The notes beneath the pieces are model-generated. The model did not search any database. It was not told where the DNA came from and saw only the letters and a program-made list of their open reading frames with translations. Positions 1 through 64,000 of a stretch of DNA of 64,000 nucleotides are shown here, one piece after another. Each line of letters starts with the position of its first letter. Positions within the stretch are counted from its first letter, which is position 1. The stretch is from an uncultured Sulfurospirillum sp. (GTDB taxonomy: Bacteria > Campylobacterota > Campylobacteria > Campylobacterales > Sulfurospirillaceae), in the NCBI GenBank assembly GCA_964466465.1, contig CAYXNJ010000003.1, forward strand, positions 960 to 64,959, given 5' to 3'. Both the position numbers and the translations under genes were made by a program.

Positions 1-527
1 ATCTCTTCCGATGGTTTCATTTTTGAAAAACGAACTCGTTCATAACACGCCCAACAACGATCCGTTAAAAATACACGATGCTTTGGACAAGCATTATAAA
101 AAAGATACCGCCATTGCTTACGCCAATACGGTTGTGAATCTTCAGCTAGACACTTTGGACAAAACATCAGTCCATAGTGTGTTCGCTTATCTTTGAGTTT
201 TCGAATTTGCTTTGGCGGGTATAGGGTGACACTATCTCCCTCAAAAAGATACCCTTCTTCGCTGCGTAGGCTTAATGACTGGAGTGTTTGCACATTCAAG
301 TGGCATTTGGAGGCAAGCTGGCTTATCAATGCCTTAGTGTCATTAAAATCTAAGTCTATACGACTAAGTGCACTGCCATCATGTTTGATAAACAAAGAAA
401 GGAAGGTTGTTAGAGAATAGCCATGAGCGAAAGCCGTTCGTGTTAACCATGAACTCAACAGTTCATTAGGATAAGGATGAGGAATGATTAAGCAATCATA
501 CCCATCAACCCATCCCTTACGTCTCAT
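1..527 (-). CDS. tniQ: TniQ-family target-selector protein, N-terminal 175 aa (truncated by window edge; not in ORF track)
   Basis: Manual translation from ATG at 527 (ATGA overlap with tnsC stop): MRRKGWVDGYDCLIIPHPYPNELLSSWLTRTAFAHG...FCPKCLAEDSQPYWRKQWRYLFYNACPKHRVFLTDRCWAC. Shows the TniQ E-x-LSSWL-x-R motif plus CxxC/CxxH/CxxC zinc ligands; no stop codon down to base 3. Confidence 0.92.
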   Translation of the reverse strand, partial: MRRKGWVDGYDCLIIPHPYPNELLSSWLTRTAFAHGYSLTTFLSLFIKHDGSALSRIDLDFNDTKALISQLASKCHLNVQTLQSLSLRSEEGYLFEGDSVTLYPPKQIRKLKDKRTHYGLMFCPKCLAEDSQPYWRKQWRYLFYNACPKHRVFLTDRCWACYERVRFSKMKPSEE

Positions 528-1393
528 AATTTTGGTAAATACTCAATCTCAGCAGCAGTTATTCTTTCGCGACCCGATTTAATCGCTTTTACAGCTGCTT
601 TTTTCATTAAATTGACAGTCTTACCAATTAATCCTTCTGATTCTTGGTAAATAATATCCACTAAAGGTAGATTATCGGCTATATTTGATGCTTTCTTAAG
701 CGGTAAACAACTCTCATACGAAGCAAGGAATGAACGAAATTTTCTATTATTGCTCCAACGCGGTAGTTCTACTGATGGGAAGCGCGATGCAATTTCATCA
801 TTAATTGTTAAAGCAGAAAAGGCATCGCGTGTTCCTGCAAGAATAATAGCAAGAGAGAGTTTATTGCTGATGTGTTTTAAATCATTGATAAACGTTCGTT
901 GTTTATTGAGGTTGCCTGTTAATGCGCTATGAATTTCATCAATTAATATCATTTTTGTATTAAGTTTACGCAGATAATGTTCTACTAAGCGCGCTTTTTC
1001 CATAGCTTTTTCACTGACTTTATGTGGAACACATAATTCATCGAGGATGAGAGAGTAGAGTCTACCTTCATCGGGTATGGATGGGGCTTCAAAATAGATA
1101 ATTGGAATTTCATGTACTGATTCTTCTTTAGCATTTATTGTTTCAAAGGAGGCTTTATGCTTAGTATAAAATTTTTTTAAAATAGCTGTTTTACCATTAT
1201 TATAATCACTATAGACCAATAAGCCTTCATTTCTCAATTGACTTGGTTCATGAAACTTATCTTCTAATATTTCAAGAAGTTTCATTGCCGAAGCATAAGT
1301 AATCCACTGGTCTTTTTTACAATATGCTACTCTTTCTGCATCACTTTTTTCTAAATAGCTTAGGGCCGCTTTTGTGAGACGTCGACTACTCAT
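524..1393 (-). CDS. tnsC: TnsC/TniB-family AAA+ ATPase
   Basis: Walker A-like SDYNNGKT, Walker B MILIDEIH, TniB-like N-terminus (ERVAYCKKDQWITY); directly downstream of tnsB. Confidence 0.9.
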   Translation of the reverse strand: MSSRRLTKAALSYLEKSDAERVAYCKKDQWITYASAMKLLEILEDKFHEPSQLRNEGLLVYSDYNNGKTAILKKFYTKHKASFETINAKEESVHEIPIIYFEAPSIPDEGRLYSLILDELCVPHKVSEKAMEKARLVEHYLRKLNTKMILIDEIHSALTGNLNKQRTFINDLKHISNKLSLAIILAGTRDAFSALTINDEIASRFPSVELPRWSNNRKFRSFLASYESCLPLKKASNIADNLPLVDIIYQESEGLIGKTVNLMKKAAVKAIKSGRERITAAEIEYLPKL

Positions 1394-3285
1394 AATACTT
1401 CATCCACAGGGTAATAATCATACCCTTCTCTATCATCATCATCTATTTCTTGAATAATCAGCTTTTCATCACGAGATATTGGCTCTTTTTTCAAGATTTT
1501 CTCTTCGTACTCAAGTATCTTTTTCGTATGTTGCTTTGAACTATTACGCCTTAGTGTAGAACGCTTTTCGCGTTTTGCTTTTTCAACATAGGTGCTCAAT
1601 CTTTCATAACTTCTAAAAATATCATGCATCTCTAGTTCTCGCCCTATAACTTCTTTTTTTGCATCAGCAATAGATTTTCGAAGCTCTGATAAATTGATTG
1701 CTGGTTTTCGAATATCACTATAGGGGACAATAATATAATCATTAATATCTGGATCATACACATATAATTTACTAATATCTCTAGGGTCTCTTCGGAACAT
1801 GACAGATTTTGTGTGAATTTTAGCAGAGAGTTTTTTATATTCCGAAGGAACAATCCACTTCCGAAGCGTTTCAGAAAAATACGTAATGTAATCAATGGTA
1901 ATGCCATTTTTCTGAACAGTGCGCTCAAACGCTGGTAAAAGAGCCATGCGAAGCTTTATTGTATTTGCAGGGGCTGATGGCAAAAATGGAATTGTTCCAT
2001 CACCCACACCTAAAAACGCTTGGTAAAACTTTTCCTCAGGGCTCATTCCAAGCGAACTGTGTTCAGTTTTATGATAAATATTAATCACAAAATCAAGATA
2101 CCATTGCTCTAGTTCTTGAATTGTCATGCTTGCATGATATTCAGAATCATAGGTACCTTTTTGTTTTATGTTGGAGAATGTGGTTCCTGGCAATTGATGG
2201 ACTGCTTTCATATGCGTTTCAATCACACGTTCAATCATGCCACCGTATTCAGGGTGTGCCACAGGTCGGTATTGATTTTCGATGCTGTATTCTTGACAAA
2301 ACTTCTCTAATGAGGTTGAACGAAACTCTTTGGCATTATCCATGTGTACTTTGCGAGGCAAGCCATACACTGGCCATTCTCCTTGAATGTTGTGGTAATG
2401 CAGAAGATCTTCTTTGGGTAAAATCGCATTCAGTAAGCATTGTCCTACACTAAAAAAATTAATTGATTCTAATGAAATATAAAAACCGTAAATCATTCGG
2501 CTATAAACATCAATTGCAACCGTAATATTAGGTCTGCCAATCGTTTCTCTTGTAATTTCATCTACGAGCATAACATCAACTTTTGTGTGATCAATCTGAA
2601 TAATATCTAAGGGCATTTTGACTTTTGGGAATTTTCCAGGCATTCCTCTTGTATCGCGCACACTAACATTTTTACGATATTTGGCAACTAATTTTGGATG
2701 TATTTTTTTTAGACGTGTACGAATAGTATTATCAGTAGGTGGAGTTTGATTGGCATAGCGACACTTTTCAACTATTTTTTGATAGATAACTGAAATAGGA
2801 TATTGTTGCTCATCCAAATAAAAATCTTCAAACACAGACTCAATAATTGCCTCAACAGATTTATCTAGGCGTCCTTTCAATTTTCCACCACAATTTTTAT
2901 ATGCCGTTGCCAATGAACTCACTGTTCCATAGGTTTCATATTTCTCTAGCCATCGATAAATAGTAGCCACCCCTTTGCTATGCTTATCGGCGACTGCTTG
3001 TATATCTTGTGTTGATCGTTTTTCAATATCAAGTAGTGGTTTTATAATATGATATCTCTCTAGTGCCTTTTTGTATTCTTTGTCATCCAAATCAACTAGA
3101 TGCTCAACCTTTGAAGTTGCATTTTTGGATTCTTTGATAAGTGTATTCACCTTAACAATGCACTCTTTATAAGGCTTTTCAACAGATTTCAAAAGCACTT
3201 CATTAAATGATGAATACGCTTTAATCGTGTAAAGTTTATCTTGATGAAACACGCTTGTGCCAATTTTAAAGCTAATAACGTTCAT
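1390..3285 (-). CDS. tnsB: TnsB/TniA Mu-family DDE transposase
   Basis: 631 aa; IQIDHT, HMDNAKEF and GGMIER DDE motifs; HTH-like region (VATIYRWL); C-terminal RDPRDIS Mu-transposase motif. Confidence 0.93.
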   Translation of the reverse strand: MNVISFKIGTSVFHQDKLYTIKAYSSFNEVLLKSVEKPYKECIVKVNTLIKESKNATSKVEHLVDLDDKEYKKALERYHIIKPLLDIEKRSTQDIQAVADKHSKGVATIYRWLEKYETYGTVSSLATAYKNCGGKLKGRLDKSVEAIIESVFEDFYLDEQQYPISVIYQKIVEKCRYANQTPPTDNTIRTRLKKIHPKLVAKYRKNVSVRDTRGMPGKFPKVKMPLDIIQIDHTKVDVMLVDEITRETIGRPNITVAIDVYSRMIYGFYISLESINFFSVGQCLLNAILPKEDLLHYHNIQGEWPVYGLPRKVHMDNAKEFRSTSLEKFCQEYSIENQYRPVAHPEYGGMIERVIETHMKAVHQLPGTTFSNIKQKGTYDSEYHASMTIQELEQWYLDFVINIYHKTEHSSLGMSPEEKFYQAFLGVGDGTIPFLPSAPANTIKLRMALLPAFERTVQKNGITIDYITYFSETLRKWIVPSEYKKLSAKIHTKSVMFRRDPRDISKLYVYDPDINDYIIVPYSDIRKPAINLSELRKSIADAKKEVIGRELEMHDIFRSYERLSTYVEKAKREKRSTLRRNSSKQHTKKILEYEEKILKKEPISRDEKLIIQEIDDDDREGYDYYPVDEVL

Positions 3286-3940
3286 GATTTATCCAAACTA
3301 GTGAATTCATTGTCAATTCATCTTGATAAAAATCTGTGCATAATTTTCCATTGGACACTAGGCTCCAAATAGCATTTGCAACTTGCAAATATTCCATCTT
3401 GGATTGAGCAATCAAGTTAGCTAATTGAAAAGCAGTCATAGGTTCTTTTGCAAAATCCAAAATTTTTTCATCATTTCTAGTATCTAATGATTGTGTTTTA
3501 TAGCGATATAAGAAGTCAAGATTTTCAATATAACTTTTTGGAAAAGTTTCATCAGTGTAGAGTATAAATTCCATTCCCATATATTCTACGGATGCTTGAA
3601 TACTTTTAAACTTTTGTTCAAATTTTTCTTTGTCTTTATTGATTTCAGTAAGATATTTCACTTCAACGATAGTCTCTTTTTTCAAAGTATCTTTGCAATA
3701 TTTAATGAGGCAATCAGCACTGTATGTTCGTATACTACCATCATAATCAATTTTAAGTTGTGGCTGTTCTATGTAAGTTTCTACTGAGTTGTCAAATTCT
3801 AGCGTCAAGAAGAGACTTCTTTCCAGAAGTGACTCAAAAGCTATAGAGGATTTATTTTTTACACTTGGGAAAGATCCTGTAACAGAGCGATAATTTTTTG
3901 TTATTTTACGCTGAGAAAATACTTTATGATCTGCTTCCAT
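3272..3940 (-). CDS. tnsA: TnsA endonuclease (PD-(D/E)xK fold)
   Basis: RKITKNYRSVTG, FESLLE, EQP, YSADCLI and VEVKY motifs; start moved to ATG 3940, which follows AAGGAG (the track start at 4012 is a TTG inside a TnsB site). Confidence 0.88.
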   Translation of the reverse strand: MEADHKVFSQRKITKNYRSVTGSFPSVKNKSSIAFESLLERSLFLTLEFDNSVETYIEQPQLKIDYDGSIRTYSADCLIKYCKDTLKKETIVEVKYLTEINKDKEKFEQKFKSIQASVEYMGMEFILYTDETFPKSYIENLDFLYRYKTQSLDTRNDEKILDFAKEPMTAFQLANLIAQSKMEYLQVANAIWSLVSNGKLCTDFYQDELTMNSLVWINHERY

Positions 3941-3964
3941 GGCTGATATTATCTCCTTTGGATA

Positions 3965-3973
3965 ATTATACCA
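3965..3973 (-). promoter_or_regulatory. Extended -10 (TGnTATAAT) for the tns operon
   Basis: TGGTATAAT on the minus strand just upstream of the tnsA RBS. Confidence 0.55.
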
Positions 3974-4004
3974 CTTAATCAAGAAAAATATTTTATTTCT
4001 GCGC

Positions 4005-4153
4005 ATTATCAAACTTTAATGCAAATATATTAGACTATTTTTTTTTAAACAAACCTGCTTTACTTACAATTGTTAATCTCAGCCAATATAAAAATAGTGT
4101 ACAATGGAACAAAATATGAAAATATAGATTATCAAACTTTATTTATATCAACA
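4005..4153 (-). repeat. Transposon end: TGTTGATA terminus plus two TnsB-binding repeats
   Basis: Plus-strand ATTATCAAACTTTA occurs at 4005-4018 and 4128-4141; the outer copy is followed by TTTATATCAACA ending at 4153. Confidence 0.8.
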
Positions 4154-4263
4154 TATTTAATAAAAAATAAAATTGTAACAAATAGTTAATGACGTACATC
4201 ATAGATTCTTAATAAAAGATGCGATAAAATTGTCACAAATTAAACTACACGAAAGGAAAAAGA

Positions 4264-4770
4264 ATGGCTGTTGAACAAAGCAGAAGAGACTTTATCGGCA
4301 TGGCATTCGGCGGTTTTGCAGCGGCGGGTGGCGTAGTAGCCCTTGGCGCTATGAAAAAGACTTGGGATCCACTTCCAAGTGTACAATCTGCTGGATTCAT
4401 CACCGTTGACCTCTCTCCAATGAAAGAAGGGGAAGTCCAAACGATCCAATGGAGGGGCAAACCTATTTTCATTTTGAAGAAAAGTGCAGATATGCAAAAG
4501 AATGAGAAACGTGACGTTGTTGCGGGTAAGAACAGCTATACCGTTGTCATTGGTCTTTGCACACACCTTGGATGTATTCCAACATGGACACCTGCGACCA
4601 AGCAATTCAAATGCGCCTGTCATGGTGGCGAGTTTGACGCTAGTGGCGTAAACACTTTCGGTCCTCCTCCACGCCCTATGGATATTCCTCCATTTAAAAT
4701 TGATGGTGAGAAACTTGTCCTTGGTGAAGAAGGTCCTGAGTATAAAAAGCTAACAGCTAAAAAAGCGTAA
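4264..4770 (+). CDS. petA: Rieske Fe-S subunit of menaquinol:cytochrome c reductase
   Basis: Tat signal SRRDF; CTHLGC and CACHG Rieske motifs. Confidence 0.97.
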   Translation: MAVEQSRRDFIGMAFGGFAAAGGVVALGAMKKTWDPLPSVQSAGFITVDLSPMKEGEVQTIQWRGKPIFILKKSADMQKNEKRDVVAGKNSYTVVIGLCTHLGCIPTWTPATKQFKCACHGGEFDASGVNTFGPPPRPMDIPPFKIDGEKLVLGEEGPEYKKLTAKKA

Positions 4771-4781
4771 AGGAGGCAGCC

Positions 4782-6038
4782 ATGGCAGAAATTAAAAAAG
4801 CAGAAGGCATTATCGACTGGCTCGATCAACGCTTGGCAGTGAAAGTATTGACCAAAGTCTTGATGACAGAGTATTGGATTCCTAAAAACATCAACTTCCT
4901 TTGGGCAATGGGTGTTGTTCTTGTTGTTTTGTTTAAAATCCTGATTATCTCAGGTATTTTTCTTTTAATGTACTACAAACCAGACATTAAACTCGCGTTT
5001 GACAGTGTTAACTACACGATTATGCAAGAGGTAGAGTACGGCTGGTTATGGAGACATATGCACGGTGTTGCAGCGTCTGCTATTTTCCTTGTCATTTACA
5101 TCCATATGTTTACAGGTATCTATTACGGCTCTTATAAAAAAGGTCGTGAAATGATCTGGCTTACAGGTATGGCACTCTTTGGTATCTTCTCAGCAGAAGC
5201 GTTTAGTGGTTATATGCTTCCATGGGGACAGATGAGCTACTGGGCAGCACAAGTTATTACCAACCTTTTTGGTGGTATTCCTTTCATTGGTGAAGCACTT
5301 GTTATTTGGATCAGAGGTGACTTCTTGGTTGCTGATGCAACATTGACACGTTTCTTTATGCTGCATGTTCTCTTATTACCATTAGTAATTATTCTTTTAA
5401 TCGCAATTCACTTCTACTCGTTGAGAATCCCTCACGTCAACAATCAAGAATCAGAAGAGCTTGATTTCGATGTTGAAGCGAAAAAATATTTAGAAGGTAA
5501 AAAAGTAGAATCTAAAGTAGTCCCTTTCTGGCCAGTGTTCCTCTCTAAAGATTTCTTTGTTGTAGGTGTGGCATTAACACTTTTCTTCTACCTTGTTTGT
5601 TTCCACTTTGATTTTGCAATGGATCCAATTAACTTTGAACCTGCAAACAATATGAAAACCCCAGCACACATCTACCCTGAGTGGTACTTCTTGTGGAGTT
5701 ATGAAGTGTTACGTGGTTTCTTCTTTGATGTCGGTGGTATTGCCGCTATGGATATCGGTCTTGCAGCATTTGGTTTTGCAAACGTTATCTTTATGATTCT
5801 ACCATTCCTTGATAGAAACACAGAGCATACAGCACCTGCACACAAACGTCCAGCATTCTTTGTATGGTTCTGGTTATTACTCATTGATATGATTGTTTTA
5901 ACGGTTTATGGAAAGCTTCCTCCAACAGGTGCAAACGCATGGGTTGGATTTGGTGCTGCGCTTACCTTTATCGTGTTATTTATTGTTCTTCCAATCATCA
6001 CTAAAATGGAAGCTAAATGTAATGGGGGTTGCAAATGA
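4782..6038 (+). CDS. petB: Cytochrome b subunit
   Basis: GWLWRHMH, GYMLPWGQMSYW and PEWY motifs. Confidence 0.97.
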   Translation: MAEIKKAEGIIDWLDQRLAVKVLTKVLMTEYWIPKNINFLWAMGVVLVVLFKILIISGIFLLMYYKPDIKLAFDSVNYTIMQEVEYGWLWRHMHGVAASAIFLVIYIHMFTGIYYGSYKKGREMIWLTGMALFGIFSAEAFSGYMLPWGQMSYWAAQVITNLFGGIPFIGEALVIWIRGDFLVADATLTRFFMLHVLLLPLVIILLIAIHFYSLRIPHVNNQESEELDFDVEAKKYLEGKKVESKVVPFWPVFLSKDFFVVGVALTLFFYLVCFHFDFAMDPINFEPANNMKTPAHIYPEWYFLWSYEVLRGFFFDVGGIAAMDIGLAAFGFANVIFMILPFLDRNTEHTAPAHKRPAFFVWFWLLLIDMIVLTVYGKLPPTGANAWVGFGAALTFIVLFIVLPIITKMEAKCNGGCK

Positions 6039-6904
6039 GAGAATTAAAAATATTAGCGGTTGTAATCTTCTTTACAGCTGTTGTGTATTGGGGCGTAGAG
6101 CCATTTGCTCATTCACAAATGCACCCTCATGTTGCTCCTGCTGATTTTACATTTAAAGATCTTGGTGCTTCTGCTAAGAAAGGTGATGCCGCAAAAGGCG
6201 CTGAAACCTTCATGAGTGCAGGCTGTATTGGTTGTCATAGTGTAAGCTCTCAAGGTATGGCTGCGCCTATGGACAATGCAAGTGCTTCTGCAAGCTTTGG
6301 TGTTACGCCACCTGATCTTAGCAGTGCAGGTGCAATCTATGATAAAAACTATTTAGCTGCGCTAATTAAAGAGCCAACAAAGGCACTTAAAGTAGAACAT
6401 AAATTCAACGAAAGTCGTCCACATCCAATGATTGCATTCTTTGGACTTGGTGGAGACATTGATCAAGAAGTAGCAGACATTGTTGCGTATCTTCAGAGTA
6501 TCGCACCTGTTGCTCCAATGGATGACAAACAAGTGTATGCAGATGCGTGTCAGAGATGTCATGATATGAAATATGACAAATTGATGAGCACTACAGATAA
6601 AGCAGCATTAATGGCATATATGGGCACCTTGCCACCAGATCTTTCAATGATGATTCGTTCAAAAGGGAAAGAGTATCTTTCAACCTTTATCAACAATCCA
6701 CAAAAACAACTTGCAGGCACTTCTATGCCTCGTGTTGGTTTGACTGAAAAAGCTCAAAATCAAGTCATCGCCTATATGGAAAAAGTAGGTGATCGCAAAA
6801 AAGCTGAAAGAGAAGACCTTGGGTATAAACTCATTGGTTATATGGTTCTCTTTACGCTTTTAGCATATGCTTGGAAAGTTAAAATCTGGAGAGAAGTTCA
6901 CTAA
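6035..6904 (+). CDS. petC: Diheme cytochrome c1-type subunit
   Basis: CIGCH and CQRCH heme motifs, PPDLS, C-terminal TM helix; ATG 6035 overlaps the petB stop. Confidence 0.95.
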   Translation: MRELKILAVVIFFTAVVYWGVEPFAHSQMHPHVAPADFTFKDLGASAKKGDAAKGAETFMSAGCIGCHSVSSQGMAAPMDNASASASFGVTPPDLSSAGAIYDKNYLAALIKEPTKALKVEHKFNESRPHPMIAFFGLGGDIDQEVADIVAYLQSIAPVAPMDDKQVYADACQRCHDMKYDKLMSTTDKAALMAYMGTLPPDLSMMIRSKGKEYLSTFINNPQKQLAGTSMPRVGLTEKAQNQVIAYMEKVGDRKKAEREDLGYKLIGYMVLFTLLAYAWKVKIWREVH

Positions 6905-6947
6905 GAACTTTTGACTCGTTTTAAGCGCCTTTATACTGCCTCTTTTC

Positions 6948-6974
6948 GACTCTTAGGTCAATCACCTAAGAGTC
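6948..6974. terminator. Hairpin after petC
   Basis: GACTCTTAGGT-caatc-ACCTAAGAGTC. Confidence 0.6.
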
Positions 6975-7050
6975 CTGCCTTTTATATAGAATTGATACTA
7001 TAAATGTTCATATCTGCGACGCAAAAATGGTTTTAAAAAAGGAGGAACTT

Positions 7051-7455
7051 ATGAAAAAATACACACTATTACTTACTTCTCTCGCTCTATGTAGCGCTCT
7101 TCATGCCTCAGAGGCTGAAAAAGTCAACGCAATGGTAATGCTCAATATGGAAAATGGTTTGGCAAATATTCAAAAAGGCTTTTTATACAACAATCTTGAT
7201 TTGATTAAAAGTGGTGTTGATATTGTTCAAAAAGAGAATGCAACGTATCATAATCGAGAAGTTATAAAGTCGATTTTGCCTGATAATAAAAAACAGATGG
7301 AAAATTTAGCACTTATTACATCAAAACGTATTGAAAATGCTGCAGATGAAATGAAAAGCTACTTGGCACTTAAACAGATGAAAAAAGCTCATAATGCCTT
7401 TTCAGATATGGTAAATGCTTGTACAGATTGTCATACACTTATTCGTGGTTGGTAA
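7051..7455 (+). CDS. Periplasmic class II (cytochrome c'-like) monoheme cytochrome c
   Basis: Signal peptide, helical body, C-terminal CTDCH; GGAGG RBS before ATG 7051. Confidence 0.75.
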   Translation: MKKYTLLLTSLALCSALHASEAEKVNAMVMLNMENGLANIQKGFLYNNLDLIKSGVDIVQKENATYHNREVIKSILPDNKKQMENLALITSKRIENAADEMKSYLALKQMKKAHNAFSDMVNACTDCHTLIRGW

Positions 7456-7479
7456 GTAATTTACGTAGAAAAGAAGTAA

Positions 7480-7506
7480 AACGCTAAGAGAAAATCTCTT
7501 AGCGTT
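7480..7506. terminator. Bidirectional hairpin between convergent cytochrome c gene and accA
   Basis: AACGCTAAGAGA-aaa-TCTCTTAGCGTT. Confidence 0.7.
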
Positions 7507-8437
7507 CCTCATATGCTCCAATAGAAGTAATTCTCTCATAACGCTTTGCCATTCTCTCATCGGGACTCAGTTTATCAAGTTCTTCTAAAGATTTTAAGAA
7601 ATACTCTCCAAGTGCTTTGGCTGCGCTCTCTTTATCACGATGTGCTCCAATAAGTGGCTCATCAATAATTGCATCAATTAGGTTTAACTGGTGTAAGTCT
7701 TCAGCTGTAATTTTCATCGCTTTAGTCGCATTTTCTTGCTTACTTGGGTCATTCCATAAAATAGCGGCACAACCCTCTGGAGAAATAACAGAAAAGACAG
7801 AGTAACGCATCATAGCGACACGATCGCTCACACCAATAGCGAGCGCTCCACCACTTCCACCTTCTCCAATCACAACAGAAACACTTTTTGTGTTAAGACG
7901 ACTTAACTCAAAAAGGTTCTTAGCAATCGCTTCACTTTGCCCTCTCTCTTCTGCAGCAATACCAGGATAAGCACCTGGAGTGTCAATTAAGAAAAGAATT
8001 GGAAGATCAAATTTTTCTGCCATTTTAGCAATTCTAAGTGCTTTACGATAACCCTCGGGATGCGGCATACCAAAATTTCGTTTAATTTTATTTTTCGTAC
8101 CGCGACCTTTTTGCTCACCAATGACAAGCACTTTTCGTTCGCCAATATACCCGATGTAAGCAACAATGGCAGCATCATCCGCAAAGTTACGATCACCATG
8201 AATTTCGTAGCCGTCTTTTAAAAGAGCACGAATATAATCTAATGCGTATGGACGATCAGGATGACGTGCAAGTTGCAGTTTCTGGTATTCACTTAGATTT
8301 TTATAGGTTTTAGAAATTTCTTTTGCGAGTGTTTTTTCTAAAATTTCAACGGCATGGCTATCGCCTTTGATTTTGGCGTTAGAAATATCCTCATCAATTT
8401 GTTTAATTCCATTCTCAAAATCCAAATAAGTAGCCAC
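7499..8437 (-). CDS. accA: Acetyl-CoA carboxylase carboxyltransferase alpha
   Basis: [21 protein letters not shown] and GEGGSGGAL motifs. Confidence 0.97.
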
Positions 8438-8446
8438 TAGAATTCC

Positions 8447-9658
8447 TTATACACGCTTGAAGATTACTGAGCCATTCGTTCCACCGAAACCAAACGAGTT
8501 ACTCATCGCATATTCTACTTTGCATTTACGCGCTACATTTGGAATGTAGTCAAGATCACAGTCAGGATCTGGATTTTCATAGTTAATGGTTGGAGGTAAA
8601 ATTTCATCGCGCATTGCCATAAGACAAACGACCGCTTCAATTGCACCAGCAGCACCTAAACAGTGACCAATTTGACCCTTAATAGAACTTACTGGTGGAA
8701 TATTTGCCCCAAAGACTTCTTTAATCGCTGCTGTTTCATTTTTATCATTTGCAGGTGTACTTGTACCATGCGCATTGATATAATCAATTTTAGGGAAACC
8801 AGCCATTGTATATGCTGCTTTCATCGCGCGAAGAGGACCATCTAAACTTGGAGAAGTAATGTGACTTGCATCGCCACTCTCACCGAAACCAACAACTTCA
8901 CCGTAAATATGAGCACCACGAGCAACTGCATCTTCATACAATTCAAGTACAAGAGCTCCTGCACCTTCACCCATAATAAATCCATCGCGCTCTGCATCAA
9001 ATGGACGAGAAGCTTTTTTAGGGTCATCGTTACGTGTTGAAAGTGCTTTCATAGCAGAAAAACCACCAATACCTGCTGCGCAGATTGCTGCTTCTGCACC
9101 CACAACGAGCATCTTTTTAGCGCCACCTGTCATGATTGTTTTCGTAGCATCGCTAATAGCGTGTGTACCTGCGGCACATGCTGTAACAGATGAAAGATTT
9201 GGTCCTTTTAAACCATATTCAATTGATACCATTCCACCCAGCATATTGATAAGTGCAGAAGGAATAAAAAATGGAGAAATTTTACGTGGACTTGCACTGT
9301 TTACAATCACAGAGTTTTTCTCAATAACAATAAGTCCGCCAATACCAGAAGCTGAGCTAACGCCAAATGTTTCATCAGCTTCAAATGCTTCAAACTTAGC
9401 GTCATTCATCGCTTCTTTAGCAGCAGCAAGACCTAATTGAATAAAACGATCAGCTTTTTTAACCTCTTTAGGATTCATAATCGTATTTGGATCAAAGTCA
9501 GTGATTTCACCAGCAATGGTAACAGAATGCTCGGTTGTGTCAAACGAACTAATGCTTTTAATGCCACATTGACCTTCAACGATAGCTTTAAAAGAACTCT
9601 CTTTATCCAAACCTAATGAATTAATCATTCCTATACCAGTAACAACGACTCTTTTCAA
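8447..9658 (-). CDS. fabF: Beta-ketoacyl-ACP synthase II
   Basis: RVVVTGIG, TACAAG, NAHGTST, GHCLGAAG and SNSFGFGG motifs. Confidence 0.97.
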   Translation of the reverse strand: MKRVVVTGIGMINSLGLDKESSFKAIVEGQCGIKSISSFDTTEHSVTIAGEITDFDPNTIMNPKEVKKADRFIQLGLAAAKEAMNDAKFEAFEADETFGVSSASGIGGLIVIEKNSVIVNSASPRKISPFFIPSALINMLGGMVSIEYGLKGPNLSSVTACAAGTHAISDATKTIMTGGAKKMLVVGAEAAICAAGIGGFSAMKALSTRNDDPKKASRPFDAERDGFIMGEGAGALVLELYEDAVARGAHIYGEVVGFGESGDASHITSPSLDGPLRAMKAAYTMAGFPKIDYINAHGTSTPANDKNETAAIKEVFGANIPPVSSIKGQIGHCLGAAGAIEAVVCLMAMRDEILPPTINYENPDPDCDLDYIPNVARKCKVEYAMSNSFGFGGTNGSVIFKRV

Positions 9659-9697
9659 ATTTTTATCCTCTTTAGTGATCTTTTGTGGGAAAGGGGG

Positions 9698-9715
9698 AAC
9701 CCGCCTTGGCGGGTT
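9698..9715 (-). terminator. Hairpin after acpP
   Basis: AACCCGCC-TT-GGCGGGTT. Confidence 0.5.
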
Positions 9716-9730
9716 ATATGTGTTATAAAA

Positions 9731-9961
9731 TTATTTATGTGCTTCAATGTAAGACATAGCATCTTTTACAGTGACGATTTTCTCAGCGTCAGTGTCAGGA
9801 ATTTCAATGTCAAATTTCTCTTCAAGAGCCATAACGAGTTCTACAACGTCCAAAGAATCTGCACCCAAATCTTCTACGAATTTTGTATCTTCTTTTACCT
9901 CGTCATGATTTACATTTAATTGTTCAACAACAACCGCTTTTACATCATCAAATAGTGCCAT
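9731..9961 (-). CDS. acpP: Acyl carrier protein
   Basis: [18 protein letters not shown] motif. Confidence 0.98.
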
Positions 9962-10039
9962 TTAATAGCTCCTTTAAAAAATTTCCACTATTTTATCAAA
10001 AAAACCTTTAATTTGAATTTTATGCACGTAAACTCCCGT

Positions 10040-10783
10040 TTACATGTACATACCACCATTCACTTTCAAGACTTCACCTGTGATATAACTTGCGCTATCA
10101 CTTAATAAGAAAGCAACAGATTCTGCAATATCTTTTGGACTACCAAAACGTTTAAGTGGGATTTTGGATGTATAACTTTCTTTAATTTCATCGCTTAGCT
10201 TATCGGTCATTTCTGTTGCAATAAAACCAGGTGTTACTGCATTAAAACGAACATCTCTTGCGCTTCCTTCTTGTGCAAAGCTTTTTGTCATGGCAATAAG
10301 TCCACCTTTGCTTGCACTGTAATTGACTTGACCCGCATTGCCTGTTTCACCCACGATAGAAGCGATATTCACAACTGCACCAAAACGTTTTTTGCTCATG
10401 ATTTTAAGTGCTTCACGACAACCCACAAAAGCTGAAGTAAGATTAATATCAATGACAGAGGTAAAATCCTCTTTTTTCATACGAATAGCAAGTTTGTCAT
10501 TAGTAATTCCCGCGTTATTGACAAGATAAGAAAGCTCACCATCGGCATCCACAATCGTTTTAATCCCTTCAATAAATGCTTCTTCATCCGCTACATCAAA
10601 GCCAATGACAGCAGCCACACCGCCGTTTGCTTCAATCTCAGCTTTAATTGTATCTGCCGCTTCAGGGCGAGAACGATAGTTAATCCATACTTTAAGACCA
10701 TACCCTGCCAAAGTTAATGCTAACTCTTTACCAATACCGCTTGCTGCGCCTGTAACTAAAACATTTTTTCCACTAAATTTCAT
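10040..10783 (-). CDS. fabG: 3-oxoacyl-ACP reductase
   Basis: TGAASGIG, NNAGIT and YSASK SDR motifs; fab cluster context. Confidence 0.96.
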   Translation of the reverse strand: MKFSGKNVLVTGAASGIGKELALTLAGYGLKVWINYRSRPEAADTIKAEIEANGGVAAVIGFDVADEEAFIEGIKTIVDADGELSYLVNNAGITNDKLAIRMKKEDFTSVIDINLTSAFVGCREALKIMSKKRFGAVVNIASIVGETGNAGQVNYSASKGGLIAMTKSFAQEGSARDVRFNAVTPGFIATEMTDKLSDEIKESYTSKIPLKRFGSPKDIAESVAFLLSDSASYITGEVLKVNGGMYM

Positions 10784-10805
10784 TATTAAATCCTTTTAAG
10801 TTATT

Positions 10806-12296
10806 TTAAAATTCGACTAACGGCTTATCCATTTCACTAGGAATTGGAAGTCCCATCAATTTTAAGACCGTTGGGGCGATGTTGTTCAATCCACCCTTTT
10901 CCACTTTGTTCACGCGTTTATCCATAACAAATCCATACACATCAAAGGTTGTATGGTTTGTCAATTTTGAGCCATTTTCATCAAACATTTGTTCACAATT
11001 TCCATGATCGCTTGTTAGAACAATAGAATAATCTAATTCTTTCGCTTTGGCAAACAATCTTCCAAGCTCTATATCAACGGCTTCAACAGCACAAATTGCC
11101 GCTTCCAAGCTTCCTGTATGCCCTACCATATCGCCATTGGCAAAATTGACCACAATAAAATCATAGGCTTCATCCATAGCTTTTAAAACAGCATCGCCAA
11201 CAGCTGGAGCACTCATTTGAGGTTCCAAATCATATGTTTTCACTTTTGGACTTGGAACAAGTAAACGTGTTTCATTTACTTTTGGCTCTTCAAGCCCACC
11301 ATTAAAAAAGAAAGTCACATGCGCATATTTCTCTGTCTCAGCCGTGTGAAACTGAGAGAGTCCTGCCTCTGCAACGACATCGCTCAATGTATTTTGTGGT
11401 GTATCGGCTTGAAACATGATAGGAAATGGATAGCTACTATCATACTCTGTCATGGTAATACACGTAACACCATTGAGTGTACGTGCAAACTCCGTAAATT
11501 CACTAAAGCCAATCGCTTTGGAGAGTTCTCGCATACGGTCATTTCTAAAGTTTGCAAAAACAACACCATCTTCTGCCTTCATACCTACAAAAGGCTCAAA
11601 TGCGACAGGTTCTATAAACTCATCGGTAATGCCTTTATCGTACATGTTCTGCATATATTCATTTGGAGATAAAGAGATTGTTGGTGTCGCATCAACCATC
11701 ACGCGATATCCTTGTTCTACTCTTTCCCATCTGTTGTCACGATCCATACTAAAAAAACGCCCTGAAATAGAGGCTATTGAGATCGTATCATTACAGATAC
11801 GTAACAACTGTTCAACAAAGTCCAATCCAGAGGTTGGAGAGACATCTCTACCATCTGTAATGACATGCAAATAGACTTTTTTGCCCTTAGTTGAAACAAT
11901 ACGTGCAAGGTCAATAATATGATCAATATGTGAATGAACTCCACCATCGCTTACAAGACCAATAATGTGAATAGCACCTTTCACATCTAAAAGCTGTGTC
12001 AATGCCGGATTGCAAGCGAGCGTTCCATCTTGTGCCGCCAAAGAAATTTTGACCAAGTTTTGGTACAAAATACGCCCACTGCCAATACACATATGTCCCA
12101 CTTCACTGTTGCCCATCTGGCCATCAGGAAGCCCAACACTTAAGCCCGAGGTTGCTATAAGATTGTATGGAACCTCTTTAAAAAGCTTATCGTACGTAGG
12201 TTTATGTGCTTGTGCAAACGCATTTGCGGTATTGCTACTGTTGTGACCAATACCATCAGTAATAATCAGTAATGTTTTTTGAACTTCTGGTTTCAA
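10806..12296 (-). CDS. gpmI: 2,3-bisphosphoglycerate-independent phosphoglycerate mutase
   Basis: [29 protein letters not shown] and DMVGHTG motifs. Confidence 0.96.
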
Positions 12297-12386
12297 AATG
12301 ATACCTTTTGTTATAAGCTTATAAGTAATATCTTACTAAAATGTTGCTTTTATAAAAATATATCCCAAAACTTTGGAACGTTATTA

Positions 12387-13451
12387 ATGCTATATTCTTT
12401 CTATAAACTTATGTCCATCAATCTTTTTCAATATATTACTGTTCGTGCAGGAATCGCCTTCTTTTTAGCCTTCATTTTAACCATCTATTTGATGCCAAAA
12501 TTTATCAAATGGGCAAAATCACGCAACGCCAATCAACCTATTTATTCCCTAGCCCCTCAAACACATCAACAAAAGTCTAAAACCCCAACCATGGGCGGTA
12601 TCGTCTTTTTATGTGCCGCAACGCTTTCTATTTTAATGTGTGCGCGTATGAATAACCTTTTTGTTCTCTCAGCGCTAGCGTGTATTTTACTGTTTGGGCT
12701 TATTGGGATGAAAGATGATCTTGCTAAAATTTTAGGCAAAAGCAATACCGCAGGGCTTACACCTCGTGCCAAACTAGGTTTTCAAATTTTAGCATCTTCT
12801 ATTGTTGCGCTCATTTTATACATTGCTGTTGATCTTGATACTACTTTTTTTGTTCCATTTTACAAATTTCCACTCTTTGATATGCAGCTCTTAGCATTAG
12901 GTTTTTGGGTTTTAGTCATGATCTCTGCGAGTAATGCGGTAAACCTGACCGATGGACTCGATGGACTTGCAACGGTTCCAGCGATACTTTCTATTCTTTC
13001 ACTTGCTGTTTTTGTTTATGTGGGTGGCAATGCCTTCTTAAGCGGTTATTTACTCCTTCCAAAAGTTGGAGGCAGTGGTGAAGTGGTCATCGTAGCAACC
13101 GCTGTTATGGGCTCATTAGTGGGCTTTTTATGGTTTAACTGCTACCCAGCAGAAATTTTTATGGGCGATAGCGGAAGTCTTAGTATTGGGGCATTTATCG
13201 GTTATATGGCGATCATCTCTAAAAATGAGATTCTATTATTGCTTATCGGTTTTGTCTTTGTTTTAGAAACCGTTTCAGTTATTTTGCAGGTGGGAAGTTT
13301 TAAAACACGTAAAAAACGTATCTTCCTTATGGCGCCAATTCATCACCACTTTGAAGTGAAAGGTTGGCCAGAAAACAAGATTATCGTGAGATTTTGGATT
13401 ATCGCTCTCATGTCAAATCTTTTAGCACTTACGGCACTTAAAATCAGATGA
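12387..13451 (+). CDS. mraY: Phospho-N-acetylmuramoyl-pentapeptide transferase
   Basis: [27 protein letters not shown] and MAPIHHHFE motifs; start moved to ATG 12387 to avoid overlap with gpmI. Confidence 0.96.
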
Positions 13452-14641
13452 TAACACTATTTGGACACGGAAAAACAACTAAGGCTATTGCAAAGCGTTT
13501 TGCAGGACAATGCCAAATTTTTGATGATAATTTTGTCACAAAAGAGACAGATGCGTTTGGTAATCTCTTATTACCTCCTTCAGAATTCGATCCTAATACA
13601 AGCGATGTAGAGATCCCAAGCCCAGGCTTTCCAACCAATCATCCTTTAATTCAAAAGGCATTGCACGTTACAAGTGAATATGACTTTTTTAAAGAGCAAA
13701 TGCCCTTTTCTATTTGGATCAGCGGAACCAATGGTAAAACGACTACCACACAAATGTGTGAATTTCTCCTTCAAAAACAAGGTGCCCTTGCAGGTGGAAA
13801 TATCGGGACACCCCTAGCAGAACTAAGTGAAAATGCACCAATTTGGATACTTGAGACCAGCTCATTTACGTTTCACTATACAAAAGTCACAGCACCCGAT
13901 ATTTACCTACTGCTTCCTATCAAGCCTGACCATTTAACATGGCATGGAAGCATGGAAGCGTACATTGAAGCGAAACTTTCACCACTTTCTCGTATGCGAG
14001 AAGGAAGCGTTGCGATTCTTCCTAAAGCACATGCAGATGTTAAAACACTCGCACATGTTATTTCCTATGAAAATGAACATGATTTGGCAGAAACAATGGG
14101 TATTGATATTTCAAAAGTAAATTTTAAAACGCCATTTTTACTGGATGCAATTCTTGCTATGAGTGCACAAAAAGTTCTCTTAGATACTGTTGACTATGAG
14201 CTTATCAATACATTTAAAATTGACCATTATAAAATTGAAGAATTTCGTGATAACCAAGGTCGCCTTTGGGTGGATGACTCTAAAGGAACCAATGTTGATG
14301 CCACAATAGAAGCTCTTAAGCGTTATAAAGACGATGAAATTCTGATTGTTTTAGGCGGTGATGACAAAGGTGTTGACCTGCAAGAGCTCTTTGACTTTAT
14401 GCAACCTTTGCGTGTGACTATCTTTGCAATAGGTTCTAACACTGAAAGACTTGCATCTTTTGCCCAAAAAGATGGCATTAAACTTCATAAATGTTTTGTG
14501 ATCGAAGAGGCAATGAAACAAATTCATGCCGTTCATACCACTCAAAGCGTCGCTCTACTTTCCCCTGCAGCAGCAAGTTTGGACCAGTTCAAATCGTATG
14601 CTCACAGAGGTGATCGCTTTAAAGAATTAGCTTTAGCCTAG
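13448..14641 (+). CDS. murD: UDP-MurNAc-L-Ala:D-Glu ligase
   Basis: [21 protein letters not shown] and [10 protein letters not shown] motifs. Confidence 0.95.
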
Positions 14642-14693
14642 TTATAAGCTAGGCTTAAAGTTTTTAAGCTATAATTTCAACTCTTCAAAGCGT

Positions 14694-14769
14694 GGCTGGA
14701 TAGCTCAGTCGGTAGAGCAGGAGACTGAAAATCTCCGTGTCGGCGGTTCGATTCCGTCTCCAGCCACCA
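14694..14769 (+). tRNA. tRNA-Phe (GAA)
   Basis: GGCTGGA/TCCAGCC acceptor stem, anticodon loop CTGAAAA, GTTCGATTC T-arm, encoded CCA; 76 nt. Confidence 0.97.
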
Positions 14770-14819
14770 CTCAAAAAAATCAATCTGCAAATTTGCATCA
14801 TCCTTATGTATTAAAAGCT

Positions 14820-16625
14820 TTATGATTTAACCACACCCAAATCAACACACGCAATATGGCTTGGAGATGTCTTAGCACTCTTTTTCAACACCCCAAAAAT
14901 TTCGTTTAACTCGTTATCATCCAAATCATGCTGATACCCAAAACCATGACAAATGACCGCTGCACTAACCGTCATAAGAGGAAAAGGCTGAATCACGCCA
15001 TCACGGTTCTTTGCCATAATGTAGCCAGAATTGAGCCCTTGTTCACAATAAAAACTCTTAATATCTTCTGCAAACTTCGTGACTATTTCTGACACAATGC
15101 CATAGACTTTCTCAAAGGTATCTTCCTCTTTGAGACTCCAGCCCAAAAAAAAGTCATCGCCACCCACATGACCCACCAAACACTCATCAAACCCTACAGA
15201 ACTTTTCAAGATGTCAGCAAACAGGGTAATCGCACGGTCTCCTTTGCGAAATCCATAATAATCATTAAACGGTTTGAAGTTATCAAAGTCAAAATACGCC
15301 ATCATCACTTTCTCTTTACCATCCATCGCATTAGCGACAAATTCATTGATGATGCGATTGCCTGCAAGCCCTGTGAGCGGATTTTGGTCTTTAGCATCAA
15401 CGATATTCTTTTCATTCACAATGTCTAACAGCACTTTGGAACTAAGATAACCTACATATTTTTCATTTTCAGTAATTAAAATCGCATCATTATCATCATC
15501 AAAGGCATAGATTTTCAAGATTTTTTCGATGGGATCATTGATGTCCGCTCTGCCACAATGCGAGATAATCTTTTTGAGGCTTCCTTGTGTGAGATTATAC
15601 AAAAGAGCCTTGCCATAATTGGAGTAGATATACGCTTTTATATCGGTATCTTTAATGATACCAAGCGGTGTCATATCACGCGCTAACACAGGTACAAAGT
15701 GCGTCTTTTTATCGGCTTTAAGCACTTCATACACTTCATTGATATGTGAATCTACAAACACCGTATGACTTTTTTGCAGGTACTTCTCAATATTGGTAAT
15801 TTTGCCACTTTTGCGTTTGTCGTGTTGCGAAACATATTTGAGATGCTCATACGAAGAGATGATTTCGTTAACATCTCTGGTAGGCTTTTGTACGAAATAG
15901 CCTTGCACCATATTGCATCCTAGTTTTTTACACTCGATGTACTCCTCTTCACACTCTACGCCTTCCGCAATCGTGAAAATGCCCATCGCTTGGGCAATTT
16001 GAACGATGGAACTGACAAAAAGCTTCTTCTTTTTACTGAGATGAATTTCGCTGATAAAAAAACGGTCTATCTTGATGAAATTAGGATCGGCATTAAACAG
16101 CATTTGAAGCCCTGAAAAGCCTACACCAAAATCATCAATCGCCATCTTGTAACCTTGTTGTTTGTAAAGGTTCAGCACTAACTTATCAACACCTGCATAC
16201 ATACCCACTTGGTGTTTTTCGGAGAGTTCAAAACAGATGTTGGATGTGTCCATCTCATAGGTTGAAAGCAGTTCACACGTGTAACCTGACTTAAAATCGG
16301 GCATCATGGTGATGCGGTTGTCTAGGTTGTAAAAAAGTTTGATATGTTTGGAAAAAGGAAGAAGTGAAAATTTATGAATGGCTTTTTCGCGCAGTATCAC
16401 ATCAATCGCATAGAGCGTTTTTTCACTGTATGCTGTATCAAATATGCAGTCAATTGTCGTAAATCCAGCAGGCTCATAATTACGAATCAGTGCTTCTACG
16501 GCATAAAGTTTACCTGTATAAATATTGACAATGGGTTGAAAGGCAAAATCAGCAACTTCTATAAGCTTTTGCCATTTTTCGTTGAGCATTACGTACAAAT
16601 CCTTCATTGCAAATGAAGAAATCAT
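14820..16625 (-). CDS. EAL-(CBS-like)-GGDEF c-di-GMP signalling protein
   Basis: AFQPIV..EAL and AIDDFG in the N-terminal half; DFDNFKPFND..G...GD and GGDDF at the C-terminus; CBS-like middle (VPVL, ITENEKYVG). Confidence 0.88.
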   Translation of the reverse strand: MISSFAMKDLYVMLNEKWQKLIEVADFAFQPIVNIYTGKLYAVEALIRNYEPAGFTTIDCIFDTAYSEKTLYAIDVILREKAIHKFSLLPFSKHIKLFYNLDNRITMMPDFKSGYTCELLSTYEMDTSNICFELSEKHQVGMYAGVDKLVLNLYKQQGYKMAIDDFGVGFSGLQMLFNADPNFIKIDRFFISEIHLSKKKKLFVSSIVQIAQAMGIFTIAEGVECEEEYIECKKLGCNMVQGYFVQKPTRDVNEIISSYEHLKYVSQHDKRKSGKITNIEKYLQKSHTVFVDSHINEVYEVLKADKKTHFVPVLARDMTPLGIIKDTDIKAYIYSNYGKALLYNLTQGSLKKIISHCGRADINDPIEKILKIYAFDDDNDAILITENEKYVGYLSSKVLLDIVNEKNIVDAKDQNPLTGLAGNRIINEFVANAMDGKEKVMMAYFDFDNFKPFNDYYGFRKGDRAITLFADILKSSVGFDECLVGHVGGDDFFLGWSLKEEDTFEKVYGIVSEIVTKFAEDIKSFYCEQGLNSGYIMAKNRDGVIQPFPLMTVSAAVICHGFGYQHDLDDNELNEIFGVLKKSAKTSPSHIACVDLGVVKS

Positions 16626-16663
16626 ACTCTCAAGCGATTACTAAATCATTACATTTAGAAACT

Positions 16664-17260
16664 TTAGTCGCAGTTTTCCACACACATTTTATGCGGTATC
16701 ACTTGTCCCCCACAGCCCACAAAGCAGTTATCATAGCTTTGCTCACAGCCACAGTTGGTCGTACAAAAGCTTTGTTGGTTAACTAAAATTTGCTCAAACG
16801 TTGGGCGAGATGGAACCCATGGTTCACGAGGTCTATCATGGCTTAAGCGGTTCATGTAGTGGCGTAATTCATCGCGTTTTTTACACGCATAAGAATCTTT
16901 GTCGCGCTCACACTTGCTTTGATAATGACTTAAATCCCGACTGTAATCGTAATAATCTCTCTGCCAACGGTGCATCTCCATTTGGTAAAAGCTATAATTC
17001 ATTTGATAACGACTGTATGCTACCTCATAGGCACGTTGCTCATCAATCTCCACTGCTTTTGCCTTTGCATAGGCATCATCAAGACAATATTGATAATTTT
17101 GTTGACATATATTTTGGCAATTTTGACGGATGAGAGAACAGTTGTTTAAACACGACTGAGACATCGAAGAAGCGGGAGGAATGTACTGATTTTTAATCAC
17201 ATAACGAGGACCACACCCAACAAAAAATAGTGCAGCTAACAACAAAAATACATACTTCAT
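16664..17260 (-). CDS. Cysteine-rich lipoprotein of unknown function
   Basis: Lipobox FVGC; 15 Cys; long Tyr/Gln-rich helical middle. Confidence 0.75.
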   Translation of the reverse strand: MKYVFLLLAALFFVGCGPRYVIKNQYIPPASSMSQSCLNNCSLIRQNCQNICQQNYQYCLDDAYAKAKAVEIDEQRAYEVAYSRYQMNYSFYQMEMHRWQRDYYDYSRDLSHYQSKCERDKDSYACKKRDELRHYMNRLSHDRPREPWVPSRPTFEQILVNQQSFCTTNCGCEQSYDNCFVGCGGQVIPHKMCVENCD

Positions 17261-17320
17261 CGAACCTCTTTTAAACGTTTTGGCGTATTATAGGGTAAAA
17301 TTGTGAAGTTTTGGTGAAAA

Positions 17321-18112
17321 TTAGGGCTGAAGCATCTCTCCTCTAAGATAATTCGCCACAATACGATCATACATGCTACTTCCTTTGCCATCAGGCTCTT
17401 TAAGACGATTAAACTGTGCTTGCATGATGTTAAATTGCTCTTTAGGAATCTCTTTACCCACACATATATAATAATCTGTATTGAGAATCACATGTGCCAT
17501 TTTGTATTGGGAAATATCTTGTCCTTCTGTAATGAGATGATAGACAAAAGGAACATCGGTATAAACAAGTGCATCAATTCTGCCATACTCCAACATTTTA
17601 TACGCCTGAATCGGTGTTGAAACACGGGTAATATTTAGCCCATGATTCGCTCCAATTTCTTTAAAAAGCAATTTCTCAGAGGAAGTCTCTTTCACCGTTG
17701 CAATCCTCAGTGGTCGTAACACTTCAACAATGGTTTGTCCTTTTGGAATTGGAGTCGATCTTTTGCTAATCAGCCCCAATCGAACCGTCGCAATGGGTCC
17801 CAGCCATTGAAATTGCTGTTCTCTTTCTTTAAGCCTGACCATGGTCACTAAAAATGATTTGGGATGTTTGAGCGCTTCATCATACATTTTATTCACAGAT
17901 TCAAGTTCTATTTCTTCTTGAGAAAAACGTGGTCTTACATTGACAAGACTTGCCTCTAAAAGATCGATACTTAAACCTTGAACAGCACCTTTCTCTCGAA
18001 AACTAAACGGGGGATTTGGTACGGCGTACAGTGCCGTTTCTGCGCTGAGAAGCGATGGTGTTCCCAAAAAAATGAACATTATTCCATAGAAAAGATAAGC
18101 TAAAAGACGCAT
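17321..18112 (-). CDS. Periplasmic solute-binding protein (family 3-like)
   Basis: Signal peptide; PPFSF, GLSIDLL and MLEYGRIDA motifs. Confidence 0.75.
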   Translation of the reverse strand: MRLLAYLFYGIMFIFLGTPSLLSAETALYAVPNPPFSFREKGAVQGLSIDLLEASLVNVRPRFSQEEIELESVNKMYDEALKHPKSFLVTMVRLKEREQQFQWLGPIATVRLGLISKRSTPIPKGQTIVEVLRPLRIATVKETSSEKLLFKEIGANHGLNITRVSTPIQAYKMLEYGRIDALVYTDVPFVYHLITEGQDISQYKMAHVILNTDYYICVGKEIPKEQFNIMQAQFNRLKEPDGKGSSMYDRIVANYLRGEMLQP

Positions 18113-18258
18113 TGTTGAGCCTTGTGGAGTAATTTTGAAAGGCAAAGAGTCAATAAACTTAAAAATACATTTAAAACATTATTTAAAATTGTAACACACA
18201 CAGACTTATGCGAAACTCAAAGTGTGACAAAAATGACGAAAAAAATTAGAAAACGACG

Positions 18259-18951
18259 TCACTCTTCTTTGTACGTCATGTAAGAGAGATAAACAATGTT
18301 GCTCATAGCACCGCTGCTTAAGATCATTGCCATCACAACAATCTGGTAACGTACTGCAATGAGGGGATCAACACCTGAGAGTATCTGACCTGTCATCATT
18401 CCAGGTAAAGAGACAAAGCCAACCGCTAAAAAAGAGTTGATTTGAGGCATCATGGAAGCTTTAAAGGCAATGGAGCGCGCTTTGTATTTATCGTGGTGTT
18501 CTCTCTCTTTTTCATAGCGCTCTGCAGCCAAAGAGATTGCGTTCATAGCGTTGGCATAAATCATCCCAGCAAGAGGAATAACATAGCGAGGATCAAATGG
18601 ATTGTCAAGTTCTAACACACCCCATAAAACGAGCGCTAAATTGAGTGTTCCGCCTAGTGCTATGGAAATTAAAATGACTGCATACACTTCAACATCTTTA
18701 CGATGAATATTTCGCCTTGCAATGAGGGATGCCGTCGTAATCATCACGGCAACCAAAAGCGCTAAAAGCCAAAGTGCATTGGTTTGAAAAAGGGATGTGA
18801 GTACATACCCAATCACGATCAGCTGGACGCTCATCCGAAGTGTTGCAAACGCAATTTCTGTTTTTTTGCCAACCCAGGTGTAGTAAAAAAATGCAACGAT
18901 AAAGAGTGGAGGAAGAAGATAGAGTAAGTTCAAAAGAGAAATGGTGTGCAT
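18259..18951 (-). CDS. UPF0014/FetB-like ABC permease
   Basis: RMSVQL..IGY, IPLAGMI and SLPGMMTGQILSG..P..AVRYQI motifs. Confidence 0.85.
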   Translation of the reverse strand: MHTISLLNLLYLLPPLFIVAFFYYTWVGKKTEIAFATLRMSVQLIVIGYVLTSLFQTNALWLLALLVAVMITTASLIARRNIHRKDVEVYAVILISIALGGTLNLALVLWGVLELDNPFDPRYVIPLAGMIYANAMNAISLAAERYEKEREHHDKYKARSIAFKASMMPQINSFLAVGFVSLPGMMTGQILSGVDPLIAVRYQIVVMAMILSSGAMSNIVYLSYMTYKEE

Positions 18952-19002
18952 GTAAAATCCCAAAGAACTTTGGAGAGTGCGGTTACACTCTCCAAAGTAG
19001 AA

Positions 19003-20451
19003 TTACTTTTGTTGACTCATACGAATCGCAGCAGCAATAGCCGCAATTCTCTCATGTTTTGCCTCATCTTCTTCAAGATGCTGGATCGCATCCATTGTAA
19101 ATGTCGGAAGTTTTTTATCAAGGTACGTTGTATTGAAAACACCCTCTTTAAAATCTTCATCACGTACAATTTCACGGTGAAGTGGAATATTGGTAGGAAT
19201 ACCTGCAATAATAAACTCATCTAAGGCACGTCTTGATTTACGTACCACGCCATCCCAATCCAAACCTGTAACGATGAGTTTACCGATCATCGAGTCATAA
19301 TTGGTTGGAACAATATAGTCTTTATGCCCGATAGAGTCCATTCTAACCCCTGGACCACCTGGTGAAAGATAGGTCGAAATACGTCCTGATGAAGGGATAA
19401 AGCCATTTTTAGGATCTTCCGCGTTGATACGAAACTCTATAGCATAACCACGGAATTTAATATCTTCTTGCATGAATGGCAGCTTTTGACCTTCTGCAAT
19501 ACGAATCATACGGTAGATAATGTCCACACCAGAAATCGCTTCGGTGATAGTGTGTTCGACCTGAACACGGGTATTCATCTCGATAAAGTAGAAGTTGTCA
19601 TCTTCATCGACCAAATACTCAACCGTACCAACACTCTCATATCCTAGTTTGATCATCGCTTTTTTAGAAGTTCTAAGAAGCTCTTTTCGCACAGAATCAT
19701 TAAGGCGTGGACTTGGAGCAATTTCAACGACTTTTTGGTGTTTTCTCTGAATAGAACAGTCACGCTCCGCTAAGTGAATCACGTTGCCGTATTTGTCCGC
19801 AACAATTTGAATTTCAATATGACGAGGATTTGAGAGATATTTCTCGATAAATGCGTCACCACGTCCAAAAAAGCGCTCTGCTTCTTTGGTTGCTGCTTCA
19901 AACATCGGAATGAAATCTTCCTCTTTTTTGACGATACGCATACCTTTACCGCCACCGCCAAATGCTGCTTTGATGATAACAGGAAAGCCAATCTCTTTGG
20001 CAATTTTAACAGCATCTTCTATGTTTGTAATAGGCTCATCTGTTCCTTCAATAACAGGAACACCTACCGCTTTCATCGCAACTTTTGATGCCATTTTGTC
20101 ACCAAAAAGCGCGATATGCTCAGGCTTTGGTCCAATAAAAATAATGCCATTGTCAATACAATGTTGTGCAAAATCAGGATTTTCAGACAAAAAGCCATAC
20201 CCTGGATGAATCGCGTCCGCACCTACTCTTTTGGCCACTTCAACGATATTTTTGTAATCCAAATAGACCTGAATAGGGTCACCCTCTAGTAAAACACTCT
20301 CGTCTGCTTTACGTACCCATACACCAGTGGCATCTATTGTCGAAAAAATAGAGACGCTTTTTATATCCAGCTCTTTACAAGAGCGAATGATTCTGAGTGC
20401 TATCTCCCCACGATTAGCAATCAACACTTTCGTAATTTTCTTGGTCTCCAT
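19003..20451 (-). CDS. Biotin carboxylase (pyruvate carboxylase subunit A or AccC type)
   Basis: ANRGEIALR, HPGYGFLSEN, DCSIQRKHQK, EMNTRVQVEH and YDSMIGKL motifs. Confidence 0.93.
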   Translation of the reverse strand: METKKITKVLIANRGEIALRIIRSCKELDIKSVSIFSTIDATGVWVRKADESVLLEGDPIQVYLDYKNIVEVAKRVGADAIHPGYGFLSENPDFAQHCIDNGIIFIGPKPEHIALFGDKMASKVAMKAVGVPVIEGTDEPITNIEDAVKIAKEIGFPVIIKAAFGGGGKGMRIVKKEEDFIPMFEAATKEAERFFGRGDAFIEKYLSNPRHIEIQIVADKYGNVIHLAERDCSIQRKHQKVVEIAPSPRLNDSVRKELLRTSKKAMIKLGYESVGTVEYLVDEDDNFYFIEMNTRVQVEHTITEAISGVDIIYRMIRIAEGQKLPFMQEDIKFRGYAIEFRINAEDPKNGFIPSSGRISTYLSPGGPGVRMDSIGHKDYIVPTNYDSMIGKLIVTGLDWDGVVRKSRRALDEFIIAGIPTNIPLHREIVRDEDFKEGVFNTTYLDKKLPTFTMDAIQHLEEDEAKHERIAAIAAAIRMSQQK

Positions 20452-20543
20452 TACCAGACTCCCTCCTCAAAATAATCCGCAAATTATATCACCCAATCTT
20501 TAAACAAAACTCTGCTTTATAAACATAATTTTGACATAATTTT

Positions 20544-22403
20544 TTAAAGCCAATCTTCACGCTTGACATTCTCGTCTATATCGCGTCCCATGCGTTGATG
20601 CAATGCCCAATAATAATCTACAAATGCCTTCACAGTATGTGACTTTGGCATATAAATTCCTTCTTCTTTGAGAGCAAATTTTTCTAAAAAGAGTTTGGCA
20701 TCGCTTTTTGAAAGATAGTGCTTCAAAAGTTCTGTATAAATTTTAAGATACCATGCTTTGAGTGCTTCATATTTTTCTAACGAGAGATCTATCTGCAATT
20801 TCTCTTCAAAGCTGAGTACCCCCGTTTCAAAAAGTCCTGTAAGGTGAATCAGCCCTTCACAATAATACGGTTCCACTTCACCTGTTTTCATCCATGCGAT
20901 TAAACCGACAGAGCGCTTAATGGTATCACGTAAGAGTGCCATTTTAAGGCTTTCGTCTTCATTCATAAAAAAGGCGACAAGCCCTCCTGTTGTAGCTTTA
21001 AACTCTTCGATATTTTTAAACACACCGCTTTGATTCATCTTGGTTTCAGTGTCGTTGTCCATCCATAAAATGTGCCCAAACTCATGTCCGATGGTGCTGA
21101 CTTCATACACGTGATGCCATAAGGGCGCTTGATGGAAAATGAGTTCTCTCTCTGCATCCATAAACGCTTTTCCAAAGACCTCTTGATTGATTTTTAAAAA
21201 AGGTTTTGCGCGAAGAGAGTCTAAGATGTTATCAGAAAATGCAAAGATTTTTTTGCCCAGTTCTTGACTTACCGTTTCATCATTAGGAATCACTTGTGCT
21301 GAGAAAAGTCCATTAAATTCAGCGGCATAGAAAAACGCTGGACGTCCGATGTAGAGTTGAACACGTTTGAGATTAGAAAGCACATTCTCTTTAACTGTTA
21401 AAGCTCCTGCTCCATTTTGATCAAACAAGCGAATAAACATCTTTAAAATGCGATCAAATGTCTCATATGCACCCTTGTTCTCAGGGTTAGAAACTCTCAC
21501 GTCCCATTCAAGGGCTACGGCTTTTTTGTAGTGGTCTTCGTAGTATTCAAGAGGATGTCCGATTTGAATAGGTGCAGTAATTTTCATCCATTGACGATCC
21601 ACATCTGCCCATTTTGCGATAAGCTCGCTACGTTCCTCTTCACCAAATGCAGCATCTAGCGCTTTAAAATAGTCGATGTAAAACGCTTTTTGATCCCAAT
21701 CAGGATCTTCCATCTCGCTTAAATCATCGCATAGGCTTTGTAAGGCGTTTCTAACCTGATTGACCTCTTTAGGAAAAGCCGTAGCATAGGCTTTTGCAAC
21801 ATAACCACCCTCTACTTTCTCCAAAACAGAGTACGATCTATCGCCATCTTCACCTGTTGGAGAGGGATCAAGCAGACCTTTTTCATGCAACATCTGTGCA
21901 ATGGCTTCTGAATTTTTGTTGTATTCAAGCTCTAAGAGTGGATTGATGGTATTGATGATGTGCTCATTCCACGAAGATTGCCATGTACTCATTGCCATGC
22001 CTACTTCATGAACACCACGCAAAATGCGGCGATAAAACAGTGAAAAGAGCCACTCTTTATCGATAAGAGCGAGCAATTCAGCATGTGATTTAAGATAAAA
22101 TTCTTTTACCCAAAGATACGCTTTTTCTTTTGCCGCTGTAATAAAGACCTCATCTTTTCCCTCTTTTTCTAGGGCTTGTACCATCTGTTCATCACGAAGA
22201 TTGATCAAACGTGTTAAGGCAGCTACTCTATTTTCGCGAATCAACGAAAGCTCAATACTCTCTAAAAATATATCAATAAACGCCTCAATGCGCTTGTCAT
22301 AATCCTCAGACTCTACAATACTAAAATAACTCCCTAATGCTCTTTGGCGCTCACCTAAAAGTTCATAAAACCGTTTTAAATCATTTTCAAATTTTTGACT
22401 CAT
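20544..22403 (-). CDS. ciaB: CiaB (Campylobacter invasion antigen B) homolog with metallopeptidase motifs
   Basis: 619 aa; IQIGHPLEYYEDHYKKAVALEWD, AQVIPNDE, HEFGH and EEFKATTGGL motifs. Confidence 0.85.
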   Translation of the reverse strand: MSQKFENDLKRFYELLGERQRALGSYFSIVESEDYDKRIEAFIDIFLESIELSLIRENRVAALTRLINLRDEQMVQALEKEGKDEVFITAAKEKAYLWVKEFYLKSHAELLALIDKEWLFSLFYRRILRGVHEVGMAMSTWQSSWNEHIINTINPLLELEYNKNSEAIAQMLHEKGLLDPSPTGEDGDRSYSVLEKVEGGYVAKAYATAFPKEVNQVRNALQSLCDDLSEMEDPDWDQKAFYIDYFKALDAAFGEEERSELIAKWADVDRQWMKITAPIQIGHPLEYYEDHYKKAVALEWDVRVSNPENKGAYETFDRILKMFIRLFDQNGAGALTVKENVLSNLKRVQLYIGRPAFFYAAEFNGLFSAQVIPNDETVSQELGKKIFAFSDNILDSLRAKPFLKINQEVFGKAFMDAERELIFHQAPLWHHVYEVSTIGHEFGHILWMDNDTETKMNQSGVFKNIEEFKATTGGLVAFFMNEDESLKMALLRDTIKRSVGLIAWMKTGEVEPYYCEGLIHLTGLFETGVLSFEEKLQIDLSLEKYEALKAWYLKIYTELLKHYLSKSDAKLFLEKFALKEEGIYMPKSHTVKAFVDYYWALHQRMGRDIDENVKREDWL

Positions 22404-22516
22404 CTGTATTCTCTCATTCTTTTCGTGTTTTTTTAAGTATAATTTTATCTCCCCTTATATCATGAAGAGATTAAATGGGTATTAAGAAAATGAGCACTCT
22501 TTAAAGGAAGTAAACA

Positions 22517-23644
22517 ATGATCAGCCGTTATGAATCCATTAACACCTACCTTAATCGAGGCATTATTGAGGCAAACATAGCCTATGCAAAGATGCACCAA
22601 AGCTCTTTTTCAATCGTTAAATTTGGATTTGATGTGGACTTGGAAGATGGTTTCTTTTTTAAAGACCTGATAGCCTTTATCCACACTGAACTTGGCTTTC
22701 ACACCCTCTTGCAGCAAGGGTGCGACACATTTTTAATCATTCTTCGCGATATTAAAATCCATCATGCCAAAAAAGTGCTCAAAAAGTTAGAACACAACAT
22801 CAAACAAAATTTTAAAATCGAGATTAAAAACATTGGTATCACGCTTTTTGATGCCACAGATTCCTACAAAAGCCTGCTGGATCGTTTGGATAAATACTAT
22901 GTTATGTCACGCCTCTCAACCCGCAAAAAAATCTTTTATGGCACATTGGATTTTGACTTTTACGAAACCCAAAATAAAAACGATGTACTTGCTTCTATTT
23001 TACGCAAAGAAAAAACGGTCACCTTACACAATCTTTACAATGGCATTCCCATCAAAGAAGAGGCAACCATTGCAAAATTTGACGAGGGAATTGCACAACT
23101 TAAAATCACAACGCCTAAGATTTTTTACTATACCAAAGAGAGTTTTACGTTTATTCAGCATGATAAAATACCAAGCATCATCAAAGCAAAAATCATCAAG
23201 GTTGACCCTGCAAAATCCTTGGTAGTACTTGCTAATTTAGAATTTTTAGATGCTTCACCACTCGATCGTAGTTACATCAGGGTACAACCTCAAAAACCTA
23301 TCAATGCAACACTTCTCCTTAATAAAATCAAACTCATTGATGGTACACTGGATACCATTTCAGAGAGTTCCGTTGTGTTGCATGTCAAATTGACAGATAT
23401 TGAGAAAATTATTCATAAAGATCTTATAGAGCGAGACTTTGACATTGCTTTTCAAATACCAACGGAAAAAGGTTTTTTAACGATGATTTCGGCGAAAGCA
23501 ACTATTTTTAGCATTATCAACGAAACCATTGTCATTAACATTCAACCCAATACGTTTATGAAATCCAAAATCAAACAATACGTCGCAATGCGACAGAACG
23601 CTTTATTGGTGGACTTAAGGCAGCAGCTTAAACATATGAGCTAG
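22517..23644 (+). CDS. Degenerate GGDEF-like domain fused to a PilZ-like C-terminus
   Basis: SIGIT-like IGITLFD..DSYKSLLDRLD in the N-terminus, no GGDEF motif; RSYIR (RxxxR) followed by DTISES. Confidence 0.6.
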   Translation: MISRYESINTYLNRGIIEANIAYAKMHQSSFSIVKFGFDVDLEDGFFFKDLIAFIHTELGFHTLLQQGCDTFLIILRDIKIHHAKKVLKKLEHNIKQNFKIEIKNIGITLFDATDSYKSLLDRLDKYYVMSRLSTRKKIFYGTLDFDFYETQNKNDVLASILRKEKTVTLHNLYNGIPIKEEATIAKFDEGIAQLKITTPKIFYYTKESFTFIQHDKIPSIIKAKIIKVDPAKSLVVLANLEFLDASPLDRSYIRVQPQKPINATLLLNKIKLIDGTLDTISESSVVLHVKLTDIEKIIHKDLIERDFDIAFQIPTEKGFLTMISAKATIFSIINETIVINIQPNTFMKSKIKQYVAMRQNALLVDLRQQLKHMS

Positions 23645-23711
23645 CAAGGCAACTGAGATATTTAGTAGATTTAAAGTGAATTTATACTACATTTCTCACC
23701 TGCAATAAATC

Positions 23712-23728
23712 ATTACAATTCGATTACA
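23712..23728 (-). promoter_or_regulatory. Reverse-oriented Pho-box-like direct repeat in the pit leader
   Basis: ATTACA-attcg-ATTACA (11-bp period) between a TATACT -10 (23683-23688) and the AAGGA RBS. Confidence 0.55.
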
Positions 23729-23740
23729 TAAAGGAAATGT

Positions 23741-25348
23741 ATGGAGTTAAAATCCATCAAAGATGTTCAAAAAGCAGAGAGCTTTGGACTCAACGACCTC
23801 ATGAAACTTGTCGGCGCAATCATTTTTATCCTCCTCGTTATTTGGTATGTCACAACACTTTCAAATGATATTCCTAATAAAAATATTCTCATCATTACCG
23901 CTATTTTTGGTGGTTACATGGCGATTAACATTGGAGCAAATGATGTTGCCAACAATGTAGGACCTGCTGTAGGTGCACAGGCGCTGACCATTTTTGGAGC
24001 CATTATCATTGCAGCGATTTTTGAGGCTGCTGGCTCACTCATCGCAGGTGGTGATGTTGTAGGAACCATCAAAAACGGTATTATTGACCCTAAAATGATT
24101 CAAGACACTAACACTTTTATCTGGCTGATGATGGCAGCTTTGCTTGCAGGTGCGATTTGGCTGAACCTTGCTACTGCTTTTGGAGCACCTGTTTCTACAA
24201 CTCATGCCATCGTTGGTGGCGTTGCAGGTGCAGGTATGGCGGCAGCGGGACTTGATGTTGTAAACTGGTCTAAAATGGGTGAAATTGTCTTTAGCTGGGT
24301 ACTCTCTCCGTTTCTTGGAGGCGTTGTCGCAGCGGGATTTCTTTATTTTATTAAACAAAGTGTCATTTACCAAGACAATATGCAAGAAGCCGCACGAAAA
24401 GTTGTTCCATGGATGATTGCCATTATGACATGGTCTTTTGGTACTTATATCATCCTTAAGGGCGTACAGCAGCTCATTAAAGTAAACTTCTTTACGGCAT
24501 CAGCCATCAGCCTTGTTTTTGCTATCATTACCTTTTTCTTGGTTAAATCTTCTATTTCACGTAACGAAGAGATGCAAAATACCAGAGAGTCTATTAACAA
24601 ATATTTTAATATTCCTCTCATTTTCTCCGCAGCACTTCTAAGCTTTGCACATGGAGCGAACGATGTTGCGAATGCCGTTGGACCTTTGGCGGGTATTTAT
24701 GACGCATTGACCACAGGTGGCATTTCCACCAAAGCGGGCATTCCTATTTGGGTTATGCTAGTAGGTGCGTTAGGCATTGTTGTCGGTCTAGGACTTTATG
24801 GACCAAGGCTCATTAAAACAGTTGGCAGTGAAATTACAGAGCTTGATCAAATCCGTGCTTTTTGTGTCGCCATGTCAGCAGCACTTACGGTTATCATCGC
24901 TTCACAAATGGGGCTGCCTGTTAGCTCCACTCACATTGCGGTAGGTGCTGTCTTTGGCGTAGGTTTTTTACGTGAATATTTGATGAAAGACCATGTCAAA
25001 GAGACTGAAGAAGAGCTAAAACAACATAAACTCGACGATGAAATGCAAAAACTTGAAGAGTACAAACACTCTCTTGAATCTCTTGGAAAACTCAAAAAAG
25101 TGGATCCTATTTTAGTCAAAACACTTATGACAAAAATTAATGAAGAAAAAGCCATTATCAGCCATATTTATGAAGGTGAATTGGAGTTAAGTAAGGTCGA
25201 GAAAAAAGCACTTAAAGCTGTTCGTAAACATGAACTGGTTAAACGCTCAGCATTAAAAATGATCCTTGCAGCATGGCTTATTACTGTTCCTGCGTCTGCA
25301 CTTTTAGCTGCTATTTTTTACTTTATGATTCGAGGAATGCTTCTGTAG
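23741..25348 (+). CDS. PiT-family inorganic phosphate transporter
   Basis: GANDVAN (twice) and PVSTTH/PVSSTH signatures. Confidence 0.93.
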   Translation: MELKSIKDVQKAESFGLNDLMKLVGAIIFILLVIWYVTTLSNDIPNKNILIITAIFGGYMAINIGANDVANNVGPAVGAQALTIFGAIIIAAIFEAAGSLIAGGDVVGTIKNGIIDPKMIQDTNTFIWLMMAALLAGAIWLNLATAFGAPVSTTHAIVGGVAGAGMAAAGLDVVNWSKMGEIVFSWVLSPFLGGVVAAGFLYFIKQSVIYQDNMQEAARKVVPWMIAIMTWSFGTYIILKGVQQLIKVNFFTASAISLVFAIITFFLVKSSISRNEEMQNTRESINKYFNIPLIFSAALLSFAHGANDVANAVGPLAGIYDALTTGGISTKAGIPIWVMLVGALGIVVGLGLYGPRLIKTVGSEITELDQIRAFCVAMSAALTVIIASQMGLPVSSTHIAVGAVFGVGFLREYLMKDHVKETEEELKQHKLDDEMQKLEEYKHSLESLGKLKKVDPILVKTLMTKINEEKAIISHIYEGELELSKVEKKALKAVRKHELVKRSALKMILAAWLITVPASALLAAIFYFMIRGMLL

Positions 25349-25354
25349 TTTTTG

Positions 25355-25383
25355 AAGGCTTAGCATTAAATGTGCTAAGCCTT
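25355..25383. terminator. Hairpin after pit
   Basis: AAGGCTTAGCA-ttaaatg-TGCTAAGCCTT. Confidence 0.65.
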
Positions 25384-25450
25384 ATCTTCATTTTCTAGTC
25401 TTAACTAGTGCTCATCTTCGATGAGACAACCCAAAGGAAACCCCTACTTC

Positions 25451-26704
25451 ATGTTATTTTCACAACTCAACCTTAGTGCACCTATTTTAAAAGCAATTGC
25501 TGATGAAGGCTACACAAACCCAACACCTGTGCAAGAAAAAGCCATTCCACCTATCTTAGAAGGTCGCGATATGCTTGCGGGTGCACAAACAGGAACAGGT
25601 AAGACCGCTGGTTTTACACTTCCTATCTTAGAGCTTCTCTCAAAAAAGCCTCACAGTAAGGGCAAGCCTCTTCTTCGCGTGCTTATTCTCACACCAACCC
25701 GTGAACTTGCGGCGCAAGTGGGTGAGAGTGTCAAAACCTATGGCAAATACCTGCCATTTAAAAGTGCGGTTATTTTTGGAGGCGTTGGGATTCATCCACA
25801 AATTCAAGCACTGCGTTCTGGCATTGACATCCTTGTGGCAACACCTGGACGTTTGTTAGATCATGTTTCGCAAGGCACTATCGATCTTAAACACATCGAC
25901 ACGTTTGTTCTTGATGAAGCAGACCGTATGCTTGACATGGGCTTTATCAAAGATATTCGCCGAGTCATCGCCCTACTTCCCGCAAAACGACAAAACCTGC
26001 TCTTTTCAGCGACCTACTCGGATGATATTAAAAAACTCTGCGAATCGATCTTGAAAAACCCAGCGATTGTCGAAGTCGCACGTCGTAACACCTCCAGTGA
26101 ACTTGTTAACCAACGTGTCATTATGGTTGATTGTAAACGCAAAACCGCACTTTTAGGTAAGCTCATTGCTGAAAACAGATGGGAGCAGGTGCTTGTGTTT
26201 ACCCGCACCAAACACCATGCTAACAAAGTCTCTGAGTACCTTATCAAAATCGGCATCAGCTCCGCTGCCATTCATGGCAATAAAAGCCAAAGTGCTAGAA
26301 CAAAAGCTCTGAGTGATTTTAAAAATGGTGCGATTAAAGTGCTTGTTGCAACAGACATTGCCGCACGTGGTCTTGACATCGACCAACTGCCACATGTGGT
26401 TAACTTAGAACTTCCAAACATAGCAGAAGACTATGTGCACCGCATCGGCAGGACAGGACGTGCAGGCAATAATGGTGAAGCCATCTCGTTGGTATGTGTG
26501 GACGAGCATGAGTATCTAGCGGGAATTGAAAAACTGACCAATCGTAAATTTAAACGCGAAACCATCGAAGGGTTTGAGCCAGACCCAAGTATTAAAGCAG
26601 AACCAATTCAGCAACGAAGAGGACAAAAGCCCCAAGGTCAACCCAAACGTAGAGACAATGCGCCTCGTGAATACGTCGAGAAACGAAGAGATAAACAGCG
26701 ATGA
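25451..26704 (+). CDS. rhlE: DEAD-box RNA helicase (RhlE-like)
   Basis: [21 protein letters not shown] and [10 protein letters not shown] motifs. Confidence 0.9.
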
Positions 26705-27156
26705 TAATCTACGTCGATGCCGATGCCTTTCCCAATGCACTCAAAGAGATTTTACTTCGAGCCGTGCTAAAGCGAGGCATCACAACACACTTTATCGCCA
26801 ATAAAAAAATACCCCTTCAAGACTCTGCTCTACTTAGCATGATTATCGTCTCACAAGGTGCAGACGAAGCGGATCACTACATCGTAGAACACGCACAAAA
26901 TTCAGACTTGGTCATCACAGCAGACATCCCCTTAGCCGACCGACTGGTCAGCAAAGGCGTGCTTGCGCTTGATCCAAGAGGGACGATTTACGATGAAAGT
27001 AACATCAAAAGCTTGCTTGCTATGCGAAACTTGATGCAAGAGCTCAGGGACGCTGGAGAGATAACAGGAGGGCCGAGTGCGATTGGCGAAAAGCAAAAAC
27101 GCGCTTTCGCCGATGCACTCAATGCACTTTTGCAGAAAATACCTCTAAAACGTTAA
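26701..27156 (+). CDS. YaiI/YqxD (UPF0178) family protein
   Basis: IYVDADA, DEAD.YI and [11 protein letters not shown] motifs. Confidence 0.88.
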
Positions 27157-27758
27157 CGTCTTTCCAATGCGTAGTGCTCCAAATGTTGAAGTGACGCTTG
27201 GTGCATTTGGATGTAGGGATTTTCACTGCTTCCCACATATGCAAAAAGAGGCAATCCTAGAATTTCCCCTACATAGGAGAAGTGTTCATCATGCTTAATA
27301 CTTTCAAGAAATTCCCGTGTAGCCTCTCGTTTTGCGAAAAAATTTTCAAGCCTTTTAGTGTAAAAGTCATCGCTTAGTTTTCCATCTTTGCAAATTACTT
27401 TACCTCCATCTTGACTGATAGAAGGACACGCTGTGTCCACCAAAATATGCTCAAAATAAGGACTAACAGGATAAAGCTTACATGCAGGTGTTCTATGCTC
27501 ATAAATACTGCATTGCTTATCGACGTAGTAACGACAATGCCCTTTTCCATCATTAAGCAGTACATAGACAACCAACTCACCATCATTGATACTAAATAAA
27601 ATTGGAAAATGCTTATAAACCTCTTCAAAATCCTCTAAAATGAGCGGAGAGGCCGCGAAACCTTTAGCACCGTTGCAACACATACCCTCACATGTTGAGC
27701 AACCGCTAAAAAAGAGATTATGTTTTTTGATATTGACAAAACTTCCAATGCTTTCCAT
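27153..27758 (-). CDS. YkgJ-family cysteine-cluster protein
   Basis: CSTCEGMCC, C..Y...QCSIYEHRTPACKLYP motifs. Confidence 0.8.
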   Translation of the reverse strand: MESIGSFVNIKKHNLFFSGCSTCEGMCCNGAKGFAASPLILEDFEEVYKHFPILFSINDGELVVYVLLNDGKGHCRYYVDKQCSIYEHRTPACKLYPVSPYFEHILVDTACPSISQDGGKVICKDGKLSDDFYTKRLENFFAKREATREFLESIKHDEHFSYVGEILGLPLFAYVGSSENPYIQMHQASLQHLEHYALERR

Positions 27759-27863
27759 CTAAACTCACTTTGCGTTAAACTGTATGACCACCTATAAAGC
27801 ATTTTCAATTCCATATAAGTAGTTTTGAAAAAGTGTTGTTTCACTTTAGATGGAGCTTTGTCA

Positions 27864-28688
27864 TTACCCAAAACGACCAGTGATGTAATCTTCGGTTTTC
27901 TTCTCTTTTGGATTAACAAAGAGTGTTTTAGCATCAGAGTATTCGATGAGATTTCCCATATGGAAAAACGCCGTATAATCGGCTATACGTGCGGCTTGTT
28001 GCATGTTGTGTGTGACGATAACAATCGTATAGTTCTTCTTCAAATCAAGCATCAAGTTCTCGATCTTCTCCGTTGAAATCGGATCAAGTGCGCTTGTTGG
28101 CTCATCCATCAAAATAACATCAGGCTCAACCGCAATCGCGCGTGCGATACACAAACGCTGTTGTTGTCCACCTGAGAGTGCCGTTCCAGGGTCTTTGAGT
28201 TTATCTTTGACTTCTTCCCAAAGGTTTGCCCCTTTTAAAGCTCGCTCGACCAGCTCATCGCACTCTTTACCCTTTTTAACGATGTCGTGCATCAAAGGTG
28301 CGTAAGCGATGTTCTCATAAATGCTTTTAGGAAAAGGATTTGGTTGTTGAAACACCATGCCCACACGTTTACGAACAGCAACCACGTCGATGTCTTTGTC
28401 ATAAATGTCATGCCCATCAATGCCGATGTAGCCTTCAACTCTACACCCTTGCACAAGGTCATTCATACGATTGATACAACGTAAAAAAGTAGATTTTCCA
28501 CAACCACTTGGTCCAATAAGCGCAGTGATTTTTTTGGTATAAATATCCATGTTAATAGAGTTTAAGGCTTGTTTTTCGCCATAAAAAAGGTTCAGATTTT
28601 TCACTTCAATTTTGACCGTTTCTTTAGCTGCATTGCTCTCTTCGCGATCCATCATTGCTGTATGTATAAAACCATTTTCCATTGTCAT
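27864..28688 (-). CDS. pstB: Phosphate ABC transporter ATPase
   Basis: [25 protein letters not shown] and DEPTSALDP motifs; TAATG coupling with pstA. Confidence 0.96.
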
Positions 28689-29860
28689 TACCACTTTCTT
28701 TCAAATTTTTTTCGTAAATAAATTGCCACGGCATTCAGAGATAACAAAAGCACCAACAAAACGATGATCGCTGCTGCCGTTCGCTCCAAATAGGCTTTTT
28801 CAGGCATCCCTGCCCATGTAAAGATTTGTGCAGGAAGCACGGTTGCCGCGTCACTAAAACTGGTCGCGGCATCGGGTACAAAGGCGATCATTCCTACGAT
28901 GATGAGGGGTGCTGTCTCACCGATAGCACGGGCTATGGAGATGATAGAGCCTGTCAAAATACCTGGCATCGCAACAGGTAAAACATGGTCGCGTACGATC
29001 TGCCATTTAGTCAGCCCAAGCCCAAAGCCTGCTTGACGAATACTGGCAGGAACAGACTTTAAAGCGGCTTTAGAGCTTACGATGATGACAGGCAAACTCA
29101 TCAAAGCCAACGTCATACCGCCTACGAGTGGAGAGCTTCTTGGTACGCCAAAGAAGTTGATGAAAATCGCCAAGCCTAAAAGACCAAATAAAATGGAAGG
29201 AATCGCTGCAAGGTTGTTGATATTGACTTCGATGATGTGGGTGAGTTTATTTTCTGTTGCAAACTCTTCAAGGTAAATCGCTGTCATAACACCGATAGGA
29301 AAAGCAATAGCAATGGTGACAATCATCGTAAGTAAACTTCCGATAATCGCAGAGTAAATACCTGAATTTTCAGGGATTTTGGAATCACCTGAGAGAAGGA
29401 AAAGCGTGTTGAATTTTAACTCCACTTTCCCATCATTTTTAAGCTCATCCACATACGCTCTATCTCTTTGTGACGTGCGAGACTCTTTGCCTTTAAGGTA
29501 CTGATCGACTTCAGAGTTGGCAAGCGCCCAAAACTCTTGTTTGGTATTCATCCATACTGGATTGGCTTTAATCAAAAGAGGAAGATCTCTTAGCCATGCA
29601 CGACTGATGATTTTGAGTTGTTTGCCATTTACCGCACCGTAAGGATTCTCTACAACCTCTTCGTTAATGTTGAGCTCTATTTTGACATACGTTTGCATAA
29701 AAGCAGGGTAGCCAGAACGTGCGATATCCACAAGGAAAAAGACCAAAAAAGAGATGGAAAAAACGATCGAGAAAATCGTAAGCCCTTTAAAAATAGCCGC
29801 TTTTTGGTTACGTCTTTTAATCTGTGGAATGTAAAAATAGTTGTCGTTTTTTTCTTGCAT
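28688..29860 (-). CDS. pstA: Phosphate ABC transporter permease
   Basis: [11 protein letters not shown] and ARAIGETAP motifs. Confidence 0.95.
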
Positions 29861-29871
29861 TGCTTAAGCCC

Positions 29872-31176
29872 TTAAAGTGTTGAAACTTTGTATTTTCTAT
29901 GGAAACTTCGGATGGTATTGACTGAGATGATGTTAATGACAAGGGTCACAACAAAAAGAACAAAACCCAGTGCAAACGCTGAGAGGGTCAACGGGTTGTT
30001 AAACTCTTGATCACCTGTGAGTGACTCTACGATTTTAACGGTTACGGTCGTCATATCTTCAAGAGGATTCCATGTCAAGTTTGGTCTAAGACCCGCTGCC
30101 ATAACAACGATCATCGTCTCACCAAGAGCACGAGAAACCGCCAATAAAATAGAAGCAATGATACCTGGCATCGCAGAAGGTAGAACAACAAACCGAATCG
30201 TTTCTGCTTTGTTCATACCTAAAGCATACGCACCATTACGCATATTTTGAGGCACAGAGCTGATGACATCATCGGAGAGTGAAGAGATAAAAGGAATAAT
30301 CATAACCCCCATGATGATACCGCACGAAAGGGCATTTTGGTACTGTGCTTCAATGCCAAAGAGTGCAAAAAACTTGACAATCGCAGGCGCAATGGTCAAA
30401 GCGGCAAAGAAGCCATACACCACCGTTGGAATGCCTGCTAAGATCTCTAAAAAAGGCTTCACTTGAGCCCTAAGTTTGGGCGTTGCGTACTCTGACATAA
30501 AAATAGCCGACATCAACCCGATGGGTACTGCTAAGATCATCGCCATAATGGTGATGTAAAATGTTCCTGCAAAGATAGGCACCGCACCAAATTTGGCTTG
30601 AGCACTCGCAGCGTCAGAACGTCCAGCACCTTCTAAGAAAGCCGTGTCAGGTGACCACTCGGTTCCAAAAAGAAAGTAGCTTACACTTTGGGTTTGAAAG
30701 AAATGCAGTGCTTCAAAAATGATGGAGAGCAAAATGCCAAATGTGGTCATCACTGAAATCAACGAAGCAAATAACAACATTCCTTTGATGAAATTCTCCA
30801 CACCATCGCGCGCTCTGGTTTTTGCTTCTACTTGTCTAAAAAAGATCCATAATGCAATAGCCCCTGCACTCAAAGCACCTGCTACAAGCACAAAAGGAGG
30901 AATGGCATTGATGCCAAAAAGATATAAAAATACTCCCACAAACCCTATCGTGATGATAGGAAGCCCTGTGTAAAGTGCGACAAACCAACCGTATTGGTCG
31001 GGTTGAGAGTGCATTTTAATACCTTTAGAGCGAATCGTGACAGCACGTGCTTTACCGATGATATAGCCTATAAACATCAGTGGAACAAGACCACCAAAAA
31101 AGATAAGATAGAGAGTTTGAGTGCTCACCAGAGTCCTTTGAATTAAAAGTGCAAGAGGCAAGTGCCTCTTGCTCAT
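29872..31176 (-). CDS. pstC: Phosphate ABC transporter permease
   Basis: LAGIPTVVYG and SRALGETM motifs. Confidence 0.95.
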   Translation of the reverse strand: MSKRHLPLALLIQRTLVSTQTLYLIFFGGLVPLMFIGYIIGKARAVTIRSKGIKMHSQPDQYGWFVALYTGLPIITIGFVGVFLYLFGINAIPPFVLVAGALSAGAIALWIFFRQVEAKTRARDGVENFIKGMLLFASLISVMTTFGILLSIIFEALHFFQTQSVSYFLFGTEWSPDTAFLEGAGRSDAASAQAKFGAVPIFAGTFYITIMAMILAVPIGLMSAIFMSEYATPKLRAQVKPFLEILAGIPTVVYGFFAALTIAPAIVKFFALFGIEAQYQNALSCGIIMGVMIIPFISSLSDDVISSVPQNMRNGAYALGMNKAETIRFVVLPSAMPGIIASILLAVSRALGETMIVVMAAGLRPNLTWNPLEDMTTVTVKIVESLTGDQEFNNPLTLSAFALGFVLFVVTLVINIISVNTIRSFHRKYKVSTL

Positions 31177-31190
31177 GTTACACGTAACGC

Positions 31191-32231
31191 TTAAGGTAAG
31201 ATGGTATGTTTCTTAACCATCTCATCGGTCAATTTGGTTTTAGCCAAAACAGCCGCTTGTACTTTTTTAAGATCTTCACTTGTCATAGGAACCAAACCGA
31301 TGGTTTTTAGAACACCTTTTTGACCTACCATTTTGTCATCTACATAAAGTTTAAAGAACTCATCCATGCCCTTCACTTCAGCTCTGTGAGCATTTTTAGC
31401 GTAGATGTAAAGGCTTCTTGAAATTGGGTATTTTCCACTTGAAATGTTCTCAGATGTACATGCGATACCATCGACTTGAGCACCATTGATTTTATCGCCA
31501 TTCTCTTCAAGGAAGCTGTATCCAAAGATACCAAATGCAGCCGTATCTTTTGTGAGTTTTTGAACGATTAAGTTGTCATTTTCACCCGCTGGTACAAAAA
31601 CACCGTCTTGACGGATTGCTTTGTACTTGCCTTTTTTGTCACCATACGCATCGAATTTTTTAGAAGCTGTTTCCATCACCATCTCATCAAAAGAGTCTCT
31701 TGTTCCTGATGTGGTTGGAGGACCGTAAACGGTGATTTTTCTATTGGGGAGTTTTGCGTCAATTTCATTCCATGTTTTGTACGGGTTTTTAATCAGTGAT
31801 TTGCCATCTTTACTTGGCACTTCTTCAGCAAGCGCTAAAAAGAGTTGTTCTTTGCTGAGTGCAATTTCGCCATTGCTTTTAGACTGAGCAACCGCGATAC
31901 CATCAAAACCGACCATCATACCAGTGATGTCAGTCACACCGTTTTTAACACATGTTTCAAACTCTTCCGCTTTAATAGGACGAGAAGCATTGGTAAAATC
32001 AGGAGTATCAAGGCCAGCACCTGCACAGAAAAGCTTCATACCGCCACCTGTTCCTGTTGATTCAACGACAGGGGTTTTATTGCCAGTTACTGCTTTAAAC
32101 TCTTCTGCAACATAACTTGTAAAAGGATAGACGGTTGAAGATCCAACAATTTTGATCTGATCTCTAGCAGCCGCAGTCGAACACAAAGCGGCAACACTTA
32201 AAAGCGACAGGGCGCATGTTTTGATAGTCAT
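31191..32231 (-). CDS. pstS: Phosphate-binding periplasmic protein
   Basis: IVGSSTVYP, STGTGGG, SGTRDSF and YPISRSLY motifs. Confidence 0.95.
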   Translation of the reverse strand: MTIKTCALSLLSVAALCSTAAARDQIKIVGSSTVYPFTSYVAEEFKAVTGNKTPVVESTGTGGGMKLFCAGAGLDTPDFTNASRPIKAEEFETCVKNGVTDITGMMVGFDGIAVAQSKSNGEIALSKEQLFLALAEEVPSKDGKSLIKNPYKTWNEIDAKLPNRKITVYGPPTTSGTRDSFDEMVMETASKKFDAYGDKKGKYKAIRQDGVFVPAGENDNLIVQKLTKDTAAFGIFGYSFLEENGDKINGAQVDGIACTSENISSGKYPISRSLYIYAKNAHRAEVKGMDEFFKLYVDDKMVGQKGVLKTIGLVPMTSEDLKKVQAAVLAKTKLTDEMVKKHTILP

Positions 32232-32264
32232 TTGAACACTCCATTTCTAAAATTTGGTAGTGTC

Positions 32265-32297
32265 ATTGTAAAAGAATTTGATTACAACTTGGTTACA
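32265..32297 (-). promoter_or_regulatory. Pho-box promoter of pstS
   Basis: TGTAAC-caagt-TGTAAT-N10-TACAAT. Confidence 0.75.
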
Positions 32298-32403
32298 TCT
32301 CTTGTCGTAGATCACAGCAATATTTAGCATTGCCTGCTATAATGCCGCTATTGTTGCTCGATATAATAGCATCTACGATTTACTAGAATTACAAGGATTT
32401 TTC

Positions 32404-34005
32404 ATGTTACAAACGATTCGCGCGAAACTCTTCTTTTTAATGGTCGTTGTTCTTTTTGGAACTGTCACTCTTAGCTATTTGCTGATTTCCAATGCAAATC
32501 GTGCTGAAAAAGCAACCGATAAAATTCAAACCACCGGTGAGATTTCAAAGCATTTCACAGAACTTCTTGCACATGCAAGAGGCTATCAGCTCTTTGCTAA
32601 CCAAAACTCTCTTGATGCCTACACTAAGGCCTATAAAGATTTAACAGAGCATCTTGATGAGCTTAAAGGTTTGCTTGAAAATAAAGACAACCTTTCACTA
32701 CTTGCACAAATTACGGATGAACTTAAAGCACATCGCGCAACCAATGATCATCGTTTTGAACTTGTTAAAAAATATACCACTACTATCAATTCACCTGAGT
32801 TTCTTTCCTCCGCTGATGGGAAAAATTTTCTACAAATCACTGACGAACTGAGAACGCAATACGCTTCAATCCAAACAAAAATAGAAAAGCTTTCCAATAC
32901 CATTATGGACTATGAAGATGCTCAAGTAGAGAGAGCTCGCATGATTGGTATTATTATGGCACTGCTCGTATCAGGTGGTGCATGTTTTCTTTTCTGGTTT
33001 ATTGCAAGTAAAATCAAATATTCCATTCAAAAAGCATCAGACGAGTGTGCTTACATCGGTCAGCATAAGGACCTTCATCATACCATCGACACCGTTGGCA
33101 ATGATGAAATCGCACATATGATGCAAACGGTCAATACCCTTCTCTCACAGCTACGCCATGCTATTGATGATGCCAAACGCACCGCACTTGAAAATGCTGC
33201 TGTTGCCGAAGAGCTTTCATCCACCTCACTTCAAATTGGCAAACGTACCGAAGATGCAGCAAAAGAGGTCGATGAAACCGTTCATGCCACACAAGCGGTT
33301 GCATCCATCCTTAAAACCAGTGAAGAGAGTTCACAACACTCAGGAAAAGTCATTGAACACGTAGCCGATGAGCTTGGAAACGCTTCTAAAGAGGTGCTTG
33401 CTGTCTCTTCTGATCTTCAAAATATCGTTGTGAGCCAAACGGATTTATCAAGCCGTCTTGAACACCTCGATAGTGAAGTCACACAAGTTCAACAAGTCCT
33501 TGGTGTTATCTCTGACATTGCAGAACAAACCAACCTTCTTGCCCTTAATGCAGCCATTGAAGCAGCACGCGCAGGAGAACATGGACGCGGTTTTGCGGTC
33601 GTTGCCGATGAAGTACGAAAATTGGCTGAGCGTACACAAAAAAGTCTTGTTGAGAGTAACGCAACCGTTGCTGTCATCGTTCAATCGGTCAATACCGCAA
33701 CTGAAATTATGAAAAGAAGCGCTGAAGAGATCCAAGAACTAGGACATCGTGCTGAAAATACGCAAACATTGATGATTAGAACAGTAGAAACCATGAATGA
33801 AGCAAAAACGTTAGCGCTTCATACCGTCAAAGATGCCCAAGCAGGTAGTGTCAAAGCCGATGAAGTGCTAAATCGCATCCATAATATTCATCAACTCTCT
33901 ACAACCAATGCCAGAAGTGTCGAAGAAATAGCAAGTGCAGCAGAGCATCTCTCTAAACTCTCTGACAACCTTAGCCATGCACTTGCCACCTTTAAAACAG
34001 CCTAA
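32404..34005 (+). CDS. Methyl-accepting chemotaxis protein
   Basis: Two TM helices, periplasmic helical domain, [42 protein letters not shown]. Confidence 0.95.
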
Positions 34006-34014
34006 GGAATGCGT

Positions 34015-34800
34015 ATGATGGAGCGTATGCCAAGCCTCTTTTTGGGGCATGGCTCACCCATGAATCTTGTGTTAGAAAACAGCTTCACCGAAGGTCTTGA
34101 AGCACTTTCACGTGAGCTTCCAACCCCTAAAGCCATTCTTGTCATCTCAGCACATTGGTACACCAACCAAACGGCTGTCAGTATGAGTTCTGGCATTGCG
34201 TATGAAACGGTGTATGACTTTTATGGCTTCCCCCCTTCTTTGTATGAGCTAAGCTACAAATCACCGAGCAATAACACCCTCTCCAAGCGTATCGCAACGC
34301 TTTTAGATGCTCCTTTAATTGAGCGAGGGCTAGATCATGGTGCATGGATGCCTTTGTATTATCTTTTTCCTAAAGCGAGTATCCCCATCATTCAACTGAG
34401 CATCAATAAAAACCTACCATTGATCGCACATGTTAAACTGGGCGAGCAACTCCAAGTGCTACGCGATGAGGGCATTATGATCATCGGAAGTGGCAATATA
34501 ACGCACAATTTAGGTATGGTCGATTTTTACAATATCAACGCACCTGCTGTGGAATGGGCACAAAATGTAGATACCTTTATTGATAAAGCGTTTAGAACAA
34601 ACGATATCGAAAGCCTTATACGCATTGAAGAGCGATGCCCTGATTTTAAAACAGCACACCCTTCATTAGACCACTATGTACCACTCCTCTACATTGCGGG
34701 GACACGTCATGTAAACGATGATCTCACCAGTATCACCCCTCTTTTTCAAAATGCTAGCCTTTCTATGCGAGGATTTATGCTTCAAAGCAAAACCAGCTAA
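34015..34800 (+). CDS. DODA/LigB-type extradiol dioxygenase (YgiD-like)
   Basis: FLGHGSPM, ISAHW, YDFYGFP, RGLDHG and HP..DHYVPL motifs. Confidence 0.88.
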   Translation: MMERMPSLFLGHGSPMNLVLENSFTEGLEALSRELPTPKAILVISAHWYTNQTAVSMSSGIAYETVYDFYGFPPSLYELSYKSPSNNTLSKRIATLLDAPLIERGLDHGAWMPLYYLFPKASIPIIQLSINKNLPLIAHVKLGEQLQVLRDEGIMIIGSGNITHNLGMVDFYNINAPAVEWAQNVDTFIDKAFRTNDIESLIRIEERCPDFKTAHPSLDHYVPLLYIAGTRHVNDDLTSITPLFQNASLSMRGFMLQSKTS

Positions 34801-34910
34801 ACGTATAAAAAAGTACGTTTAAACTCTACTTATCTCACACTAAATATCACGCATGACAACTACAATTTGTGTTTAATATAAAATTAAATACAAATTGTAA
34901 GGAATATTTT

Positions 34911-36515
34911 ATGTTTAAGACAATCCGCTCCAAACTTGTGATGTTGTTTCTCATCATTTTAATGGGAACCATCTGTTTAAGTTACCTTCTTATTTCCAAT
35001 ACATCAAGCGCTGAAGTGGCTGTGCGAAAAGTTCAGGTGATTGAGAAAATCACACGTGATACGGCTGAGCTGTTGATGCAATCTCGTGGGTATCAAATTA
35101 CTTTTGTGCCTATGTTTATGGAGAAGTCCATCGAAGCGGAGCGAACCCTTGAAAAACACCTTATAGAATTGCAACCTTTACTGACCAGCGAACGCGACAT
35201 TGCTCTTTTTAAAGAGATTAAAGTAGGTGTTGACGCCTTTGCCGAATCAACCTTGCCTCGTTTTGAGCTTCTCACAAAATACAAAAAAGCCACCGATACA
35301 CCAGAGTTTTTAGCAACAGCAGATGGAAAAAGGTTTACAGAGTTGACCAACAAAGGACGCGATGGCTTTATCATCATCTCCAAAAAAGCAGATGAGCTTT
35401 CCAAAGCCATTGAAGAAGAAGAAAAAGCATCGTTAGCCAAAGCCCGAAAATTGGGCATTACTCTTGCTCTAGTTGTTCTCATCATCACCAATCTCTTTTT
35501 CTGGTATGTGGCATCGAACATTAAGAAATCATTAGAAATAGCCACCAAAGAGTGTCAATACATTGGCGCAACCAAAGATCTTATGCACACCATAGAGACT
35601 CATGGTGATGATGAAATTGCGACCATGATGCAAACGGTCAACGCCCTGCTCTCTCAAATCAGCCATGCCATTGACGATGCTAAACGTACTGCTACAGAAA
35701 ATGCAGCAGTTGCTGAGGAGCTTTCTTCTACCTCTATGCAAATAGGAAAACGCACCGAAGAGACCGATCAAGAGGTTGATCATGCGGTCAGTACGACCAA
35801 AAGGGTTGCGGGCATTTTACATGACAGCGAAGAGAATGCTGGACGCGCAGGCAGCGTAATGCAAAACGTGGCAAATGAACTTAACAATGCTTCATCCGAA
35901 GTCCTTGCGGTCTCTTCTGACCTTCAAAGTGTCGTCGTTAACCAAACCGATCTTTCAGCGCGTTTAGAACAACTTAACCAAGAAGTCACGCAAGTACAAC
36001 AAGTCCTCTCTGTCATTGCAGATATCGCAGAACAGACCAATCTTTTGGCACTCAATGCCGCCATTGAAGCAGCACGTGCAGGAGAGCATGGACGCGGTTT
36101 TGCCGTGGTTGCCGATGAAGTACGCAAGCTTGCTGAACGTACCCAAAAAAGCCTTGTGGAGAGCAACTCCACCGTAGCCGTCATCACCCAGTCAGTTGCG
36201 ACCTCATCCGAACTTATGAAGAAAAATGCGGCAGAGATTCAATCCCTTGGAAACAGAGCAGAAAATACCCAACAACTCATGCTTAAAACCGTTGAAAACA
36301 TGAACGAAACTGCCAGTATTGCGCAGGGTGCGGCAAAAGAAGCCAAACATGGAAGCATCGAAGCCAATGCAATGTTAGAGAGAGTCAATACCATTCATAA
36401 ACTCACCTCTACGAATGCCAGAAGTGTCGAAGAGATCGCCAGTGCAGCAGAACACCTCGCTAAACTCTCTACCAATCTTAGCAACGCCCTCTCTGTCTTT
36501 AAAACAACAGCATAA
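34911..36515 (+). CDS. Methyl-accepting chemotaxis protein (paralog of 32404-34005)
   Basis: Same architecture as the first MCP; homologous periplasmic domain (SRGYQ, PEFL..ADGK). Confidence 0.95.
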
Positions 36516-36523
36516 ATCACTAC

Positions 36524-36550
36524 AGCTAAGCCCTATTTTAGGGCTTAGCT
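36524..36550. terminator. Bidirectional hairpin
   Basis: AGCTAAGCCCTA-ttt-TAGGGCTTAGCT between convergent genes. Confidence 0.7.
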
Positions 36551-36588
36551 TAATTTCTTACCTTTTATCAAATGATTTAACTCTTCTT

Positions 36589-37809
36589 TTACGCTTTTAA
36601 TGCCTTTTTAAAAAAATCTACCGCTTCTAAAAGGTGCGTTTTTGTTTCACTCTCTGGCATGTTATGTAACCATATATTTATTTCATTCCAACCCCAGTTA
36701 TATGTAACACCTTGATATTTACTCATCCATGCTTTTTTGGAGAGAGCATATGCACTGTTAAAGGCAATACCTTGAAGGATTTTGAGCATCTCATAAATCA
36801 TCATTGCTTCTTTATTTTCATAGCAAAATTCTAAAAATTTGTTTTCATCCTTAAAAGGTTGATTGAGTATTAACTGAAGTTCAAATAAGTTCGTATAAGC
36901 AGCATTTTTTTGAGGATTAATCTCAATGGCTTTTTGATATGCAACTATCGCTTCTGCGTACTTCTCTTGATTAGCATACAAAATCCCTATATTGAAATAT
37001 GCTTCATCTTTTTTTGGATTAATCTCAATGGCTTTTTGATACGCGACTAAAGCGTCCTTATAGTTTTTTTGTTCATCATACACATACCCCATATTATAAT
37101 ACGCTGAATCATTATTAGGATTAATCTCAATGGCTTTTTGATACGCGACTAAAGCGTTTTCATACTTTTTTTGTTTAGTATATGTGTTCCCTATATTGTA
37201 ATATGTTGCATCATTATGAGGATAAATCGCCAGTGATTTTTGATACGCTTCAATTGCCTTATCATACTCTTTAGCGGAAGAATGGCTAAGTCCTTGCATA
37301 AATAGCTCTTCTGCTTTGGACTGGCTTTTAATCCCTTCTTTTGCGGTTTCAACAGCCTTTGCTATCTTCTCTTGAGCTTCTTTCTCAAGCTTATCGATGA
37401 TGCTTTGAAGTGTTGTTTGAGCTTCTTTGTTTATCCATTCTTCAGTCTCTTTTTTTGCCGCTTCTCTAGCTTCTTCTTTGGCTTTTGATTTAACACTCAA
37501 ATATGATACAAAGCTAAAACCTACTAACAAAACAGTAACTAAACCACCTAAGATGGTCGCAAGGACTCCAAATCTATCAACACCACCACTTATAATGTCC
37601 ACACGACTATTCGCATCTTCCAGTCTGTATTTCAAACTTTCGATGCCTTGTTCGCTTTTTTTGGCTTCATCCACATCTTTTTTTAGCTCATCGATGGTTT
37701 TTTGAAGTTGTTCTATTTTGTAGTTGAGTAGCTCGGTATTTGGCGTTTCTTGTTGTGCGCCAAACACACAAGAGGCAAGAAGTAACACCATAAACATCGT
37801 TTTTTTCAT
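36589..37809 (-). CDS. Membrane-anchored TPR-repeat protein
   Basis: Signal peptide, coiled coil, TM helix, coiled coil, then about four to five 34-aa TPRs (AYQKAIEINP). Confidence 0.85.
   Translation of the reverse strand: MKKTMFMVLLLASCVFGAQQETPNTELLNYKIEQLQKTIDELKKDVDEAKKSEQGIESLKYRLEDANSRVDIISGGVDRFGVLATILGGLVTVLLVGFSFVSYLSVKSKAKEEAREAAKKETEEWINKEAQTTLQSIIDKLEKEAQEKIAKAVETAKEGIKSQSKAEELFMQGLSHSSAKEYDKAIEAYQKSLAIYPHNDATYYNIGNTYTKQKKYENALVAYQKAIEINPNNDSAYYNMGYVYDEQKNYKDALVAYQKAIEINPKKDEAYFNIGILYANQEKYAEAIVAYQKAIEINPQKNAAYTNLFELQLILNQPFKDENKFLEFCYENKEAMMIYEMLKILQGIAFNSAYALSKKAWMSKYQGVTYNWGWNEINIWLHNMPESETKTHLLEAVDFFKKALKA
36914..37245. repeat. 102-bp-period intragenic repeat (TPR units)
   Basis: GGATTAATCTCAATGGCTTTTTGATA identical at 36914, 37016 and 37118; diverged copy at 37220. 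Confidence 0.9.
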
Positions 37810-37928
37810 CTCACACTCCCTAAAGCGGATACATAAATCTGCAAATGATAATACTCATTGTACCAAAATACGATTGGTTTGTCAGGGAAAGATGAAGGGC
37901 ATATTATTGCCCTTCTTAGAAGTAGAGG

Positions 37929-39644
37929 CTAAGAGGCTTTGATATACCGTGCCTTTTTCGCCTCTTTGATTTTGGTGATGTCCACTAAAATGAAACTATC
38001 GACACAGTTCGCAAAATCTTTGTCGATGTTGAAGTCTAAAAAGCAAATGCCTCCCTCTTCGCACAGCTCAGTGTATTGTTTATACAGTGTTGGCACGCTC
38101 AGATCCATATGAGAAAGCTGCTCTTTAAGCACCGCAAAGTCCTCTTTATAGTCCTCTCCTTTGAAAAATGCCTGTGCTTCTTCTTTTTCAACCTTACTCA
38201 TAAAAAAGCCATTACGAGCACTCACCAACGCTTTGGGCGATGTAAAATAGAGCGAATAAAAGGTGATGATCAGATTTTTAGCGATCTTTGGATACACATC
38301 ACTGAGACTTACAGGCCCGTACATGTAACGAATATGCGGGTTTTTAAACAGATACGCCCCGATGCCCTGCCAGAGATAATCCAGCGCCCTTGTACCCCAA
38401 TAACGCGGCTGCACAAAGCTACGCCCTAACTCAATGGAGTTATGCAAGTACGGTGTAAACTCTGGAGTAAACTCAAATAAGGTTTGAGAGTAAAACCCTT
38501 CCACCCCAAAATACTCACTGATATAATTGGCTTCTCCGATGCGGTATGCTCCCACCACTTCAAGCTCTTCATCGTCCCAAAGCACGATGTGTTTATAGTG
38601 TTTATCAAAGGCATCCACATCTCTTTTAGAGCCTGTTCCCTCTTCGACTTTACGAAACGTAAACTCACGCAAGCGCCCTATCTCTTTCATCAAAATAGAA
38701 CCCGCCTCATACTCATAAAGATAGATCTTTTTGCCATCGCTGGTTTGTCCTAAAAGCGTTGATTTTTTGAGCTCTGCTCGTATGGCTTTACGCTCTTCGG
38801 GGTGTGCTATCGCCTTTTGGGTTGCAAAGATGCCCTTCTTGCCTCGACTGATTTTATAGAGATGCTTTTTAAGAAGATTAATCAGTGTTGTGTCGCCAAA
38901 ACCTGAATTTTGAAGCGTTTTATAGGTAATCATCTCGCCGATTTTAAAGCTAATGACTTTTGAGCGCTTCTTAAACATCTCACGCGCAAGCAAGAAGGTC
39001 GAGAGCTTTTTATTGATCATCGAAAGCGTGTAAAAAATGGGTGAATTTTTCGCATCAATGAAAACAGGTAACAGAGGCGAGTTGCTCTTTTGGGCAAACT
39101 TCAAAAAACCCTTTTTCCACTTCGCATCTTTGATGCCTGTAGGATGGGCACGAGAGACTTCACCAGAGGGAAAGACAATGAGCGCTTCATCATTTTCCAG
39201 CGCATCATACACCTTTTTGATGGACTCTTTGGCGGTTGTGCCACTCAGGTTGTCAATGGGAATTAAAATGTTGCTCAGTGGTTCTATCTGCATCAAAACA
39301 TCATTGGCTAAGACTTTCACATCGCTTCGTATCTCTTTGATGAGTGAGATCAGTGCTAACGCATCGAGTGCTCCTAAAGGGTGGTTTGCGATGATGATAA
39401 CGCGCCCAGAGGAAGGGATGTTGGCTTTATCTTTATTGGAAACGGTGTAGCCAAAGTTAAAATACTCCAACACCGCTTCCACAAAATCAAACCCTTTATA
39501 CGCCTCGCCATGGGTTAAAAAATCGTTTATCTCCTCTTGGTGCAGTAACTTTTTGAGAAGATACACAACGAAATTTCTCACCATACTTGGATAATAGGCA
39601 ATAGTGGGGTACTTGAGGCTTAACGTTTTTTCGACATCGACCAT
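37929..39644 (-). CDS. PlsC-type acyltransferase + GNAT (Acetyltransf_5) fusion; OlsF-like ornithine lipid synthase
   Basis: NHPLGALD (HX4D) and FPSGEVS in the N-half; EIGRLRE..F, VGAYR, ELGRSFV and LDYLWQGIG in the C-half; 571 aa. Confidence 0.75.
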   Translation of the reverse strand: MVDVEKTLSLKYPTIAYYPSMVRNFVVYLLKKLLHQEEINDFLTHGEAYKGFDFVEAVLEYFNFGYTVSNKDKANIPSSGRVIIIANHPLGALDALALISLIKEIRSDVKVLANDVLMQIEPLSNILIPIDNLSGTTAKESIKKVYDALENDEALIVFPSGEVSRAHPTGIKDAKWKKGFLKFAQKSNSPLLPVFIDAKNSPIFYTLSMINKKLSTFLLAREMFKKRSKVISFKIGEMITYKTLQNSGFGDTTLINLLKKHLYKISRGKKGIFATQKAIAHPEERKAIRAELKKSTLLGQTSDGKKIYLYEYEAGSILMKEIGRLREFTFRKVEEGTGSKRDVDAFDKHYKHIVLWDDEELEVVGAYRIGEANYISEYFGVEGFYSQTLFEFTPEFTPYLHNSIELGRSFVQPRYWGTRALDYLWQGIGAYLFKNPHIRYMYGPVSLSDVYPKIAKNLIITFYSLYFTSPKALVSARNGFFMSKVEKEEAQAFFKGEDYKEDFAVLKEQLSHMDLSVPTLYKQYTELCEEGGICFLDFNIDKDFANCVDSFILVDITKIKEAKKARYIKAS

Positions 39645-39670
39645 GAGTGCTCCTTACTTTTTTTGGGTTG

Positions 39671-39703
39671 ATTATAAGCGGAGCTCATTACGATACGGTA
39701 ACG
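39671..39703 (-). promoter_or_regulatory. Pho-box promoter of the OlsF-like gene
   Basis: CGTTAC-cgtat-CGTAAT-N10-TATAAT. Confidence 0.7.
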
Positions 39704-39718
39704 CTTGAGGGGTTTTTA

Positions 39719-39751
39719 TGTTACCATATTGTAATGATTTCAAACTACAAT
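39719..39751 (+). promoter_or_regulatory. Pho-box promoter of phoU-phoB-phoR
   Basis: TGTTAC-catat-TGTAAT-N10-TACAAT. Confidence 0.75.
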
Positions 39752-39777
39752 GATACAAACTATTGTAAGGAAAATGT

Positions 39778-40446
39778 ATGCTTCAAAAATATGAAGAAAG
39801 ACTCATAGAAATCAAAAAAATGCTCGTTGATTTGGGTTCTGAGATCACAATGGCAAGTGAAAAAACCCTCAGTGGTATGGAGAGTTTGGACATTGCTCGT
39901 TTTGATTCAGCCAAAACCCTTCTTAAAAACATTGAAAATCAAGCCAATGCGATTGACAATGAAATTGTCGTTACACTCGCTCTTTTTGGTCCAGAAGCGA
40001 AAGACTTGCGCAAAATGGTGGCGTACCTTAAAATCACCAATGAACTGGTCAAAATCGCTGAAAATATCCGAAGCTTTAGTAAGCGTATGGCATTGCACCT
40101 TCAAGGCGATGTACCGTTTGTCTCGTTGCATGAGTACTCAACACATTTGTGCAAAACTGCTATCAAAGCCGTTACTTTAGCCATTAGTACCATTGAAGTC
40201 GCAGACCCTGAAACACTGGAAGATACGTATAGAAAAGTCAAAGTTGAAGAGAGCAAGAGTGATGATTTGTACTCTATTTTAGAGAAAAACATCCTCAGCG
40301 ACATTGCAAAGATGATCGACCAATCGGCTGATTTTATTCAGATTTTAAGTACCATGCGAAAATTAGAGCGCATGGCAGATCGTAGCGTTAACATCGTACA
40401 ATTGATGATCTTCGCGCGCATTGGCGGAGAGATGAAAACCTATTAG
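39778..40446 (+). CDS. phoU: Phosphate signalling protein PhoU
   Basis: Two PhoU repeats (IDNE...P.AKDLR; LERMADR..NI). Confidence 0.9.
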   Translation: MLQKYEERLIEIKKMLVDLGSEITMASEKTLSGMESLDIARFDSAKTLLKNIENQANAIDNEIVVTLALFGPEAKDLRKMVAYLKITNELVKIAENIRSFSKRMALHLQGDVPFVSLHEYSTHLCKTAIKAVTLAISTIEVADPETLEDTYRKVKVEESKSDDLYSILEKNILSDIAKMIDQSADFIQILSTMRKLERMADRSVNIVQLMIFARIGGEMKTY

Positions 40447-40453
40447 GAACCTA

Positions 40454-41125
40454 ATGAAACAGACTATTTTGATTATTGAAGACGAAGAGGATTTGCTGGA
40501 GCTTTTAGAGTACCATCTTCAAAAAGAGGGGTATGAGACTCTGGGTTTTTTGAGCACTAAAAATGTTGAAAAATGCCTTCAAGAAGAGCCGATTGATCTT
40601 CTCATTGTTGATCGTAACCTCCCTGGTGTTGAAGGTAGCGAGTTTGTCGAAGCGCTGCGTAAAAAAGGTTTTTCGCAAGCGGTTATTTTTGTAACGGCAA
40701 AAGACAGCGATGCAAACATTGAAGAGGGTTTTATGCGCGGTTGTGATGACTACGTCACAAAACCTTACAATATGAAAGAGCTGCTTCTTCGTATCAAAGC
40801 TATTTTAGCACGCACCTCGCCTGTGAGCAAAAGCACACTCTCTTACCGTGACCTTATACTTGATCTTGAAGCACACCGTTTACAGGTTGACTCTAAAGAG
40901 GTTGAACTCACGAAATTAGAGTTTGACCTACTTCGTACCTTGATCGAGAACAAAAGCTCCGTTTTGAGTCGTGAGTTTTTACTCGAACATGTCTGGAAAA
41001 GCGATGACTTTTTCCAAGACAAAACGGTCAATGTCGCTATCAATCGTCTCAAAGCCAAAATAGACCCAACCAAAGAGAAAGAGTACATCAAATCCATTTG
41101 GGGAGTAGGATACACGTTATGCTAA
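40454..41125 (+). CDS. phoB: OmpR/PhoB-family response regulator
   Basis: IIEDE, IVDRNLPG, DDYVTKP and winged helix (LTKLEFDLL, KSIWGVGY); located between phoU and the kinase. Confidence 0.82.
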   Translation: MKQTILIIEDEEDLLELLEYHLQKEGYETLGFLSTKNVEKCLQEEPIDLLIVDRNLPGVEGSEFVEALRKKGFSQAVIFVTAKDSDANIEEGFMRGCDDYVTKPYNMKELLLRIKAILARTSPVSKSTLSYRDLILDLEAHRLQVDSKEVELTKLEFDLLRTLIENKSSVLSREFLLEHVWKSDDFFQDKTVNVAINRLKAKIDPTKEKEYIKSIWGVGYTLC

Positions 41126-42519
41126 TGCTGCATCAGCACATCATTCGAGGACTGCTTATCCTTTTTATCGGCACACTGCTTCTCTCTGGCATTGTGAGTT
41201 ATTTCACCATTAAAAGCAACGATATGGAACGGTATCAAGCCTCACTAGAATCGCATATTAAAATTATCCAATACCAACTCCCCCAAGTCAAAGACCGCGA
41301 AGCGTTTGCCAAAGTCATCAAAGAGAGTACTGGCATACGTTTTACGTTAATTAACGAATCAGGTGTCGTTTTAGTCGATAGCGACAAAGACAATGAAACC
41401 ATGGATAACCACTCAAGACGTGAAGAGATCATCATGGCGCAAAAGATGGAATTTGCTCATGCTGTGCGTTTTTCTGATTCGGTGAAAAGTAACTTTTTAT
41501 ACGTTGCACACCGCTTTAAACAGGACGATCATTTTCTGTTTATACGTCTTGCTACCAACATTGACACCATCATGCACAACTTTTATGACCTCTGGATAAA
41601 GCTTACCATCATCTTTAGCCTCAGCATCCTTACGGGTCTTTATGGTGCGTATATTTTCAGTCAAAAGATTCGCTATGAGATCGATAAAATCGTAGGAAAT
41701 CTACAGCAAATTGCAGACAAAGAGTACAAGATCACCCTCTCCTCACACTTTAGTTTGGAGTTTTTTGAGATAGCCAATTATCTTAAAAAATTGGCTGCAA
41801 AGCTTGAAAAACGCGCCAAGCAAAAGCGCAAATATACCGCTAAAATCAAACTCATTTCGCAACAACGAAGTGATGTTATCTCTGCCATTAGCCATGAGTT
41901 TAAAAACCCTATCGCATCCATCATGGGGTATGCACAAACGCTTTTGGATGACCCCAATGCCAATACCCAAATCAAAGAGCGCTTTTTAGGTAAAATCGTT
42001 CAAAACGCCCAGAAAATCTCTGGTATGATTGATCGCCTGACCCTAACCACCAAGTTTGAAAATGGCGACTTCAACACCCAAAACACTACGTTTGATGTGG
42101 TTAAGATGACCCAAGAAATCGCACAAACGTTCAGGGAAAAACACCATACCCGCTCTATTGAGTGCATGCTTCCTGAGAGCTATATGATTACCGCTGATCG
42201 TACAATGATCGAGATCGTCATCTCAAACCTTATCGACAATGCACTCAAATACTCCGATGAAACCGTTCGCGTTATACTTGAAAATGACGCCTTGCATGTT
42301 AAAGACACTGGTGTGGGCATCAAAGAAGAGGACATTGAAAAAGTAACCCAAAAGTTCTACCGTTCCAACTCACACTCATGGGACAACTCGATGGGACTAG
42401 GTCTTGCCCTTGTCAATTACATCCTCAAACTGCATAACACCACACTAGAGATACAAAGTAGCTTAGGTGTAGGATCTGATTTTTCGTTTAAATTGCCTTC
42501 AAACAATACTGTATTATGA
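41119..42519 (+). CDS. phoR: PhoR-type sensor histidine kinase
   Basis: MDNHSRREEI periplasmic motif, SHEFKNPI, NLIDNALKY, DTGVGI and GLGL motifs. Confidence 0.82.
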   Translation: MLMLHQHIIRGLLILFIGTLLLSGIVSYFTIKSNDMERYQASLESHIKIIQYQLPQVKDREAFAKVIKESTGIRFTLINESGVVLVDSDKDNETMDNHSRREEIIMAQKMEFAHAVRFSDSVKSNFLYVAHRFKQDDHFLFIRLATNIDTIMHNFYDLWIKLTIIFSLSILTGLYGAYIFSQKIRYEIDKIVGNLQQIADKEYKITLSSHFSLEFFEIANYLKKLAAKLEKRAKQKRKYTAKIKLISQQRSDVISAISHEFKNPIASIMGYAQTLLDDPNANTQIKERFLGKIVQNAQKISGMIDRLTLTTKFENGDFNTQNTTFDVVKMTQEIAQTFREKHHTRSIECMLPESYMITADRTMIEIVISNLIDNALKYSDETVRVILENDALHVKDTGVGIKEEDIEKVTQKFYRSNSHSWDNSMGLGLALVNYILKLHNTTLEIQSSLGVGSDFSFKLPSNNTVL

Positions 42520-42578
42520 TACGCCATTCAAAAGAGGTTAACAAGCGTTAGCCTCTTTTTTCACTACAAAGGCTATAT

Positions 42579-42998
42579 ATGTACAATATGGGTGAACCGC
42601 GCATTAAAATCGTGGCTATGCCAAAAGACACGAACCCCGCTGGCAATATTTTTGGTGGGTGGATTATGTCACAAATCGACATCGCAGGAAGCCTTGCAGC
42701 ACGAGATCTTAATGTAGGACGTGTGGTAACTGTCGCTGTCAATTCTATGGAATTTCGAGAAGCCGTCAAAGTCGGTGACGTGCTAAGCTGTTACGCTAAA
42801 ATCATCAAAGTGGGAACAAGCTCCATTACGACACAAGTGGAAGTCAATGCAGAACGCTCTGTTGAGGGTGCTCACCGCTGTTTACATGTCACCAGTGCGG
42901 TCATTACATACGTTAACGTAACGCCTGAGGGCAAAAAAACGCCCATCCCTTATACGGAAAATGAACTGCTTGCTCTTGGAATCGAACGAAAGCAATAG
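42579..42998 (+). CDS. Acyl-CoA thioesterase (YciA/hotdog family)
   Basis: MPKDTNPAGNIFGGWIMSQID motif. Confidence 0.9.
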   Translation: MYNMGEPRIKIVAMPKDTNPAGNIFGGWIMSQIDIAGSLAARDLNVGRVVTVAVNSMEFREAVKVGDVLSCYAKIIKVGTSSITTQVEVNAERSVEGAHRCLHVTSAVITYVNVTPEGKKTPIPYTENELLALGIERKQ

Positions 42999-43003
42999 TT
43001 CCT

Positions 43004-43582
43004 TTACTTTGTAAGGACGTACTGACTTAAAGGTGTCTGTTCTACCATCAAATCTTCGATGACACCTTTTCCACCTTTTACTCGAAGTTTCGCTTTTACG
43101 ACAACTCCACTGCGAGCTCTCAGCACCTTCTCCGCTTTTGGAGCTATATCTTCTCTCATATAAAAACGATCAAACGGAAGTGAAAAATAGACAAGATTTG
43201 AAGTCTCTTCTTTTTGTTTGGTAGTAGTGTAATTGAATGAACGTATATCAACTTCCAAGAAGCTTCCCGATTGCGGTTTGCTAAGACGTATCTCTTTGAT
43301 GCCATCACCTTTTTCACTGTGTTCTAAGATGGCATAACCTTTATGCTGATCCTCTTTTTTTTCACTATCCCCAAGAGGGGCTTTTATCGCATTTTCAAAA
43401 CGAAGCGTGACATAACGTCCACGAAAAGGGTCATACGGATCGAGAGGTAACACTTTAAAATAAAAGACTTCACCCTCTTTTAAGACACGCTCATAGCTTA
43501 TGATCTGAAAAGCGATCACACCAACTTGCACAAAGCACACAATGCCAAAAAGCGTCCATAAAAGTTGCTTGATATTTTTCAT
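43004..43582 (-). CDS. GDYXXLXY-domain membrane-anchored protein
   Basis: PLDPYDPFRGRYVTL motif; F.RFYM.E..A..AE. Confidence 0.85.
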   Translation of the reverse strand: MKNIKQLLWTLFGIVCFVQVGVIAFQIISYERVLKEGEVFYFKVLPLDPYDPFRGRYVTLRFENAIKAPLGDSEKKEDQHKGYAILEHSEKGDGIKEIRLSKPQSGSFLEVDIRSFNYTTTKQKEETSNLVYFSLPFDRFYMREDIAPKAEKVLRARSGVVVKAKLRVKGGKGVIEDLMVEQTPLSQYVLTK

Positions 43583-44922
43583 GCTTCTACCTTGAAACGA
43601 CGTCTGATAAAGGCATTGACCACTAAGAAAAGCACCCCCGTCACGATAAATGCAACTCCTTTGGCGATCAAGTCAAAATTAGCATCCATAAAATGAATCC
43701 AAATCGTTAGCGCGATGAGGATCATACCTTGATTGATAAGCCCTATTTTAGACTCTTTTGCCCCACAAAAAATCATCCAAGATGCACCAAGAAGTAAGGA
43801 GAAATTGATAAAAAACATCGCTGTATAGTGTGATGTTGCCGTTTGGTTTTGTAAAAGCGTGTAAATCGTAAAAATCAAAGGAGTTGCAACAACAAGTGCT
43901 TCCGAAGGAATGCGTTTGTAAGTTCGCACAAACATGACCAAAAGCCCTATAAAAAATGCTCCAAGAGTTATACTCAGTATCGAGCCAAAATTTGATTCAG
44001 CGAGAGGTTTTTCGATCATCCACTGGTACGATTTAAACGAAACATGAAACAGCAACAAGAGTAAAGCACCCAGTTTCCCAATACGCTCAAATGGTCGTTG
44101 CCACGTTTTTTCACCATGAGAGAGGTAAAGTTTGCCTAGCATATAGTATATTGTGAAAAAGAGCGCTAAACAGATAAGGGCATTGCGTAAATGACGCATT
44201 TCATACGTCTCAATTACCACTTCAACGATAAACAAAAAAAATAAACACAATACTACCGCCCAACTTAACAAGAGTGTGGTATTTGCCATTTTTTTATGTT
44301 TGAGTTGAACCCCATAATACGCCACCCATGAAAGCGCTATCATCATGAGTAACCATGGGCTTAGAAATGAGTCTGTATGCAGATCAATGATCGTCGTAAA
44401 AGGACTTCGGTTACTGACCCATACAACGCTCCAGAGCACGATGACTAAAAATGCTGCACCAGAGGATGGAAGTAGCCAAGGCAAGGCAAAGGAGAGTAAA
44501 AGCCATGTGCTTAAAAAATCATTCAGATTTCCACCCAAATGATAGGTCTGTCCAATGATAGCAAGTGATGCGCCAATCATTAAAAACCAAAACACACCAC
44601 TGCCCTCCAATAGGGTATTATCATCAGCTCTGTACCGTTTGACCCAAAAAGAAAATATTTGAGAACTTACTAAAAGACATAAGGCTAAAAGTGTACGCTC
44701 TATATGCCCCAATTCATCCCAGTTATACGCTAAAATGGAGATAATACCAAGTCCCACGAGGACAAATCCAAGCAAGCTAAATGCTGTACCTGAAGAGCGA
44801 TGTGAAGACTTCTCTCCTTCATAACGACGTAAAAGTGTGTTTGCTCCCTCATGCGTCACAATCCCCTCTTTCACCCAAGAAGGAAGCTCTTTCTCAAGCC
44901 ACTGGTAGTTTTCTTTGCTCAT
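43579..44922 (-). CDS. DUF2157 integral membrane protein
   Basis: WVKEGIV, GIISILAYNW and LAIIGQTYHL motifs. Confidence 0.85.
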   Translation of the reverse strand: MSKENYQWLEKELPSWVKEGIVTHEGANTLLRRYEGEKSSHRSSGTAFSLLGFVLVGLGIISILAYNWDELGHIERTLLALCLLVSSQIFSFWVKRYRADDNTLLEGSGVFWFLMIGASLAIIGQTYHLGGNLNDFLSTWLLLSFALPWLLPSSGAAFLVIVLWSVVWVSNRSPFTTIIDLHTDSFLSPWLLMMIALSWVAYYGVQLKHKKMANTTLLLSWAVVLCLFFLFIVEVVIETYEMRHLRNALICLALFFTIYYMLGKLYLSHGEKTWQRPFERIGKLGALLLLLFHVSFKSYQWMIEKPLAESNFGSILSITLGAFFIGLLVMFVRTYKRIPSEALVVATPLIFTIYTLLQNQTATSHYTAMFFINFSLLLGASWMIFCGAKESKIGLINQGMILIALTIWIHFMDANFDLIAKGVAFIVTGVLFLVVNAFIRRRFKVEA

Positions 44923-44943
44923 ACACACCTTTACATGTGGAAT

Positions 44944-45288
44944 TTAATGCTCTTTTTTACATCCATATTTTGCAGCATACGCCTCACCAAAGGCATGCAT
45001 AGAACCCAATACTTTTTCAAGCTCTCTTCCTATAGGACTTAGGGCATACTCGACGCGTGGCGGCACTTCCGCAAAAACGGTTCGTTCTATAATATGCGAT
45101 GCCTCAAGCTCTTTTAGCTTTTGCGTTACTGTTTTTTGTGTTATCTGCGGAAATGCTTCACAGATATCTTTAAACCGTTTCTGACCACCAAGCAAGATAT
45201 ACACAATAAATATCTTGCTCTTGTCATTAATAATATCTAATGTCAGTTCCACAGGACAGTGAAACTCTTTTTCATCTATTTTTATCAT
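44944..45288 (-). CDS. HxlR-family winged-helix regulator
   Basis: CPVELTLDII, ITQKTVTQKLKELE and EVPPRVEYALS motifs. Confidence 0.9.
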   Translation of the reverse strand: MIKIDEKEFHCPVELTLDIINDKSKIFIVYILLGGQKRFKDICEAFPQITQKTVTQKLKELEASHIIERTVFAEVPPRVEYALSPIGRELEKVLGSMHAFGEAYAAKYGCKKEH

Positions 45289-45414
45289 AATTATCACCTC
45301 TTATTTTGAATTATACCATAATAACAATTTTTGTTCTTTACTTACATTTTTTTCCGTAAGGTAATTATAAGTTATTTAGGTATATATTTTCCTAAATTAT
45401 TCAAGGAGAAGACC

Positions 45415-45978
45415 ATGAAAAAAACACTCATTATTTTAGCTCACCCCAATATCGCAGAATCAAAAGTCAATAAAGCGCTACTTGATAGCATCAAAAATGA
45501 ACCTAACATCACCATCCACGATCTTTATGCAACGTATAAAACCGTAGAAGCCATCGATGTTGCAAAAGAGCAAGCGCTTTTAGTAGAACATGAACGCATT
45601 ATCTTTCAATTTCCACTCTATTGGTACAGTTCACCTGCTATGTTAAAAGAGTGGCAAGATAAAGTCCTAGGATATGGATTTGCCTATGGACCAGAGGGCA
45701 GTAAAATCGCAGGTAAAGAGAGTAAAATCGTCGTGAGCACAGGCTCTCCCGAATATGCTTACCAAGCAGGTGCATACAACAACTTTACACTCAGCGAATA
45801 CCTAAGACCACTGTATTCAACCATCGTCTTTACGGGTATGCAATTTAAAGGAATTTTTGCCGCATATGGCGCGATGAAGCTTACAGAAGAGGCGCTACAA
45901 AAAGATATTGTGCAGTATCAAACGATTCTCAAAAGTGAAGATTGGGATACCTCGCTTATCAAATTTTTAGCAGGCTGA
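45415..45978 (+). CDS. Flavodoxin-fold NAD(P)H oxidoreductase (KefF/YwrO-like)
   Basis: AHPN, QFPLYWYSSPAMLKEWQD motifs; divergent from the HxlR regulator. Confidence 0.88.
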   Translation: MKKTLIILAHPNIAESKVNKALLDSIKNEPNITIHDLYATYKTVEAIDVAKEQALLVEHERIIFQFPLYWYSSPAMLKEWQDKVLGYGFAYGPEGSKIAGKESKIVVSTGSPEYAYQAGAYNNFTLSEYLRPLYSTIVFTGMQFKGIFAAYGAMKLTEEALQKDIVQYQTILKSEDWDTSLIKFLAG

Positions 45979-46003
45979 TCAAGAGGGTTTTAAACCCTCT
46001 TGA
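45979..46003. terminator. Bidirectional hairpin
   Basis: TCAAGAGGGTTT-t-AAACCCTCTTGA. Confidence 0.65.
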
Positions 46004-46010
46004 AAGAGAT

Positions 46011-47729
46011 TTACACTTCGTTAGTGCGTGGTAAGACGATCGTTACAACTAAACCACCATGTTCGTTGGTTGCACTAATAGAGCCTTGCATACTTTGTTC
46101 AATAATCTGTTTAGACATATAAAGCCCTGTTCCATTTCCACCCGTTGGCTCTTTGGTGGTAAAAAATGGATCAAAAATATGCGGTAACTGCTCGTCCGTA
46201 ACACCACCGCCATTATCGGAAACCTCAATGATAATGTAGTACTCTTGCGCATACGCTTTAATCGTAATAGTACCATGCTCTATCTCTTTTTGGATAATCG
46301 CATCTTTCGCGTTATTGATCAGTACTAAAAGCACATGTGAAAGCTCTTTTTTAAAGCTATTCATAACAATGCCACTCGGACAATCGACATGAAATACAAT
46401 GTCTTTGTTAGCTATGCCTCCATCACTGATGCGAATACTCTCTTCGATGGATTTATACAGAGGGAAGAGCACTTTTTCCTTATCAGGTTTGAAGAAATCT
46501 TTAAAATCATCGATGGTTGAGGACATATGTTGAATGAGCTCTCGAAGTTTTTTAATCTCATCTTCAAGCATTTGAGGGGTCAATTTATCTGTTTTGCTGT
46601 CTAAATAAATTTTGCTAATGACGACACTAATGGTATTGAGCGGTTGACGCCATTGATGGGCAATGTTGTTCAGCATCTCACCAAGGGCAGCAAGTTTGGC
46701 TTGTTGAAAAAGCATCCTGTCTTTGAGCCTGCTGTTTTCAACCTCTTCTTGTACTTTTTTTTCTAAGTTGGCATTGAGATACTCTAGCTCTTCTTTGTTA
46801 TCGAACGATTCGCATACCGCAGTGGCAATCGCTCCATACTCATCCTCTTTGAGCAGATACTTTCGTAAAGGCTCTTTGCTTCTGTTGTTAAGTGCATGCG
46901 TAATGTCGCGTAGAGGGAAAGAGAGAAATTTAGCAATTAAAAGTGCCAAAATACCCATCAAAAAGAGAATTTCCAAGAGTGAGAGCTGAATATCTTTCGC
47001 ACCATAATTATCCAAAACTTCACTCATGCGGTTGCGTAGATGTAAATACAACACACCCACTTTTTCGCCTTGAATACCAAGTAAAGGAATCTCATGCGTA
47101 ATCTTATACTCATTGTGATTACCATTGGGTAGGTTTAAATATGCCTCTGCAATCCCAAAACTACTCAGCTCTTTTAAAAAAGCCTCATCCCAATGTTTGG
47201 CAATGATGACAAACCCTTTGGCAAGAGAGTCTTTGCTCACATCCTCATCAATACGGTGTATGGGAGCGACATAAAATTCAACAATACTCTGGGGTGTTTT
47301 AGCATAAAAATGCAATAACCGAGCACTCGAAGTATCAAGCAGTGCTAAAGGAAACATCGTAGGAAGCTCTTCTAAAAAAGGTTTGTTTGCTTCTTTAAAC
47401 AAAATATTTTTAGCCTGATCTAACACATAAAAAGCGTTAATGCCAAATTGTATGATGCTACCATCAAGATTATCTTTTGCCCAAGTAGGCTCTTTATGCT
47501 CTGTAAAATTGGCAAGATCATTCCACGCCGCATAATCAAGCGCTTGCTTTTTAAATGGGTCTGATTTTAAGGCGAGAAGCTGTTTAAACCCTTGTGCAAG
47601 TTCCTCAGCATTTTGTTTCGCCATATCATTGACTTCATCGCGCTGATACGACCAGTTAATCAGCTCGAAGCCAATACACAGTAAAAAAGCCAGCATTGTT
47701 AAGATTAAAAAAGAGGACTTCACACTCAT
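46011..47729 (-). CDS. Sensor histidine kinase with CHASE4-like periplasmic domain
   Basis: DYAAWNDL (CHASE4-like), [20 protein letters not shown] and GTGLY motifs. Confidence 0.85.
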
Positions 47730-47765
47730 TGTCGTACTCCTTCGCACACAGTGCAAGTAAAGACA

Positions 47766-48434
47766 CTAACTCTCTTTGGCGTAAGATTCCCACCCTTGTT
47801 TTCGCAAGATACATGCTGGACATTCGCCACAACCGTATCCCCAAGCATGTTTTTCTTTATGGTTACCATTATAGCACGTATGTGACTCGTTGAGGACAAG
47901 CTCTAAAACGCCCTCTTTGTGTGAAAGATCAAATGTTTCTGCTTTGGTAAGGTGCATCAATGGGTAGTGAAAGGTGATGTTCGCTTCGCTTCCAAGATTG
48001 AGGGCAAGTTCTAATGCCTTAACGAAGGGCTCTCTACAATCAGGATACCCTGAATAATCGGTCTGGTTAACCCCAATGATGATATGTGCTATCCCTTGTT
48101 TTTGAGCAAATGCGTGTGCGAGGGTAAAAAAGATCGCGTTGCGATTTGGAACAAAAGAGGCAGGAAGATTCGTATGTGTTCGATGGTGCGCACCAATATC
48201 TTGTGTACTGTCAATGAGCGCTGAATCATTAAGCTGTGAAAAAGCATCAAGACTAAGCAAGGTGTTTTTTATGCCTAAAATGTTCGCAATTTTTTCAGCC
48301 TGAGCAATTTCAACACGGTGTTTTTGACCATAATCAAAGGTAATGCTTTCAACATACTCAAAACGGTTTTTTGCCCAACCAAGACAGGTTGTACTGTCTT
48401 GCCCACCACTAAAAACGACTAAAGCACGGCTCAT
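47766..48434 (-). CDS. queC: 7-cyano-7-deazaguanine synthase
   Basis: VFSGGQDSTTC, FVPNRN, YPDCR and CGECPAC motifs; start at ATG 48434. Confidence 0.95.
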   Translation of the reverse strand: MSRALVVFSGGQDSTTCLGWAKNRFEYVESITFDYGQKHRVEIAQAEKIANILGIKNTLLSLDAFSQLNDSALIDSTQDIGAHHRTHTNLPASFVPNRNAIFFTLAHAFAQKQGIAHIIIGVNQTDYSGYPDCREPFVKALELALNLGSEANITFHYPLMHLTKAETFDLSHKEGVLELVLNESHTCYNGNHKEKHAWGYGCGECPACILRKQGWESYAKES

Positions 48435-49012
48435 TACTCTACTCCTAAAAACTTGTGCAACTGCACACTTAAGATAAATTGTGGATGCGCTTTGACAAAC
48501 TCCACACAAAATGCGACATTCTCTTTATTGGGGCGATCCGTCTCATTTTGAGGTTGAATGAAGATAGGTTTATAGCTTTTAAATTCAAGTATTTTTTCAA
48601 CAGGAGAGTTTTTACCAACGACAAATTTGATCTCATCATACCCATGTTTTTCTATCTTATCCCAATCTTTGGGGCTATAGGTTACCCAGTTTGCATTGGC
48701 AATGTTAGAAAAATTATAGCCATTTGTCTCCACAGCGACAGAGTACATATACGCTTGTAAAAATTCGATAAAACCATTGAGATTATAGATACTAGGCTCT
48801 CCACCTGTGATGATAACGTGCATAGAAGGGTAGGCTTTAATGCGCTCTAGTACCTCATCAAAGCTCAAGCTTTGATACTCACCTTTGTGCAGTAATTCAT
48901 CGCAAAAACCACAGCTAAGATTGCAGCCATGCAAACGAATAAAAATGGAAGGAACACCCACTTGCGTACCTTCGCCTTGAATAGAATAAAATATTTCGAC
49001 GACTTTTAACAT
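48434..49012 (-). CDS. queE: 7-carboxy-7-deazaguanine synthase (radical SAM)
   Basis: EIFYSIQGEG, CNLSCGFCD and ITGGEP motifs. Confidence 0.92.
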   Translation of the reverse strand: MLKVVEIFYSIQGEGTQVGVPSIFIRLHGCNLSCGFCDELLHKGEYQSLSFDEVLERIKAYPSMHVIITGGEPSIYNLNGFIEFLQAYMYSVAVETNGYNFSNIANANWVTYSPKDWDKIEKHGYDEIKFVVGKNSPVEKILEFKSYKPIFIQPQNETDRPNKENVAFCVEFVKAHPQFILSVQLHKFLGVE

Positions 49013-49133
49013 AACACTCTTCTTAAATATAATTGTTTTATCATAATATATTTTCACTAAAAAGGACGTCAAAAATTTTCTTTATATCTCTTTTTGGGTA
49101 TCATTTAAGTATTCAAAGATAAGGCAATATGGA

Positions 49134-49676
49134 ATGATTTGGCAAATAAGTAAAGAGTTCGATTTTTGTTATGGACACCGTGTATGGTCGCAGCAGCTTG
49201 ATAGCGAGTTCTCACTCACGGGTTGTTTGGCATGCAGACATCTCCACGGTCATCAAGGCAAAGTCATCGTATATCTACAAAGTTCCCAGCTTAAAGATGG
49301 CATGGTCACAGACTTTCACCACCTTAACTGGTTCAAGCTCTTTTTAGACAACACCTTAGATCATAAATTTATCATCGATATTCACGATCCGCTGTTTGAA
49401 ACACTCTTGCCACACTTTGCTGACAAACAAAACCTCATTGACAATGAAGCAGGTTATAAAATTCCCGACCTCAATCACGTCAAAGACCAACCAAGCCACA
49501 TTGTTGAGATGTATGATGGCTACATCATCGTTGATTTTGTACCAACCAGTGAAAATATCTCAACATGGTTGTTGGGCATCATTGCGAAAAAAATGAGTCG
49601 CTTGGGAGTAGAAGTGTCACACGTAGAATTTTTAGAGACACCTAAAAGCAGAAGTATCGTTTACAATCAGAAGTAG
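49134..49676 (+). CDS. queD: 6-carboxytetrahydropterin synthase
   Basis: C..LHGH, GMVTDF, LDH and PTSENI motifs. Confidence 0.88.
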   Translation: MIWQISKEFDFCYGHRVWSQQLDSEFSLTGCLACRHLHGHQGKVIVYLQSSQLKDGMVTDFHHLNWFKLFLDNTLDHKFIIDIHDPLFETLLPHFADKQNLIDNEAGYKIPDLNHVKDQPSHIVEMYDGYIIVDFVPTSENISTWLLGIIAKKMSRLGVEVSHVEFLETPKSRSIVYNQK

Positions 49677-49690
49677 GAAATCCCTACTTC
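49670..49690. terminator. Hairpin between convergent queD and dut
   Basis: GAAGTAGG-aaatc-CCTACTTC. Confidence 0.55.
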
Positions 49691-49695
49691 TTCAT

Positions 49696-50394
49696 TTATG
49701 CCTTTGGATAGGCTTTTTCGAGTTTTTTATACAGTGCATCGACTGTTGGAGCAGACTCGCCTTGAAGGAGAGAGAGCATCACTTCGTTATCTTCTTTGCC
49801 GTTCCATACTTTGATGTAATGTCCTTCTTTATAACCATGATCTTGACGGAATTGGTTGAGAACATTTTTTGCCACATAGAATTTGTACAATACTTTTAGG
49901 TTGATGCCACACTTACGTGAAAGCGTAAAGTATTCGCGTAAAAGCCCATCAAAAAGGTCTATTTCAAACCCTGTTGTATCGTGGATAATATTTTCAATAT
50001 CGTTTACTAACTCCATTGGATCAGCTGAACTTGGAGAGAGTGGTTCTTTCGTGAACGCCTCAAACCCTTGAACATCCAACACATCTAAAACCAACTGGTC
50101 AATGTCGCCTTTTCCATTAGTTTTATAATCTTCCAATAATAGACTCATAATAAAATGCCAGATATCAACAATCTCAACGGTGACATTGTCCCAATCGGTC
50201 TCTTTGTTAATGTTCTTCCAATGTTTCCAACTAAAACTATCAATGAGTTCTGCGCACTCCATATAGATACATCGCTTCCAGTTAATCATGCGGTTATGTT
50301 TGGTGTATCCATTTTCCCAGCCGATGCCATTGGTTTCATCGTTTAATTTTTGCTGGAGTAAAAACATCTGCGTTAAATAATCTTTGCTTGTCAT
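49696..50394 (-). CDS. dut: Dimeric (all-alpha) dUTPase
   Basis: ECAELIDSFSWKHWK, EIVDIWHF and KNVLNQFRQDHGY motifs. Confidence 0.9.
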   Translation of the reverse strand: MTSKDYLTQMFLLQQKLNDETNGIGWENGYTKHNRMINWKRCIYMECAELIDSFSWKHWKNINKETDWDNVTVEIVDIWHFIMSLLLEDYKTNGKGDIDQLVLDVLDVQGFEAFTKEPLSPSSADPMELVNDIENIIHDTTGFEIDLFDGLLREYFTLSRKCGINLKVLYKFYVAKNVLNQFRQDHGYKEGHYIKVWNGKEDNEVMLSLLQGESAPTVDALYKKLEKAYPKA

Positions 50395-50416
50395 ACTTTT
50401 TCCTTCTCTTAAAACG

Positions 50417-51190
50417 CTAGATTATACTTTGTTGTGACATAAATGTCAAAATGGACTCGCTGCCTTTGCGATAACCTAGCTCAAAACATGCTTCTATCTG
50501 CCCAAAAGTAAACAATCCAAAATCATCTAACGAAGAATCGCTAATGCACAGATCACTCTGTTCGATCTGCCGTTTGGATGAAGCCAAGATGGAGAGATAA
50601 ATCGCCCGTTCTAAACTAGAGAAGATATGCCTTTTGGGTTGAGTACGAGGAGGAAAAAGATTGATACTTACCACAGGATAAGAAAGCCCTAAAAGCGGCT
50701 CTACGGGTAAATTGTCCATAAATCCCCCATCAATCAGTGTGTAATTTTCATACGCGATGGGGCGAAAAATAGGAATGAGCGCTGAGCTTGCAATGGCAAG
50801 TTTTATCGTCTCGCCTTCAGAAAAACGTACGATTTCGCCACTGGGCAAATCCACACACGTGACAAACGTAGGAATTTTCATCTGCTCTAAGCGAGCCACA
50901 GGTGCTATCTCTTTTAAAATAGCTGCTTTTTCGTTGATGCAAAGAAGCCCTTTACGAAAGTAGTTAAACTGGAACACCTTACGAAATGCTCTACTTTTAA
51001 ACAAACGAAACATATCAAAGGCACTCACCCCAGAGCCTACACTCACCGCGATAACCGCGCCAATACTTGTACCCGAAACGGCGGCTATTTCCACATTGTG
51101 TCGCTCAAGTGCGGCGATGACACCTAGATGAAAAGCCCCACGTGCTGCGCCTCCTGAGAGTGCTAAAGAGATCTTCAATGCCCCAGCCAT
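50417..51190 (-). CDS. Patatin-like phospholipase
   Basis: SGGAARG, GTSIG (GxSxG) and DGG motifs. Confidence 0.9.
   Translation of the reverse strand: MAGALKISLALSGGAARGAFHLGVIAALERHNVEIAAVSGTSIGAVIAVSVGSGVSAFDMFRLFKSRAFRKVFQFNYFRKGLLCINEKAAILKEIAPVARLEQMKIPTFVTCVDLPSGEIVRFSEGETIKLAIASSALIPIFRPIAYENYTLIDGGFMDNLPVEPLLGLSYPVVSINLFPPRTQPKRHIFSSLERAIYLSILASSKRQIEQSDLCISDSSLDDFGLFTFGQIEACFELGYRKGSESILTFMSQQSII
50421..50449 (-). promoter_or_regulatory. Consensus sigma70 promoter for dut inside the patatin 3' end
   Basis: TTGACA-17 bp-TATAAT. Confidence 0.65.
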
Positions 51191-51948
51191 CGTATAATCC
51201 TAAATTCACCCTCATAGGTTTCTACAATGGCAGTACATGACTCCACCCAATCGCCGCAATTAAGGTATTTAATGCCCTCAATATCGCGTATCTCCGCCTT
51301 GTGAATATGTCCACAAATCACGCCATCAAAGTGGTGTCGTTTGGCATGTTCACTTAAAATCGCCTCAAAATCGGTGATAAAAGAGACCGAGCTTTTGACA
51401 TGATCTTTCACATACTTTGAAAGCGACCAGTGGCTATGGTAACGAAGCTTTTTGCGCCACCAATTGAGCCATTGATTGATATTGAGTAAGAGGTCATACC
51501 CCAAATCACCTAAGATGGCAAGCCAGCGTTTTGTCATCGTCACCGAGTCAAAAAAATCGCCATGCGTAATGTAGAAACGCCCTTCTTTAAGGCTTTTATA
51601 CTCACATTCATCGACAACAACAATGTGATCACCCAAACCTAAAGGCAAAAAAGAGCGCAAAAATTCATCATGATTGCCTGTAATGTAAAAGACATTAGTG
51701 CCTTTTCTAGCTTTTCGTAAAATCTTTTGGATGACATCGGAGTGGGATTGCGCCCATTTAATTTTGCGTTTAATCGCCCAACCATCAATGACATCACCGA
51801 CAAGATAGAGGTTTTCACAGTGTGTAAATTTTAAAAATTCTAAAAGCTCCTCCGCTTGGGAAAACCGTGTTCCCAAGTGAAGGTCGGAGATAAAGATGGA
51901 GCGAAAAGCAATTGGGTCTTCATCCCCTAAAAATTGGTATTTGGTCAT
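51175..51948 (-). CDS. PlcP-like metallophosphoesterase (LpxH-like fold; probable phospholipase C)
   Basis: SDLHLG, GDVIDGW, QKILRKARKG, GNHDE, HGD.FD, GHIH and N.GDW motifs. Confidence 0.72.
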   Translation of the reverse strand: MTKYQFLGDEDPIAFRSIFISDLHLGTRFSQAEELLEFLKFTHCENLYLVGDVIDGWAIKRKIKWAQSHSDVIQKILRKARKGTNVFYITGNHDEFLRSFLPLGLGDHIVVVDECEYKSLKEGRFYITHGDFFDSVTMTKRWLAILGDLGYDLLLNINQWLNWWRKKLRYHSHWSLSKYVKDHVKSSVSFITDFEAILSEHAKRHHFDGVICGHIHKAEIRDIEGIKYLNCGDWVESCTAIVETYEGEFRIIRWLGH

Positions 51949-53342
51949 TTGTGTTTATCACTATCTCCAAAAATATCATCGGCAAAGTGAGAGAATTTAC
52001 CACGCACCGATTTATCGAGCTCTATCGCAAAAAGCGAGATGTGTGTTTGCTCTTTTTTGGTCTGTTTCAAAAGTGACGTCAAACCGTTGTTAAAGCGGTT
52101 TAGGTACATGTTGTCAATTTGGCGGTTTGAGCCAATCACAATCGCTTTACAGTTGTTATCCAGACGCGATAAAATAAGCTGAGTCGTGTTGTTTGAACTG
52201 TTTTGCCACTCATCTAGGATGACGATGGCATTAGAGAGCGTTCGACCCCTCGCCTCACCTGGCCAGAGCTTTTCGATGTTGTATTTGGTCATCAGCTCTT
52301 GCACTTTTTTCTCGATAGCTACTTGCGGTTCTTGCGTATTGTCACGTTTTTTCATTCGTTTTTTAGCGATAAACTCCAAAGTATCATACAGCGCCATATT
52401 GTAAATTCTAAACTTCTCATCGTTGCCTGAAAGATAACCTACATCCGCTCCTTTATCGACACTCTCAATGGAGTTACGCACATAGACGATTTTCTCGTAA
52501 CTGCCTTTGGTAACGAGCCTCATCGCTGCGACAAATGCCATCAAGGTTTTACCACTACCTGCACGTGCATCGATGACGTGAATGTCATACATGTTAGAGA
52601 GCAGTGCTTTCATAAAAAACTTCTGTTTGAGGTTGATCGGTTTTACTTCCAATCCTCTAAAGTCTAACTCTTCATTGAGCATATGGATGATGCCACCAGG
52701 AGAGATGATGGCATGTTCTGAATTTCCATCTGGGCTTATAAACTCATAGCAGTAGTTTCCACTTTTATACTCAGGGTCATACTCCATAATCAGCTTTTTA
52801 TCCAGCGTATTAAACAACGCTGAGTCAACAGGAAGCTGTTTGACAAACTCAAACTCTGGCACATCGCTTCTATCTTCTCTTAAAGACTCAACCGTAACAT
52901 TGTAAAAAAGCCCAAACATACGTGCGTAAACATCTAAAGAAAGAAAAATGACCTTGTAGTCTGGATAGTACTCTTGCGCACCTGAAGCGACCTCTAAGAT
53001 GCGTTTGTCGTTGGATTCATTGATGAATTGTGAGTCAATGTCTGAAGAGTAAAGTGTCTTTGAGAAAAGATGAATCGCTATATCTTCTTCATAGCGCATC
53101 TTCACCACGCGATAAAGTTCTCCGCTATCGACTTCTTCGACTTTACACGAAGCAAGCATACGTGCGAAACTTCTGGCTTGGTAGCCAAGTTCCGTGAAGT
53201 TCTTTTTAAAATCTTCCAGCTCTATAAGCACCGTCTCGGGAATCACAATGATGTTGTTTCCGCCATCACACAACTCTTTGATAAAATTGGTATTGTGCAA
53301 GATAATGTTCGTATCGAGCACATAAACTTTATTGACTGACAT
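51945..53342 (-). CDS. PIN-PhoH (PhoH2/YlaK-like) protein
   Basis: N-terminal PIN (VLDTNII, NDKRIL); C-terminal PhoH ATPase (RAGSGKT, RGRTL, LDEWQN); start moved to ATG 53342, downstream of the promoter. Confidence 0.87.
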   Translation of the reverse strand: MSVNKVYVLDTNIILHNTNFIKELCDGGNNIIVIPETVLIELEDFKKNFTELGYQARSFARMLASCKVEEVDSGELYRVVKMRYEEDIAIHLFSKTLYSSDIDSQFINESNDKRILEVASGAQEYYPDYKVIFLSLDVYARMFGLFYNVTVESLREDRSDVPEFEFVKQLPVDSALFNTLDKKLIMEYDPEYKSGNYCYEFISPDGNSEHAIISPGGIIHMLNEELDFRGLEVKPINLKQKFFMKALLSNMYDIHVIDARAGSGKTLMAFVAAMRLVTKGSYEKIVYVRNSIESVDKGADVGYLSGNDEKFRIYNMALYDTLEFIAKKRMKKRDNTQEPQVAIEKKVQELMTKYNIEKLWPGEARGRTLSNAIVILDEWQNSSNNTTQLILSRLDNNCKAIVIGSNRQIDNMYLNRFNNGLTSLLKQTKKEQTHISLFAIELDKSVRGKFSHFADDIFGDSDKHK

Positions 53343-53363
53343 CCCACTTCCTTTCATGCAACA

Positions 53364-53396
53364 ATTGTATGCAAACATTATATCAACTTGGTAACA
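53364..53396 (-). promoter_or_regulatory. Pho-box promoter of the PIN-PhoH/PlcP/patatin operon
   Basis: TGTTAC-caagt-TGATAT-N10-TACAAT; 14 of 17 box positions match the pstS box. Confidence 0.62.
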
Positions 53397-53530
53397 AAAG
53401 GGATGTGTTTTTATTAAGCATTTTCGCTCACATCTAAGCTAGTCAGAACGTTTCAGAATTCAAAAGAGACCTCTATGTTATAATCAAATCTTATTCTAAG
53501 CGTTTTTCTTAGAAAAAAGGAGGTTACTCT

Positions 53531-54928
53531 ATGGATCGCGCTACCAAGATTTATCTACTCTCACTGCTGCTTTTTGGTGGTGGTATCTTAGTGGTTTTGC
53601 ACTATGGCAATGCCCTTTACTTAGACACTGGATTTATTCCTGAAACAACATCTGCTGAAAGTTTTTGGGACAATTTGAAAAGCACATTTATCAAACAACT
53701 TTCTCACCCACTTGCACTTTTATTGGTTCAAATTATTGTTATTATGACAGCAGCTCGTACATTTGGAATTTTAATCTCAAAGTTCTCTCAGCCACCTGTC
53801 ATTGGTGAAATCTTTGCAGGTGTTCTTTTAGGACCTTCTCTTTTAGGTCTTTTCTTCCCAGAACTCTCTGCACTTTTATTTCCACAAAGTTCCTTTCAGA
53901 ACTTACATTTTTTAAGCCAGATTGGTCTGCTTCTGTTTATGTTTGTGGTAGGGATGGAGCTTGATTTTGATAAACTCAAACAACAGAGTAAAGCTTCCAT
54001 TGTTATTAGTCATATCAGTATCATTTTTCCTTTCTTCTTAGGCACCATTCTTGCCTATATGATTTACCCCTCATTTGCATCAACGACCGTTACCTTTACC
54101 GCTTTTTCCCTATTTATCGGTATTGCGATGAGCATCACAGCCTTTCCTGTCCTTGCACGTATTTTAAAAGATAGAAATCTTACAAAAACCTCTTATGGTG
54201 CGATGTCACTCACATGTGCCGCAGCAGATGATGCAACCGCATGGTACATCTTAGCCATCGTCATCGCTGTTTCCACCTCGACCAACCTTTTAATGTCTGT
54301 GTTGATGCTTATTCCTATTGTCGTTTACATCACTGTTATGCTCTTTGTAGTAAAACCTTTTTTACGCTCACTTGGTTCACCAATTCATAACCAAACGCTT
54401 GACATGAAAGTCACGACGATTGTTTTGGTTGTTTTACTATTAAGTGCGCTTACTACAGAACTCTTGGGTATTCACGCCCTTTTTGGCGCATTTATGGCAG
54501 GTGTTATGATGCCTTCATCCAGTGAAAGTGAACTCAAAGAGCGCATTGCTCCACGTTTAGAGTATGTCAGTCTTTTGGTATTATTACCACTCTTTTTCGC
54601 CCTTACAGGACTTCGCACCCAGATTAACCTACTCGAATCTGAACATTTGATGATTTGTCTTGCAATCATTGTGGTTGCCGTTGTGGGGAAGTTTATCGGT
54701 AGTGCCATCGCGAGCCGTTTTATGGGCATTTCATGGCGCGATTCGCTGGCCATTGGTGCGCTTATGAACACACGAGGTTTGATGGAGTTAGTTGTTTTAA
54801 ATATCGGCTATGAACTGGGGATTTTATCGCCTATCTTGTTTACGATGTTCGTTATTATGGCACTGGTAACGACCTTTATGACAGGACCGCTTCTATACCT
54901 CATCGACTTAGCATTTAAAAAACACTAA
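53531..54928 (+). CDS. CPA2-family cation/H+ antiporter
   Basis: QPPVIGEI..G.LLGPS, SITAFPVLARIL, AAADD and LMNTRGL motifs. Confidence 0.88.
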   Translation: MDRATKIYLLSLLLFGGGILVVLHYGNALYLDTGFIPETTSAESFWDNLKSTFIKQLSHPLALLLVQIIVIMTAARTFGILISKFSQPPVIGEIFAGVLLGPSLLGLFFPELSALLFPQSSFQNLHFLSQIGLLLFMFVVGMELDFDKLKQQSKASIVISHISIIFPFFLGTILAYMIYPSFASTTVTFTAFSLFIGIAMSITAFPVLARILKDRNLTKTSYGAMSLTCAAADDATAWYILAIVIAVSTSTNLLMSVLMLIPIVVYITVMLFVVKPFLRSLGSPIHNQTLDMKVTTIVLVVLLLSALTTELLGIHALFGAFMAGVMMPSSSESELKERIAPRLEYVSLLVLLPLFFALTGLRTQINLLESEHLMICLAIIVVAVVGKFIGSAIASRFMGISWRDSLAIGALMNTRGLMELVVLNIGYELGILSPILFTMFVIMALVTTFMTGPLLYLIDLAFKKH

Positions 54929-54940
54929 ATGGTATTGAAC

Positions 54941-54971
54941 AAAGGCTCTTAGTAAAATGCTAAGAGCCTTT
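54941..54971. terminator. Bidirectional hairpin
   Basis: AAAGGCTCTTAGT-aaaat-GCTAAGAGCCTTT with T-tracts. Confidence 0.7.
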
Positions 54972-54977
54972 TCTTTT

Positions 54978-56384
54978 TTATTCCGCTAACCCACCGCCTA
55001 AGACACGATACAACGTCACACGATTCGAGAGTTCTTCCAAACGTACACTGATAAGTGACTGCTCAGAGTTGTAAAATGAGCGCTCGGAGAGAAGCACGTT
55101 AAGGTAGGTATCTACCCCTTTTTGGTAGCGTGCATCATAGAGAGTATAACTCTGTTTATTTGCTTCTACCAAAGCTTTTTGTGCACTGTACTGCTCAGAT
55201 ATGGTTGCACGTCTTGCAAGCGCAGAACTCACCTCTTTAAACGCTGTCTGAATGGTAACTTCATACGTTGCCACATAGGCATCACGTTTGGCTTTGGCAT
55301 AGTCTAAGTTAGCCTCCCTCTCTCCTGCATCAAAGAGTGGTAAAGAGATGTTGGGTACAAATGACCAGATGGGAGAAGTTCCACCACTAAAAAGCCCACT
55401 GAGCGTACTTGAGCCCACACCACCTTTAGTTGTTAAGGTAATAGAAGGAAAATACGCCGCTCTGGCAACACCAATGTTGGCATTTGCCGCTTTGAGGTTG
55501 TGTTCTGCTTCTAGCACATCGGGACGATTCAATAAAACCTGCGAAGAGAGACCCACAGGGACATCAGCTAGCCAATTTTGAGATACTTCATCTAGTGCTT
55601 TAGGTAACAGCGCATCATCCACACGTGCACCGACTAATAGTTCTAAAGCAGCTCTATCTTGCGCCACTTTGGTCGTATAACTTGCTACATCAGCTTTCGC
55701 TTGTTGATAAATACTCCGTGCACTGTAAAGCGAAACATTAGAATCAATGCCCCTCTCAACTCTTTTTTGCACCAACTCTAACGAACGTTTCGCACTCTGC
55801 TCTGTTTGTAAAGAAAGCTTTAATAAACTCTGATCAGAAGCATAGGTTAGCCATGCACTCACTGTCTCAGCAATGAGGGTAATGCGAACCGTTTTTTCAG
55901 CCTCTTCTACCCCTTTATAGGTTTCAAACTCCGCCTCACTCAAACTTCTGGCTTTTCCAAACAGATCCAGTTCATAACTGCTGAGCCCTATGGTTGCAGA
56001 AGAGCTTTGCGAGATGGAGGTTGTATTGGTTGATGAATTCAAAGTACGTGCTTTTGAGCCAGTGGCTCCTGCTTCAATGGTTGGAAATTCACTACTTCGC
56101 TGAATGCGGTACGTTGCACGCGCAGCTTCAATGTTTGCAACCGCTTTTCGTAAATCGCGACTTTGCTCTAAAGCGAGTGCAACCACTTTGGTAAGCCTTT
56201 CATCGTTGATAAATGCTCTCCATGAAAGCTCTTGCACATTTTGATTACTTTCTTTTGCATTTGAAGCAAATGTAGAAGGAATAGGTGCAGATGGGCGTTC
56301 ATACTCAGGAGCAAGCGTCGCACACCCACTCACTAAAAAAGAGATGGCAACGATACTTAGAGTGCTTTTATACAATGTACGCAT
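54978..56384 (-). CDS. RND outer-membrane factor lipoprotein (OprM/NodT-like)
   Basis: Lipobox VSGC; YELDLFG, RPDV..AE..L.AANA and ARAAYFPSI motifs. Confidence 0.92.
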   Translation of the reverse strand: MRTLYKSTLSIVAISFLVSGCATLAPEYERPSAPIPSTFASNAKESNQNVQELSWRAFINDERLTKVVALALEQSRDLRKAVANIEAARATYRIQRSSEFPTIEAGATGSKARTLNSSTNTTSISQSSSATIGLSSYELDLFGKARSLSEAEFETYKGVEEAEKTVRITLIAETVSAWLTYASDQSLLKLSLQTEQSAKRSLELVQKRVERGIDSNVSLYSARSIYQQAKADVASYTTKVAQDRAALELLVGARVDDALLPKALDEVSQNWLADVPVGLSSQVLLNRPDVLEAEHNLKAANANIGVARAAYFPSITLTTKGGVGSSTLSGLFSGGTSPIWSFVPNISLPLFDAGEREANLDYAKAKRDAYVATYEVTIQTAFKEVSSALARRATISEQYSAQKALVEANKQSYTLYDARYQKGVDTYLNVLLSERSFYNSEQSLISVRLEELSNRVTLYRVLGGGLAE

Positions 56385-56385
56385 C

Positions 56386-59300
56386 TTACACCTCCCCTAC
56401 AAGCGTTGCGTGATGTTGACGTTTTGGGAACATCCCTCTCACCAACACAAAAAATAGCGGTACTAAAAAGATAGCCAAGAAAGTTGCACTTAGCGTTCCT
56501 CCTACAATTCCCGTACCAATGGAAATACGACTGTTTGCACCCGCACCACTGGAAAGTGCCAGTGGTAAAACACCTGCGATAAAAGCTAAAGAGGTCATTA
56601 AAATAGGTCTTAGCCTTAATTTTGCACCCTCAACGGCAGCTTCTATAAGGGAACTTCCTCTATTGTATGCCGCTTCGGCAAACTCAACAATCAAAATGGC
56701 ATTTTTAGACGAGAGCCCAATGGTGGTTAGAAGAGCTACTTGGAAGTAAACATCGTTCTCTAATCCTCGCAGTGATGCTGCAACAACGGAGCCAAATATA
56801 CCCAAAGGAATGACCAATAGGACTGAAAATGGTACTGCCCAACTCTCATAGAGCGCTGCTAAACATAAAAAGACGACTAAGATGGAAATGGCATAAAGTT
56901 TTACCGTTTGCCCACTGGATAGGCGCTCTTGATATGAAAGTCCACTCCACGCAAAGCTTGTACCAGCTGGTAAAGCTTCCTGCAAGGCTTCCATTCTATC
57001 CATCGCTACACCAGAACTAACTCCTGGAGCAGAAGCGCCTTGAATCTCATACGATGCCAAACCGTTATAGCGGGTAAGTGTTTGAGCACCATAACTCCAC
57101 TGCGATGTTGCAAATGACGAGAAAGGCGTCATGACATTACTGCTACTTTTTACAAACCACTTATCCAAATCTTCTGGTTTGGCGCGAAACTCCATGTCGC
57201 CTTGGGCATAGACTTTTTTCACACGACCACGGTCCACAAAGTCATTCACATATTTACCTGCCCACGCGAAGCTGAGTGTTTCATCAATATCAGAAAGCGA
57301 AAGCCCAAGAGCGACTGCTTTAGCCTCATCGATTTTGACTTTAAGTTGTGGTGTTTCTCCAAGGCTTCCTAAACGCACAGCCGTAAAGAGGCTATCTTGA
57401 CGTACATTACTCAAAAGTGTATCACGGAAGGTTTTAAACGCTTCACGGTCTGTATCGGAGAGTGCTTGAAGCTGGAAGTTAAAACCATTACTCTGCCCTA
57501 ACCCTTGAATTGCAGGAGGGTTAAGTGAAAAAATCTGCGCGTCACGCACACGTGAAAGATTCATCGTGGCACGACTTGAAATGGTGTCTGCTCTGTTATA
57601 CACGCCAGGTCTTTTATCCCAATCTTTGAGCGCCACAAACGCCATACCAGCGTTTTGACCGCTTCCACTAAAACTAAAACCTGAAATAGTAAAAATCGCC
57701 TCAGTGTTATTGCTCTCTTCATTTAAGAAGTAGCGCTCAATCTCCCTTGCAACCGCATCACTTCGTTTAAATGAAGCCCCCTCAGGCAAACTAAACTGAA
57801 CCATGCTGTTGCCTTGGTCTTCACTGGGTAAAAAGCCTGTTGGAAGGCGTAAAATCAAAAATGCCATCACTGAGGCGATCATGCCATACACCACCATCCA
57901 ACGGATCGGACGGGCGATGACAGAGCTCACATTGCCTTTGTAGCGTTCGATCAAACGATCAAAGGTCGTGTTAAACCAACCAAAAAAACCACGTCCATGA
58001 CTCTCTGTATGCGGTTTAAGTAATGAAGCACACAGTGCTGGTGTCAATGTCAATGCCACAATAACAGAAAGCACCATTGACGAAACAATGGTAATGGAAA
58101 ATTGTCGGTAAATTACCCCCGTTGATCCTCCAAAAAACGCCATAGGAAGGAATACGGCTGAGAGCACTGTGGCAATACCAATCAACGCACTAGTGATCTC
58201 CCTCATCGACTTCTCGGTCGCTTCCATAGGGGAAAGTTTTTCTTCACGCATAATACGCTCAACATTTTCAACAACAACAATTGCATCATCCACCAAAAGA
58301 CCGATGGAGAGTACCATACCAAACATGGTGAGCGTATTGATGGAGTAGCCAAAAACCTCTAAAACGCCAAAGGTACCTAGCAAAACAACTGGCACAGCAA
58401 TCGCAGGAATCAGCGTTGCACGCCAATTTTGTAAAAAGACGAACATAACGACAACAACAAGCAAGATCGCTTCAAAAAGGGTTTTAACAACTTCTTCAAT
58501 CGAGATGCGAATAAACTTTGTACTATCACGTGGATAGGCTACTTTGTAGCCATCTGGCATCGTAGCTTCCATCTTAGCAACCGTTTTTTTGACACGATCT
58601 GCTGTTGCAAGGGCATTCGCTCCAGGGGCGAGCATAACAGCAAGTCCAGAAGCAGGGTGACCGTTCAGTCTGGTGACACTGTTGTAACTTTCACTGCCAA
58701 GTTCAACTCTGGCAACATCGCCCAAGCGAACAAGGGCTCCATTGCTATCACTTTTAACAATGATGTTGGAAAACTCTTCTGCTGTTTGTAGCTGTGATTT
58801 TGCGGTTACCGTAGCATTGAGCTGTTGTTCAGAAGAACTTGGCAGTGCGCCTATGCTACCCGCAGAGACCTGCACGTTTTGTGCGGTAATGGCACTACTG
58901 ATGTCGGAGGGCATCAAACTATAGGAAGCCAGTTTATTAGGGTCTAACCAAATACGCATCGCGTATTGACCACCAAACACTTGCACCGTACCCACACCTT
59001 CTAAACGGGCGATCGGGTCTTGCATGTTACTGAGCAGATAATCCGCGACATCGACCGACATTTTGGTATCGGTAACATCATACAAAGAGACGATCATCAA
59101 AAAGTCATTTTGCGCTTTGGTAACACGTACACCTTCATTTTGAACAGATTTTGGAAGGCGTGTCGTAATCTGAGCAACTTTGTTTTGAACCTGTACTTGC
59201 GCAGTATCGGCATCCGTTCCTTTTTGAAAGGTAACATCGATACGTGCACTTCCTGATGAGCTACTGCTGGAAGAAAAATATAAAAGACCATCCAGTCCTG

Positions 59301-59511
59301 TAAGTTGTTGTTCGATAATCTGCACAACACTGTTCTCCACCGTTTGCGCAGAAGCTCCCGTATAGGTTGTGTCAATGCGAATGGTAGGAGGAGCGACATC
59401 TGGGTATTGCGCTACGGGCAAGGTTAAGATGGAACCCATACCTGCAAGCATAATAACAATGGAAATAACCCATGCAAAAATGGGTCTATGGATAAAAAAG
59501 TGTGCGATCAT
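56386..59511 (-). CDS. RND efflux permease (HAE1/AcrB family)
   Basis: FFIHRPIFAWV, GLLVDDAIVVVEN, KNAILIVEFA and RLRPILMTS motifs. Confidence 0.95.
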   Translation of the reverse strand: MIAHFFIHRPIFAWVISIVIMLAGMGSILTLPVAQYPDVAPPTIRIDTTYTGASAQTVENSVVQIIEQQLTGLDGLLYFSSSSSSSGSARIDVTFQKGTDADTAQVQVQNKVAQITTRLPKSVQNEGVRVTKAQNDFLMIVSLYDVTDTKMSVDVADYLLSNMQDPIARLEGVGTVQVFGGQYAMRIWLDPNKLASYSLMPSDISSAITAQNVQVSAGSIGALPSSSEQQLNATVTAKSQLQTAEEFSNIIVKSDSNGALVRLGDVARVELGSESYNSVTRLNGHPASGLAVMLAPGANALATADRVKKTVAKMEATMPDGYKVAYPRDSTKFIRISIEEVVKTLFEAILLVVVVMFVFLQNWRATLIPAIAVPVVLLGTFGVLEVFGYSINTLTMFGMVLSIGLLVDDAIVVVENVERIMREEKLSPMEATEKSMREITSALIGIATVLSAVFLPMAFFGGSTGVIYRQFSITIVSSMVLSVIVALTLTPALCASLLKPHTESHGRGFFGWFNTTFDRLIERYKGNVSSVIARPIRWMVVYGMIASVMAFLILRLPTGFLPSEDQGNSMVQFSLPEGASFKRSDAVAREIERYFLNEESNNTEAIFTISGFSFSGSGQNAGMAFVALKDWDKRPGVYNRADTISSRATMNLSRVRDAQIFSLNPPAIQGLGQSNGFNFQLQALSDTDREAFKTFRDTLLSNVRQDSLFTAVRLGSLGETPQLKVKIDEAKAVALGLSLSDIDETLSFAWAGKYVNDFVDRGRVKKVYAQGDMEFRAKPEDLDKWFVKSSSNVMTPFSSFATSQWSYGAQTLTRYNGLASYEIQGASAPGVSSGVAMDRMEALQEALPAGTSFAWSGLSYQERLSSGQTVKLYAISILVVFLCLAALYESWAVPFSVLLVIPLGIFGSVVAASLRGLENDVYFQVALLTTIGLSSKNAILIVEFAEAAYNRGSSLIEAAVEGAKLRLRPILMTSLAFIAGVLPLALSSGAGANSRISIGTGIVGGTLSATFLAIFLVPLFFVLVRGMFPKRQHHATLVGEV

Positions 59512-60647
59512 TGTGCTTTACCTAGCGTTGTAGTAACATCCACAACACGCACTACGTCACCAACACGTACTTTATTGACACCTTCAACAATGACACGCTC
59601 TCCTGCATTTAAACCACTATTCACAAGCCATGTATCGCCTATTGCTCGCTCTGTTACCACAACACGTTTTTCAACTTTGTTATCTGCGGTAACAATGAGT
59701 GCTGTTGCATTGCCTTTAGGATCACGCTGGATAGCTTGTTGTGGAACTAAAATAGCGGCAGAATTAACCGCTTCATCTACAAGTGTGCGCACATACATAC
59801 CTGGGAGTAACACGCCATCAGGGTTAGGAAACGTGGCACGAAGCGTCACAGAACCTGTACTTTCATCGACTGCAATCTCTTGAAATTGAAGTGTGCCATT
59901 TTGTTTATACATGGAGCCATCTTCCAGTTTAAGAGCAAGTTTGGTACTACCTTGTTTGATACCTTGTTGTTCTAAAAGTGCTCGAAGTTTTAAGAGCTGC
60001 GTGCTTGATTGGGTAAGGTCAACATAAATAGGATCAAGGGTACGAATGGTAGCGAGTGCTGTGGTTTGGTTCGCCGTTACGAGTGCACCAACCGTGACAC
60101 TTGATGTACCGATACGCCCACTAATAGGCGCTTTAATTTTGGTGTATTCTAGATTGATACGGGCTGTTTGAAGGGCTGCTTTTTTCGCTTCAACACTAGC
60201 AACCGCTTGTAAATAGCTTGCTTTGGCATCTTCCATATCTTGTTTAGAAACACCATCAATTTTCACAAGATCAGTATAACGTTCACTTTTTAAGCGCGTG
60301 GATTCAACCAGGGCTTCTGCATTTTGAAGGGTTGCTTTAGCTTCTTCAAAAGCAGCTTGGTACGAACTTGGATCAATCTGATACAGCAACACATCTTTTT
60401 TAACAAAAGCGCCCTCTTCAAAGAAACGCGCCTGAATAATTCCTCCTACTTGAGGACGGATTTCAGAACTGAGTGTTGCTTTAGTTCGCCCCGGTAACTC
60501 ACGTGTTAAGGTCACATTTTGAGCACTAAGCGTATAAGTACCTACTTCCACAGTCATGGCAGATTTCGTAGGTTTACTCTGCTGTGAACACCCTAGCCAT
60601 AAAAGAGGAAGTACTAAAAGAAGAAGTTTTAGAGTTTTTACTATCAT
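59508..60647 (-). CDS. RND membrane fusion protein (AcrA-like)
   Basis: Lipobox LGC; EIRPQVGG, APISGRIG and VDESTGS motifs. Confidence 0.93.
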   Translation of the reverse strand: MIVKTLKLLLLVLPLLWLGCSQQSKPTKSAMTVEVGTYTLSAQNVTLTRELPGRTKATLSSEIRPQVGGIIQARFFEEGAFVKKDVLLYQIDPSSYQAAFEEAKATLQNAEALVESTRLKSERYTDLVKIDGVSKQDMEDAKASYLQAVASVEAKKAALQTARINLEYTKIKAPISGRIGTSSVTVGALVTANQTTALATIRTLDPIYVDLTQSSTQLLKLRALLEQQGIKQGSTKLALKLEDGSMYKQNGTLQFQEIAVDESTGSVTLRATFPNPDGVLLPGMYVRTLVDEAVNSAAILVPQQAIQRDPKGNATALIVTADNKVEKRVVVTERAIGDTWLVNSGLNAGERVIVEGVNKVRVGDVVRVVDVTTTLGKAQ

Positions 60648-60761
60648 ACAAATTCCTTATTTATTATGAACGTTATTGTATCCCTCTTATGTTAACCAAA
60701 CCTTGCAAAAAAAGACTCAAAGCGTGGTAAAATGCTTTAAATTCTTTAATGAGGAATATCA

Positions 60762-61190
60762 GTGATCATTGAATGGAGTGAGCGTTTTAGCCTACATCAT
60801 GACGTACTTGATGCGCAACACCAAGAACTGTTTGAACTTGCAAACGCTGCACAAAAACTTGACCCCAATAATGCCAACAAAGCAGAACTTTCCAGACTTT
60901 TTAAAGAGTTTTATGACTATATGGGAAAACATTTTAAAGAAGAAGAGGCGTACATGCAAAGCATCGACTACCCTCTGTATGAAAAACATAAAAAATTCCA
61001 TGAAAGCATTATTGAGGGAATGACCAAAATATTAAAAGAGAAAAAAGGCGTTGTTGAACTTCAAAAAAGCATTCAGATGATCGCCAAAAAATGGCTTGCT
61101 GAACATATCTTGGAAAACGATCTTCAAATTGAAAAATGGCGCAAAAGTAACATCGTTACGGATGAAGACTTGCATGGGAGCCTTTCTTAA
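60762..61190 (+). CDS. Bacteriohemerythrin
   Basis: D.QH, HFKEEEAYM, YP.Y..H...H and WL.EHI...D di-iron ligand pattern. Confidence 0.88.
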   Translation: MIIEWSERFSLHHDVLDAQHQELFELANAAQKLDPNNANKAELSRLFKEFYDYMGKHFKEEEAYMQSIDYPLYEKHKKFHESIIEGMTKILKEKKGVVELQKSIQMIAKKWLAEHILENDLQIEKWRKSNIVTDEDLHGSLS

Positions 61191-61191
61191 A

Positions 61192-61881
61192 TTATTTGGG
61201 GACAACGGTCGTAAACCCTAACGCAAGCCAATCTTGCAATCCTCCTCTGTACCATAACAATTTTTCCCTCGGATAGCCCATTTTTATGAGTTTTTCAATC
61301 GCTAAGCGTGACTGAACACACCAAATGCCATTGCAAAAGAGCAATGCAGTTTTAGCATGACTAAAATCGTAGGTTTCTCCTATTTTTCGAAACCCCAACA
61401 ACGCTTGTACACGCTCAAAATCCTCAGGAATTGCCGCATCGTATTCGATCTCATCAAAAGGAATATTGACACTACTGGGTAGAGTCATCTGCTCATACCA
61501 ATCACGTTTTCGCGCATCGACTAAAATATATGCCGATGGATTGACATTGAGTTTATTTTTAATAAAATCAAGTACTTCCACTTCACCTACCGTAATAACA
61601 CCTTGCGCAAAGCTCATCGGTTGGGCTTTTCCTACAGTCGTTACAAAACTTTTTTGGCATAAAGGCGGAACATTTTTACCCGCATAATCACCGCTAAAGA
61701 CAGCTTCTGGATTGATGCCAACACCATTACACTCCTTTGGTGTTTTTCGCTCAATAAACACTTCTTGCGCTTTTCCATTATCCATCATATGCGTTGTTTT
61801 TACACCTGTGAGTTGTAAAACCATTGGGTTTTCAGCCCAAAGTGCACCCATGAGAAACAGTACTAAAATGAGGATACGCAT
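61192..61881 (-). CDS. Periplasmic rhodanese-domain protein
   Basis: Signal peptide; LVDAR, LFCNGIWCVQS active-site loop and WYRGG..DW motifs. Confidence 0.85.
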   Translation of the reverse strand: MRILILVLFLMGALWAENPMVLQLTGVKTTHMMDNGKAQEVFIERKTPKECNGVGINPEAVFSGDYAGKNVPPLCQKSFVTTVGKAQPMSFAQGVITVGEVEVLDFIKNKLNVNPSAYILVDARKRDWYEQMTLPSSVNIPFDEIEYDAAIPEDFERVQALLGFRKIGETYDFSHAKTALLFCNGIWCVQSRLAIEKLIKMGYPREKLLWYRGGLQDWLALGFTTVVPK

Positions 61882-61970
61882 CTGTAACTCCTAGCGGATT
61901 AGTAGAATTATAGTAATCCTTTTAAAATTTAAAAGAGTCAAAAAAAATATGTTATACTTTTTTTCAAAGG

Positions 61971-62393
61971 ATGCCCATGTTAGAGCCTGCTATTACAGCT
62001 TTTTTGAAGAAACATCACCTGCTAAGCTTGTGCACATCTTATGACAATATGCCTTATTGTGCTTCATGCTTTTACGCTTTTCTTGAAGAGAGTGCGACGT
62101 TTGTCATCGCCACCGATGTCACCAAAACAAGGCACGGGCGCGAAGCCATAGAAAATGCTCACGTTGCGGGAACAGTTGCGCTAGAGACAAAACTGGTAGG
62201 AAAAATTCAAGGGGTGCAATTTACAGGGATTTTCAAAGAAGCAAATGAGGTAGAGAAAAAAGCCTATTTCAAGCGCTTTCCCTATGCGTTAGCGATGCAG
62301 CCAGAGCTTTGGAGTATCAAAGTCAACTATCTAAAATTTACCGATAACACACTTGGGTTTGGCAAAAAATTGGAGTTTTTTGCCTCCAATTAA
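61971..62393 (+). CDS. PNPOx-like (YhbP) flavin-binding family protein
   Basis: PYCASCFY, TRHG, VAGTV, IQGVQF and DNTLGFGKK motifs. Confidence 0.8.
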   Translation: MPMLEPAITAFLKKHHLLSLCTSYDNMPYCASCFYAFLEESATFVIATDVTKTRHGREAIENAHVAGTVALETKLVGKIQGVQFTGIFKEANEVEKKAYFKRFPYALAMQPELWSIKVNYLKFTDNTLGFGKKLEFFASN

Positions 62394-62413
62394 TGCCAAA
62401 TCTTTTTGAGTGA

Positions 62414-63619
62414 TTATAAATTAATCGGCTCGTCTGAACATGCCGCTGTAAAGACAACATCCGTTGAGCTATTCAGCGCTGTTTCTGCAGAGTCTTGCAC
62501 CACACCGATTAAGAAACCAACCGCAACGACTTGCATCGCGATCTCATCGCTAATACCAAAAAGACCACATGCAAGAGGAATCAGAAGAAGTGATCCACCT
62601 GCAACACCTGAAACACCCGCTGCTGCAATACTCGCTACCAAACTAAGCAGTAACGCTGTTGGAAGATCAACAGAGATGCCCAACGTATTGACTGCTGCTA
62701 ATGTTAAAATCGTAATGGTAATCGCAGCACCTGCCATATTCGCCGTTGCACCGAGTGGAATCGAGATAGAGTAGGTATCTTCATGAAGTCCTAGTTTTTT
62801 ACACAAGGCCATATTCACAGGAATATTCGCCGCTGAACTTCGTGTAAAGAATGCGGTTACGCCGCTCTCTCTAAGACATGTAAGAACCAATGGGAAAGGG
62901 TTGCGTTTTGTTTTGATATAGACAATTGCTGGGTTAACCACAAGGGCTACAAACAACATAGTACCTACTAAAAGAACCAACAATTTGCCGTATCCAAGAA
63001 GTGCTGCAAAACCTGTCTCTGCAAAGGTTTCAGCTACAAGACCCATAATACCAAATGGTGCTAATTTGATAACCGCTTGAACGATTTTAGTCATCGCATC
63101 ACTCGTATCTTTTAAGACTTGTTTGGTGGTATTGCTACTGAAATGAAGCGCTAGACCTGCTGCAACAGCCCATGTTAACACACCAATATAATTGCCCTTT
63201 AAGAGTGCGTTCACTGGATTGTCCACCATACTAATGATAAAACCTTTGATAACCCCAACAATGCTCTGAGGAGGTGTTAAGCCAGCCTCTGGAGTCGTCA
63301 GTACTAATGTTACAGGAAACGAAAAACTGACAACAACCGCAATCAGTGCAGCCAAAAATGTTCCTATAGCATAGAGTTGAACAATCGGCTTAATGTTTGT
63401 CGAAACACCAACAGGTTTTGTAGCAATCGCGGTAGCGACTAAAACCAGTACTAAGACAGGCGCAACAGCTTTTAACGCTTTAACAAACAGCGTTCCAAGA
63501 ATAGAAACAGCCTGTGCAGCTGTAGGAGAGACAAGAGCGATACAAACGCCCAAGACCATACCAATGAGAATGAGAACAATAAGATTGCTCTCTTTATACT
63601 TTGCGACTAAACGCTCCAT
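62414..63619 (-). CDS. sstT: Serine/threonine:Na+ symporter
   Basis: [28 protein letters not shown] and [13 protein letters not shown] motifs. Confidence 0.93.
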
Positions 63620-63719
63620 AAAAACCTTCCTTACTCAAAATGTGTGTACTCATATTAATCTTTTTTTAAATTAAGAGACTAATAATATAAAAAAGGTTCT
63701 TACGTGTGCGTTAAATGTA

Positions 63720-64000
63720 TTAGAGTTTTGAAATATCGAGTTTTAATGCGTCATTGCTCATCACACCAATGCCCGATTTTAGGATATTTTGGGCTATTTC
63801 ATGCGCTTCAGAAAGTGAGTGCATCTTATACGTTCCACACTGATACACATTGAGTTCAGGAATGTCATTTTCACTCTTTACACCTAATATATCTTCCATT
63901 GCAGCCTTCCATGCAGTTACAACGCGCTCTTCGTTTGGTGTACCAATAAGGCTCATATAAAACCCTGTGCGGCATCCCATCGGTGAAATATCAATAATCT
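63720..64000 (-). CDS. luxS: S-ribosylhomocysteine lyase, C-terminal part (5' end outside window)
   Basis: [15 protein letters not shown] and [10 protein letters not shown] motifs. Confidence 0.95.

Follow-up and report, generated by a model that had tools for sequence, protein, structure and literature searches.

The 5' edge of the window, by which we mean the whole 64,000-nucleotide stretch analysed here, falls within a complete Tn7-like transposon of 17,190 bp (~17.2 kb) that is inserted into the 3' end of the tRNA-modification gene mnmG. Judged from its sequence, the element looks like a complete cut-and-paste transposon and appears to be mobile. In all likelihood, it is a conventional two-pathway Tn7-like element, in which TniQ would direct insertion into mnmG and a TnsE homologue insertion into mobile DNA. 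The element combines the features by which Tn7-like transposons are recognized, namely TnsA with TnsB, TnsC/TniB with TniQ, transposon ends, a 5-bp duplication, and specificity of site and orientation. The original prediction, an intact TnsA-TnsB-TnsC-TniQ Tn7-like element in a Campylobacterota genome, is confirmed by the open reading frames, their overlaps, and the Pfam matches.

Tn7-like families are distinguished largely by their homing sites, such as glmS, comM, yhiN, and tRNA genes. To these the present family adds an attachment site consisting of the last codons of mnmG, in which the gene end is rewritten from the transposon terminus. Literature searches found no description of mnmG/gidA as a target for Tn7-like or other TnsB elements, and the mnmG 3' end appears to be undescribed so far as an attachment site. 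An undescribed targeting pathway had also been suggested for this phylum; the suggestion holds for the attachment site, but the mechanism is probably the ordinary TniQ route with TnsE as a second one.

Genes, ends, and cargo of the transposon

The minus strand carries tnsA, tnsB, tnsC, and, from tniQ, the first 175 codons, all intact and without disruption. Neighbouring frames overlap, by 14 bp between tnsA and tnsB (3272-3285) and by 4 bp each (ATGA) between tnsB and tnsC and between tnsC and tniQ. The endonuclease subunit gene tnsA (3272-3940, minus strand; 222 aa) was delimited by Pfam and PDB matches and by the starts of relatives. Its frame is open across 3272-4012, but translation probably begins at 3940, with an ATG that is preceded by AAGGAG and is equivalent to the Met at which relatives begin. 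The product matches Pfam Tn7_TnsA-like_N (TnsA_N, PF08722) with 38.6 bits at a cut-off of 26.5 and, in the PDB, PseCAST TnsA (E 5.8e-07). The gene tnsB (1390-3285, minus strand) encodes a DDE transposase of 631 aa with matches to Mu-transpos_C (48.6 bits), to rve (29.9 bits, slightly below the cut-off), and, in the PDB, to PseCAST (E 4e-42) and Tn6677 (E 2e-40). The E/D/K motif of TnsA and the D-D-E motif of TnsB were seen by eye in the translations. The gene tnsC (524-1393, minus strand) encodes a short TniB-type AAA+ regulator of 289 aa (Pfam TniB, 189.6 bits), which shows Walker A (NNGKT) and Walker B (LIDEIH) motifs and for which Tn6677 VchTnsC is the nearest solved structure (E 2e-13).

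The leftmost gene, tniQ, occupies 1-527 of the minus strand with its first 175 codons (Pfam TniQ 98.2 bits, E 8.8e-28), and the motifs NELLSSWLTR, CPKC, PYWRKQWR, CPKH, and CWAC are all found in its translation. The Pfam scores of the four tns genes cannot be attributed to chance. The sequence left of the window was taken from a metagenome contig that is 99.985% identical to the window, and the predicted tniQ proved to be real and complete in it, encoding 392 aa with no premature stop and ending 651 bp left of the window (L001, 12759-13937). An AF2 model of TniQ, with a moderate mean pLDDT of 71, matches TnsD and I-F3 TniQ structures with probabilities of 0.97-0.99; for I-F3 TniQ, the profile E-value is 1.8e-05 and the fold probability is 0.99. 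TniQ has a zinc-finger core, and conservation and weak local fold matches suggest a conserved C-terminal helix-turn-helix past the ~300-aa core.

The transposon has TGT/ACA termini and arrays of AAAGTTTGA(G/T)AAT sites at both ends. The right, tnsA-proximal end (4005-4153, minus strand) was located by its repeats and by alignment of its terminus to relatives. It has TnsB-site repeats ATTATCAAACTTT at 4005-4017 and 4128-4140, 123 bp apart, and a terminus ...ATATCAACA, with its last base at 4153, that aligns with the termini of three relatives (L019, L018, and L011) and with the inverted left end TGTAAAAAGAAATAAAGTTTGAGAAT. For several other relatives, the right ends gave no confident alignment, and when the left and right ends of relatives were aligned locally, the only matches were low-complexity AT stretches. 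The original extent of 1-3940 thus lies inside the element, but the element continues to 4153, which is 110 bp upstream of petA (Rieske; 4264-4770, plus strand), the first host gene rightward and outside the element. The left, mnmG-proximal end reads TGTAAAAAG... and has three TnsB sites with a spacing of 20-22 bp, an arrangement unlike that of the right end. [quoted passage not shown] The original prediction would have failed on a broken tniQ with no second end; tniQ has no premature stop, and a second end and a target-site duplication exist. In Tn7-like elements, the attachment sequence adjoins whichever end has its sites close together or overlapping (PMC11406308, section 2.6.1), and the close-spaced end of this element at mnmG agrees with that rule.

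The far end, absent from L001 in inverted-repeat and motif searches of that sequence, was reached through two steps outward, a look-up with TniQ and a second with a 79-aa ORF; the source contig was not among the returns of a DndC-based metagenome scan. The GC content of the element is 31.4%, compared with 40.2% for the window. Past tniQ lie, in order, genes for an HTH protein, a DUF6161/AbiZ-like product, a protein with no match to any family, a DUF262 protein, and DndEDC; the cargo as a whole comprises DndCDE, the DUF262 protein, the AbiZ-like DUF6161 protein, and two metallophosphatases. PADLOC was run over 10 cargo genes. On gene content, the cargo is anti-phage, with predicted DndCDE phosphorothioation genes, a GmrSD/SspE-like DUF262 protein, and an AbiZ-like DUF6161 protein. 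A targeting module or cargo had been expected left of the window, and the cargo is there as defence genes, but the stretch after tniQ contains neither TnsF nor TnsD, nor any cas gene or CRISPR mini-array, as judged from the Pfam matches of called genes and a tandem-array search. Nor do those Pfam matches include a tyrosine-recombinase-like or integrase-like domain. The sole tandem array is that of the TnsB sites, and the element has no resolvase.

The mnmG attachment site

The left end sits within mnmG (gidA; TIGR00136, 892 bits), at a point 18 nt past a conserved His codon and 11 nt short of the stop. The frame across the junction is ...VYIKIF|CKKK*, in which the left end provides substitute codons and a stop, and MnmG loses just its last three residues (NKK to CKKK). 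The displaced original codons, AAT AAA AAA TAA (NKK*), are found at 4159-4170 on the plus strand, and the empty site reconstructed with them is in frame. The same mnmG codon and the same orientation are used in nine independent relatives (TnsB 58-65% identical) from genomes of Sulfurovum, Sulfurimonas, Halarcobacter, Aliarcobacter, Poseidonibacter, and Malaciobacter, and the cargo (left) end always faces mnmG. The right flanks of L019, L018, L011, and L010, read by eye, consist of the duplication, three to seven codons, and a stop. The tnsA-side neighbours vary (petA, tetR, and others), from which a lack of site specificity was once considered; this idea was dropped, as the cargo-side junctions are all in mnmG. 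In one relative, L006, the left end is degenerate and the mnmG stop codon lies inside that degenerate end.

The family is widespread in Campylobacterota, and the mnmG-petA interval represents a defence-island hotspot in this phylum, including Aliarcobacter and Campylobacter. On plasmids, no family member was found, the best plasmid TnsB matches being below 40% identity. The small five-gene system (tnsABC, tniQ, and tnsE) is a candidate site-specific integration tool for a phylum that has few genetic tools.

Target selection and mobility

In the proposed mechanism, the transposase proteins would act on the TGT/ACA termini with their repeated sites, and the short TniB-type TnsC would link the transposase with the target selector. 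The 392-aa TniQ most likely reads the conserved mnmG 3' coding end (...SGITPAALDILH...; codons ...ISGITPAALDILH...) and would send the insertion 18 nt past the His codon, with the cargo end always on the mnmG side. The TnsE homologue probably represents a second pathway of the Tn7 type, into replicating or conjugating DNA. We infer that mnmG is read by TniQ alone and that TnsE directs the plasmid pathway. The former is not certain, because TniQs of similar size in Tn6022 and the I-F3 CASTs require a partner, TnsF or Cascade, respectively (PMC10293859). The element thereby bears on how a core-sized TniQ recognizes DNA without Cascade or TnsF. As its mechanism is probably conventional, it adds usefully to what is known without being surprising.

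The TnsE homologue, a protein of 563 aa, is encoded just within the left end. Its own searches against Pfam, NCBIfam, and the PDB by sequence and profile gave no significant match, and the sequence support for its family is marginal, with one of seven members matching Pfam TnsE_C at an E-value of 3.7e-4, below the cut-off. It is the fold, and not the sequence, that confirms its identity: an AF2 model (mean pLDDT 73) of the relative P0214, which is 40% identical to the 563-aa protein, matches the C-terminal domain of TnsE (5d17/9d5l) with a probability of 1.00 and a TM-score of 0.62-0.65 over the whole target. Beyond tnsABC and tniQ, the gene for the 563-aa protein is the only one conserved throughout the family. 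In each of the nine loci for which the far junction was reached, it is located just within that end, partial or complete copies occur toward the far end in L026, L008/L009, and L016, and the minimal element, L014, consists of tnsABCQ and this gene.

This distribution raises the question of whether the 563-aa protein, alone or with TniQ, could be the mnmG selector, with TniQ serving merely as an adaptor to TnsC. We consider this rather unlikely. The gene is the only extra one in L014 and is always att-proximal, the N-terminal ~290 residues of its product have no fold match, TniQ is "core"-sized like the partner-dependent TniQs (PMC10293859), and a pairing of the TnsE homologue with TniQ would parallel TnsF-TniQ of Tn6022. 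However, the C-terminal domain has the TnsE fold, and known TnsE acts independently of TniQ/TnsD (PMC11406308); TniQ has a conserved C-terminal HTH-like extension past its ~300-aa core; and Tn6022 also has a distal TnsE, which is not its attachment-site selector (PMC11014353). There is likewise a small chance of a more novel arrangement, in which either TniQ is self-sufficient by virtue of its ~90-aa C-terminal HTH extension or TniQ and the left-end TnsE homologue select mnmG jointly. If TniQ acted alone in this way, it would be the smallest self-sufficient protein-guided Tn7 selector, and a joint action would be a TnsE-TniQ collaboration known from no Tn7-like element. In either case, the family would represent an integration system that is compact and fixed in orientation, with its "safe harbour" at a gene present in almost all bacteria.

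It is very improbable that the element is a fixed genomic island, the immobile relic of an old insertion. Some relatives are indeed decayed, as in L006, in which the tnsA and TnsE genes are fragmented and the terminus is TCT. The window copy, however, has five intact tns genes, TGT/ACA termini, and a perfect 5-bp duplication, and empty sites of the same species occur in three metagenomes (X4, X13, and X8), in which assembled Logan contigs go from ...CCAGCAGCACTGGATATTTTGCACG straight into window position 4142 onward. Assembly word depth is also low for the element, about 2-5 compared with 72-116 for petA (X2 and X4).

Relationship to known Tn7-like elements

Tn7, which uses TnsABC with TnsD at glmS and with TnsE for plasmids, resembles the mnmG element in that both appear to have two pathways, both recognize a conserved 3' end within the coding sequence of a housekeeping gene and insert at a fixed distance in a single orientation, and both have the close-spaced TnsB-site end next to the recognized sequence. 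The selector of Tn7 is the larger TnsD with a long, multi-HTH C-terminal region, whereas that of the mnmG element would be a 392-aa TniQ, combined with a short TnsC. In addition, Tn7 inserts downstream of its gene and the mnmG element inside it, 11 nt before the stop, and the att-proximal end of the latter is, in contrast to Tn7, the tnsA-distal end; the att-proximal side varies among Tn7-like elements (PMC11406308). The I-F3 CASTs (Tn6677 VchCAST and Tn7016 PseCAST) have the closest solved TnsB, TnsC, and TniQ structures and a TniQ of about equal length, but the mnmG element lacks cas genes and a CRISPR array and is protein-guided to mnmG. Tn5053/Tn402 elements, with TniABQ, TniR, and res sites and without TnsA, differ from the mnmG element, which has TnsA, a chromosomal attachment site, and no resolvase.

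The likeness to the Tn6022/AbaR branch that had been predicted holds for the architecture, including a TnsE homologue distal to the tns operon, but the proteins are just 26-37% identical to those of an Acinetobacter Tn6022-like element. In both, a single operon encodes TnsA, a TnsB of ~630 aa, a short TnsC of the TniB type (~285 aa), and a TniQ of 360-390 aa; a distant TnsE homologue is encoded at the end distal to this operon; and insertion takes place inside a conserved gene and produces a 5-bp duplication (PMC11014353, PMC10293859). Tn6022, however, encodes after tniQ the inactivated tyrosine-recombinase-like selector TnsF, which the mnmG element lacks, and it inactivates its target gene by insertion in the Walker B region of comM, whereas mnmG is left essentially intact by insertion at its 3' end. 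It is extremely improbable that the element is a Tn6022/AbaR type with a TnsF-like second selector, or has a CAST or new targeting module left of the window, as its tnsABC-tniQ order, protein sizes, and distal TnsE (PMC11014353) and the proximity by sequence of its TnsB, TnsC, and TniQ to solved I-F3 CAST proteins might recall; the genes past tniQ in L110/L001, which by the Pfam matches of called genes include neither cas genes nor a tyrosine-recombinase-like protein and have no array beyond the TnsB sites, refute a TnsF or CAST module for this locus, and the attachment site is mnmG, not comM. A further Sulfurospirillum locus, L024, was rejected as a member of the subfamily: its end repeats are different, its TnsC has an identity of only 39%, and its orientation relative to petA is inverted.

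Insertion of the element at the 3′ end of mnmG

Four coupled reading frames occupy the minus strand at window 1-4012, as the original prediction had claimed, with one overlap of 14 bp and two ATGA junctions, and all four are backed by Pfam. They are tnsA (open from 3272 to 4012, likely starting at the ATG at 3940, which follows AAGGAG; TnsA_N, 38.6 bits), tnsB (1390-3285; Mu-transpos_C, 48.6 bits, and rve, 29.9 bits), tnsC (524-1393; TniB, 189.6 bits) and the N-terminus of tniQ, a stop-free frame running from 527 to base 1 (TniQ, 98.2 bits), in whose translation every TniQ motif quoted in that prediction is present. Upstream of tnsA there is a conserved TGnTATAAT-like extended -10 (GTGGTATAATT; 3955-3995, minus strand), which follows directly on the innermost TnsB site with its trailing GCGCAGAA. 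The relatives keep the same layout (TGATAATACGMAGAA ... TATAAT), suggesting that tnsA transcription could be repressed by TnsB binding.

The rest of the element was recovered by exact-protein look-ups, which led to a 326-kb metagenome contig (L001, L108, and L110) that shares 99.985% identity with 13,285 bp of the window. On this contig, tniQ is complete (392 aa), and extension outward via a 79-aa ORF led to the far (left) end. The whole element measures 17,190 bp, with a GC content of 31.4% compared to 40.2% for the window, and shows every structural feature of a Tn7-like transposon. The repeat AAAGTTTGA(G/T)AAT is found in three copies adjoining mnmG, spaced by 20-22 bp, and in two inverted copies upstream of tnsA, 123 bp apart. 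Both termini, TGTAAAAAGAAATAAAGTTTGAGAAT on the left and its inverted version ...ATTATCAAACTTTATTTATATCAACA on the right, are flanked by TATTT; the right one stops at window 4153, 110 bp upstream of petA. On the left, the terminus is within mnmG (product matching TIGR00136 with 892 bits), where the frame reads ...ITPAALDILHVYIKIF|CKKK*, its final four codons and stop being contributed by the transposon; it returns to ...VYIKIFNKK* when the element is removed together with one TATTT.

In three metagenomes, from wastewater or biofilm, contigs with empty sites pass directly from the mnmG 3′ end to window 4142 onward, and assembly depth in two samples is ~2-5 for the element compared to 72-116 for petA. 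Therefore, the element is polymorphic within populations of the host organism. In metagenome runs X2, X4, X5, X6, and X8, further contigs switch to different sequence either precisely at 4153 (X8: ...GTTTGAAAAACTCTAGCTTTTTTTGTTTGA) or at ~4233-4240, and the mnmG-petA interval appears to be occupied also by other inserts or strain variants. The remaining window holds ordinary-looking housekeeping genes, with petABC, accA, fabF, acpP, fabG, gpmI, and mraY near the element, and its sole Rfam match is a tRNA (14694-14766, plus strand; 70.7 bits).

Defence cargo

Leftward from the window, the genes encode TniQ, a small HTH protein, a DUF6161/AbiZ-like protein, a 307-aa protein without a family match, a 607-aa DUF262 (GmrSD_N) protein, DndE, DndD, DndC (TIGR03183, 369 bits, above cut-off), two metallophosphatases, the 79-aa and 189-aa ORFs, and a 563-aa protein, beyond which lies mnmG. 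The same cargo block is found at 83.6% nucleotide identity in another metagenome contig (Ga0183100_1000003; L090, 9998-17673), where homology runs from 3 bp past the tniQ stop codon through DndC and no tns genes stand beside the block; cargo appears to be swapped in whole modules. The defence cargo also differs between relatives (L004, L008/L009, and L006), including an SspBCD-SspE-like set with a kinase, an HATPase_c-Z1-DUF4420-AIPR set, and ORC/Cdc6-like proteins with HD-CE or PRTase-CE effectors. The element family is a defence-island shuttle.

Site specificity among relatives

TniQ homologues of ~390 aa are abundant in Campylobacterota and conserved over their whole length, and 17 close loci emerged when species-representative genomes were scanned. 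The cargo end could be reached in eight relatives, and mnmG converges on it in all of them, which makes nine with the window's element. The junction lies at one and the same codon position, 18 nt past a conserved His, in 9/9, one being offset by 1 nt. Since TnsB of these relatives is only 58-65% identical to that of the window, they are independent lineages. Where right termini are recognisable (L019, L018, L011, and L010), the flank consists of 5 bp, then 3-7 codons and a stop, as would be expected for a displaced mnmG tail. In three further genera petA lies 1-2.5 kb from tnsA, which fits mnmG and petA being native neighbours.

In Malaciobacter mytili (L006, 6500-19235), a decayed family member sits at the same mnmG codon, with tnsA and the gene for the homologue of the 563-aa protein split into fragments and a terminus of TCT, not TGT. 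In Halarcobacter sp. FB10N2-1 (L014, 12859-13050), two left-end copies lie between the start of the corresponding gene and mnmG, parted by a 24-nt fragment identical to the first 8 codons of that gene (ATGTCTAAAGGTAAAAGTATCATT|TGTCAAAAG...); the doubled end looks like either a nested insertion or what is left of an older resident copy.

Target selection and comparison with known systems

Left of the window, the original prediction expected a targeting module or cargo; gene annotations, PADLOC, and a tandem-array check revealed neither TnsF or TnsD nor any cas gene or CRISPR array in the element. Family-wide conservation extends to just one further gene, that for the ~565-aa protein just inside the left end. 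It is found just inside the far end in 9/9 loci with the junction reached, in decayed form in L006; copies, partial or complete, are also placed toward the far end in L026, L008/L009, and L016, and it is the sole extra gene of the minimal Halarcobacter element (L014). Sequence searches with this protein gave barely any match; for a relative sharing 40% identity with the 563-aa protein, the AlphaFold model (mean pLDDT 73) matches the TnsE C-terminal domain (5d17 and 9d5l; probability 1.00, TM 0.62-0.65). The TniQ model (mean pLDDT 71) matches TnsD and I-F3 TniQ, and the protein extends ~90 residues beyond what Faure et al. (PMC10293859) defined as the core (~300 aa), ending in a conserved HTH-like segment (...VAEIVGCHFTIHKGF...). 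In addition, the TnsB sites are closely spaced at the end facing mnmG, in agreement with the published correlation of such an end with adjoining TniQ-read sequence, the side of which varies among Tn7-like elements (PMC11406308, section 2.6.1).

The lack of TnsF, TnsD, and cas genes, the TnsE fold, the TniQ extension, and the end orientation favour a conventional two-pathway Tn7-like model, in which TniQ would read the conserved mnmG coding end and the TnsE homologue would serve mobile or replicating DNA. We infer that TniQ alone may suffice for mnmG targeting. Joint selection of the target by TniQ and the TnsE homologue is kept as an unlikely alternative because partners are required by the TniQs of comparable size in Tn6022 and CASTs. 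The element combines a new attachment site, a terminus rewriting the end of the target gene, and a compact selector, with what is very probably the mechanism of Tn7. No mention of mnmG or gidA with Tn7-like or TnsB was found in the literature searched, nor of Campylobacterota hosts or the mnmG site in the main surveys; the site is only provisionally undescribed, since supplementary tables and subscription papers were outside the search.

Among solved structures, I-F3 CAST components are closest by sequence (TnsB, E 4e-42; TnsC, E 2e-13; TniQ profile, E 1.8e-05); the cas genes and array that define CASTs are absent from the element. A Tn6022-like plasmid element from Acinetobacter shows 26-37% identity, no closer than tnsABC-tniQ elements of Geobacter, Nitrospirota, or Betaproteobacteria (TnsB and TnsC mostly ~31-41%). 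Tn6022 likewise has a distant TnsE, located at its end away from the tns genes (PMC11014353); its defining TnsF and comM site are not shared by the element. Tn5053 lacks TnsA, unlike the element. A more distant tnsABC-tniQ element in Sulfurospirillum sp. Kmv13 (L024, 6150-14033; TnsC 39% and TnsB 49% identical) has no TnsE homologue in reach and lies directly upstream of petA in inverted orientation, with different end repeats (TGTATATTACATA-like), a (AAATAAAT)n tract at the far end, and an SspBCD-like cluster abutting the tnsA side.

Follow-up and report, generated by a model that had tools for sequence, protein, structure and literature searches.

A Tn7-like transposon in mnmG of an uncultured Sulfurospirillum and the terminus beside its tnsA gene

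An intact element and its boundaries

Positions 4005 to 4153 of the window, the whole 64,000-nucleotide stretch of uncultured Sulfurospirillum sp. DNA that was analysed, are very probably the tnsA-side terminus of an intact Tn7-like transposon targeting mnmG. The boundary at 4153/4154, the 5-bp duplication and the element length of 17,190 bp are established by the far end of the element together with empty sites. Read on the minus strand from T4153, the element opens with the octamer TGTTGATA (4153-4146), followed by TAAA and by the 14-mer TAAAGTTTGATAAT at 4141-4128. A second exact copy of this 14-mer lies 123 bp further in, at 4018-4005. The features of this end and of its flanks are as follows.

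4146-4153, minus strand: terminal 8 bp TGTTGATA, from the sequence and from the empty sites L012, L016 and L018, which join the flanks exactly here
4153/4154: boundary between element and host, from the empty-site junctions and from contig breaks in other metagenomes
4154-4158, plus strand: copy of the TATTT target-site duplication, present as a single TATTT in the empty sites
L005 6348-6352, plus strand: second copy of the TATTT duplication, directly outside the far end
4123-4146, minus strand: predicted terminal TnsB-type site, core TAAAGTTTGATAAT at 4141-4128, 21.5 bits
4000-4023, minus strand: predicted inner TnsB-type site, core at 4018-4005, 27.5 bits, the top score of the window
4159-4263, plus strand: host DNA, comprising the last three mnmG codons and stop (AAT AAA AAA TAA, 4159-4170) and then the intact petA leader

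The far end lies beyond the start of the window on the same metagenome contig and was reached by exact-protein look-ups in public assemblies. TnsC led to a 326-kb metagenome contig (L002), whose sequence was extended by a second look-up (L005). L005 has the orientation of the window, and window coordinates correspond to L005 coordinates minus 19389. The far end was absent within 10 kb of tnsC and was found on a longer walk along the contig. On the plus strand, L005 6348-6420 reads AAAA TATTT and then, inside the element, TGTAAAAAGAAA TAAAGTTTGAGAAT gaccaa CAAAGTTTGAGAAT aaacgtaa TAAAGTTTGAGAAT. The terminus at this end begins TGTAAAAA, and its sites occupy nt 13-26, 33-46 and 55-68 counted from the terminus, forming a contiguous array with spacings of 20-22 bp. 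The element accordingly spans L005 6353 to window position 4153.

Empty sites were found by an exact look-up of the Rieske protein, in contigs of three other samples. In all three, mnmG is followed directly by the petA leader, and the junction reads ...GTTTATATTAAAA TATTT AATAAAAAATAA AATTGTAAC... Because these empty junctions carry one TATTT and none of 4005-4153, the boundary and the 5-bp duplication are proven. An earlier note on this DNA had read the terminus and the two 14-mers directly from the sequence, placed the boundary at 4153/4154, proposed TATTT (4154-4158) as the duplication and predicted a far end made of TATTT, TGT and several sites on the plus strand. These proposals have held: the empty-site contigs join the flanks at that very position, TATTT stands outside both ends and once in each empty site, and L005 presents TATTT, TGTAAAAAGAAA and three sites. 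The two findings that the note had named as speaking against it, a distal end lacking the TATTT flank or matching repeats and strains lacking tns genes but retaining 4005-4153, are disposed of by the same contigs.

Further public assemblies lend the boundary additional support: the junction is whole in one run and represented by its petA half only in most. Contigs break exactly at 4153 in two metagenome runs. One wastewater run contains the empty form at a depth of about 40 beside the occupied form at a depth of about 2, and two metatranscriptome runs cover only the petA half of the stretch.

Arrangement of the TnsB-type sites

Sites were scored with a 24-nt weight matrix derived from 55 non-redundant sites of relatives, from which the element's own sites had been excluded. 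When both strands of the window were scanned (about 128,000 positions), the two proposed sites ranked first and second, with 27.5 and 21.5 bits, followed by a next-best score of 13.0; the 99.99th percentile of the window scores was 7.3 bits. The exact 14-mer TAAAGTTTGATAAT has no other occurrence in the 64-kb window, and judged by these scores the observation of the two copies is real and far beyond chance. They occupy nt 13-26 and 136-149 of the element, counted from the terminus. The core of the terminal site begins 12 nt after the first base of the terminus, an offset that recurs at the far end and in relatives.

Between the terminus and tnsA, no third TnsB-type site scoring above 4 bits with the relatives' matrix was found on the same strand. 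The close relatives L112, L113 and L115 carry a terminal site and an inner pair, spaced 20-21 bp apart, just upstream of tnsA. In L114, the inner site abuts the tnsA ribosome-binding site, while L116 has a terminal site only, about 80 bp upstream of tnsA; a site just upstream of tnsA is thereby shared with four of the five close relatives. The position at which the second member of the inner pair would lie reaches less than 4 bits in the present copy, and by its sequence this second member has decayed. The resulting tnsA end, with two sites instead of the three of relatives, could be weakened.

The first eight bases of the two termini have only TGT and two more bases in common, and the octamer TGTTGATA belongs to the tnsA-side end alone, being found neither at the far end nor at the tnsA-side ends of close relatives, which begin TGTCATAT. 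In Tn7, the 8-bp termini are identical at both ends, unlike the termini described here. The right-end octamer of the Tn6677-derived VchCAST is identical to TGTTGATA, the last 20 nt of that end being given as TGTTGATACAACCATAAAAT (PMC12969935), so that the earlier note had given the TGTTGAT start of Tn6677 correctly. As close relatives have TGTCATAT and the far end has TGTAAAAA, the match with Tn6677 may be coincidental.

The compact terminus of L105, from a Sulfurovum MAG, reads TCAAAGAAACAA where its relatives have TGYAARAAACAA; the G of the invariant TG has apparently been lost, and this would be expected to disable that end. About 60 loci of Bacillota (L020-L099) contain pairs of the core AAAGWTYGAKAAT at a spacing of about 20 nt. 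One of them, in Lysinibacillus sphaericus (L032 3280-3350), displays TGT followed by three sites with the AAAGWTYGAKAAT core and resembles the compact end of a Tn7-like element. This site core may be common to distant Tn7-like lineages.

Insertion in mnmG and identity of the two ends

The insertion is situated inside mnmG (GIDA domains), three codons before the stop. It converts the tail of the protein from ...YIKIFNKK* to ...YIKIFCKKK*, the final codons being supplied by the transposon end. To the right of the element lie the petABC genes for the Rieske protein, cytochrome b and cytochrome c, of which petA, the Rieske gene, starts at 4264, 110 bp from the tnsA-side end.

The wider family was found by a pattern scan for site pairs, using one genome per species. 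The scan revealed compact ends in Arcobacteraceae, Sulfuricurvum, Sulfurimonas and other Campylobacterota, and in 8 of 10 aligned compact ends the flank was the 3' part of mnmG. A search with the protein encoded at the far end added twelve more loci; mnmG, a three-site compact end and the gene for that protein occur together in nine of the ten whose upstream region is intact. Across 14 elements from several genera of Campylobacterota, the compact three-site end always lies beside mnmG, and in every one of them the terminus is located 53 or 54 nt downstream of the I-S-G-I-T-P-A-A codons of this gene. The flank on the tnsA side differs from element to element: it is the petA leader in the window, a HAD hydrolase gene in Sulfurovum (L112), a C5 DNA methylase gene in L001/L113 and an RTX-like gene in L116.

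Since the register on the mnmG side is fixed while the tnsA-side flank varies, the target lies in mnmG and not in petA, and sequence comparison thus places the targeting determinant in mnmG. Argued from position, TniQ most likely reads a conserved stretch of mnmG about 34-57 nt from the insertion point. As the compact end adjoins the target mnmG, the end in the window is classified by its sequence as the target-distal, Tn7L-like end, with a terminal site and an inner site more than 100 bp in. By the same sequence-based classification, the far end, with its three contiguous sites, is the target-proximal, Tn7R-like end.

Sulfurimonas sp. RIFOXYB12_FULL_35_9 contains a second copy of about 17.6 kb (L100/L114, contig NZ_MICC01000049.1) besides its mnmG copy (L101). 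This second copy interrupts the start of a small gene, carries its own 5-bp duplication, CTATG, and is accompanied by a phage-type integrase, a YafQ toxin and an HTH_36 gene. It could represent a TnsE-pathway insertion into mobile DNA, a reading that its surroundings fit without proving it. A Sulfuricurvum MAG (NZ_JASJOW010000001.1) harbours a 2.6-kb mini-element at the mnmG site (L060 1379-3962) with three small genes and no tns genes. It is bounded by a compact end with three sites and, on the other side, by an inverted end, TGTTATTTACAA TAAAGTTTGATAAT; the flanking pentamers, TGGCA and GGCAG, do not match. The mini-element may have arisen by deletion or be a non-autonomous derivative. In a Sulfurimonas MAG (JBAZDX01), contigs 8 and 13 (L051 and L071) open with an identical compact end, flanked by mnmG in one and by unrelated AT-rich DNA in the other, and this pair could reflect either two copies or variation between strains that the assembler merged.

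The petA leader itself contains a 17-nt direct repeat, ATAAAATTGT(A/C)ACAAAT, at 4167-4183 and 4224-4240, with starts 57 nt apart. Each repeat copy includes the near-palindrome TTGTnACAA. As the empty sites carry the repeat too, it is host DNA, and we regard it as a candidate operator for a regulator of petABC.

Transposition genes and cargo

The transposition genes within the window are all encoded on the minus strand.

3272-3940, minus strand: tnsA, 222 aa from the ATG at 3940 (Pfam PF08722, E 1.2e-09)
1390-3285, minus strand: tnsB, 631 aa, DDE transposase (Pfam Mu-transpos_C and rve)
524-1393, minus strand: tnsC, 289 aa, TniB-type AAA+ regulator (Pfam PF05621, E 4.8e-56)
1-527, minus strand: tniQ, first 175 of 392 codons in the window (Pfam PF06527, E about 1e-27)

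The rve match of tnsB is below its gathering score. TnsB is 61-70% identical to relatives in Sulfurovum, Sulfurimonas and Arcobacter. The tnsC and tniQ genes overlap by 4 nt, and the remainder of tniQ, the cargo, tnsE and the far end precede the start of the window; the full tniQ was read in L002 and L005. Public gene calls and the list of open reading frames place the tnsA start at a TTG further upstream (244/246 aa), and the inner site would then fall within the gene. Because a strong AAGGAG precedes the ATG at 3940 and the N-termini of the relatives' TnsA proteins match, the 222-aa start is the better call.

Downstream of tniQ follow open reading frames of 65 and 61 aa, a DUF6161 gene, a gene whose product has no match and a gene for a GmrSD-like protein. 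As a whole, the anti-phage defence cargo measures about 9 kb and comprises DndC, DndD, DndE, a GmrSD/HEC-06-like protein and an AbiZ-like DUF6161 protein, as well as two metallophosphatases, one of which matches PDC-S10, and several proteins without a match. The gene lists of the whole 17.2 kb contain neither cas genes nor a CRISPR array, and no TnsF or integrase-like protein follows tniQ in this element or in L001. By its gene content, the element is not a CRISPR-associated transposon.

A putative remote TnsE homologue at the far end

The first gene inside the far end encodes a protein of 563 aa and starts 66 nt after the new mnmG stop. The protein is kept at the same place in nine intact relatives, with 40-54% identity. 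Searches of Pfam, NCBIfam, PADLOC and PDB sequences gave no match to it, also when thresholds were permissive. An AlphaFold2 model computed from nine sequences reached a mean pLDDT of 58.9 overall and of about 85 for residues 415-563. When this model was compared with the PDB by Foldseek, seven matches were obtained at a probability of 1.00, all of them TnsE C-terminal domains (5d17, 5d16, 9d5l), with target TM values of 0.62-0.64 over about 161 columns; the next match had an E value of 0.4. We therefore consider the protein a putative remote homologue of TnsE, an assignment resting on one domain of a mediocre model.

The 66 nt between the new mnmG stop and the start of tnsE are filled by the three TnsB-type sites (L005 6353-6434). 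Neither a promoter nor a clear ribosome-binding site is visible in these 66 nt, and tnsE may depend on read-through from mnmG.

The tnsA promoter and possible autoregulation

At the opposite end, the region between the inner site and tnsA contains the following putative signals.

3965-3973, minus strand: extended -10 TGGTATAAT of the likely tnsA promoter, from the sequence only
3958-3953, minus strand: tnsA ribosome-binding site AAGGAG, from the sequence

The core of the inner site ends 34 nt upstream of the -10 hexamer of tnsA. A consensus promoter scan, which requires a -35, did not report the extended -10 TGGTATAAT and gave only a weak TTGATA/TATTTT pair, the -35 of which lies inside the inner site. 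This TTGATA could act as a -35-like element. In Tn7, TnsB represses the tnsAB promoter. Given the position of the inner site, autoregulation of the tns promoter by TnsB is plausible in the present element; what speaks for it is the site just upstream of tnsA that four of the five close relatives share.

Proposed mechanism and alternative readings

From the observed boundary, duplication, site arrays, fixed family register and gene content, we infer how the proteins would act on these sites and how they might be regulated. TnsB is expected to bind the TAAAGTTTGAKAAT sites, two of them spaced at the tnsA end and three contiguous at the far end. TnsA and TnsB would then cut at the TGT...ACA termini, and joining to a 5-bp staggered cut in the target would generate the TATTT duplication. 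TniQ would read the ISGITPAA codons of mnmG in the way that TnsD reads glmS in Tn7. On the inner site, 34 nt upstream of the tnsA -10, TnsB may repress its own operon.

This account has to be weighed against other readings of the same DNA. The target might instead be the leader or promoter of petA, with the tnsA-side end as a target-proximal right end in the canonical Tn7 arrangement. The tnsA-side end of Tn7 does adjoin glmS, the corresponding end here is only 110 bp from the start of petA, and one Acinetobacter relative has a tnsA-side end with three sites in about 100 bp that abuts the 3' end of a gene. Among the close relatives, however, the same end is flanked by a HAD hydrolase, a C5 methylase or an RTX-like gene, whereas the other end adjoins mnmG in the same register in 14 elements; moreover, the compact contiguous array, which marks the target-proximal end of Tn7, sits on the mnmG side. 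With a variable flank on one side and a constant register on the other, we rejected a petA-side target, which we consider highly unlikely. Even harder to credit is the suggestion that the 14-mers serve a regulator of the host or the element as operators, or that they repeat by chance in AT-rich DNA, with the true terminus set by some other sequence. If up to two mismatches are allowed, the 14-mer is indeed not rarer in the window than expected by chance (3 found, 1.76 expected), but its exact copies occur nowhere else in the window, and the relatives' matrix ranks both places best of 128,000 positions. Three more sites form a direct array in inverted orientation at the opposite end, and the same motif recurs with the 12-nt offset at both ends of relatives in several genera.

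A third alternative accepts the ends and the duplication as real, yet takes the element for a fixed, dead relic that has become immobile and whose inner site has no regulatory role. The tnsA end lacks one of the three sites of relatives, and every occupied copy found is at the same site, both of which would suit a relic. On the other hand, the five transposition genes have all kept their full length, both occupied and empty forms of the site occur between samples and within them in flanks that are otherwise near-identical, and a member of the family occupies a second site in DNA resembling a mobile element, with a fresh 5-bp duplication. We regard immobility of the element as improbable, and an intact Tn7-like transposon targeting mnmG remains the strongly favoured reading.

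Comparison with known systems

The features by which Tn7-like elements can be recognised from sequence are all present: TnsA with TnsB, TnsC/TniB and TniQ in one operon, TGT ends, a 5-bp duplication, end sites that are directly repeated and unequally arranged, and an insertion that keeps one orientation and a fixed distance from a conserved sequence (+53/+54 nt, counted from the ISGITPAA codons, n=14). With Tn7, the element shares a heteromeric transposase made of TnsA and TnsB, the regulator TnsC and a selector with a TniQ domain, together with termini that start TGT and, at each end, several direct TnsB-type sites, one end being compact and the other spaced. Also alike are the length of the duplication, the fixed distance from conserved 3' codons of a housekeeping gene and a TnsE-like second selector. 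In contrast to Tn7, the target is mnmG, and the insertion falls within the last codons of the gene and not after its stop. TnsC is of the short TniB type (289 aa), and the selector has 392 aa. Furthermore, tnsE is positioned at the opposite end, outside the tns operon, and the operon itself adjoins the spaced target-distal end, opposite to its place in Tn7.

The placement of tnsE at the far end has a precedent, as Tn6022-like elements have been reported to encode remote homologues of TnsE close to their left end, at a distance from the core genes (Faure et al. 2023, PMC10293859). In the Tn6022 type (AbaR backbone, comM), TnsC is likewise of the TniB type, TniQ is short, and the very divergent TnsE is encoded well away from the core. 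The Tn6022 type differs in possessing TnsF, an inactivated tyrosine recombinase needed with TniQ, which is missing here, and in inserting in comM instead of mnmG. In the Acinetobacter relative, a single case that serves for contrast only, the site motif is AAAGAACTATGCGACAA, compared with AAAGTTTGAKAAT here. The TnsB proteins of the Acinetobacter relatives are about 36% identical, and a plasmid collection yielded distant TnsB relatives only, with at most 40% identity. Apart from the octamer, the resemblance to Tn6677/VchCAST, which is of type I-F3, extends to the tnsABC and tniQ core; unlike that system, the present element has no cas genes or CRISPR array, and its targeting would be guided by protein.

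Implications for the family

Among the papers searched, none describes mnmG as a Tn7-like target or names it together with Tn7-like elements, and two broad surveys mention neither mnmG, gidA nor Campylobacterota. With the present element, mnmG joins the housekeeping genes that serve as safe landing sites. For this Tn7-like family, which is widespread among the sulfur-oxidising Campylobacterota, base-pair-exact ends, a duplication and a site motif are now available, and these allow the defence cargo to be delimited in genomes and a mini-element to be built. As the transposition genes stand beside the target-distal end, an automatic rule equating the right end with the tnsA side and the target side would mislabel the element.

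We tentatively put forward a broader combined reading, more doubtful than not, of an undescribed mnmG-using Tn7-like lineage of Campylobacterota with an inverted gene block, in which TnsB occupancy gates both selectors. If it is true, transcription from mnmG would enter tnsE through the three TnsB sites, tnsE lacking room for a promoter of its own. TnsB would then gate tnsE by a roadblock at the compact end and tnsABC-tniQ via the inner site at the other.

Follow-up and report, generated by a model that had tools for sequence, protein, structure and literature searches.

Phosphate control in Campylobacter jejuni has been described as non-classical, with a PhosSR system that is not autoregulated and a pho box consensus that Wosten et al. 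2006 reportedly gave as GTTTCNAAAANGTTTC. The PhosS/PhosR system is named in PMC4415409, and a PHO box comprises, by definition, two repeats of 11 nt (PMC4415409, PMC4447250). In the crystal structure of PhoB bound to DNA, the Thr, Val and Arg positions read G and T (PMC3973317). Footprinted sites of the Firmicute regulator VicR include TGTTAT-N5-TGTAAT and TGTAAT-N5-CGTAAT (PMC4168254). Sinorhizobium meliloti orfA-pit carries a PHO box just upstream of the translation start, and Pit is repressed there on phosphate starvation (PMC3131613). In Vibrio cholerae (VC0489) and Serratia proteamaculans, the ornithine-lipid gene olsF depends on PhoB or has a pho box ahead of it, and OlsF homologues are recorded in Campylobacterota (PMC12186959, PMC12971839).

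Promoter sites and genes in the window

Sequence inspection of the window (the whole 64-kb stretch of Sulfurospirillum DNA that was analysed) located four 33-nt sites of the form yGTWAC-N5-yGWWAT-N10-TAyAAT, exactly at the coordinates given in a preliminary description. None of the four promoters has a -35 element; as that description had proposed, an 11-bp direct repeat stands in its place, 10 bp upstream of the -10. Its gene calls were also correct, with PstS, PhoU, the OmpR-type regulator and its kinase, and PIN+PhoH recognised by Pfam and OlsF by NCBIfam.

The pstS promoter (32265-32297, minus strand) consists of TGTAAC (32297-32292), TGTAAT (32286-32281), N10 and the -10 TACAAT (32270-32265). 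Transcription is predicted to start near 32258, ahead of the ATG at 32231, and would yield the pstS-pstC-pstA-pstB operon of the high-affinity phosphate ABC transporter (27864-32231, minus strand). This box scored 27.6 bits with the full matrix and is kept in 12 orthologous pstS promoters and in S. halorespirans.

Two further promoters lie back to back. On the minus strand, the olsF promoter (39671-39703) comprises CGTTAC (39703-39698), CGTAAT (39692-39687), N10 and the -10 TATAAT (39676-39671), followed by the ATG at 39644. Its gene (37929-39644, minus strand) encodes the bifunctional synthase of ornithine lipid, a phosphorus-free membrane lipid, and the assignment rests on NCBIfam NF052615 (846 bits, above the curated cutoff of 620). 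On the plus strand, the promoter of phoU-phoB-phoR (39719-39751) comprises TGTTAC (39719-39724), TGTAAT (39730-39735), N10 and the -10 TACAAT (39746-39751), with the ATG of phoU (39778-40446; Pfam PhoU; TIGR02135 at 66 bits, below cutoff) at 39778. The phoU box had the top score in the window (27.8 bits, full matrix) and is almost invariant across 15 genomes, while its N10 spacer drifts. The olsF box (20.7 bits) is retained in 13 of 14 related loci and in both type strains, S. deleyianum and S. halorespirans; it is missing from related locus L002, where the region ahead of phoU has an unrelated sequence. The spacer between the boxes (39704-39718) ends in a T-tract, TTTTA. Of 15 genomes, 14 have a spacer of 15 bp and one a spacer of 14 bp, and its sequence is variable except for the T-tract. 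The distal hexamers are thereby set 21 bp from each other, or roughly two turns of the helix.

The fourth promoter (53364-53396, minus strand) consists of TGTTAC (53396-53391), a degenerate TGATAT (53385-53380), N10 and the -10 TACAAT (53369-53364), and its box scored 19.1 bits with the full matrix. It is kept throughout Sulfurospirillum, and the Arcobacteraceae form is TGTAAT-N5-yGTAAT. Downstream are genes for a PIN-PhoH protein (51945-53342), a metallophosphoesterase (51175-51948) and a patatin-like phospholipase (50417-51190); as these frames overlap, they form a single operon (50417-53342, minus strand), and the gene order is identical in both type strains. A PIN-PhoH start at 53378, in a longer open reading frame, was rejected, the true start being 53342. 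The dUTPase gene downstream of this operon has a perfect sigma-70-type promoter of its own.

A fifth site, at 23712-23728, had been overlooked in the preliminary description. It reads TGTAAT-N5-TGTAAT from 23728 to 23712 on the minus strand (feature 23707-23728) and is thus inverted relative to its gene, which encodes a PHO4/Pit-family phosphate transporter (23741-25348, plus strand; PF01384, E = 4e-111) and is monocistronic, with a terminator at 25355-25383. The box sits after two -10-like elements on the plus strand, TATACT (23684-23689) and TGCAAT (23701-23706), and before the ribosome-binding site and the ATG at 23741. Both half-sites are retained in six relatives, and the N5 is variable.

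Motif statistics and distribution

The pattern was fitted to the four sites, so that its 4 matches against 0.00 expected constitute a circular test. The half-site pair alone, allowing up to two mismatches, was not enriched in the window (16 matches against 14.6 expected), and an exact box also occurs within a coding region (11790-11806), both of which would fit four matches arising where AT-rich hexamers happen to lie close to a -10. The comparative data, however, already refute coincidence, and we regard its probability as negligible. An independent matrix of nine sites (eight Arcobacteraceae sites plus one of an unclassified epsilonproteobacterial MAG) placed window sites at ranks 1-3 of ~128,000 positions, with the fifth box at rank 1, and each window site ranked 2nd to 6th with leave-one-gene-out matrices. 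With the full matrix, the five window sites scored 19.1-27.8 bits (25.5 for the fifth) and the next best position 13.8, against a mean maximum of 12.6 bits in 200 shuffles. The N5 and N10 spacings are retained in 61 orthologous promoters from Sulfurospirillum and Arcobacteraceae, while spacer sequences vary. In two cultured species, S. deleyianum and S. halorespirans, box scores were 20-28 bits and all else scored at most 10. By these tests, the four sites are not products of chance.

The matrix scan suggested in the preliminary description thus set the five window sites cleanly apart from noise (at most 14 bits), and its proposal to use the motif for mapping the regulon held up on the same ground and on the enrichment of phosphate genes downstream of the motif in a metagenome sample. 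There, PstS was the most frequent family directly downstream (7 of 61), and homologues of phosphate genes were 13-fold enriched (p = 3e-7). The further claim of a lineage-specific Pho box was too strong. The sequence is not specific, as it matches the WalR consensus, is common to Arcobacteraceae and lies one base from E. coli TGTCAT; what is lineage-specific is the use of the motif for phosphate control. Outside the Sulfurospirillum/Arcobacteraceae lineage, the pattern also matches sites of other regulators. The strict E. coli consensus, allowing up to three mismatches, found none of the sites described here, and the C. jejuni consensus given above had 7 matches in the window, where 6.3 were expected, and none of them lay at a phosphate gene.

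The presumed regulator and its proposed action

[quoted passage not shown] Its top NCBIfam matches are PhoB models, below cutoff (176 against 296), and it reached 145 bits against the YycF model (cutoff 340). It is 32% identical to E. coli PhoB and conserves T194, V197 and R201, while Arg219 is replaced by Trp, His198 by Ala and Arg200 by Asn; its DNA-binding domain resembles those of WalR, CovR and ArlR to the same degree as that of PhoB. The invariant TGT of the boxes is consistent with the retained Thr, Val and Arg. The adjoining sensor histidine kinase (41098-42519, plus strand; HisKA and HATPase_c) has PhoR TIGR02966 as its best NCBIfam match (158 bits, cutoff 334).

We conclude that the boxes are very probably Pho boxes, operators of this regulator, which shares an operon with phoU and the PhoR-like kinase. 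This assignment is supported by the targets, which are classic phosphate genes and take in the operon of the regulator itself, and equally by the conservation across relatives, the layout shared with the E. coli phoB promoter, the retained base-contact residues and the PhoB link of olsF in other species. As the half-site sequence is common to Firmicute WalR, the sequence alone cannot identify the binder: the WalR/VicR consensus has the same form, TGTWAH-N5-TGTWAH, and several members of the OmpR family can therefore recognise it. The boxes might then be real and yet read by another OmpR-family regulator, encoded elsewhere and answering stress of the envelope or lipids, or some other non-phosphate signal; the local regulator does fall under the PhoB equivalog cutoffs, and the inspection for other regulators covered 64 kb of the genome. 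We consider this improbable, as all targets are phosphate genes and the top-scoring box would drive the regulator's own operon, a classic autoregulatory arrangement kept in 15 of 15 genomes. Moreover, a metagenome locus (L167) has a box ahead of a pstC-pstA...phoU-phoR cluster, and WalRK is a Firmicute system (PMC9210968).

Alternatively, strong housekeeping promoters in an AT-rich lineage could carry the repeats as a conserved UP-like or core-promoter element, read by RNA polymerase without a dedicated regulator. Promoters of Campylobacterota generally have no -35 and depend on AT-rich sequence upstream, which counts for such an element, as does the conserved T-tract beside the phoU box. It is nevertheless very improbable: the motif occurs at only five sites in the 64 kb, all at phosphate genes, other promoters in the window lack it, and the copy at the Pit gene, inverted and downstream of the -10, lies where no upstream promoter element could work. 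Direct repeats of 11 bp are, in addition, the binding signature of the OmpR family.

Under the Pho-box assignment, scarcity of phosphate would lead the kinase to phosphorylate the regulator. A head-to-tail dimer would then bind the two 11-bp units (consensus TGTWAYcAnnT TGTAATnAwtT), 10 bp upstream of the TAyAAT -10, where it would take the -35 position and recruit sigma-70 RNA polymerase. This would switch on the pstSCAB uptake system and the phoU-phoB-phoR operon itself, as well as olsF, leading to phosphorus-free ornithine lipid; the two back-to-back boxes, 15 bp apart, would drive olsF and phoU. The PIN-PhoH/metallophosphoesterase/patatin operon would also be switched on, probably for salvage of phospholipid or nucleic-acid phosphate. 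Public RNA data consisted of fragmentary contigs from metatranscriptomes. As a regulon prediction, this is sound but ordinary.

The Pit box and the relation to described systems

The box at the Pit gene is probably a repressor site. The same regulator, bound there at or just downstream of the start site, would most likely block transcription and turn low-affinity uptake off during starvation. Repression of Pit is less well supported than the rest of the reading: one metagenome relative has a box before a Pit homologue in activating geometry, and Pit regulation differs among species (PMC4415409), both of which count against it. The full consensus quality of the box would also suit either a relic without function or a PhoB-activated minus-strand transcript, antisense or small RNA. 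In favour of such a transcript, relative L100 has a good minus-strand -10, TAGAAT, at N10; however, the corresponding hexamer is a poor -10 in the window (AGGTGA) and in four other relatives (TAGGGA, TAAGCG twice, AGGGAG), the minus strand has no gene downstream, and the conserved bases there are those of the plus-strand -10 for pit (TACAAT/TGCAAT). Against a relic speaks the conservation of both half-sites while the spacer varies. We therefore consider both rather unlikely and favour a repressor site. Its placement is that of the S. meliloti orfA-pit box, but the Sulfurospirillum box points the opposite way to its gene and its repression is predicted, unlike that reported for S. meliloti.

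Within the same phylum, PhosS/PhosR of C. jejuni provides phosphate-responsive OmpR-family control of pstS through direct repeats of 11-bp period. In contrast to PhosSR, the Sulfurospirillum regulator operon carries the best box. The olsF arrangement, as read from sequence, differs from that of Vibrio and Serratia in that its control region is bidirectional and common to the regulator's own operon.

The E. coli phoB promoter, TTTCAT-N5-TGTCAT-N10-CATAAT, has a layout identical to that of the Sulfurospirillum sites: two 11-bp direct-repeat units, a TGT-A core, a -10 at 10 bp and no -35. Both systems also have an autoregulated regulator operon and pstS as a target (both predicted for Sulfurospirillum) and the base-reading Thr194, Val197 and Arg201, and phoH is a target in E. 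coli as well. The Sulfurospirillum hexamer differs in having A/T as its fourth base, where E. coli has C, and C/T as its sixth, and phoU is transcribed with phoB-phoR, whereas in the E. coli layout it ends the pst operon. The Firmicute WalR/VicR (YycF) box, TGTWAH-N5-TGTWAH, is essentially identical in half-sites and spacing, and among PDB entries the DNA-binding domain of WalR matches the Sulfurospirillum regulator as closely as that of PhoB does. WalR, however, belongs to another phylum and to a regulon of cell-wall metabolism, whereas the Sulfurospirillum regulator adjoins phoU and would control phosphate genes.

Box architecture and adjoining genes

The preliminary description had proposed that four promoters share a Pho-box motif in the same arrangement, and each of the four 33-nt sites was found verbatim. 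They are TGTAAC-N5-TGTAAT-N10-TACAAT at pstS (32297-32265, minus strand), CGTTAC-N5-CGTAAT-N10-TATAAT at olsF (39703-39671, minus), TGTTAC-N5-TGTAAT-N10-TACAAT at phoU (39719-39751, plus) and TGTTAC-N5-TGATAT-N10-TACAAT at the PIN-PhoH operon (53396-53364, minus). The gene labels were likewise right: Pfam assignments were PstS, PstC/A/B, PhoU, an OmpR-type response regulator, a histidine kinase and PIN with PhoH, and the 571-aa OlsF protein scored 846 bits against an NCBIfam cutoff of 620. Leaders are predicted to be short, with 21-33 nt between the -10 hexamer and the ATG at the four promoters. The PIN-PhoH gene was taken to start at 53342, its product being called as 465 aa in the type strains; a start at 53378, giving a longer ORF, was rejected because it would engulf the -10 and disagrees with that call.

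Each site comprises two 11-nt units with the consensus TGTWAYcAnnT TGTAATnAwtT, and the hexamer-N5-hexamer repeat with its 11-bp periodicity is present at all five sites in the window (the fifth, at pit, is described below) and at 61 orthologous promoters. A frequency table of 38 sites contains a TGTCA-related 5' tract followed by less conserved, AT-rich bases. Position 3 was T in 38/38, positions 4 (A/T) and 6 (C/T) were degenerate, and A or T was favoured at positions 8, 11, 19 and 22; G2, A5, G13 and A16 were imposed by the collecting pattern. Repeats bound by PhoB/OmpR regulators had been said to replace the -35 element, and such a place for the box, 10 bp upstream of the -10, is upheld by the invariant N10 and by a two-hexamer sigma-70 scan, which called none of the four promoters. 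The adjoining genes are those expected of Pho targets (pstSCAB, phoU-phoB-phoR, PIN-PhoH, olsF and pit).

The olsF and phoU boxes lie back to back, with their distal hexamers 21 bp apart and a spacer of 15 bp in 14 of 15 genomes (14 bp in the other) that ends in a conserved T-tract. From this alignment, we predict that the control region is a bidirectional operator of fixed geometry. Across the 15 genomes the phoU box and -10 were nearly invariant and the N10 spacer varied. The olsF box was kept in 13 of 14 related loci and was missing from the remaining locus, L002, in which the sequence upstream of phoU is unrelated.

The PIN-PhoH operon, conserved together with its box, joins PIN-PhoH to a metallophosphoesterase and a patatin and is a predicted Pho target. 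The metallophosphoesterase (51175-51948) has a weak likeness to LpxH, and a box immediately precedes homologues with 48-49% identity in the metagenome loci L141 and L156; a function as a PlcP-type phospholipase C in the remodelling of lipids is conceivable. A perfect TTGACA-17-TATAAT promoter (12/12; 50421-50449, minus) was found within the 3' end of the patatin gene, before a dimeric dUTPase gene (49696-50394), so that this gene may not depend on the Pho promoter for its expression.

Two further features were observed around pstS. One is a strong GC-rich stem-loop of nine pairs with a T-rich tail (31151-31172, minus), which comes after the end of the pstS reading frame and reaches into the start called for pstC. 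It may act as an attenuator within the operon, allowing PstS excess, and the pstC start may be miscalled. Divergent from pstS are two methyl-accepting chemotaxis proteins (32404-34005 and 34869-36515), a synteny kept in S. halorespirans. None of the boxes serves these genes, and a pair at the chemoreceptor start (TGTAAC-N12-TGTAAT, 32388-32411) was discarded for its wrong spacing. Phosphate taxis is a conceivable but unsupported function of the two proteins.

A fifth site, overlooked in the preliminary description, reads TGTAAT-N5-TGTAAT (23728-23712, minus). Placed 13 nt before the ATG of pit, which encodes a PHO4/Pit transporter (E = 4e-111), it is oriented opposite to the gene. Both half-sites were kept in six relatives, and the N5 differed in almost every genome. 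Because two conserved plus-strand hexamers resembling -10 elements precede it (TATACT, 23684-23689; TGCAAT/TACAAT, 23701-23706), the box would coincide with the start site or lie just beyond it, which is the position of a repressor. An exact precedent for this placement is orfA-pit of S. meliloti, which is repressed on phosphate starvation and has a PHO box just upstream of its translation start (PMC3131613). The opposite wiring was found in a metagenome locus, L200: its box, at approximately 403-435, has the activating geometry, being followed by a -10 at N10 and, 28 nt after that, by the ATG of a Pit homologue with 57% identity over 124 aa. Pit regulation also differs from species to species (PMC4415409). 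For these two reasons we lean only slightly towards repression of Pit by the box at 23712-23728.

Separation of the boxes from chance matches and their conservation

A pattern fitted to the four promoter sites gave 4 matches in the window versus 0.00 expected, a circular test, and the bare half-site pair with up to two mismatches was not enriched (16 versus 14.6 expected in the window). We therefore used tests independent of the window's own sites. A matrix built from nine sites only, of which eight belong to Arcobacteraceae and the ninth to an unclassified epsilonproteobacterial MAG, placed the Pit, pstS and phoU sites of the window at ranks 1, 2 and 3 of about 128,000 positions. When each gene was left out in turn and the matrix built from orthologous sites of the other genes, every left-out window site ranked 2nd to 6th. 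With a matrix pooled from all orthologous sites, the five window sites scored 19.1-27.8 bits, the next two positions 13.8 and 13.0, and the remainder below 10, compared with a mean maximum of 12.6 bits in shuffled sequence (n=200). The matrix thus parts the five sites from noise, and it works in the type-strain loci too; the matrix scan found no credible site away from phosphate genes in the window.

Both runner-up positions fall in the range of the shuffled sequence. One, an exact TGTTAC-N5-TGTAAT (11790-11806, 13.8 bits), lies inside a 496-aa ORF without a -10 and was assigned to chance. The other, TGTAATGATTTAGTAAT (16621-16653, minus, 13.0 bits), precedes an EAL-GGDEF-CBS gene (14820-16625) and is marginal, its '-10' at N10 overlapping the start codon. 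Matches at 4163-4241 were not Pho boxes, as they arise from two copies of another, palindromic element that contributes one half-site each. This 17-bp element, ATAAAATTGTnACAAAT, has the palindromic core TTGTnACAA, and its copies (4167-4183 and 4224-4240) are 57 bp apart within a 250-bp region upstream of the Rieske, cytochrome b and cytochrome c1 (bc1) genes (4264-6904); it is probably an operator of another regulator. The window also has a Tn7-like transposition module (524-4012, minus), composed of a TnsA-like endonuclease (3272-4012), a TnsB-like protein with Mu-transposase/integrase-core domains (1390-3285) and a further ORF (524-1393). No known RNA element in Rfam overlapped the sites.

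Protein-anchored searches assigned the window to Sulfurospirillum (Campylobacterota), with a MAG of 95-98% amino-acid identity as the closest match. Conservation was assessed in orthologous promoters of related genomes. The half-site pair at N5 was present in 61/61 orthologous promoters (12 pstS, 22 PIN-PhoH, 14 phoU and 13 olsF), and the hexamer exactly 10 bp on was TAnAAT or TATACT in 60 of these and CATACT in one. At the PIN-PhoH promoter, Arcobacteraceae have a cleaner TGTAAT-N5-yGTAAT. The complete S. deleyianum and S. halorespirans genomes have boxes of 20-28 bits at exactly the expected promoters, with nothing else above 10 bits within 20 kb.

At pstS, a 78-nt contig of another strain matches the region only across the 33-bp block of box and -10 (32265-32297), and other contigs diverge into unlike sequence right after 32296/32297, so that the block looks like a conserved island between diverged flanks. 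Metatranscriptome contigs, which are fragmentary, come from mixed strains of 90-95% similarity and are without start-site resolution, cover the pstS coding sequence to approximately 32233, none crossing the box, a coverage that agrees with the model.

The regulator and the reach of the motif

The presumed binder of the boxes is a 223-aa regulator (40454-41125), the sole PhoB-like gene within the window and 32% identical to E. coli PhoB. It missed the cutoffs of the PhoB equivalog models (TIGR02154, 176 versus 296 bits; NF053854, 178 versus 270; NF007546, 123 versus 471), and its two best NCBIfam matches were PhoB models, both below cutoff. The best match of the adjoining kinase was PhoR, also below cutoff. 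Public annotation calls the regulator a generic response regulator only, and its 120 best homologues were all Sulfurospirillum proteins. Linkage to phosphate genes is evident from the phoU-regulator-kinase operon, which lies 8 kb from pstSCAB and has the same layout in 14 relatives and two type strains.

Crystallised with DNA, PhoB of E. coli hydrogen-bonds a guanine through Arg201 and contacts thymines through Thr194 and Val197, and its wing residue Arg219 hydrogen-bonds bases between the half-sites (PMC3973317). The first three are conserved in the regulator as R198, T191 and V194, matching the invariant TGT of the boxes. Arg219 is replaced by Trp216, His198 by Ala and Arg200 by Asn, and these changes may be linked to the altered fourth base of the hexamer. 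Among PDB structures, WalR is about as good a match to the regulator's DNA-binding domain as PhoB is.

It had also been suggested that the motif could be used to map the whole regulon. A metagenome scan with TGTAAY-N5-TGTAAT-N10-TAYAAT returned at least 120 loci. Among the matches listed, 61 distinct proteins were encoded directly downstream, with PstS as the commonest Pfam family (7), along with phosphate-selective porins, PstC-type permeases and metallophosphoesterases (two of each). When the downstream ORFs of the matches listed were compared separately by BLAST, one Pit homologue was found. As an internal control, ORFs directly behind the box were compared with other ORFs of the same loci. 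Homologues of phosphate genes made up 10/68 of the former versus 15/1128 of the latter among the matches listed (odds ratio 12.8, p = 3e-7). Many other listed matches adjoin unrelated two-component systems, and another is followed by an NlpC/P60 hydrolase gene; these non-phosphate matches are most likely WalR-type sites or chance. The mapping claim thus holds in the window, and the motif has predictive value inside Campylobacterota; across phyla it lacks specificity and probably also matches sites of other regulators. As the same hexamer pair is a WalR site in Firmicutes, a cross-phylum scan mixes regulons.

Another metagenome locus, L167 (33% GC), has a box at 625-657 preceding a pstC-pstA...phoU-phoR cluster, with a kinase 38% identical to that of the window. 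This suggests that a more distant, AT-rich lineage shares the regulatory logic.

Proposed regulation and comparison with known systems

The E. coli phoB promoter, TTTCAT-N5-TGTCAT-N10-CATAAT, has a layout identical to that of the four promoters, and the PHO box is defined as two 11-nt direct repeats (PMC4415409, PMC4447250). From this shared layout and definition we infer that classical PhoB-type activation is the most likely mechanism: a head-to-tail dimer of the phosphorylated regulator would stand in for the -35 element and recruit sigma-70 polymerase. The comparative sequence evidence supports the prediction that the boxes are Pho operators, a familiar type of system met here in a lineage that has been little studied. 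More tentatively, and with distinctly less confidence than for Pit repression itself, we propose that the PhoB-type regulator of Sulfurospirillaceae and Arcobacteraceae could be a dual-mode switch with WalR-like specificity. Bound upstream of the -10, it would activate pst and a membrane-remodelling programme of OlsF and PIN-PhoH with a PlcP-like phosphoesterase and patatin; bound in inverted orientation over the start site, it would shut off Pit. Through its joining to two hydrolases of lipids or phosphoesters in the conserved boxed operon, PhoH, a long-uncharacterised Pho-regulon protein, would gain a concrete and testable role in phosphate salvage.

These results provide a cross-validated model of the phosphate-control operator for an environmentally important and genetically little-worked group, Sulfurospirillum and its Arcobacter relatives of groundwater, wastewater and organohalide-respiring communities, in which the regulator is annotated generically and a standard E. 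coli Pho-box search finds nothing. Under phosphate scarcity, Pst is predicted to be induced, phospholipids to be swapped for ornithine lipids and Pit to be shut off, which is testable in the cultured strains S. deleyianum and S. halorespirans. Control of olsF by a pho box or PhoB is known from Serratia and Vibrio (PMC12971839, PMC12186959); no relevant publication on a Pho box of Sulfurospirillum or Arcobacter came up in a literature search.

The hexamer is one base off the E. coli TGTCAT, with a core of TGTWA versus TGTCA, and the strict E. coli consensus with up to three mismatches recovered none of the sites in the window. The PhosR box of C. jejuni has the consensus GTTTC-N6-GTTTC. In the window, this pattern with up to one mismatch gave 7 matches versus 6.3 expected, none of them at phosphate promoters. 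The sequence comes very near the WalR/VicR consensus of Firmicutes, TGTWAH-N5-TGTWAH, for which footprinted sites include TGTTAT-N5-TGTAAT (PMC4168254). The pstS, phoU and pit boxes match it exactly, and the olsF and PhoH boxes have two mismatches each. Because the box is essentially this consensus, its sequence is not unique to the lineage, and the term 'lineage-specific Pho box' must be given up as regards sequence. It stands as regards use, by a phoU-linked PhoB-type regulator for phosphate genes. That regulator scored 145 bits against the YycF model, for which the cutoff is 340, and whereas WalR/VicR is a Firmicute system for cell-wall genes, the host here belongs to the Campylobacterota and the targets are genes of phosphate metabolism.

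What the first reader, a model, noticed from the sequence alone, without database searches (positions are those of the whole stretch)
50417..53396. Pho-box operon PIN-PhoH / PlcP-like phospholipase C / patatin: candidate phospholipid-stripping system paired with OlsF
Seen: three overlapping genes behind a Pho-box promoter. The middle protein has GNHD rather than the GNRD of LpxH and the W...QK.LRKARKG segment. The third has intact patatin GxSxG and DGG motifs. Established: PlcP releases phosphate headgroups and DAG in P-starved alphaproteobacteria and usually pairs with a glycosyltransferase or BtaAB that reuses the DAG. Inference: no DAG-using enzyme is adjacent here. PlcP plus patatin could dismantle phospholipids to fatty acids, which are rebuilt into ornithine lipids by the separately Pho-controlled OlsF-like enzyme. 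I do not know of this remodelling route being described in Campylobacterota.
Basis: partly seen in the sequence, partly recalled or inferred. Interest (0 to 1): 0.75.

Follow-up and report, generated by a model that had tools for sequence, protein, structure and literature searches.

The report
Phosphate-starvation phospholipid-dismantling operon (phoH2–plcP–patatin)
A Sulfurospirillum-type bacterium carries a three-gene operon behind a phosphate-starvation promoter: an RNA helicase/nuclease, a PlcP-type phospholipase C that databases label as the lipid A enzyme LpxH, and a patatin lipase. It most likely strips phosphate from the cell's own membrane lipids when phosphate is scarce, a known strategy seen here in a new gene arrangement and an unstudied phylum.

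Summary
Three translationally coupled minus-strand genes, PIN-PhoH2, a GNHD metallophosphoesterase and an intact patatin, sit behind a PhoB-type box. The same box and spacing (TGTWACC-N4-TGTAAT, N10, TAYAAT) precede pstS, olsF and phoU-phoB-phoR in this window.

The middle protein is a PlcP/"LpxH2"-family member, not LpxH. It is 49-58% identical to proteins of Burkholderia, Pseudomonas and others that sit in canonical plcP-agt operons. It is 21% identical to E. coli LpxH and scores far below the LpxH model cut-offs.

In Campylobacterota the patatin lies directly downstream of plcP in 26 of 45 loci. In other lineages it does so in 0 of about 100. The Pho box recurs upstream of plcP in 24 of 44 loci. 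Relatives join plcP and patatin with olsF, an Agt-like glycosyltransferase and phoH2 in single clusters.

The specific route, in which patatin replaces a DAG-using enzyme and feeds fatty acids to OlsF, is not. Patatin often co-occurs with Agt-like genes, and olsF clusters exist without it.

No expression or enzyme data exist. I rate this a new variant of a known system, of moderate interest.

The parts
53364..53396 (-). Pho-box promoter of the operon. Two 7-bp direct repeats with a 4-bp spacer (TGTTACC AAGT TGATATA, 53380-53396), then 10 bp, then the -10 hexamer TACAAT (53364-53369).
   Evidence: It has the same geometry as the pstS, olsF and phoU promoters of this window. Equivalent boxes lie 37-48 nt upstream of plcP in other Campylobacterota.
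51945..53342 (-). phoH2, encoding an N-terminal PIN nuclease domain and a C-terminal PhoH P-loop ATPase (465 aa from the ATG at 53342; the ORF itself extends to 53378).
   Evidence: Pfam PIN_4 at 4.9e-25 and PhoH at 1.8e-41. The best NCBIfam hit is RNA 5'-3' helicase PhoH2, but below cut-off. The ribosome-binding site and start were read.
51175..51948 (-). plcP-like gene: an LpxH2/PlcP-family metallophosphoesterase, predicted to be a cytoplasmic, membrane-active phospholipase C (257 aa).
   Evidence: It has GNHD. It scores 46 and 41 bits against LpxH model cut-offs of 134 and 190. It is 49-58% identical to plcP-agt operon proteins. The predicted fold is nearest to LpxH.
50417..51190 (-). Patatin-like lipid acyl hydrolase (257 aa, no signal peptide), translationally coupled to plcP.
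   Evidence: Pfam Patatin at 88 bits. GGxR, GxSxG and DGG are invariant in 17 homologues. The AF2 model has pLDDT 85.7 and TM 0.80 to PlpD. The PDB profile hit to PlpD is 1.7e-36.
50421..50449 (-). Downstream boundary of the operon: a perfect sigma-70 promoter (TTGACA-17-TATAAT) inside the 3' end of the patatin gene, serving the dUTPase gene (49696-50394).
   Evidence: dUTPase equivalog at 354 bits.
37929..39703 (-). olsF (bifunctional ornithine lipid synthase, 37929-39644) with its own Pho-box promoter (box 39687-39703, -10 at 39671-39676).
   Evidence: NCBIfam orn_lipid_OlsF scores 845.8 bits against a 620 cut-off.
39719..42519 (+). phoU-phoB-phoR regulatory operon with a Pho-box promoter (box 39719-35, -10 at 39746-51), divergent from olsF.
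   Evidence: best hits are PhoB and PhoR.
27864..32297 (-). pstSCAB high-affinity phosphate transporter with the best Pho box in the window (TGTAACCAAGTTGTAAT, 32281-32297).

Best explanation
This is a PhoB/PhoR-controlled operon, phoH2-plcP-patatin, of a Sulfurospirillum-like bacterium.

Proposed mechanism:
1. Under phosphate starvation, phospho-PhoB binds the TGTWACC-N4-TGTAAT box 10 bp upstream of the -10 hexamer and switches the operon on. This is inferred from sequence.
2. The same signal switches on pstSCAB, phoU-phoBR and olsF.
3. The middle enzyme is a cytoplasmic, membrane-peripheral PlcP-type metallophosphoesterase. It cuts the phospho-headgroup off the cell's own PE and PG, giving diacylglycerol plus a soluble phosphomonoester whose phosphate is recycled. 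This is inferred from family membership.
4. The translationally coupled patatin is a Ser-Asp lipid acyl hydrolase. I think it most likely deacylates the lipid products of that reaction (DAG, or lyso- and monoacyl species). That would keep DAG from accumulating and release acyl chains. This is the least certain step.
5. OlsF builds phosphorus-free ornithine lipid to refill the membrane.
6. In relatives that also carry an Agt-like GT4 gene, part of the DAG is instead glycosylated.
7. PhoH2 (PIN RNase plus RNA helicase) is a co-regulated Pho-regulon member. It probably acts on RNA rather than on lipid.

The database label for the middle gene, 'UDP-2,3-diacylglucosamine diphosphatase LpxH', is most likely a family-level misannotation.
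For: Pho regulation in the window:
- The composite motif occurs four times in 64 kb, at pstS, olsF, phoU and phoH2, against 0.03 expected.
- A fifth core site sits at a Pit transporter gene.

Pho regulation across the phylum:
- A box with at most 2 mismatches lies within 150 nt upstream of plcP in 24 of 44 Campylobacterota loci, and of the Agt-like gene in 18 of 46. It lies upstream of the internal patatin gene in 0 of 24. Background is 1.5% per window.
- It also lies upstream of pstS in another MAG, L146.

PlcP identity:
- The protein has GNHD and the PlcP-specific blocks WSLSxY[LV]KxxVK and GDWVES, shared with Burkholderia, Pseudomonas and Phenylobacterium proteins.
- It is 49-58% identical to proteins whose neighbour is a GT4 gene in 89 of 107 non-campylobacterotal loci.
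- These include Burkholderia cepacia-complex orthologues of the experimentally validated PlcP BCAL2364 (bioRxiv 10.1101/2023.05.30.542800).
- Validated PlcPs are only 46-47% identical to each other (PMC8528852).
- The NJ tree nests the Campylobacterota clade inside the plcP-agt family, with E. coli LpxH as a distant outgroup.
- The P. aeruginosa LpxH2 does not complement E. coli lpxH (PMC3087551, PMC6286764).

Linkage to P-free lipid genes:
- L007 carries olsF-plcP-patatin-agt-phoH2 behind six phased box half-sites.
- L157 and L158 carry plcP-agt-phoH2-olsF.

Patatin:
- The catalytic motifs are invariant and the model has a PlpD-like fold.
- The gene overlaps plcP.
- It lies directly downstream of plcP in 26 of 45 Campylobacterota loci and in 0 of about 100 elsewhere.

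Context: ornithine lipids are made by at least one Campylobacterota species (PMC9789136).
Against: - There are no expression, binding, enzymatic or lipid data. No RNA runs hold this sequence.
- The second half-site of the phoH2 box deviates from the consensus (TGATAT rather than TGTAAT).
- The loci used for the statistics are phylogenetically related, so the P values overstate independence.
- The patatin's substrate is not deducible from sequence. Its nearest solved relative, PlpD, is a phospholipase A-type enzyme.
- Patatin co-occurs with DAG-consuming Agt-like genes, which argues against wholesale DAG destruction.
- Opiyo et al. found neither LpxH nor LpxI in H. pylori and C. jejuni (PMC3087551). 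I could not identify the phylum's UDP-diacylglucosamine hydrolase, so a lipid A role is not formally excluded.
- The enzyme is unusually conserved for an accessory gene, at 67-70% identity across families.
- The AF2 model of the MPE is only moderate, with pLDDT 68.7.
Confidence: 0.72

Rival explanations
1. Housekeeping lipid A enzyme. [quoted passage not shown]
For: PGAP and JGI name the family LpxH. LpxH structures are the nearest solved folds. Opiyo et al. list only a weak 'LpxH2' hit, with no LpxH or LpxI, for H. pylori and C. jejuni. The protein is strongly conserved within the phylum. One locus (L021) has a KdsD-like gene downstream.
Against: - It has GNHD rather than GNRD. It scores 46 and 41 bits against LpxH cut-offs of 134 and 190.
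- It is 21% identical to E. coli LpxH but 49-58% identical to plcP-agt proteins of bacteria that have their own LpxH or LpxI.
- The cap domain is not conserved, and Pa LpxH2 fails to complement (PMC6286764, PMC3087551).
- It lies under a Pho box across the phylum.
- It is linked to olsF, agt and phoH2, not to lpx genes.
- The only Campylobacter protein among the 120 nearest relatives of the C. geochelonis copy is that copy itself. Its nearest relatives are Sulfurospirillum proteins, so the gene is patchy in a genus that always makes lipid A.
Confidence: 0.07
2. Same Pho-regulated operon, but the patatin acts first or in parallel as a phospholipase A/lysophospholipase on intact phospholipids. 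It would make lysolipids and glycerophosphodiesters, rather than clearing DAG after PlcP.
For: The nearest solved relative is the phospholipase A-type PlpD. The best NCBIfam hit is RssA. Co-occurrence with DAG-using Agt-like genes is easier to reconcile with a patatin that does not consume DAG.
Against: Gene order and translational coupling place it downstream of plcP. Sequence alone does not separate PLA, lysoPLA and DAG/MAG lipase specificities within the patatin fold. No glycerophosphodiesterase is seen in the operon.
Confidence: 0.25
3. Anti-phage defence or toxin module: a PIN/ATPase sensor with phosphoesterase and patatin effectors that destroy membrane or nucleic acid on infection.
For: Patatin effectors are common in CBASS and similar systems. 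There are weak patatin hits to CBASS phospholipase models at 42-44 bits. PIN and P-loop helicase domains recur in defence systems.
Against: PADLOC gives no hit for the MPE. It gives only generic family-level hits for the other two proteins. The genes are conserved at 60-90% identity, in syntenic housekeeping contexts, across a whole phylum. They sit under Pho boxes next to olsF and agt. None of this is typical of defence islands.
Confidence: 0.03
4. Scavenging of external phospholipids as a phosphorus source rather than remodelling of the cell's own membrane.
For: It would fit Pho control. Bacteria are known to catabolise environmental phospholipids (PMC10132767 title and abstract, seen).
Against: Neither the MPE nor the patatin has a signal peptide or transmembrane segment, judged from the N-termini read. 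Characterised PlcPs act on endogenous lipids (PMC4796936, PMC8528852).
Confidence: 0.05

Closest known systems
PlcP, the phosphate-starvation phospholipase C of the LpxH2 clade (S. meliloti SMc00171, Phaeobacter MED193_17359, P. aeruginosa PA3219, B. cenocepacia BCAL2364)
   Same: It shares the metallophosphoesterase five-block motif with GNHD and the PlcP-specific sequence blocks. It is 49-58% identical to plcP-agt operon proteins. It has a Pho-box promoter, is linked to phosphorus-free-lipid genes, and has no signal peptide.
   Different: Here it lies behind phoH2 and is translationally coupled to a patatin lipase, an arrangement I did not find described. No Agt or BtaAB gene is adjacent in this genome fragment. 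The nearest P-free lipid gene is olsF, 12 kb away. The phylum has not been characterised experimentally for this system. I could not align the protein directly to the four characterised sequences, only to their inferred orthologues.
LpxH (UDP-2,3-diacylglucosamine diphosphatase of lipid A synthesis)
   Same: It belongs to the same superfamily and has the same overall fold, with a helical insertion. LpxH structures are the top Foldseek hits. It carries the same database name.
   Different: It has GNHD rather than GNRD and is 21% identical to E. coli LpxH. It scores far below the equivalog cut-offs, and the cap sequence is not conserved. It is Pho-regulated and linked to olsF and agt rather than to lpx genes.
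Bacterial patatin-like lipases PlpD (P. aeruginosa) and RssA/YchK (E. coli)
   Same: It has the Ser-Asp dyad, the GGxR oxyanion loop and a minimal patatin fold (TM 0.80 to PlpD).
   Different: It is a stand-alone 257-aa cytoplasmic protein with no autotransporter or POTRA module. It forms a Campylobacterota-restricted subfamily fused into a plcP operon. Its substrate is unknown.
PhoH2 (PIN-PhoH RNA helicase/RNase, e.g. mycobacterial PhoH2) and E. coli PhoH (Pho regulon psiH)
   Same: It has the PIN plus PhoH P-loop architecture and a Pho-box promoter.
   Different: It scores well below the PhoH2 equivalog cut-off (106 against 680 bits). It recurs next to plcP, agt and olsF in Campylobacterota. 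No functional link to lipids is known.
OlsF-dependent ornithine lipid synthesis under low phosphate (Serratia proteamaculans, Vibrio cholerae, Desulfovibrio alaskensis)
   Same: An equivalog-level OlsF sits behind a Pho box, as reported for S. proteamaculans (PMC12971839).
   Different: Here, and in relatives, olsF is genomically coupled to plcP. It is in the same operon in L007, L016, L157, L158 and L186.

Membership tests
PlcP / LpxH2 clade | Metallophosphoesterase five-block motif with GNH(D/E) in block 3 (PMC3087551) | tested here: met
   The blocks are SDLHLG, VGDVIDGW, GNHD, HGD and GHIH. They are invariant in 14 homologues.
PlcP / LpxH2 clade | Closer to characterised PlcPs than to LpxH (the literature uses about 35-57% identity, or E below 1e-40) | tested here: met
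   It is 53% identical to the B. arboris protein in a plcP-agt operon, which is an orthologue of the validated BCAL2364. It is 49% identical to the Pseudomonas plcP-agt protein and 21% to E. coli LpxH. The four characterised sequences themselves were not available for alignment.
PlcP / LpxH2 clade | Pho-box promoter or induction by phosphate starvation | tested here: inconclusive
   The in-silico box is strong and conserved. Expression and PhoB binding cannot be tested with these tools, and no RNA data exist.
PlcP / LpxH2 clade | Genomic association with genes for phosphorus-free lipids (agt, btaAB, ols) | tested here: met
   This is met at family level. GT4 is adjacent in 8 of 23 MPE-anchored Campylobacterota loci. 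olsF shares an operon with plcP in L007, L016, L157, L158 and L186. In the window itself olsF lies 12 kb away and no agt is present.
PlcP / LpxH2 clade | Phospholipase C activity on PE, PG or PC, yielding DAG | not testable with these tools
   This needs an enzyme assay or lipidomics.
LpxH | Arg in block 3 (GNRD) | tested here: not met
   The protein has GNHD at residues 91-94.
LpxH | Score at or above the curated equivalog cut-off (NF003743, TIGR01854) | tested here: not met
   It scores 46.2 against 134 and 41.4 against 190 bits.
LpxH | Complements E. coli lpxH and hydrolyses UDP-2,3-diacylglucosamine | not testable with these tools
   The literature reports that P. aeruginosa LpxH2 fails to complement (PMC3087551, PMC6286764).
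LpxH | Present in all lipid-A-making relatives | tested here: inconclusive
   C. geochelonis is the only Campylobacter among the 120 nearest homologues. More distant copies in other Campylobacter or Helicobacter species could not be excluded.
Patatin-like phospholipase | GGxR/K oxyanion loop, GxSxG nucleophile and DG[GA] catalytic Asp | tested here: met
   The motifs are GGAARG (13-18), GTSIG (40-44) and DGG (154-156). All are invariant in 17 sequences.
Patatin-like phospholipase | Patatin fold and a Pfam score above the gathering threshold | tested here: met
   PF01734 scores 88.1 against 27.7. The AF2 model has pLDDT 85.7 and TM 0.80 to PlpD.
PhoH2 | N-terminal PIN domain fused to a C-terminal PhoH ATPase | tested here: met
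   PIN_4 covers residues 19-166 and PhoH covers 245-463.
PhoH2 | NCBIfam equivalog cut-off (NF053827) | tested here: not met
   It scores 105.7 against 680 bits. The architecture matches, but it is not the curated equivalog.
OlsF | NCBIfam equivalog cut-off, and an N-terminal O-acyltransferase plus a C-terminal OlsB-like N-acyltransferase | tested here: met
   It scores 845.8 against 620 bits. Pfam finds Acyltransf_2 plus Acetyltransf_5.
PhoB-type Pho box | Two 7-bp direct repeats 11 bp apart, replacing the -35 element about 10 bp upstream of the -10 hexamer, and present at pst genes | tested here: met
   Four promoters share identical geometry, including pstS and phoU-phoBR. The box also precedes pstS in L146. 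Protein binding was not testable.

The most novel reading that the evidence does not exclude
PlcP and its translationally coupled patatin form a two-enzyme unit, confined to Campylobacterota, that takes membrane phospholipids all the way down to phospho-headgroup, glycerol and free fatty acids. In genomes without a DAG glycosyltransferase, such as this Sulfurospirillum fragment, the released acyl chains would be re-used by the co-regulated OlsF. That would be a DAG-independent phospholipid-to-ornithine-lipid remodelling route not described before.
Probability: 0.2. Interest if true: 0.65.

Novelty: new variant of a known kind. Interest (0 to 1): 0.5.

Why it matters
PlcP-mediated lipid remodelling is a major way bacteria cut their phosphorus quota. 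It also affects antibiotic tolerance and virulence in Pseudomonas and Burkholderia. Four points follow from this work.

1. The system, with a recognisable Pho box, is widespread in Campylobacterota (Sulfurospirillum, Arcobacteraceae, Sulfurovum, Sulfurimonas relatives). These bacteria are abundant in sulfidic, often phosphate-poor habitats, and the response has not been tested in them.

2. A lineage-specific patatin partner and a recurrent PhoH2 partner are candidate new components of the pathway.

3. A whole family annotated as LpxH in public databases is probably misnamed. The enzyme for the UDP-diacylglucosamine hydrolase step of lipid A synthesis in this phylum, which includes Helicobacter and Campylobacter, was not identified here. 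The 2010 survey (PMC3087551) lists no LpxH or LpxI for it.

4. The work yields a testable Pho-box consensus for the phylum.

Tried and rejected
- A genome scan with the Campylobacter geochelonis protein used over-specific peptide patterns. It returned only beta- and alphaproteobacterial relatives and gave no information on Campylobacter. A protein search replaced it.
- Literature searches for the identity of the LpxH step in Helicobacter and Campylobacter found nothing beyond Opiyo et al. 2010.
- The original PlcP paper (PMC2806695) is not held. I therefore could not align to SMc00171 directly and used synteny-defined orthologues instead.
- No RNA-seq run contains this sequence. It comes from an anaerobic-digester metagenome, so no expression test was possible.
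- PADLOC gave no defence-system assignment, so I set the defence reading aside.
- The AF2 model of the MPE was only moderate, with pLDDT 68.7. I used it only for fold-level comparison, not for active-site or cap analysis.
- My first upstream-motif count was wrong because of a coordinate shift. One search corrects it.
- An unknown 157-aa ORF upstream of the patatin in L145 has no similarity to the MPE and no Pfam hit.
- I considered that the Pho box serves only phoH2, with plcP and patatin as passengers. I rejected this because in other genera the box lies directly upstream of plcP.

Full report
**What is there**

The window is a roughly 40% GC fragment of a Sulfurospirillum-like genome. The nearest named proteins are from Sulfurospirillum spp., and the exact sequence occurs in an anaerobic-digester metagenome.

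At 50417-53396 the minus strand carries three ORFs:
- a PIN_4 + PhoH protein;
- a calcineurin-like metallophosphoesterase (MPE);
- a patatin (Pfam).

The first stop and second start overlap as ATGA. The second and third genes overlap by 16 nt.

The ORF's first ATG (53378) lies inside the promoter. The likely start is the ATG at 53342, behind an AGGAAG site. The dUTPase gene that follows has its own perfect TTGACA-17-TATAAT promoter within the end of the patatin gene. The transcription unit therefore holds three genes.

**The promoter**

The window also encodes several phosphate genes:
- pstSCAB at 27864-32231;
- an equivalog-level OlsF at 37929-39644, scoring 846 against 620 bits;
- phoU-phoB-phoR at 39778-42519, divergent from olsF.

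Reading their upstream regions shows one shared architecture. Two 7-bp direct repeats with a 4-bp spacer (TGTWACC-N4-TGTAAT) are followed by exactly 10 bp and then a TAYAAT -10 hexamer. This is the geometry of the enterobacterial Pho box, CTGTCAT-N4-CTGTCAT (consensus as cited in PMC8528852).

A pattern built from the three phosphate promoters alone, allowing 2 mismatches, finds exactly one more site in the 64 kb. That site is the phoH2 promoter, against 0.03 expected by chance.

With the core alone, 5 of 7 hits in the window lie at phosphate genes. The fifth is an inverted site just upstream of a PHO4/Pit transporter gene.

**What the middle protein is**

It scores 46 and 41 bits against the two LpxH equivalog models, whose cut-offs are 134 and 190. 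It matches LpxH structures only at E of about 1e-5 by sequence. LpxH is nevertheless the nearest solved fold for a moderate AF2 model.

Opiyo et al. (PMC3087551) define an 'LpxH2' clade by GNH(D/E) in place of GNRD. They place the S. meliloti and P. aeruginosa proteins in it. These match in size and gene context the proteins later characterised as PlcP, but the equation is mine and no paper I read states it. They note that the P. aeruginosa LpxH2 does not complement E. coli lpxH. A 2018 review adds that the LpxH cap domain is not conserved in LpxH2 (PMC6286764).

A genome scan found relatives at 49-58% identity in Burkholderia, Paraburkholderia, Thiobacillus, Pseudomonas, Phenylobacterium and others. 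All are proteobacterial groups in which LpxH or LpxI is reported to do this step (PMC4807358).

In 89 of 107 such loci a GT4 glycosyltransferase is adjacent. This is the canonical plcP-agt arrangement (PMC4796936, PMC8528852). The set includes Burkholderia cepacia-complex species, whose plcP-agt-dagK operon has been validated experimentally (bioRxiv 10.1101/2023.05.30.542800).

Characterised PlcPs are only 46-47% identical to each other, so the window protein lies well inside the family. The alignment shows PlcP-specific blocks that E. coli LpxH lacks, at 21% identity overall. An NJ tree nests a single Campylobacterota clade inside the plcP-agt family.

**Comparative context in Campylobacterota**

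- The MPE is 60-94% identical across Sulfurospirillum, Arcobacteraceae, Sulfurovum, Sulfurimonadaceae and a Helicobacteraceae MAG.
- A patatin gene lies directly downstream, usually overlapping, in 26 of 45 Campylobacterota loci. It does so in none of about 100 loci from other lineages.
- The patatin subfamily itself appears confined to this phylum, with 430 hits whose named members are all Campylobacterota.
- Agt-like GT4 genes, olsF and phoH2 recur next to plcP in shuffled orders. Examples are olsF-plcP-patatin-agt-phoH2 in L007, plcP-agt-phoH2-olsF in L157 and L158, and plcP-agt-olsF in L186.
- The divergent arrangement patatin<-plcP | agt-> occurs in many Arcobacteraceae. phoH2 and plcP are divergent in L010.
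- A Pho-box-like site with at most 2 mismatches lies within 150 nt upstream of plcP in 24 of 44 loci and of the Agt-like gene in 18 of 46. It lies upstream of the internal patatin gene in 0 of 24. The background is 1.5% per window (first pass).
- L007 has six phased 11-bp half-sites ahead of its cluster. L146 has tandem boxes ahead of pstS.
- These loci are related to each other, so the nominal P values (1e-21 to 1e-32) overstate independence. The pattern nevertheless spans several families.

**The patatin**

The catalytic motifs are invariant. The AF2 model is confident, with pLDDT 85.7. It superposes on the P. aeruginosa lipase PlpD at TM 0.80, and the PDB profile hit to PlpD is 1.7e-36.

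Neither the patatin nor the MPE has a signal peptide or membrane segment, judged from the sequences. Both should therefore act from the cytoplasmic side on the cell's own membrane. Sequence cannot decide whether the patatin prefers DAG/MAG, lysolipids or diacyl phospholipids.

**Rivals**

The main rival is that this is the phylum's LpxH. Points in its favour:
- the database names;
- the fold;
- high conservation;
- the absence of LpxH and LpxI in H. pylori and C. jejuni in Opiyo's table.

Points against it:
- every membership feature of LpxH that could be tested fails;
- the gene lies under a Pho box and travels with olsF, agt and phoH2;
- the closest relatives of the C. geochelonis copy are Sulfurospirillum proteins, and no other Campylobacter appears among the top 120. 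The gene is thus patchy in a genus that always makes lipid A;
- the weak HMM-only 'LpxH2' hits of Opiyo et al. in C. jejuni and H. pylori are what a non-orthologous metallophosphoesterase would give. This last point is my inference.

I could not identify the true UDP-diacylglucosamine hydrolase of the phylum, so I leave this rival at about 7%.

A defence-system reading finds no support in PADLOC and conflicts with the conservation and regulation seen. Scavenging of external lipid conflicts with the predicted cytoplasmic location.

The central interpretation is supported by homology, synteny and promoter evidence: a Pho-controlled PlcP-type phospholipid-stripping system functionally paired with OlsF.

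The specific inference is not supported by comparative data. In fact patatin frequently co-occurs with Agt-like genes, and olsF-containing clusters exist without it. That route remains possible for this particular genome, which shows no Agt-like gene in the 64 kb available.

**Novelty**

PlcP, OlsF and Pho control of both are known. OlsF homologues in Campylobacterota are noted in a 2026 review (PMC12971839). Ornithine lipids have been seen in Sulfurimonas gotlandica (PMC9789136). Agt homologues in Epsilonproteobacteria were noted in 2016 with the remark that their role 'remains to be determined' (PMC5193443).

I found no bacterial paper linking PlcP with a patatin or PlcP with Campylobacterota. 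The conserved plcP-patatin coupling, the recurrent phoH2 partner, the phylum-wide Pho-box consensus and the likely LpxH misannotation are the new elements. I classify it as a new variant of a known kind, with interest about 0.5.

Noticed in passing
window 23712-23728 (minus strand) and 23741-25348 (+): A Pho-box-like core, TGTAATCGAATTGTAAT (1 mismatch), lies in inverted orientation 13-29 nt upstream of a PHO4/Pit-family phosphate transporter gene. PhoB may repress the low-affinity transporter during starvation.
   Followed up: partly
window 50421-50449 (minus strand): A perfect consensus sigma-70 promoter (TTGACA-17-TATAAT, 12 of 12) is embedded in the last codons of the patatin gene. It drives the epsilon-type dimeric dUTPase gene at 49696-50394.
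   Followed up: yes
window 42579-42998 (+): A 4HBT-family thioesterase gene follows phoR after a 59-bp gap. It may be co-transcribed with phoU-phoB-phoR, which could be a further lipid or acyl link to the Pho regulon.
   Followed up: no
window 1390-3285 (minus strand) and neighbours 524-4012: A Mu-type transposase (rve plus Mu-transpos_C) lies at the start of the window in a lower-GC stretch (0.34-0.36). This is probably a Mu-like transposable element or prophage end.
   Followed up: no
L007 1090-1448: Six phased 11-bp half-sites (GGTTACA / TGTAGTT / TGTTATC) are followed by TATAAT and two tiny hydrophobic ORFs of about 35-43 aa. These lie ahead of the olsF-plcP-patatin-agt-phoH2 cluster.
   Followed up: partly
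L145 3855-7526 (Sulfurospirillum sp. MAG): Here the patatin gene is preceded by an unknown 157-aa ORF with no Pfam hit and no similarity to the MPE, instead of plcP. It is divergent from agt-phoH2.
   Followed up: partly
L003 (Campylobacter geochelonis) 6001-8166: plcP-patatin is followed by a HAD hydrolase gene, and no Pho-box-like site lies upstream. The protein's nearest relatives are Sulfurospirillum proteins rather than Campylobacter proteins, which suggests horizontal acquisition.
   Followed up: partly
Family-wide (P0002, P0017, P0058, P0076, P0089 and others): NCBI and JGI name this Campylobacterota family 'UDP-2,3-diacylglucosamine diphosphatase / LpxH', although it fails the LpxH equivalog models. 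This is probably a systematic misannotation.
   Followed up: yes
window 20544-22403 (minus strand): A 619-aa protein matches DUF7897 end to end at 746 bits. Its function is unknown.
   Followed up: no
L021 7033-7995 (Helicaobacteraceae MAG): In this Helicobacteraceae MAG locus, plcP-patatin is followed by a SIS + CBS protein (KdsD/KpsF-like arabinose-5-phosphate isomerase). This was the only LPS-related neighbour seen in any locus.
   Followed up: no
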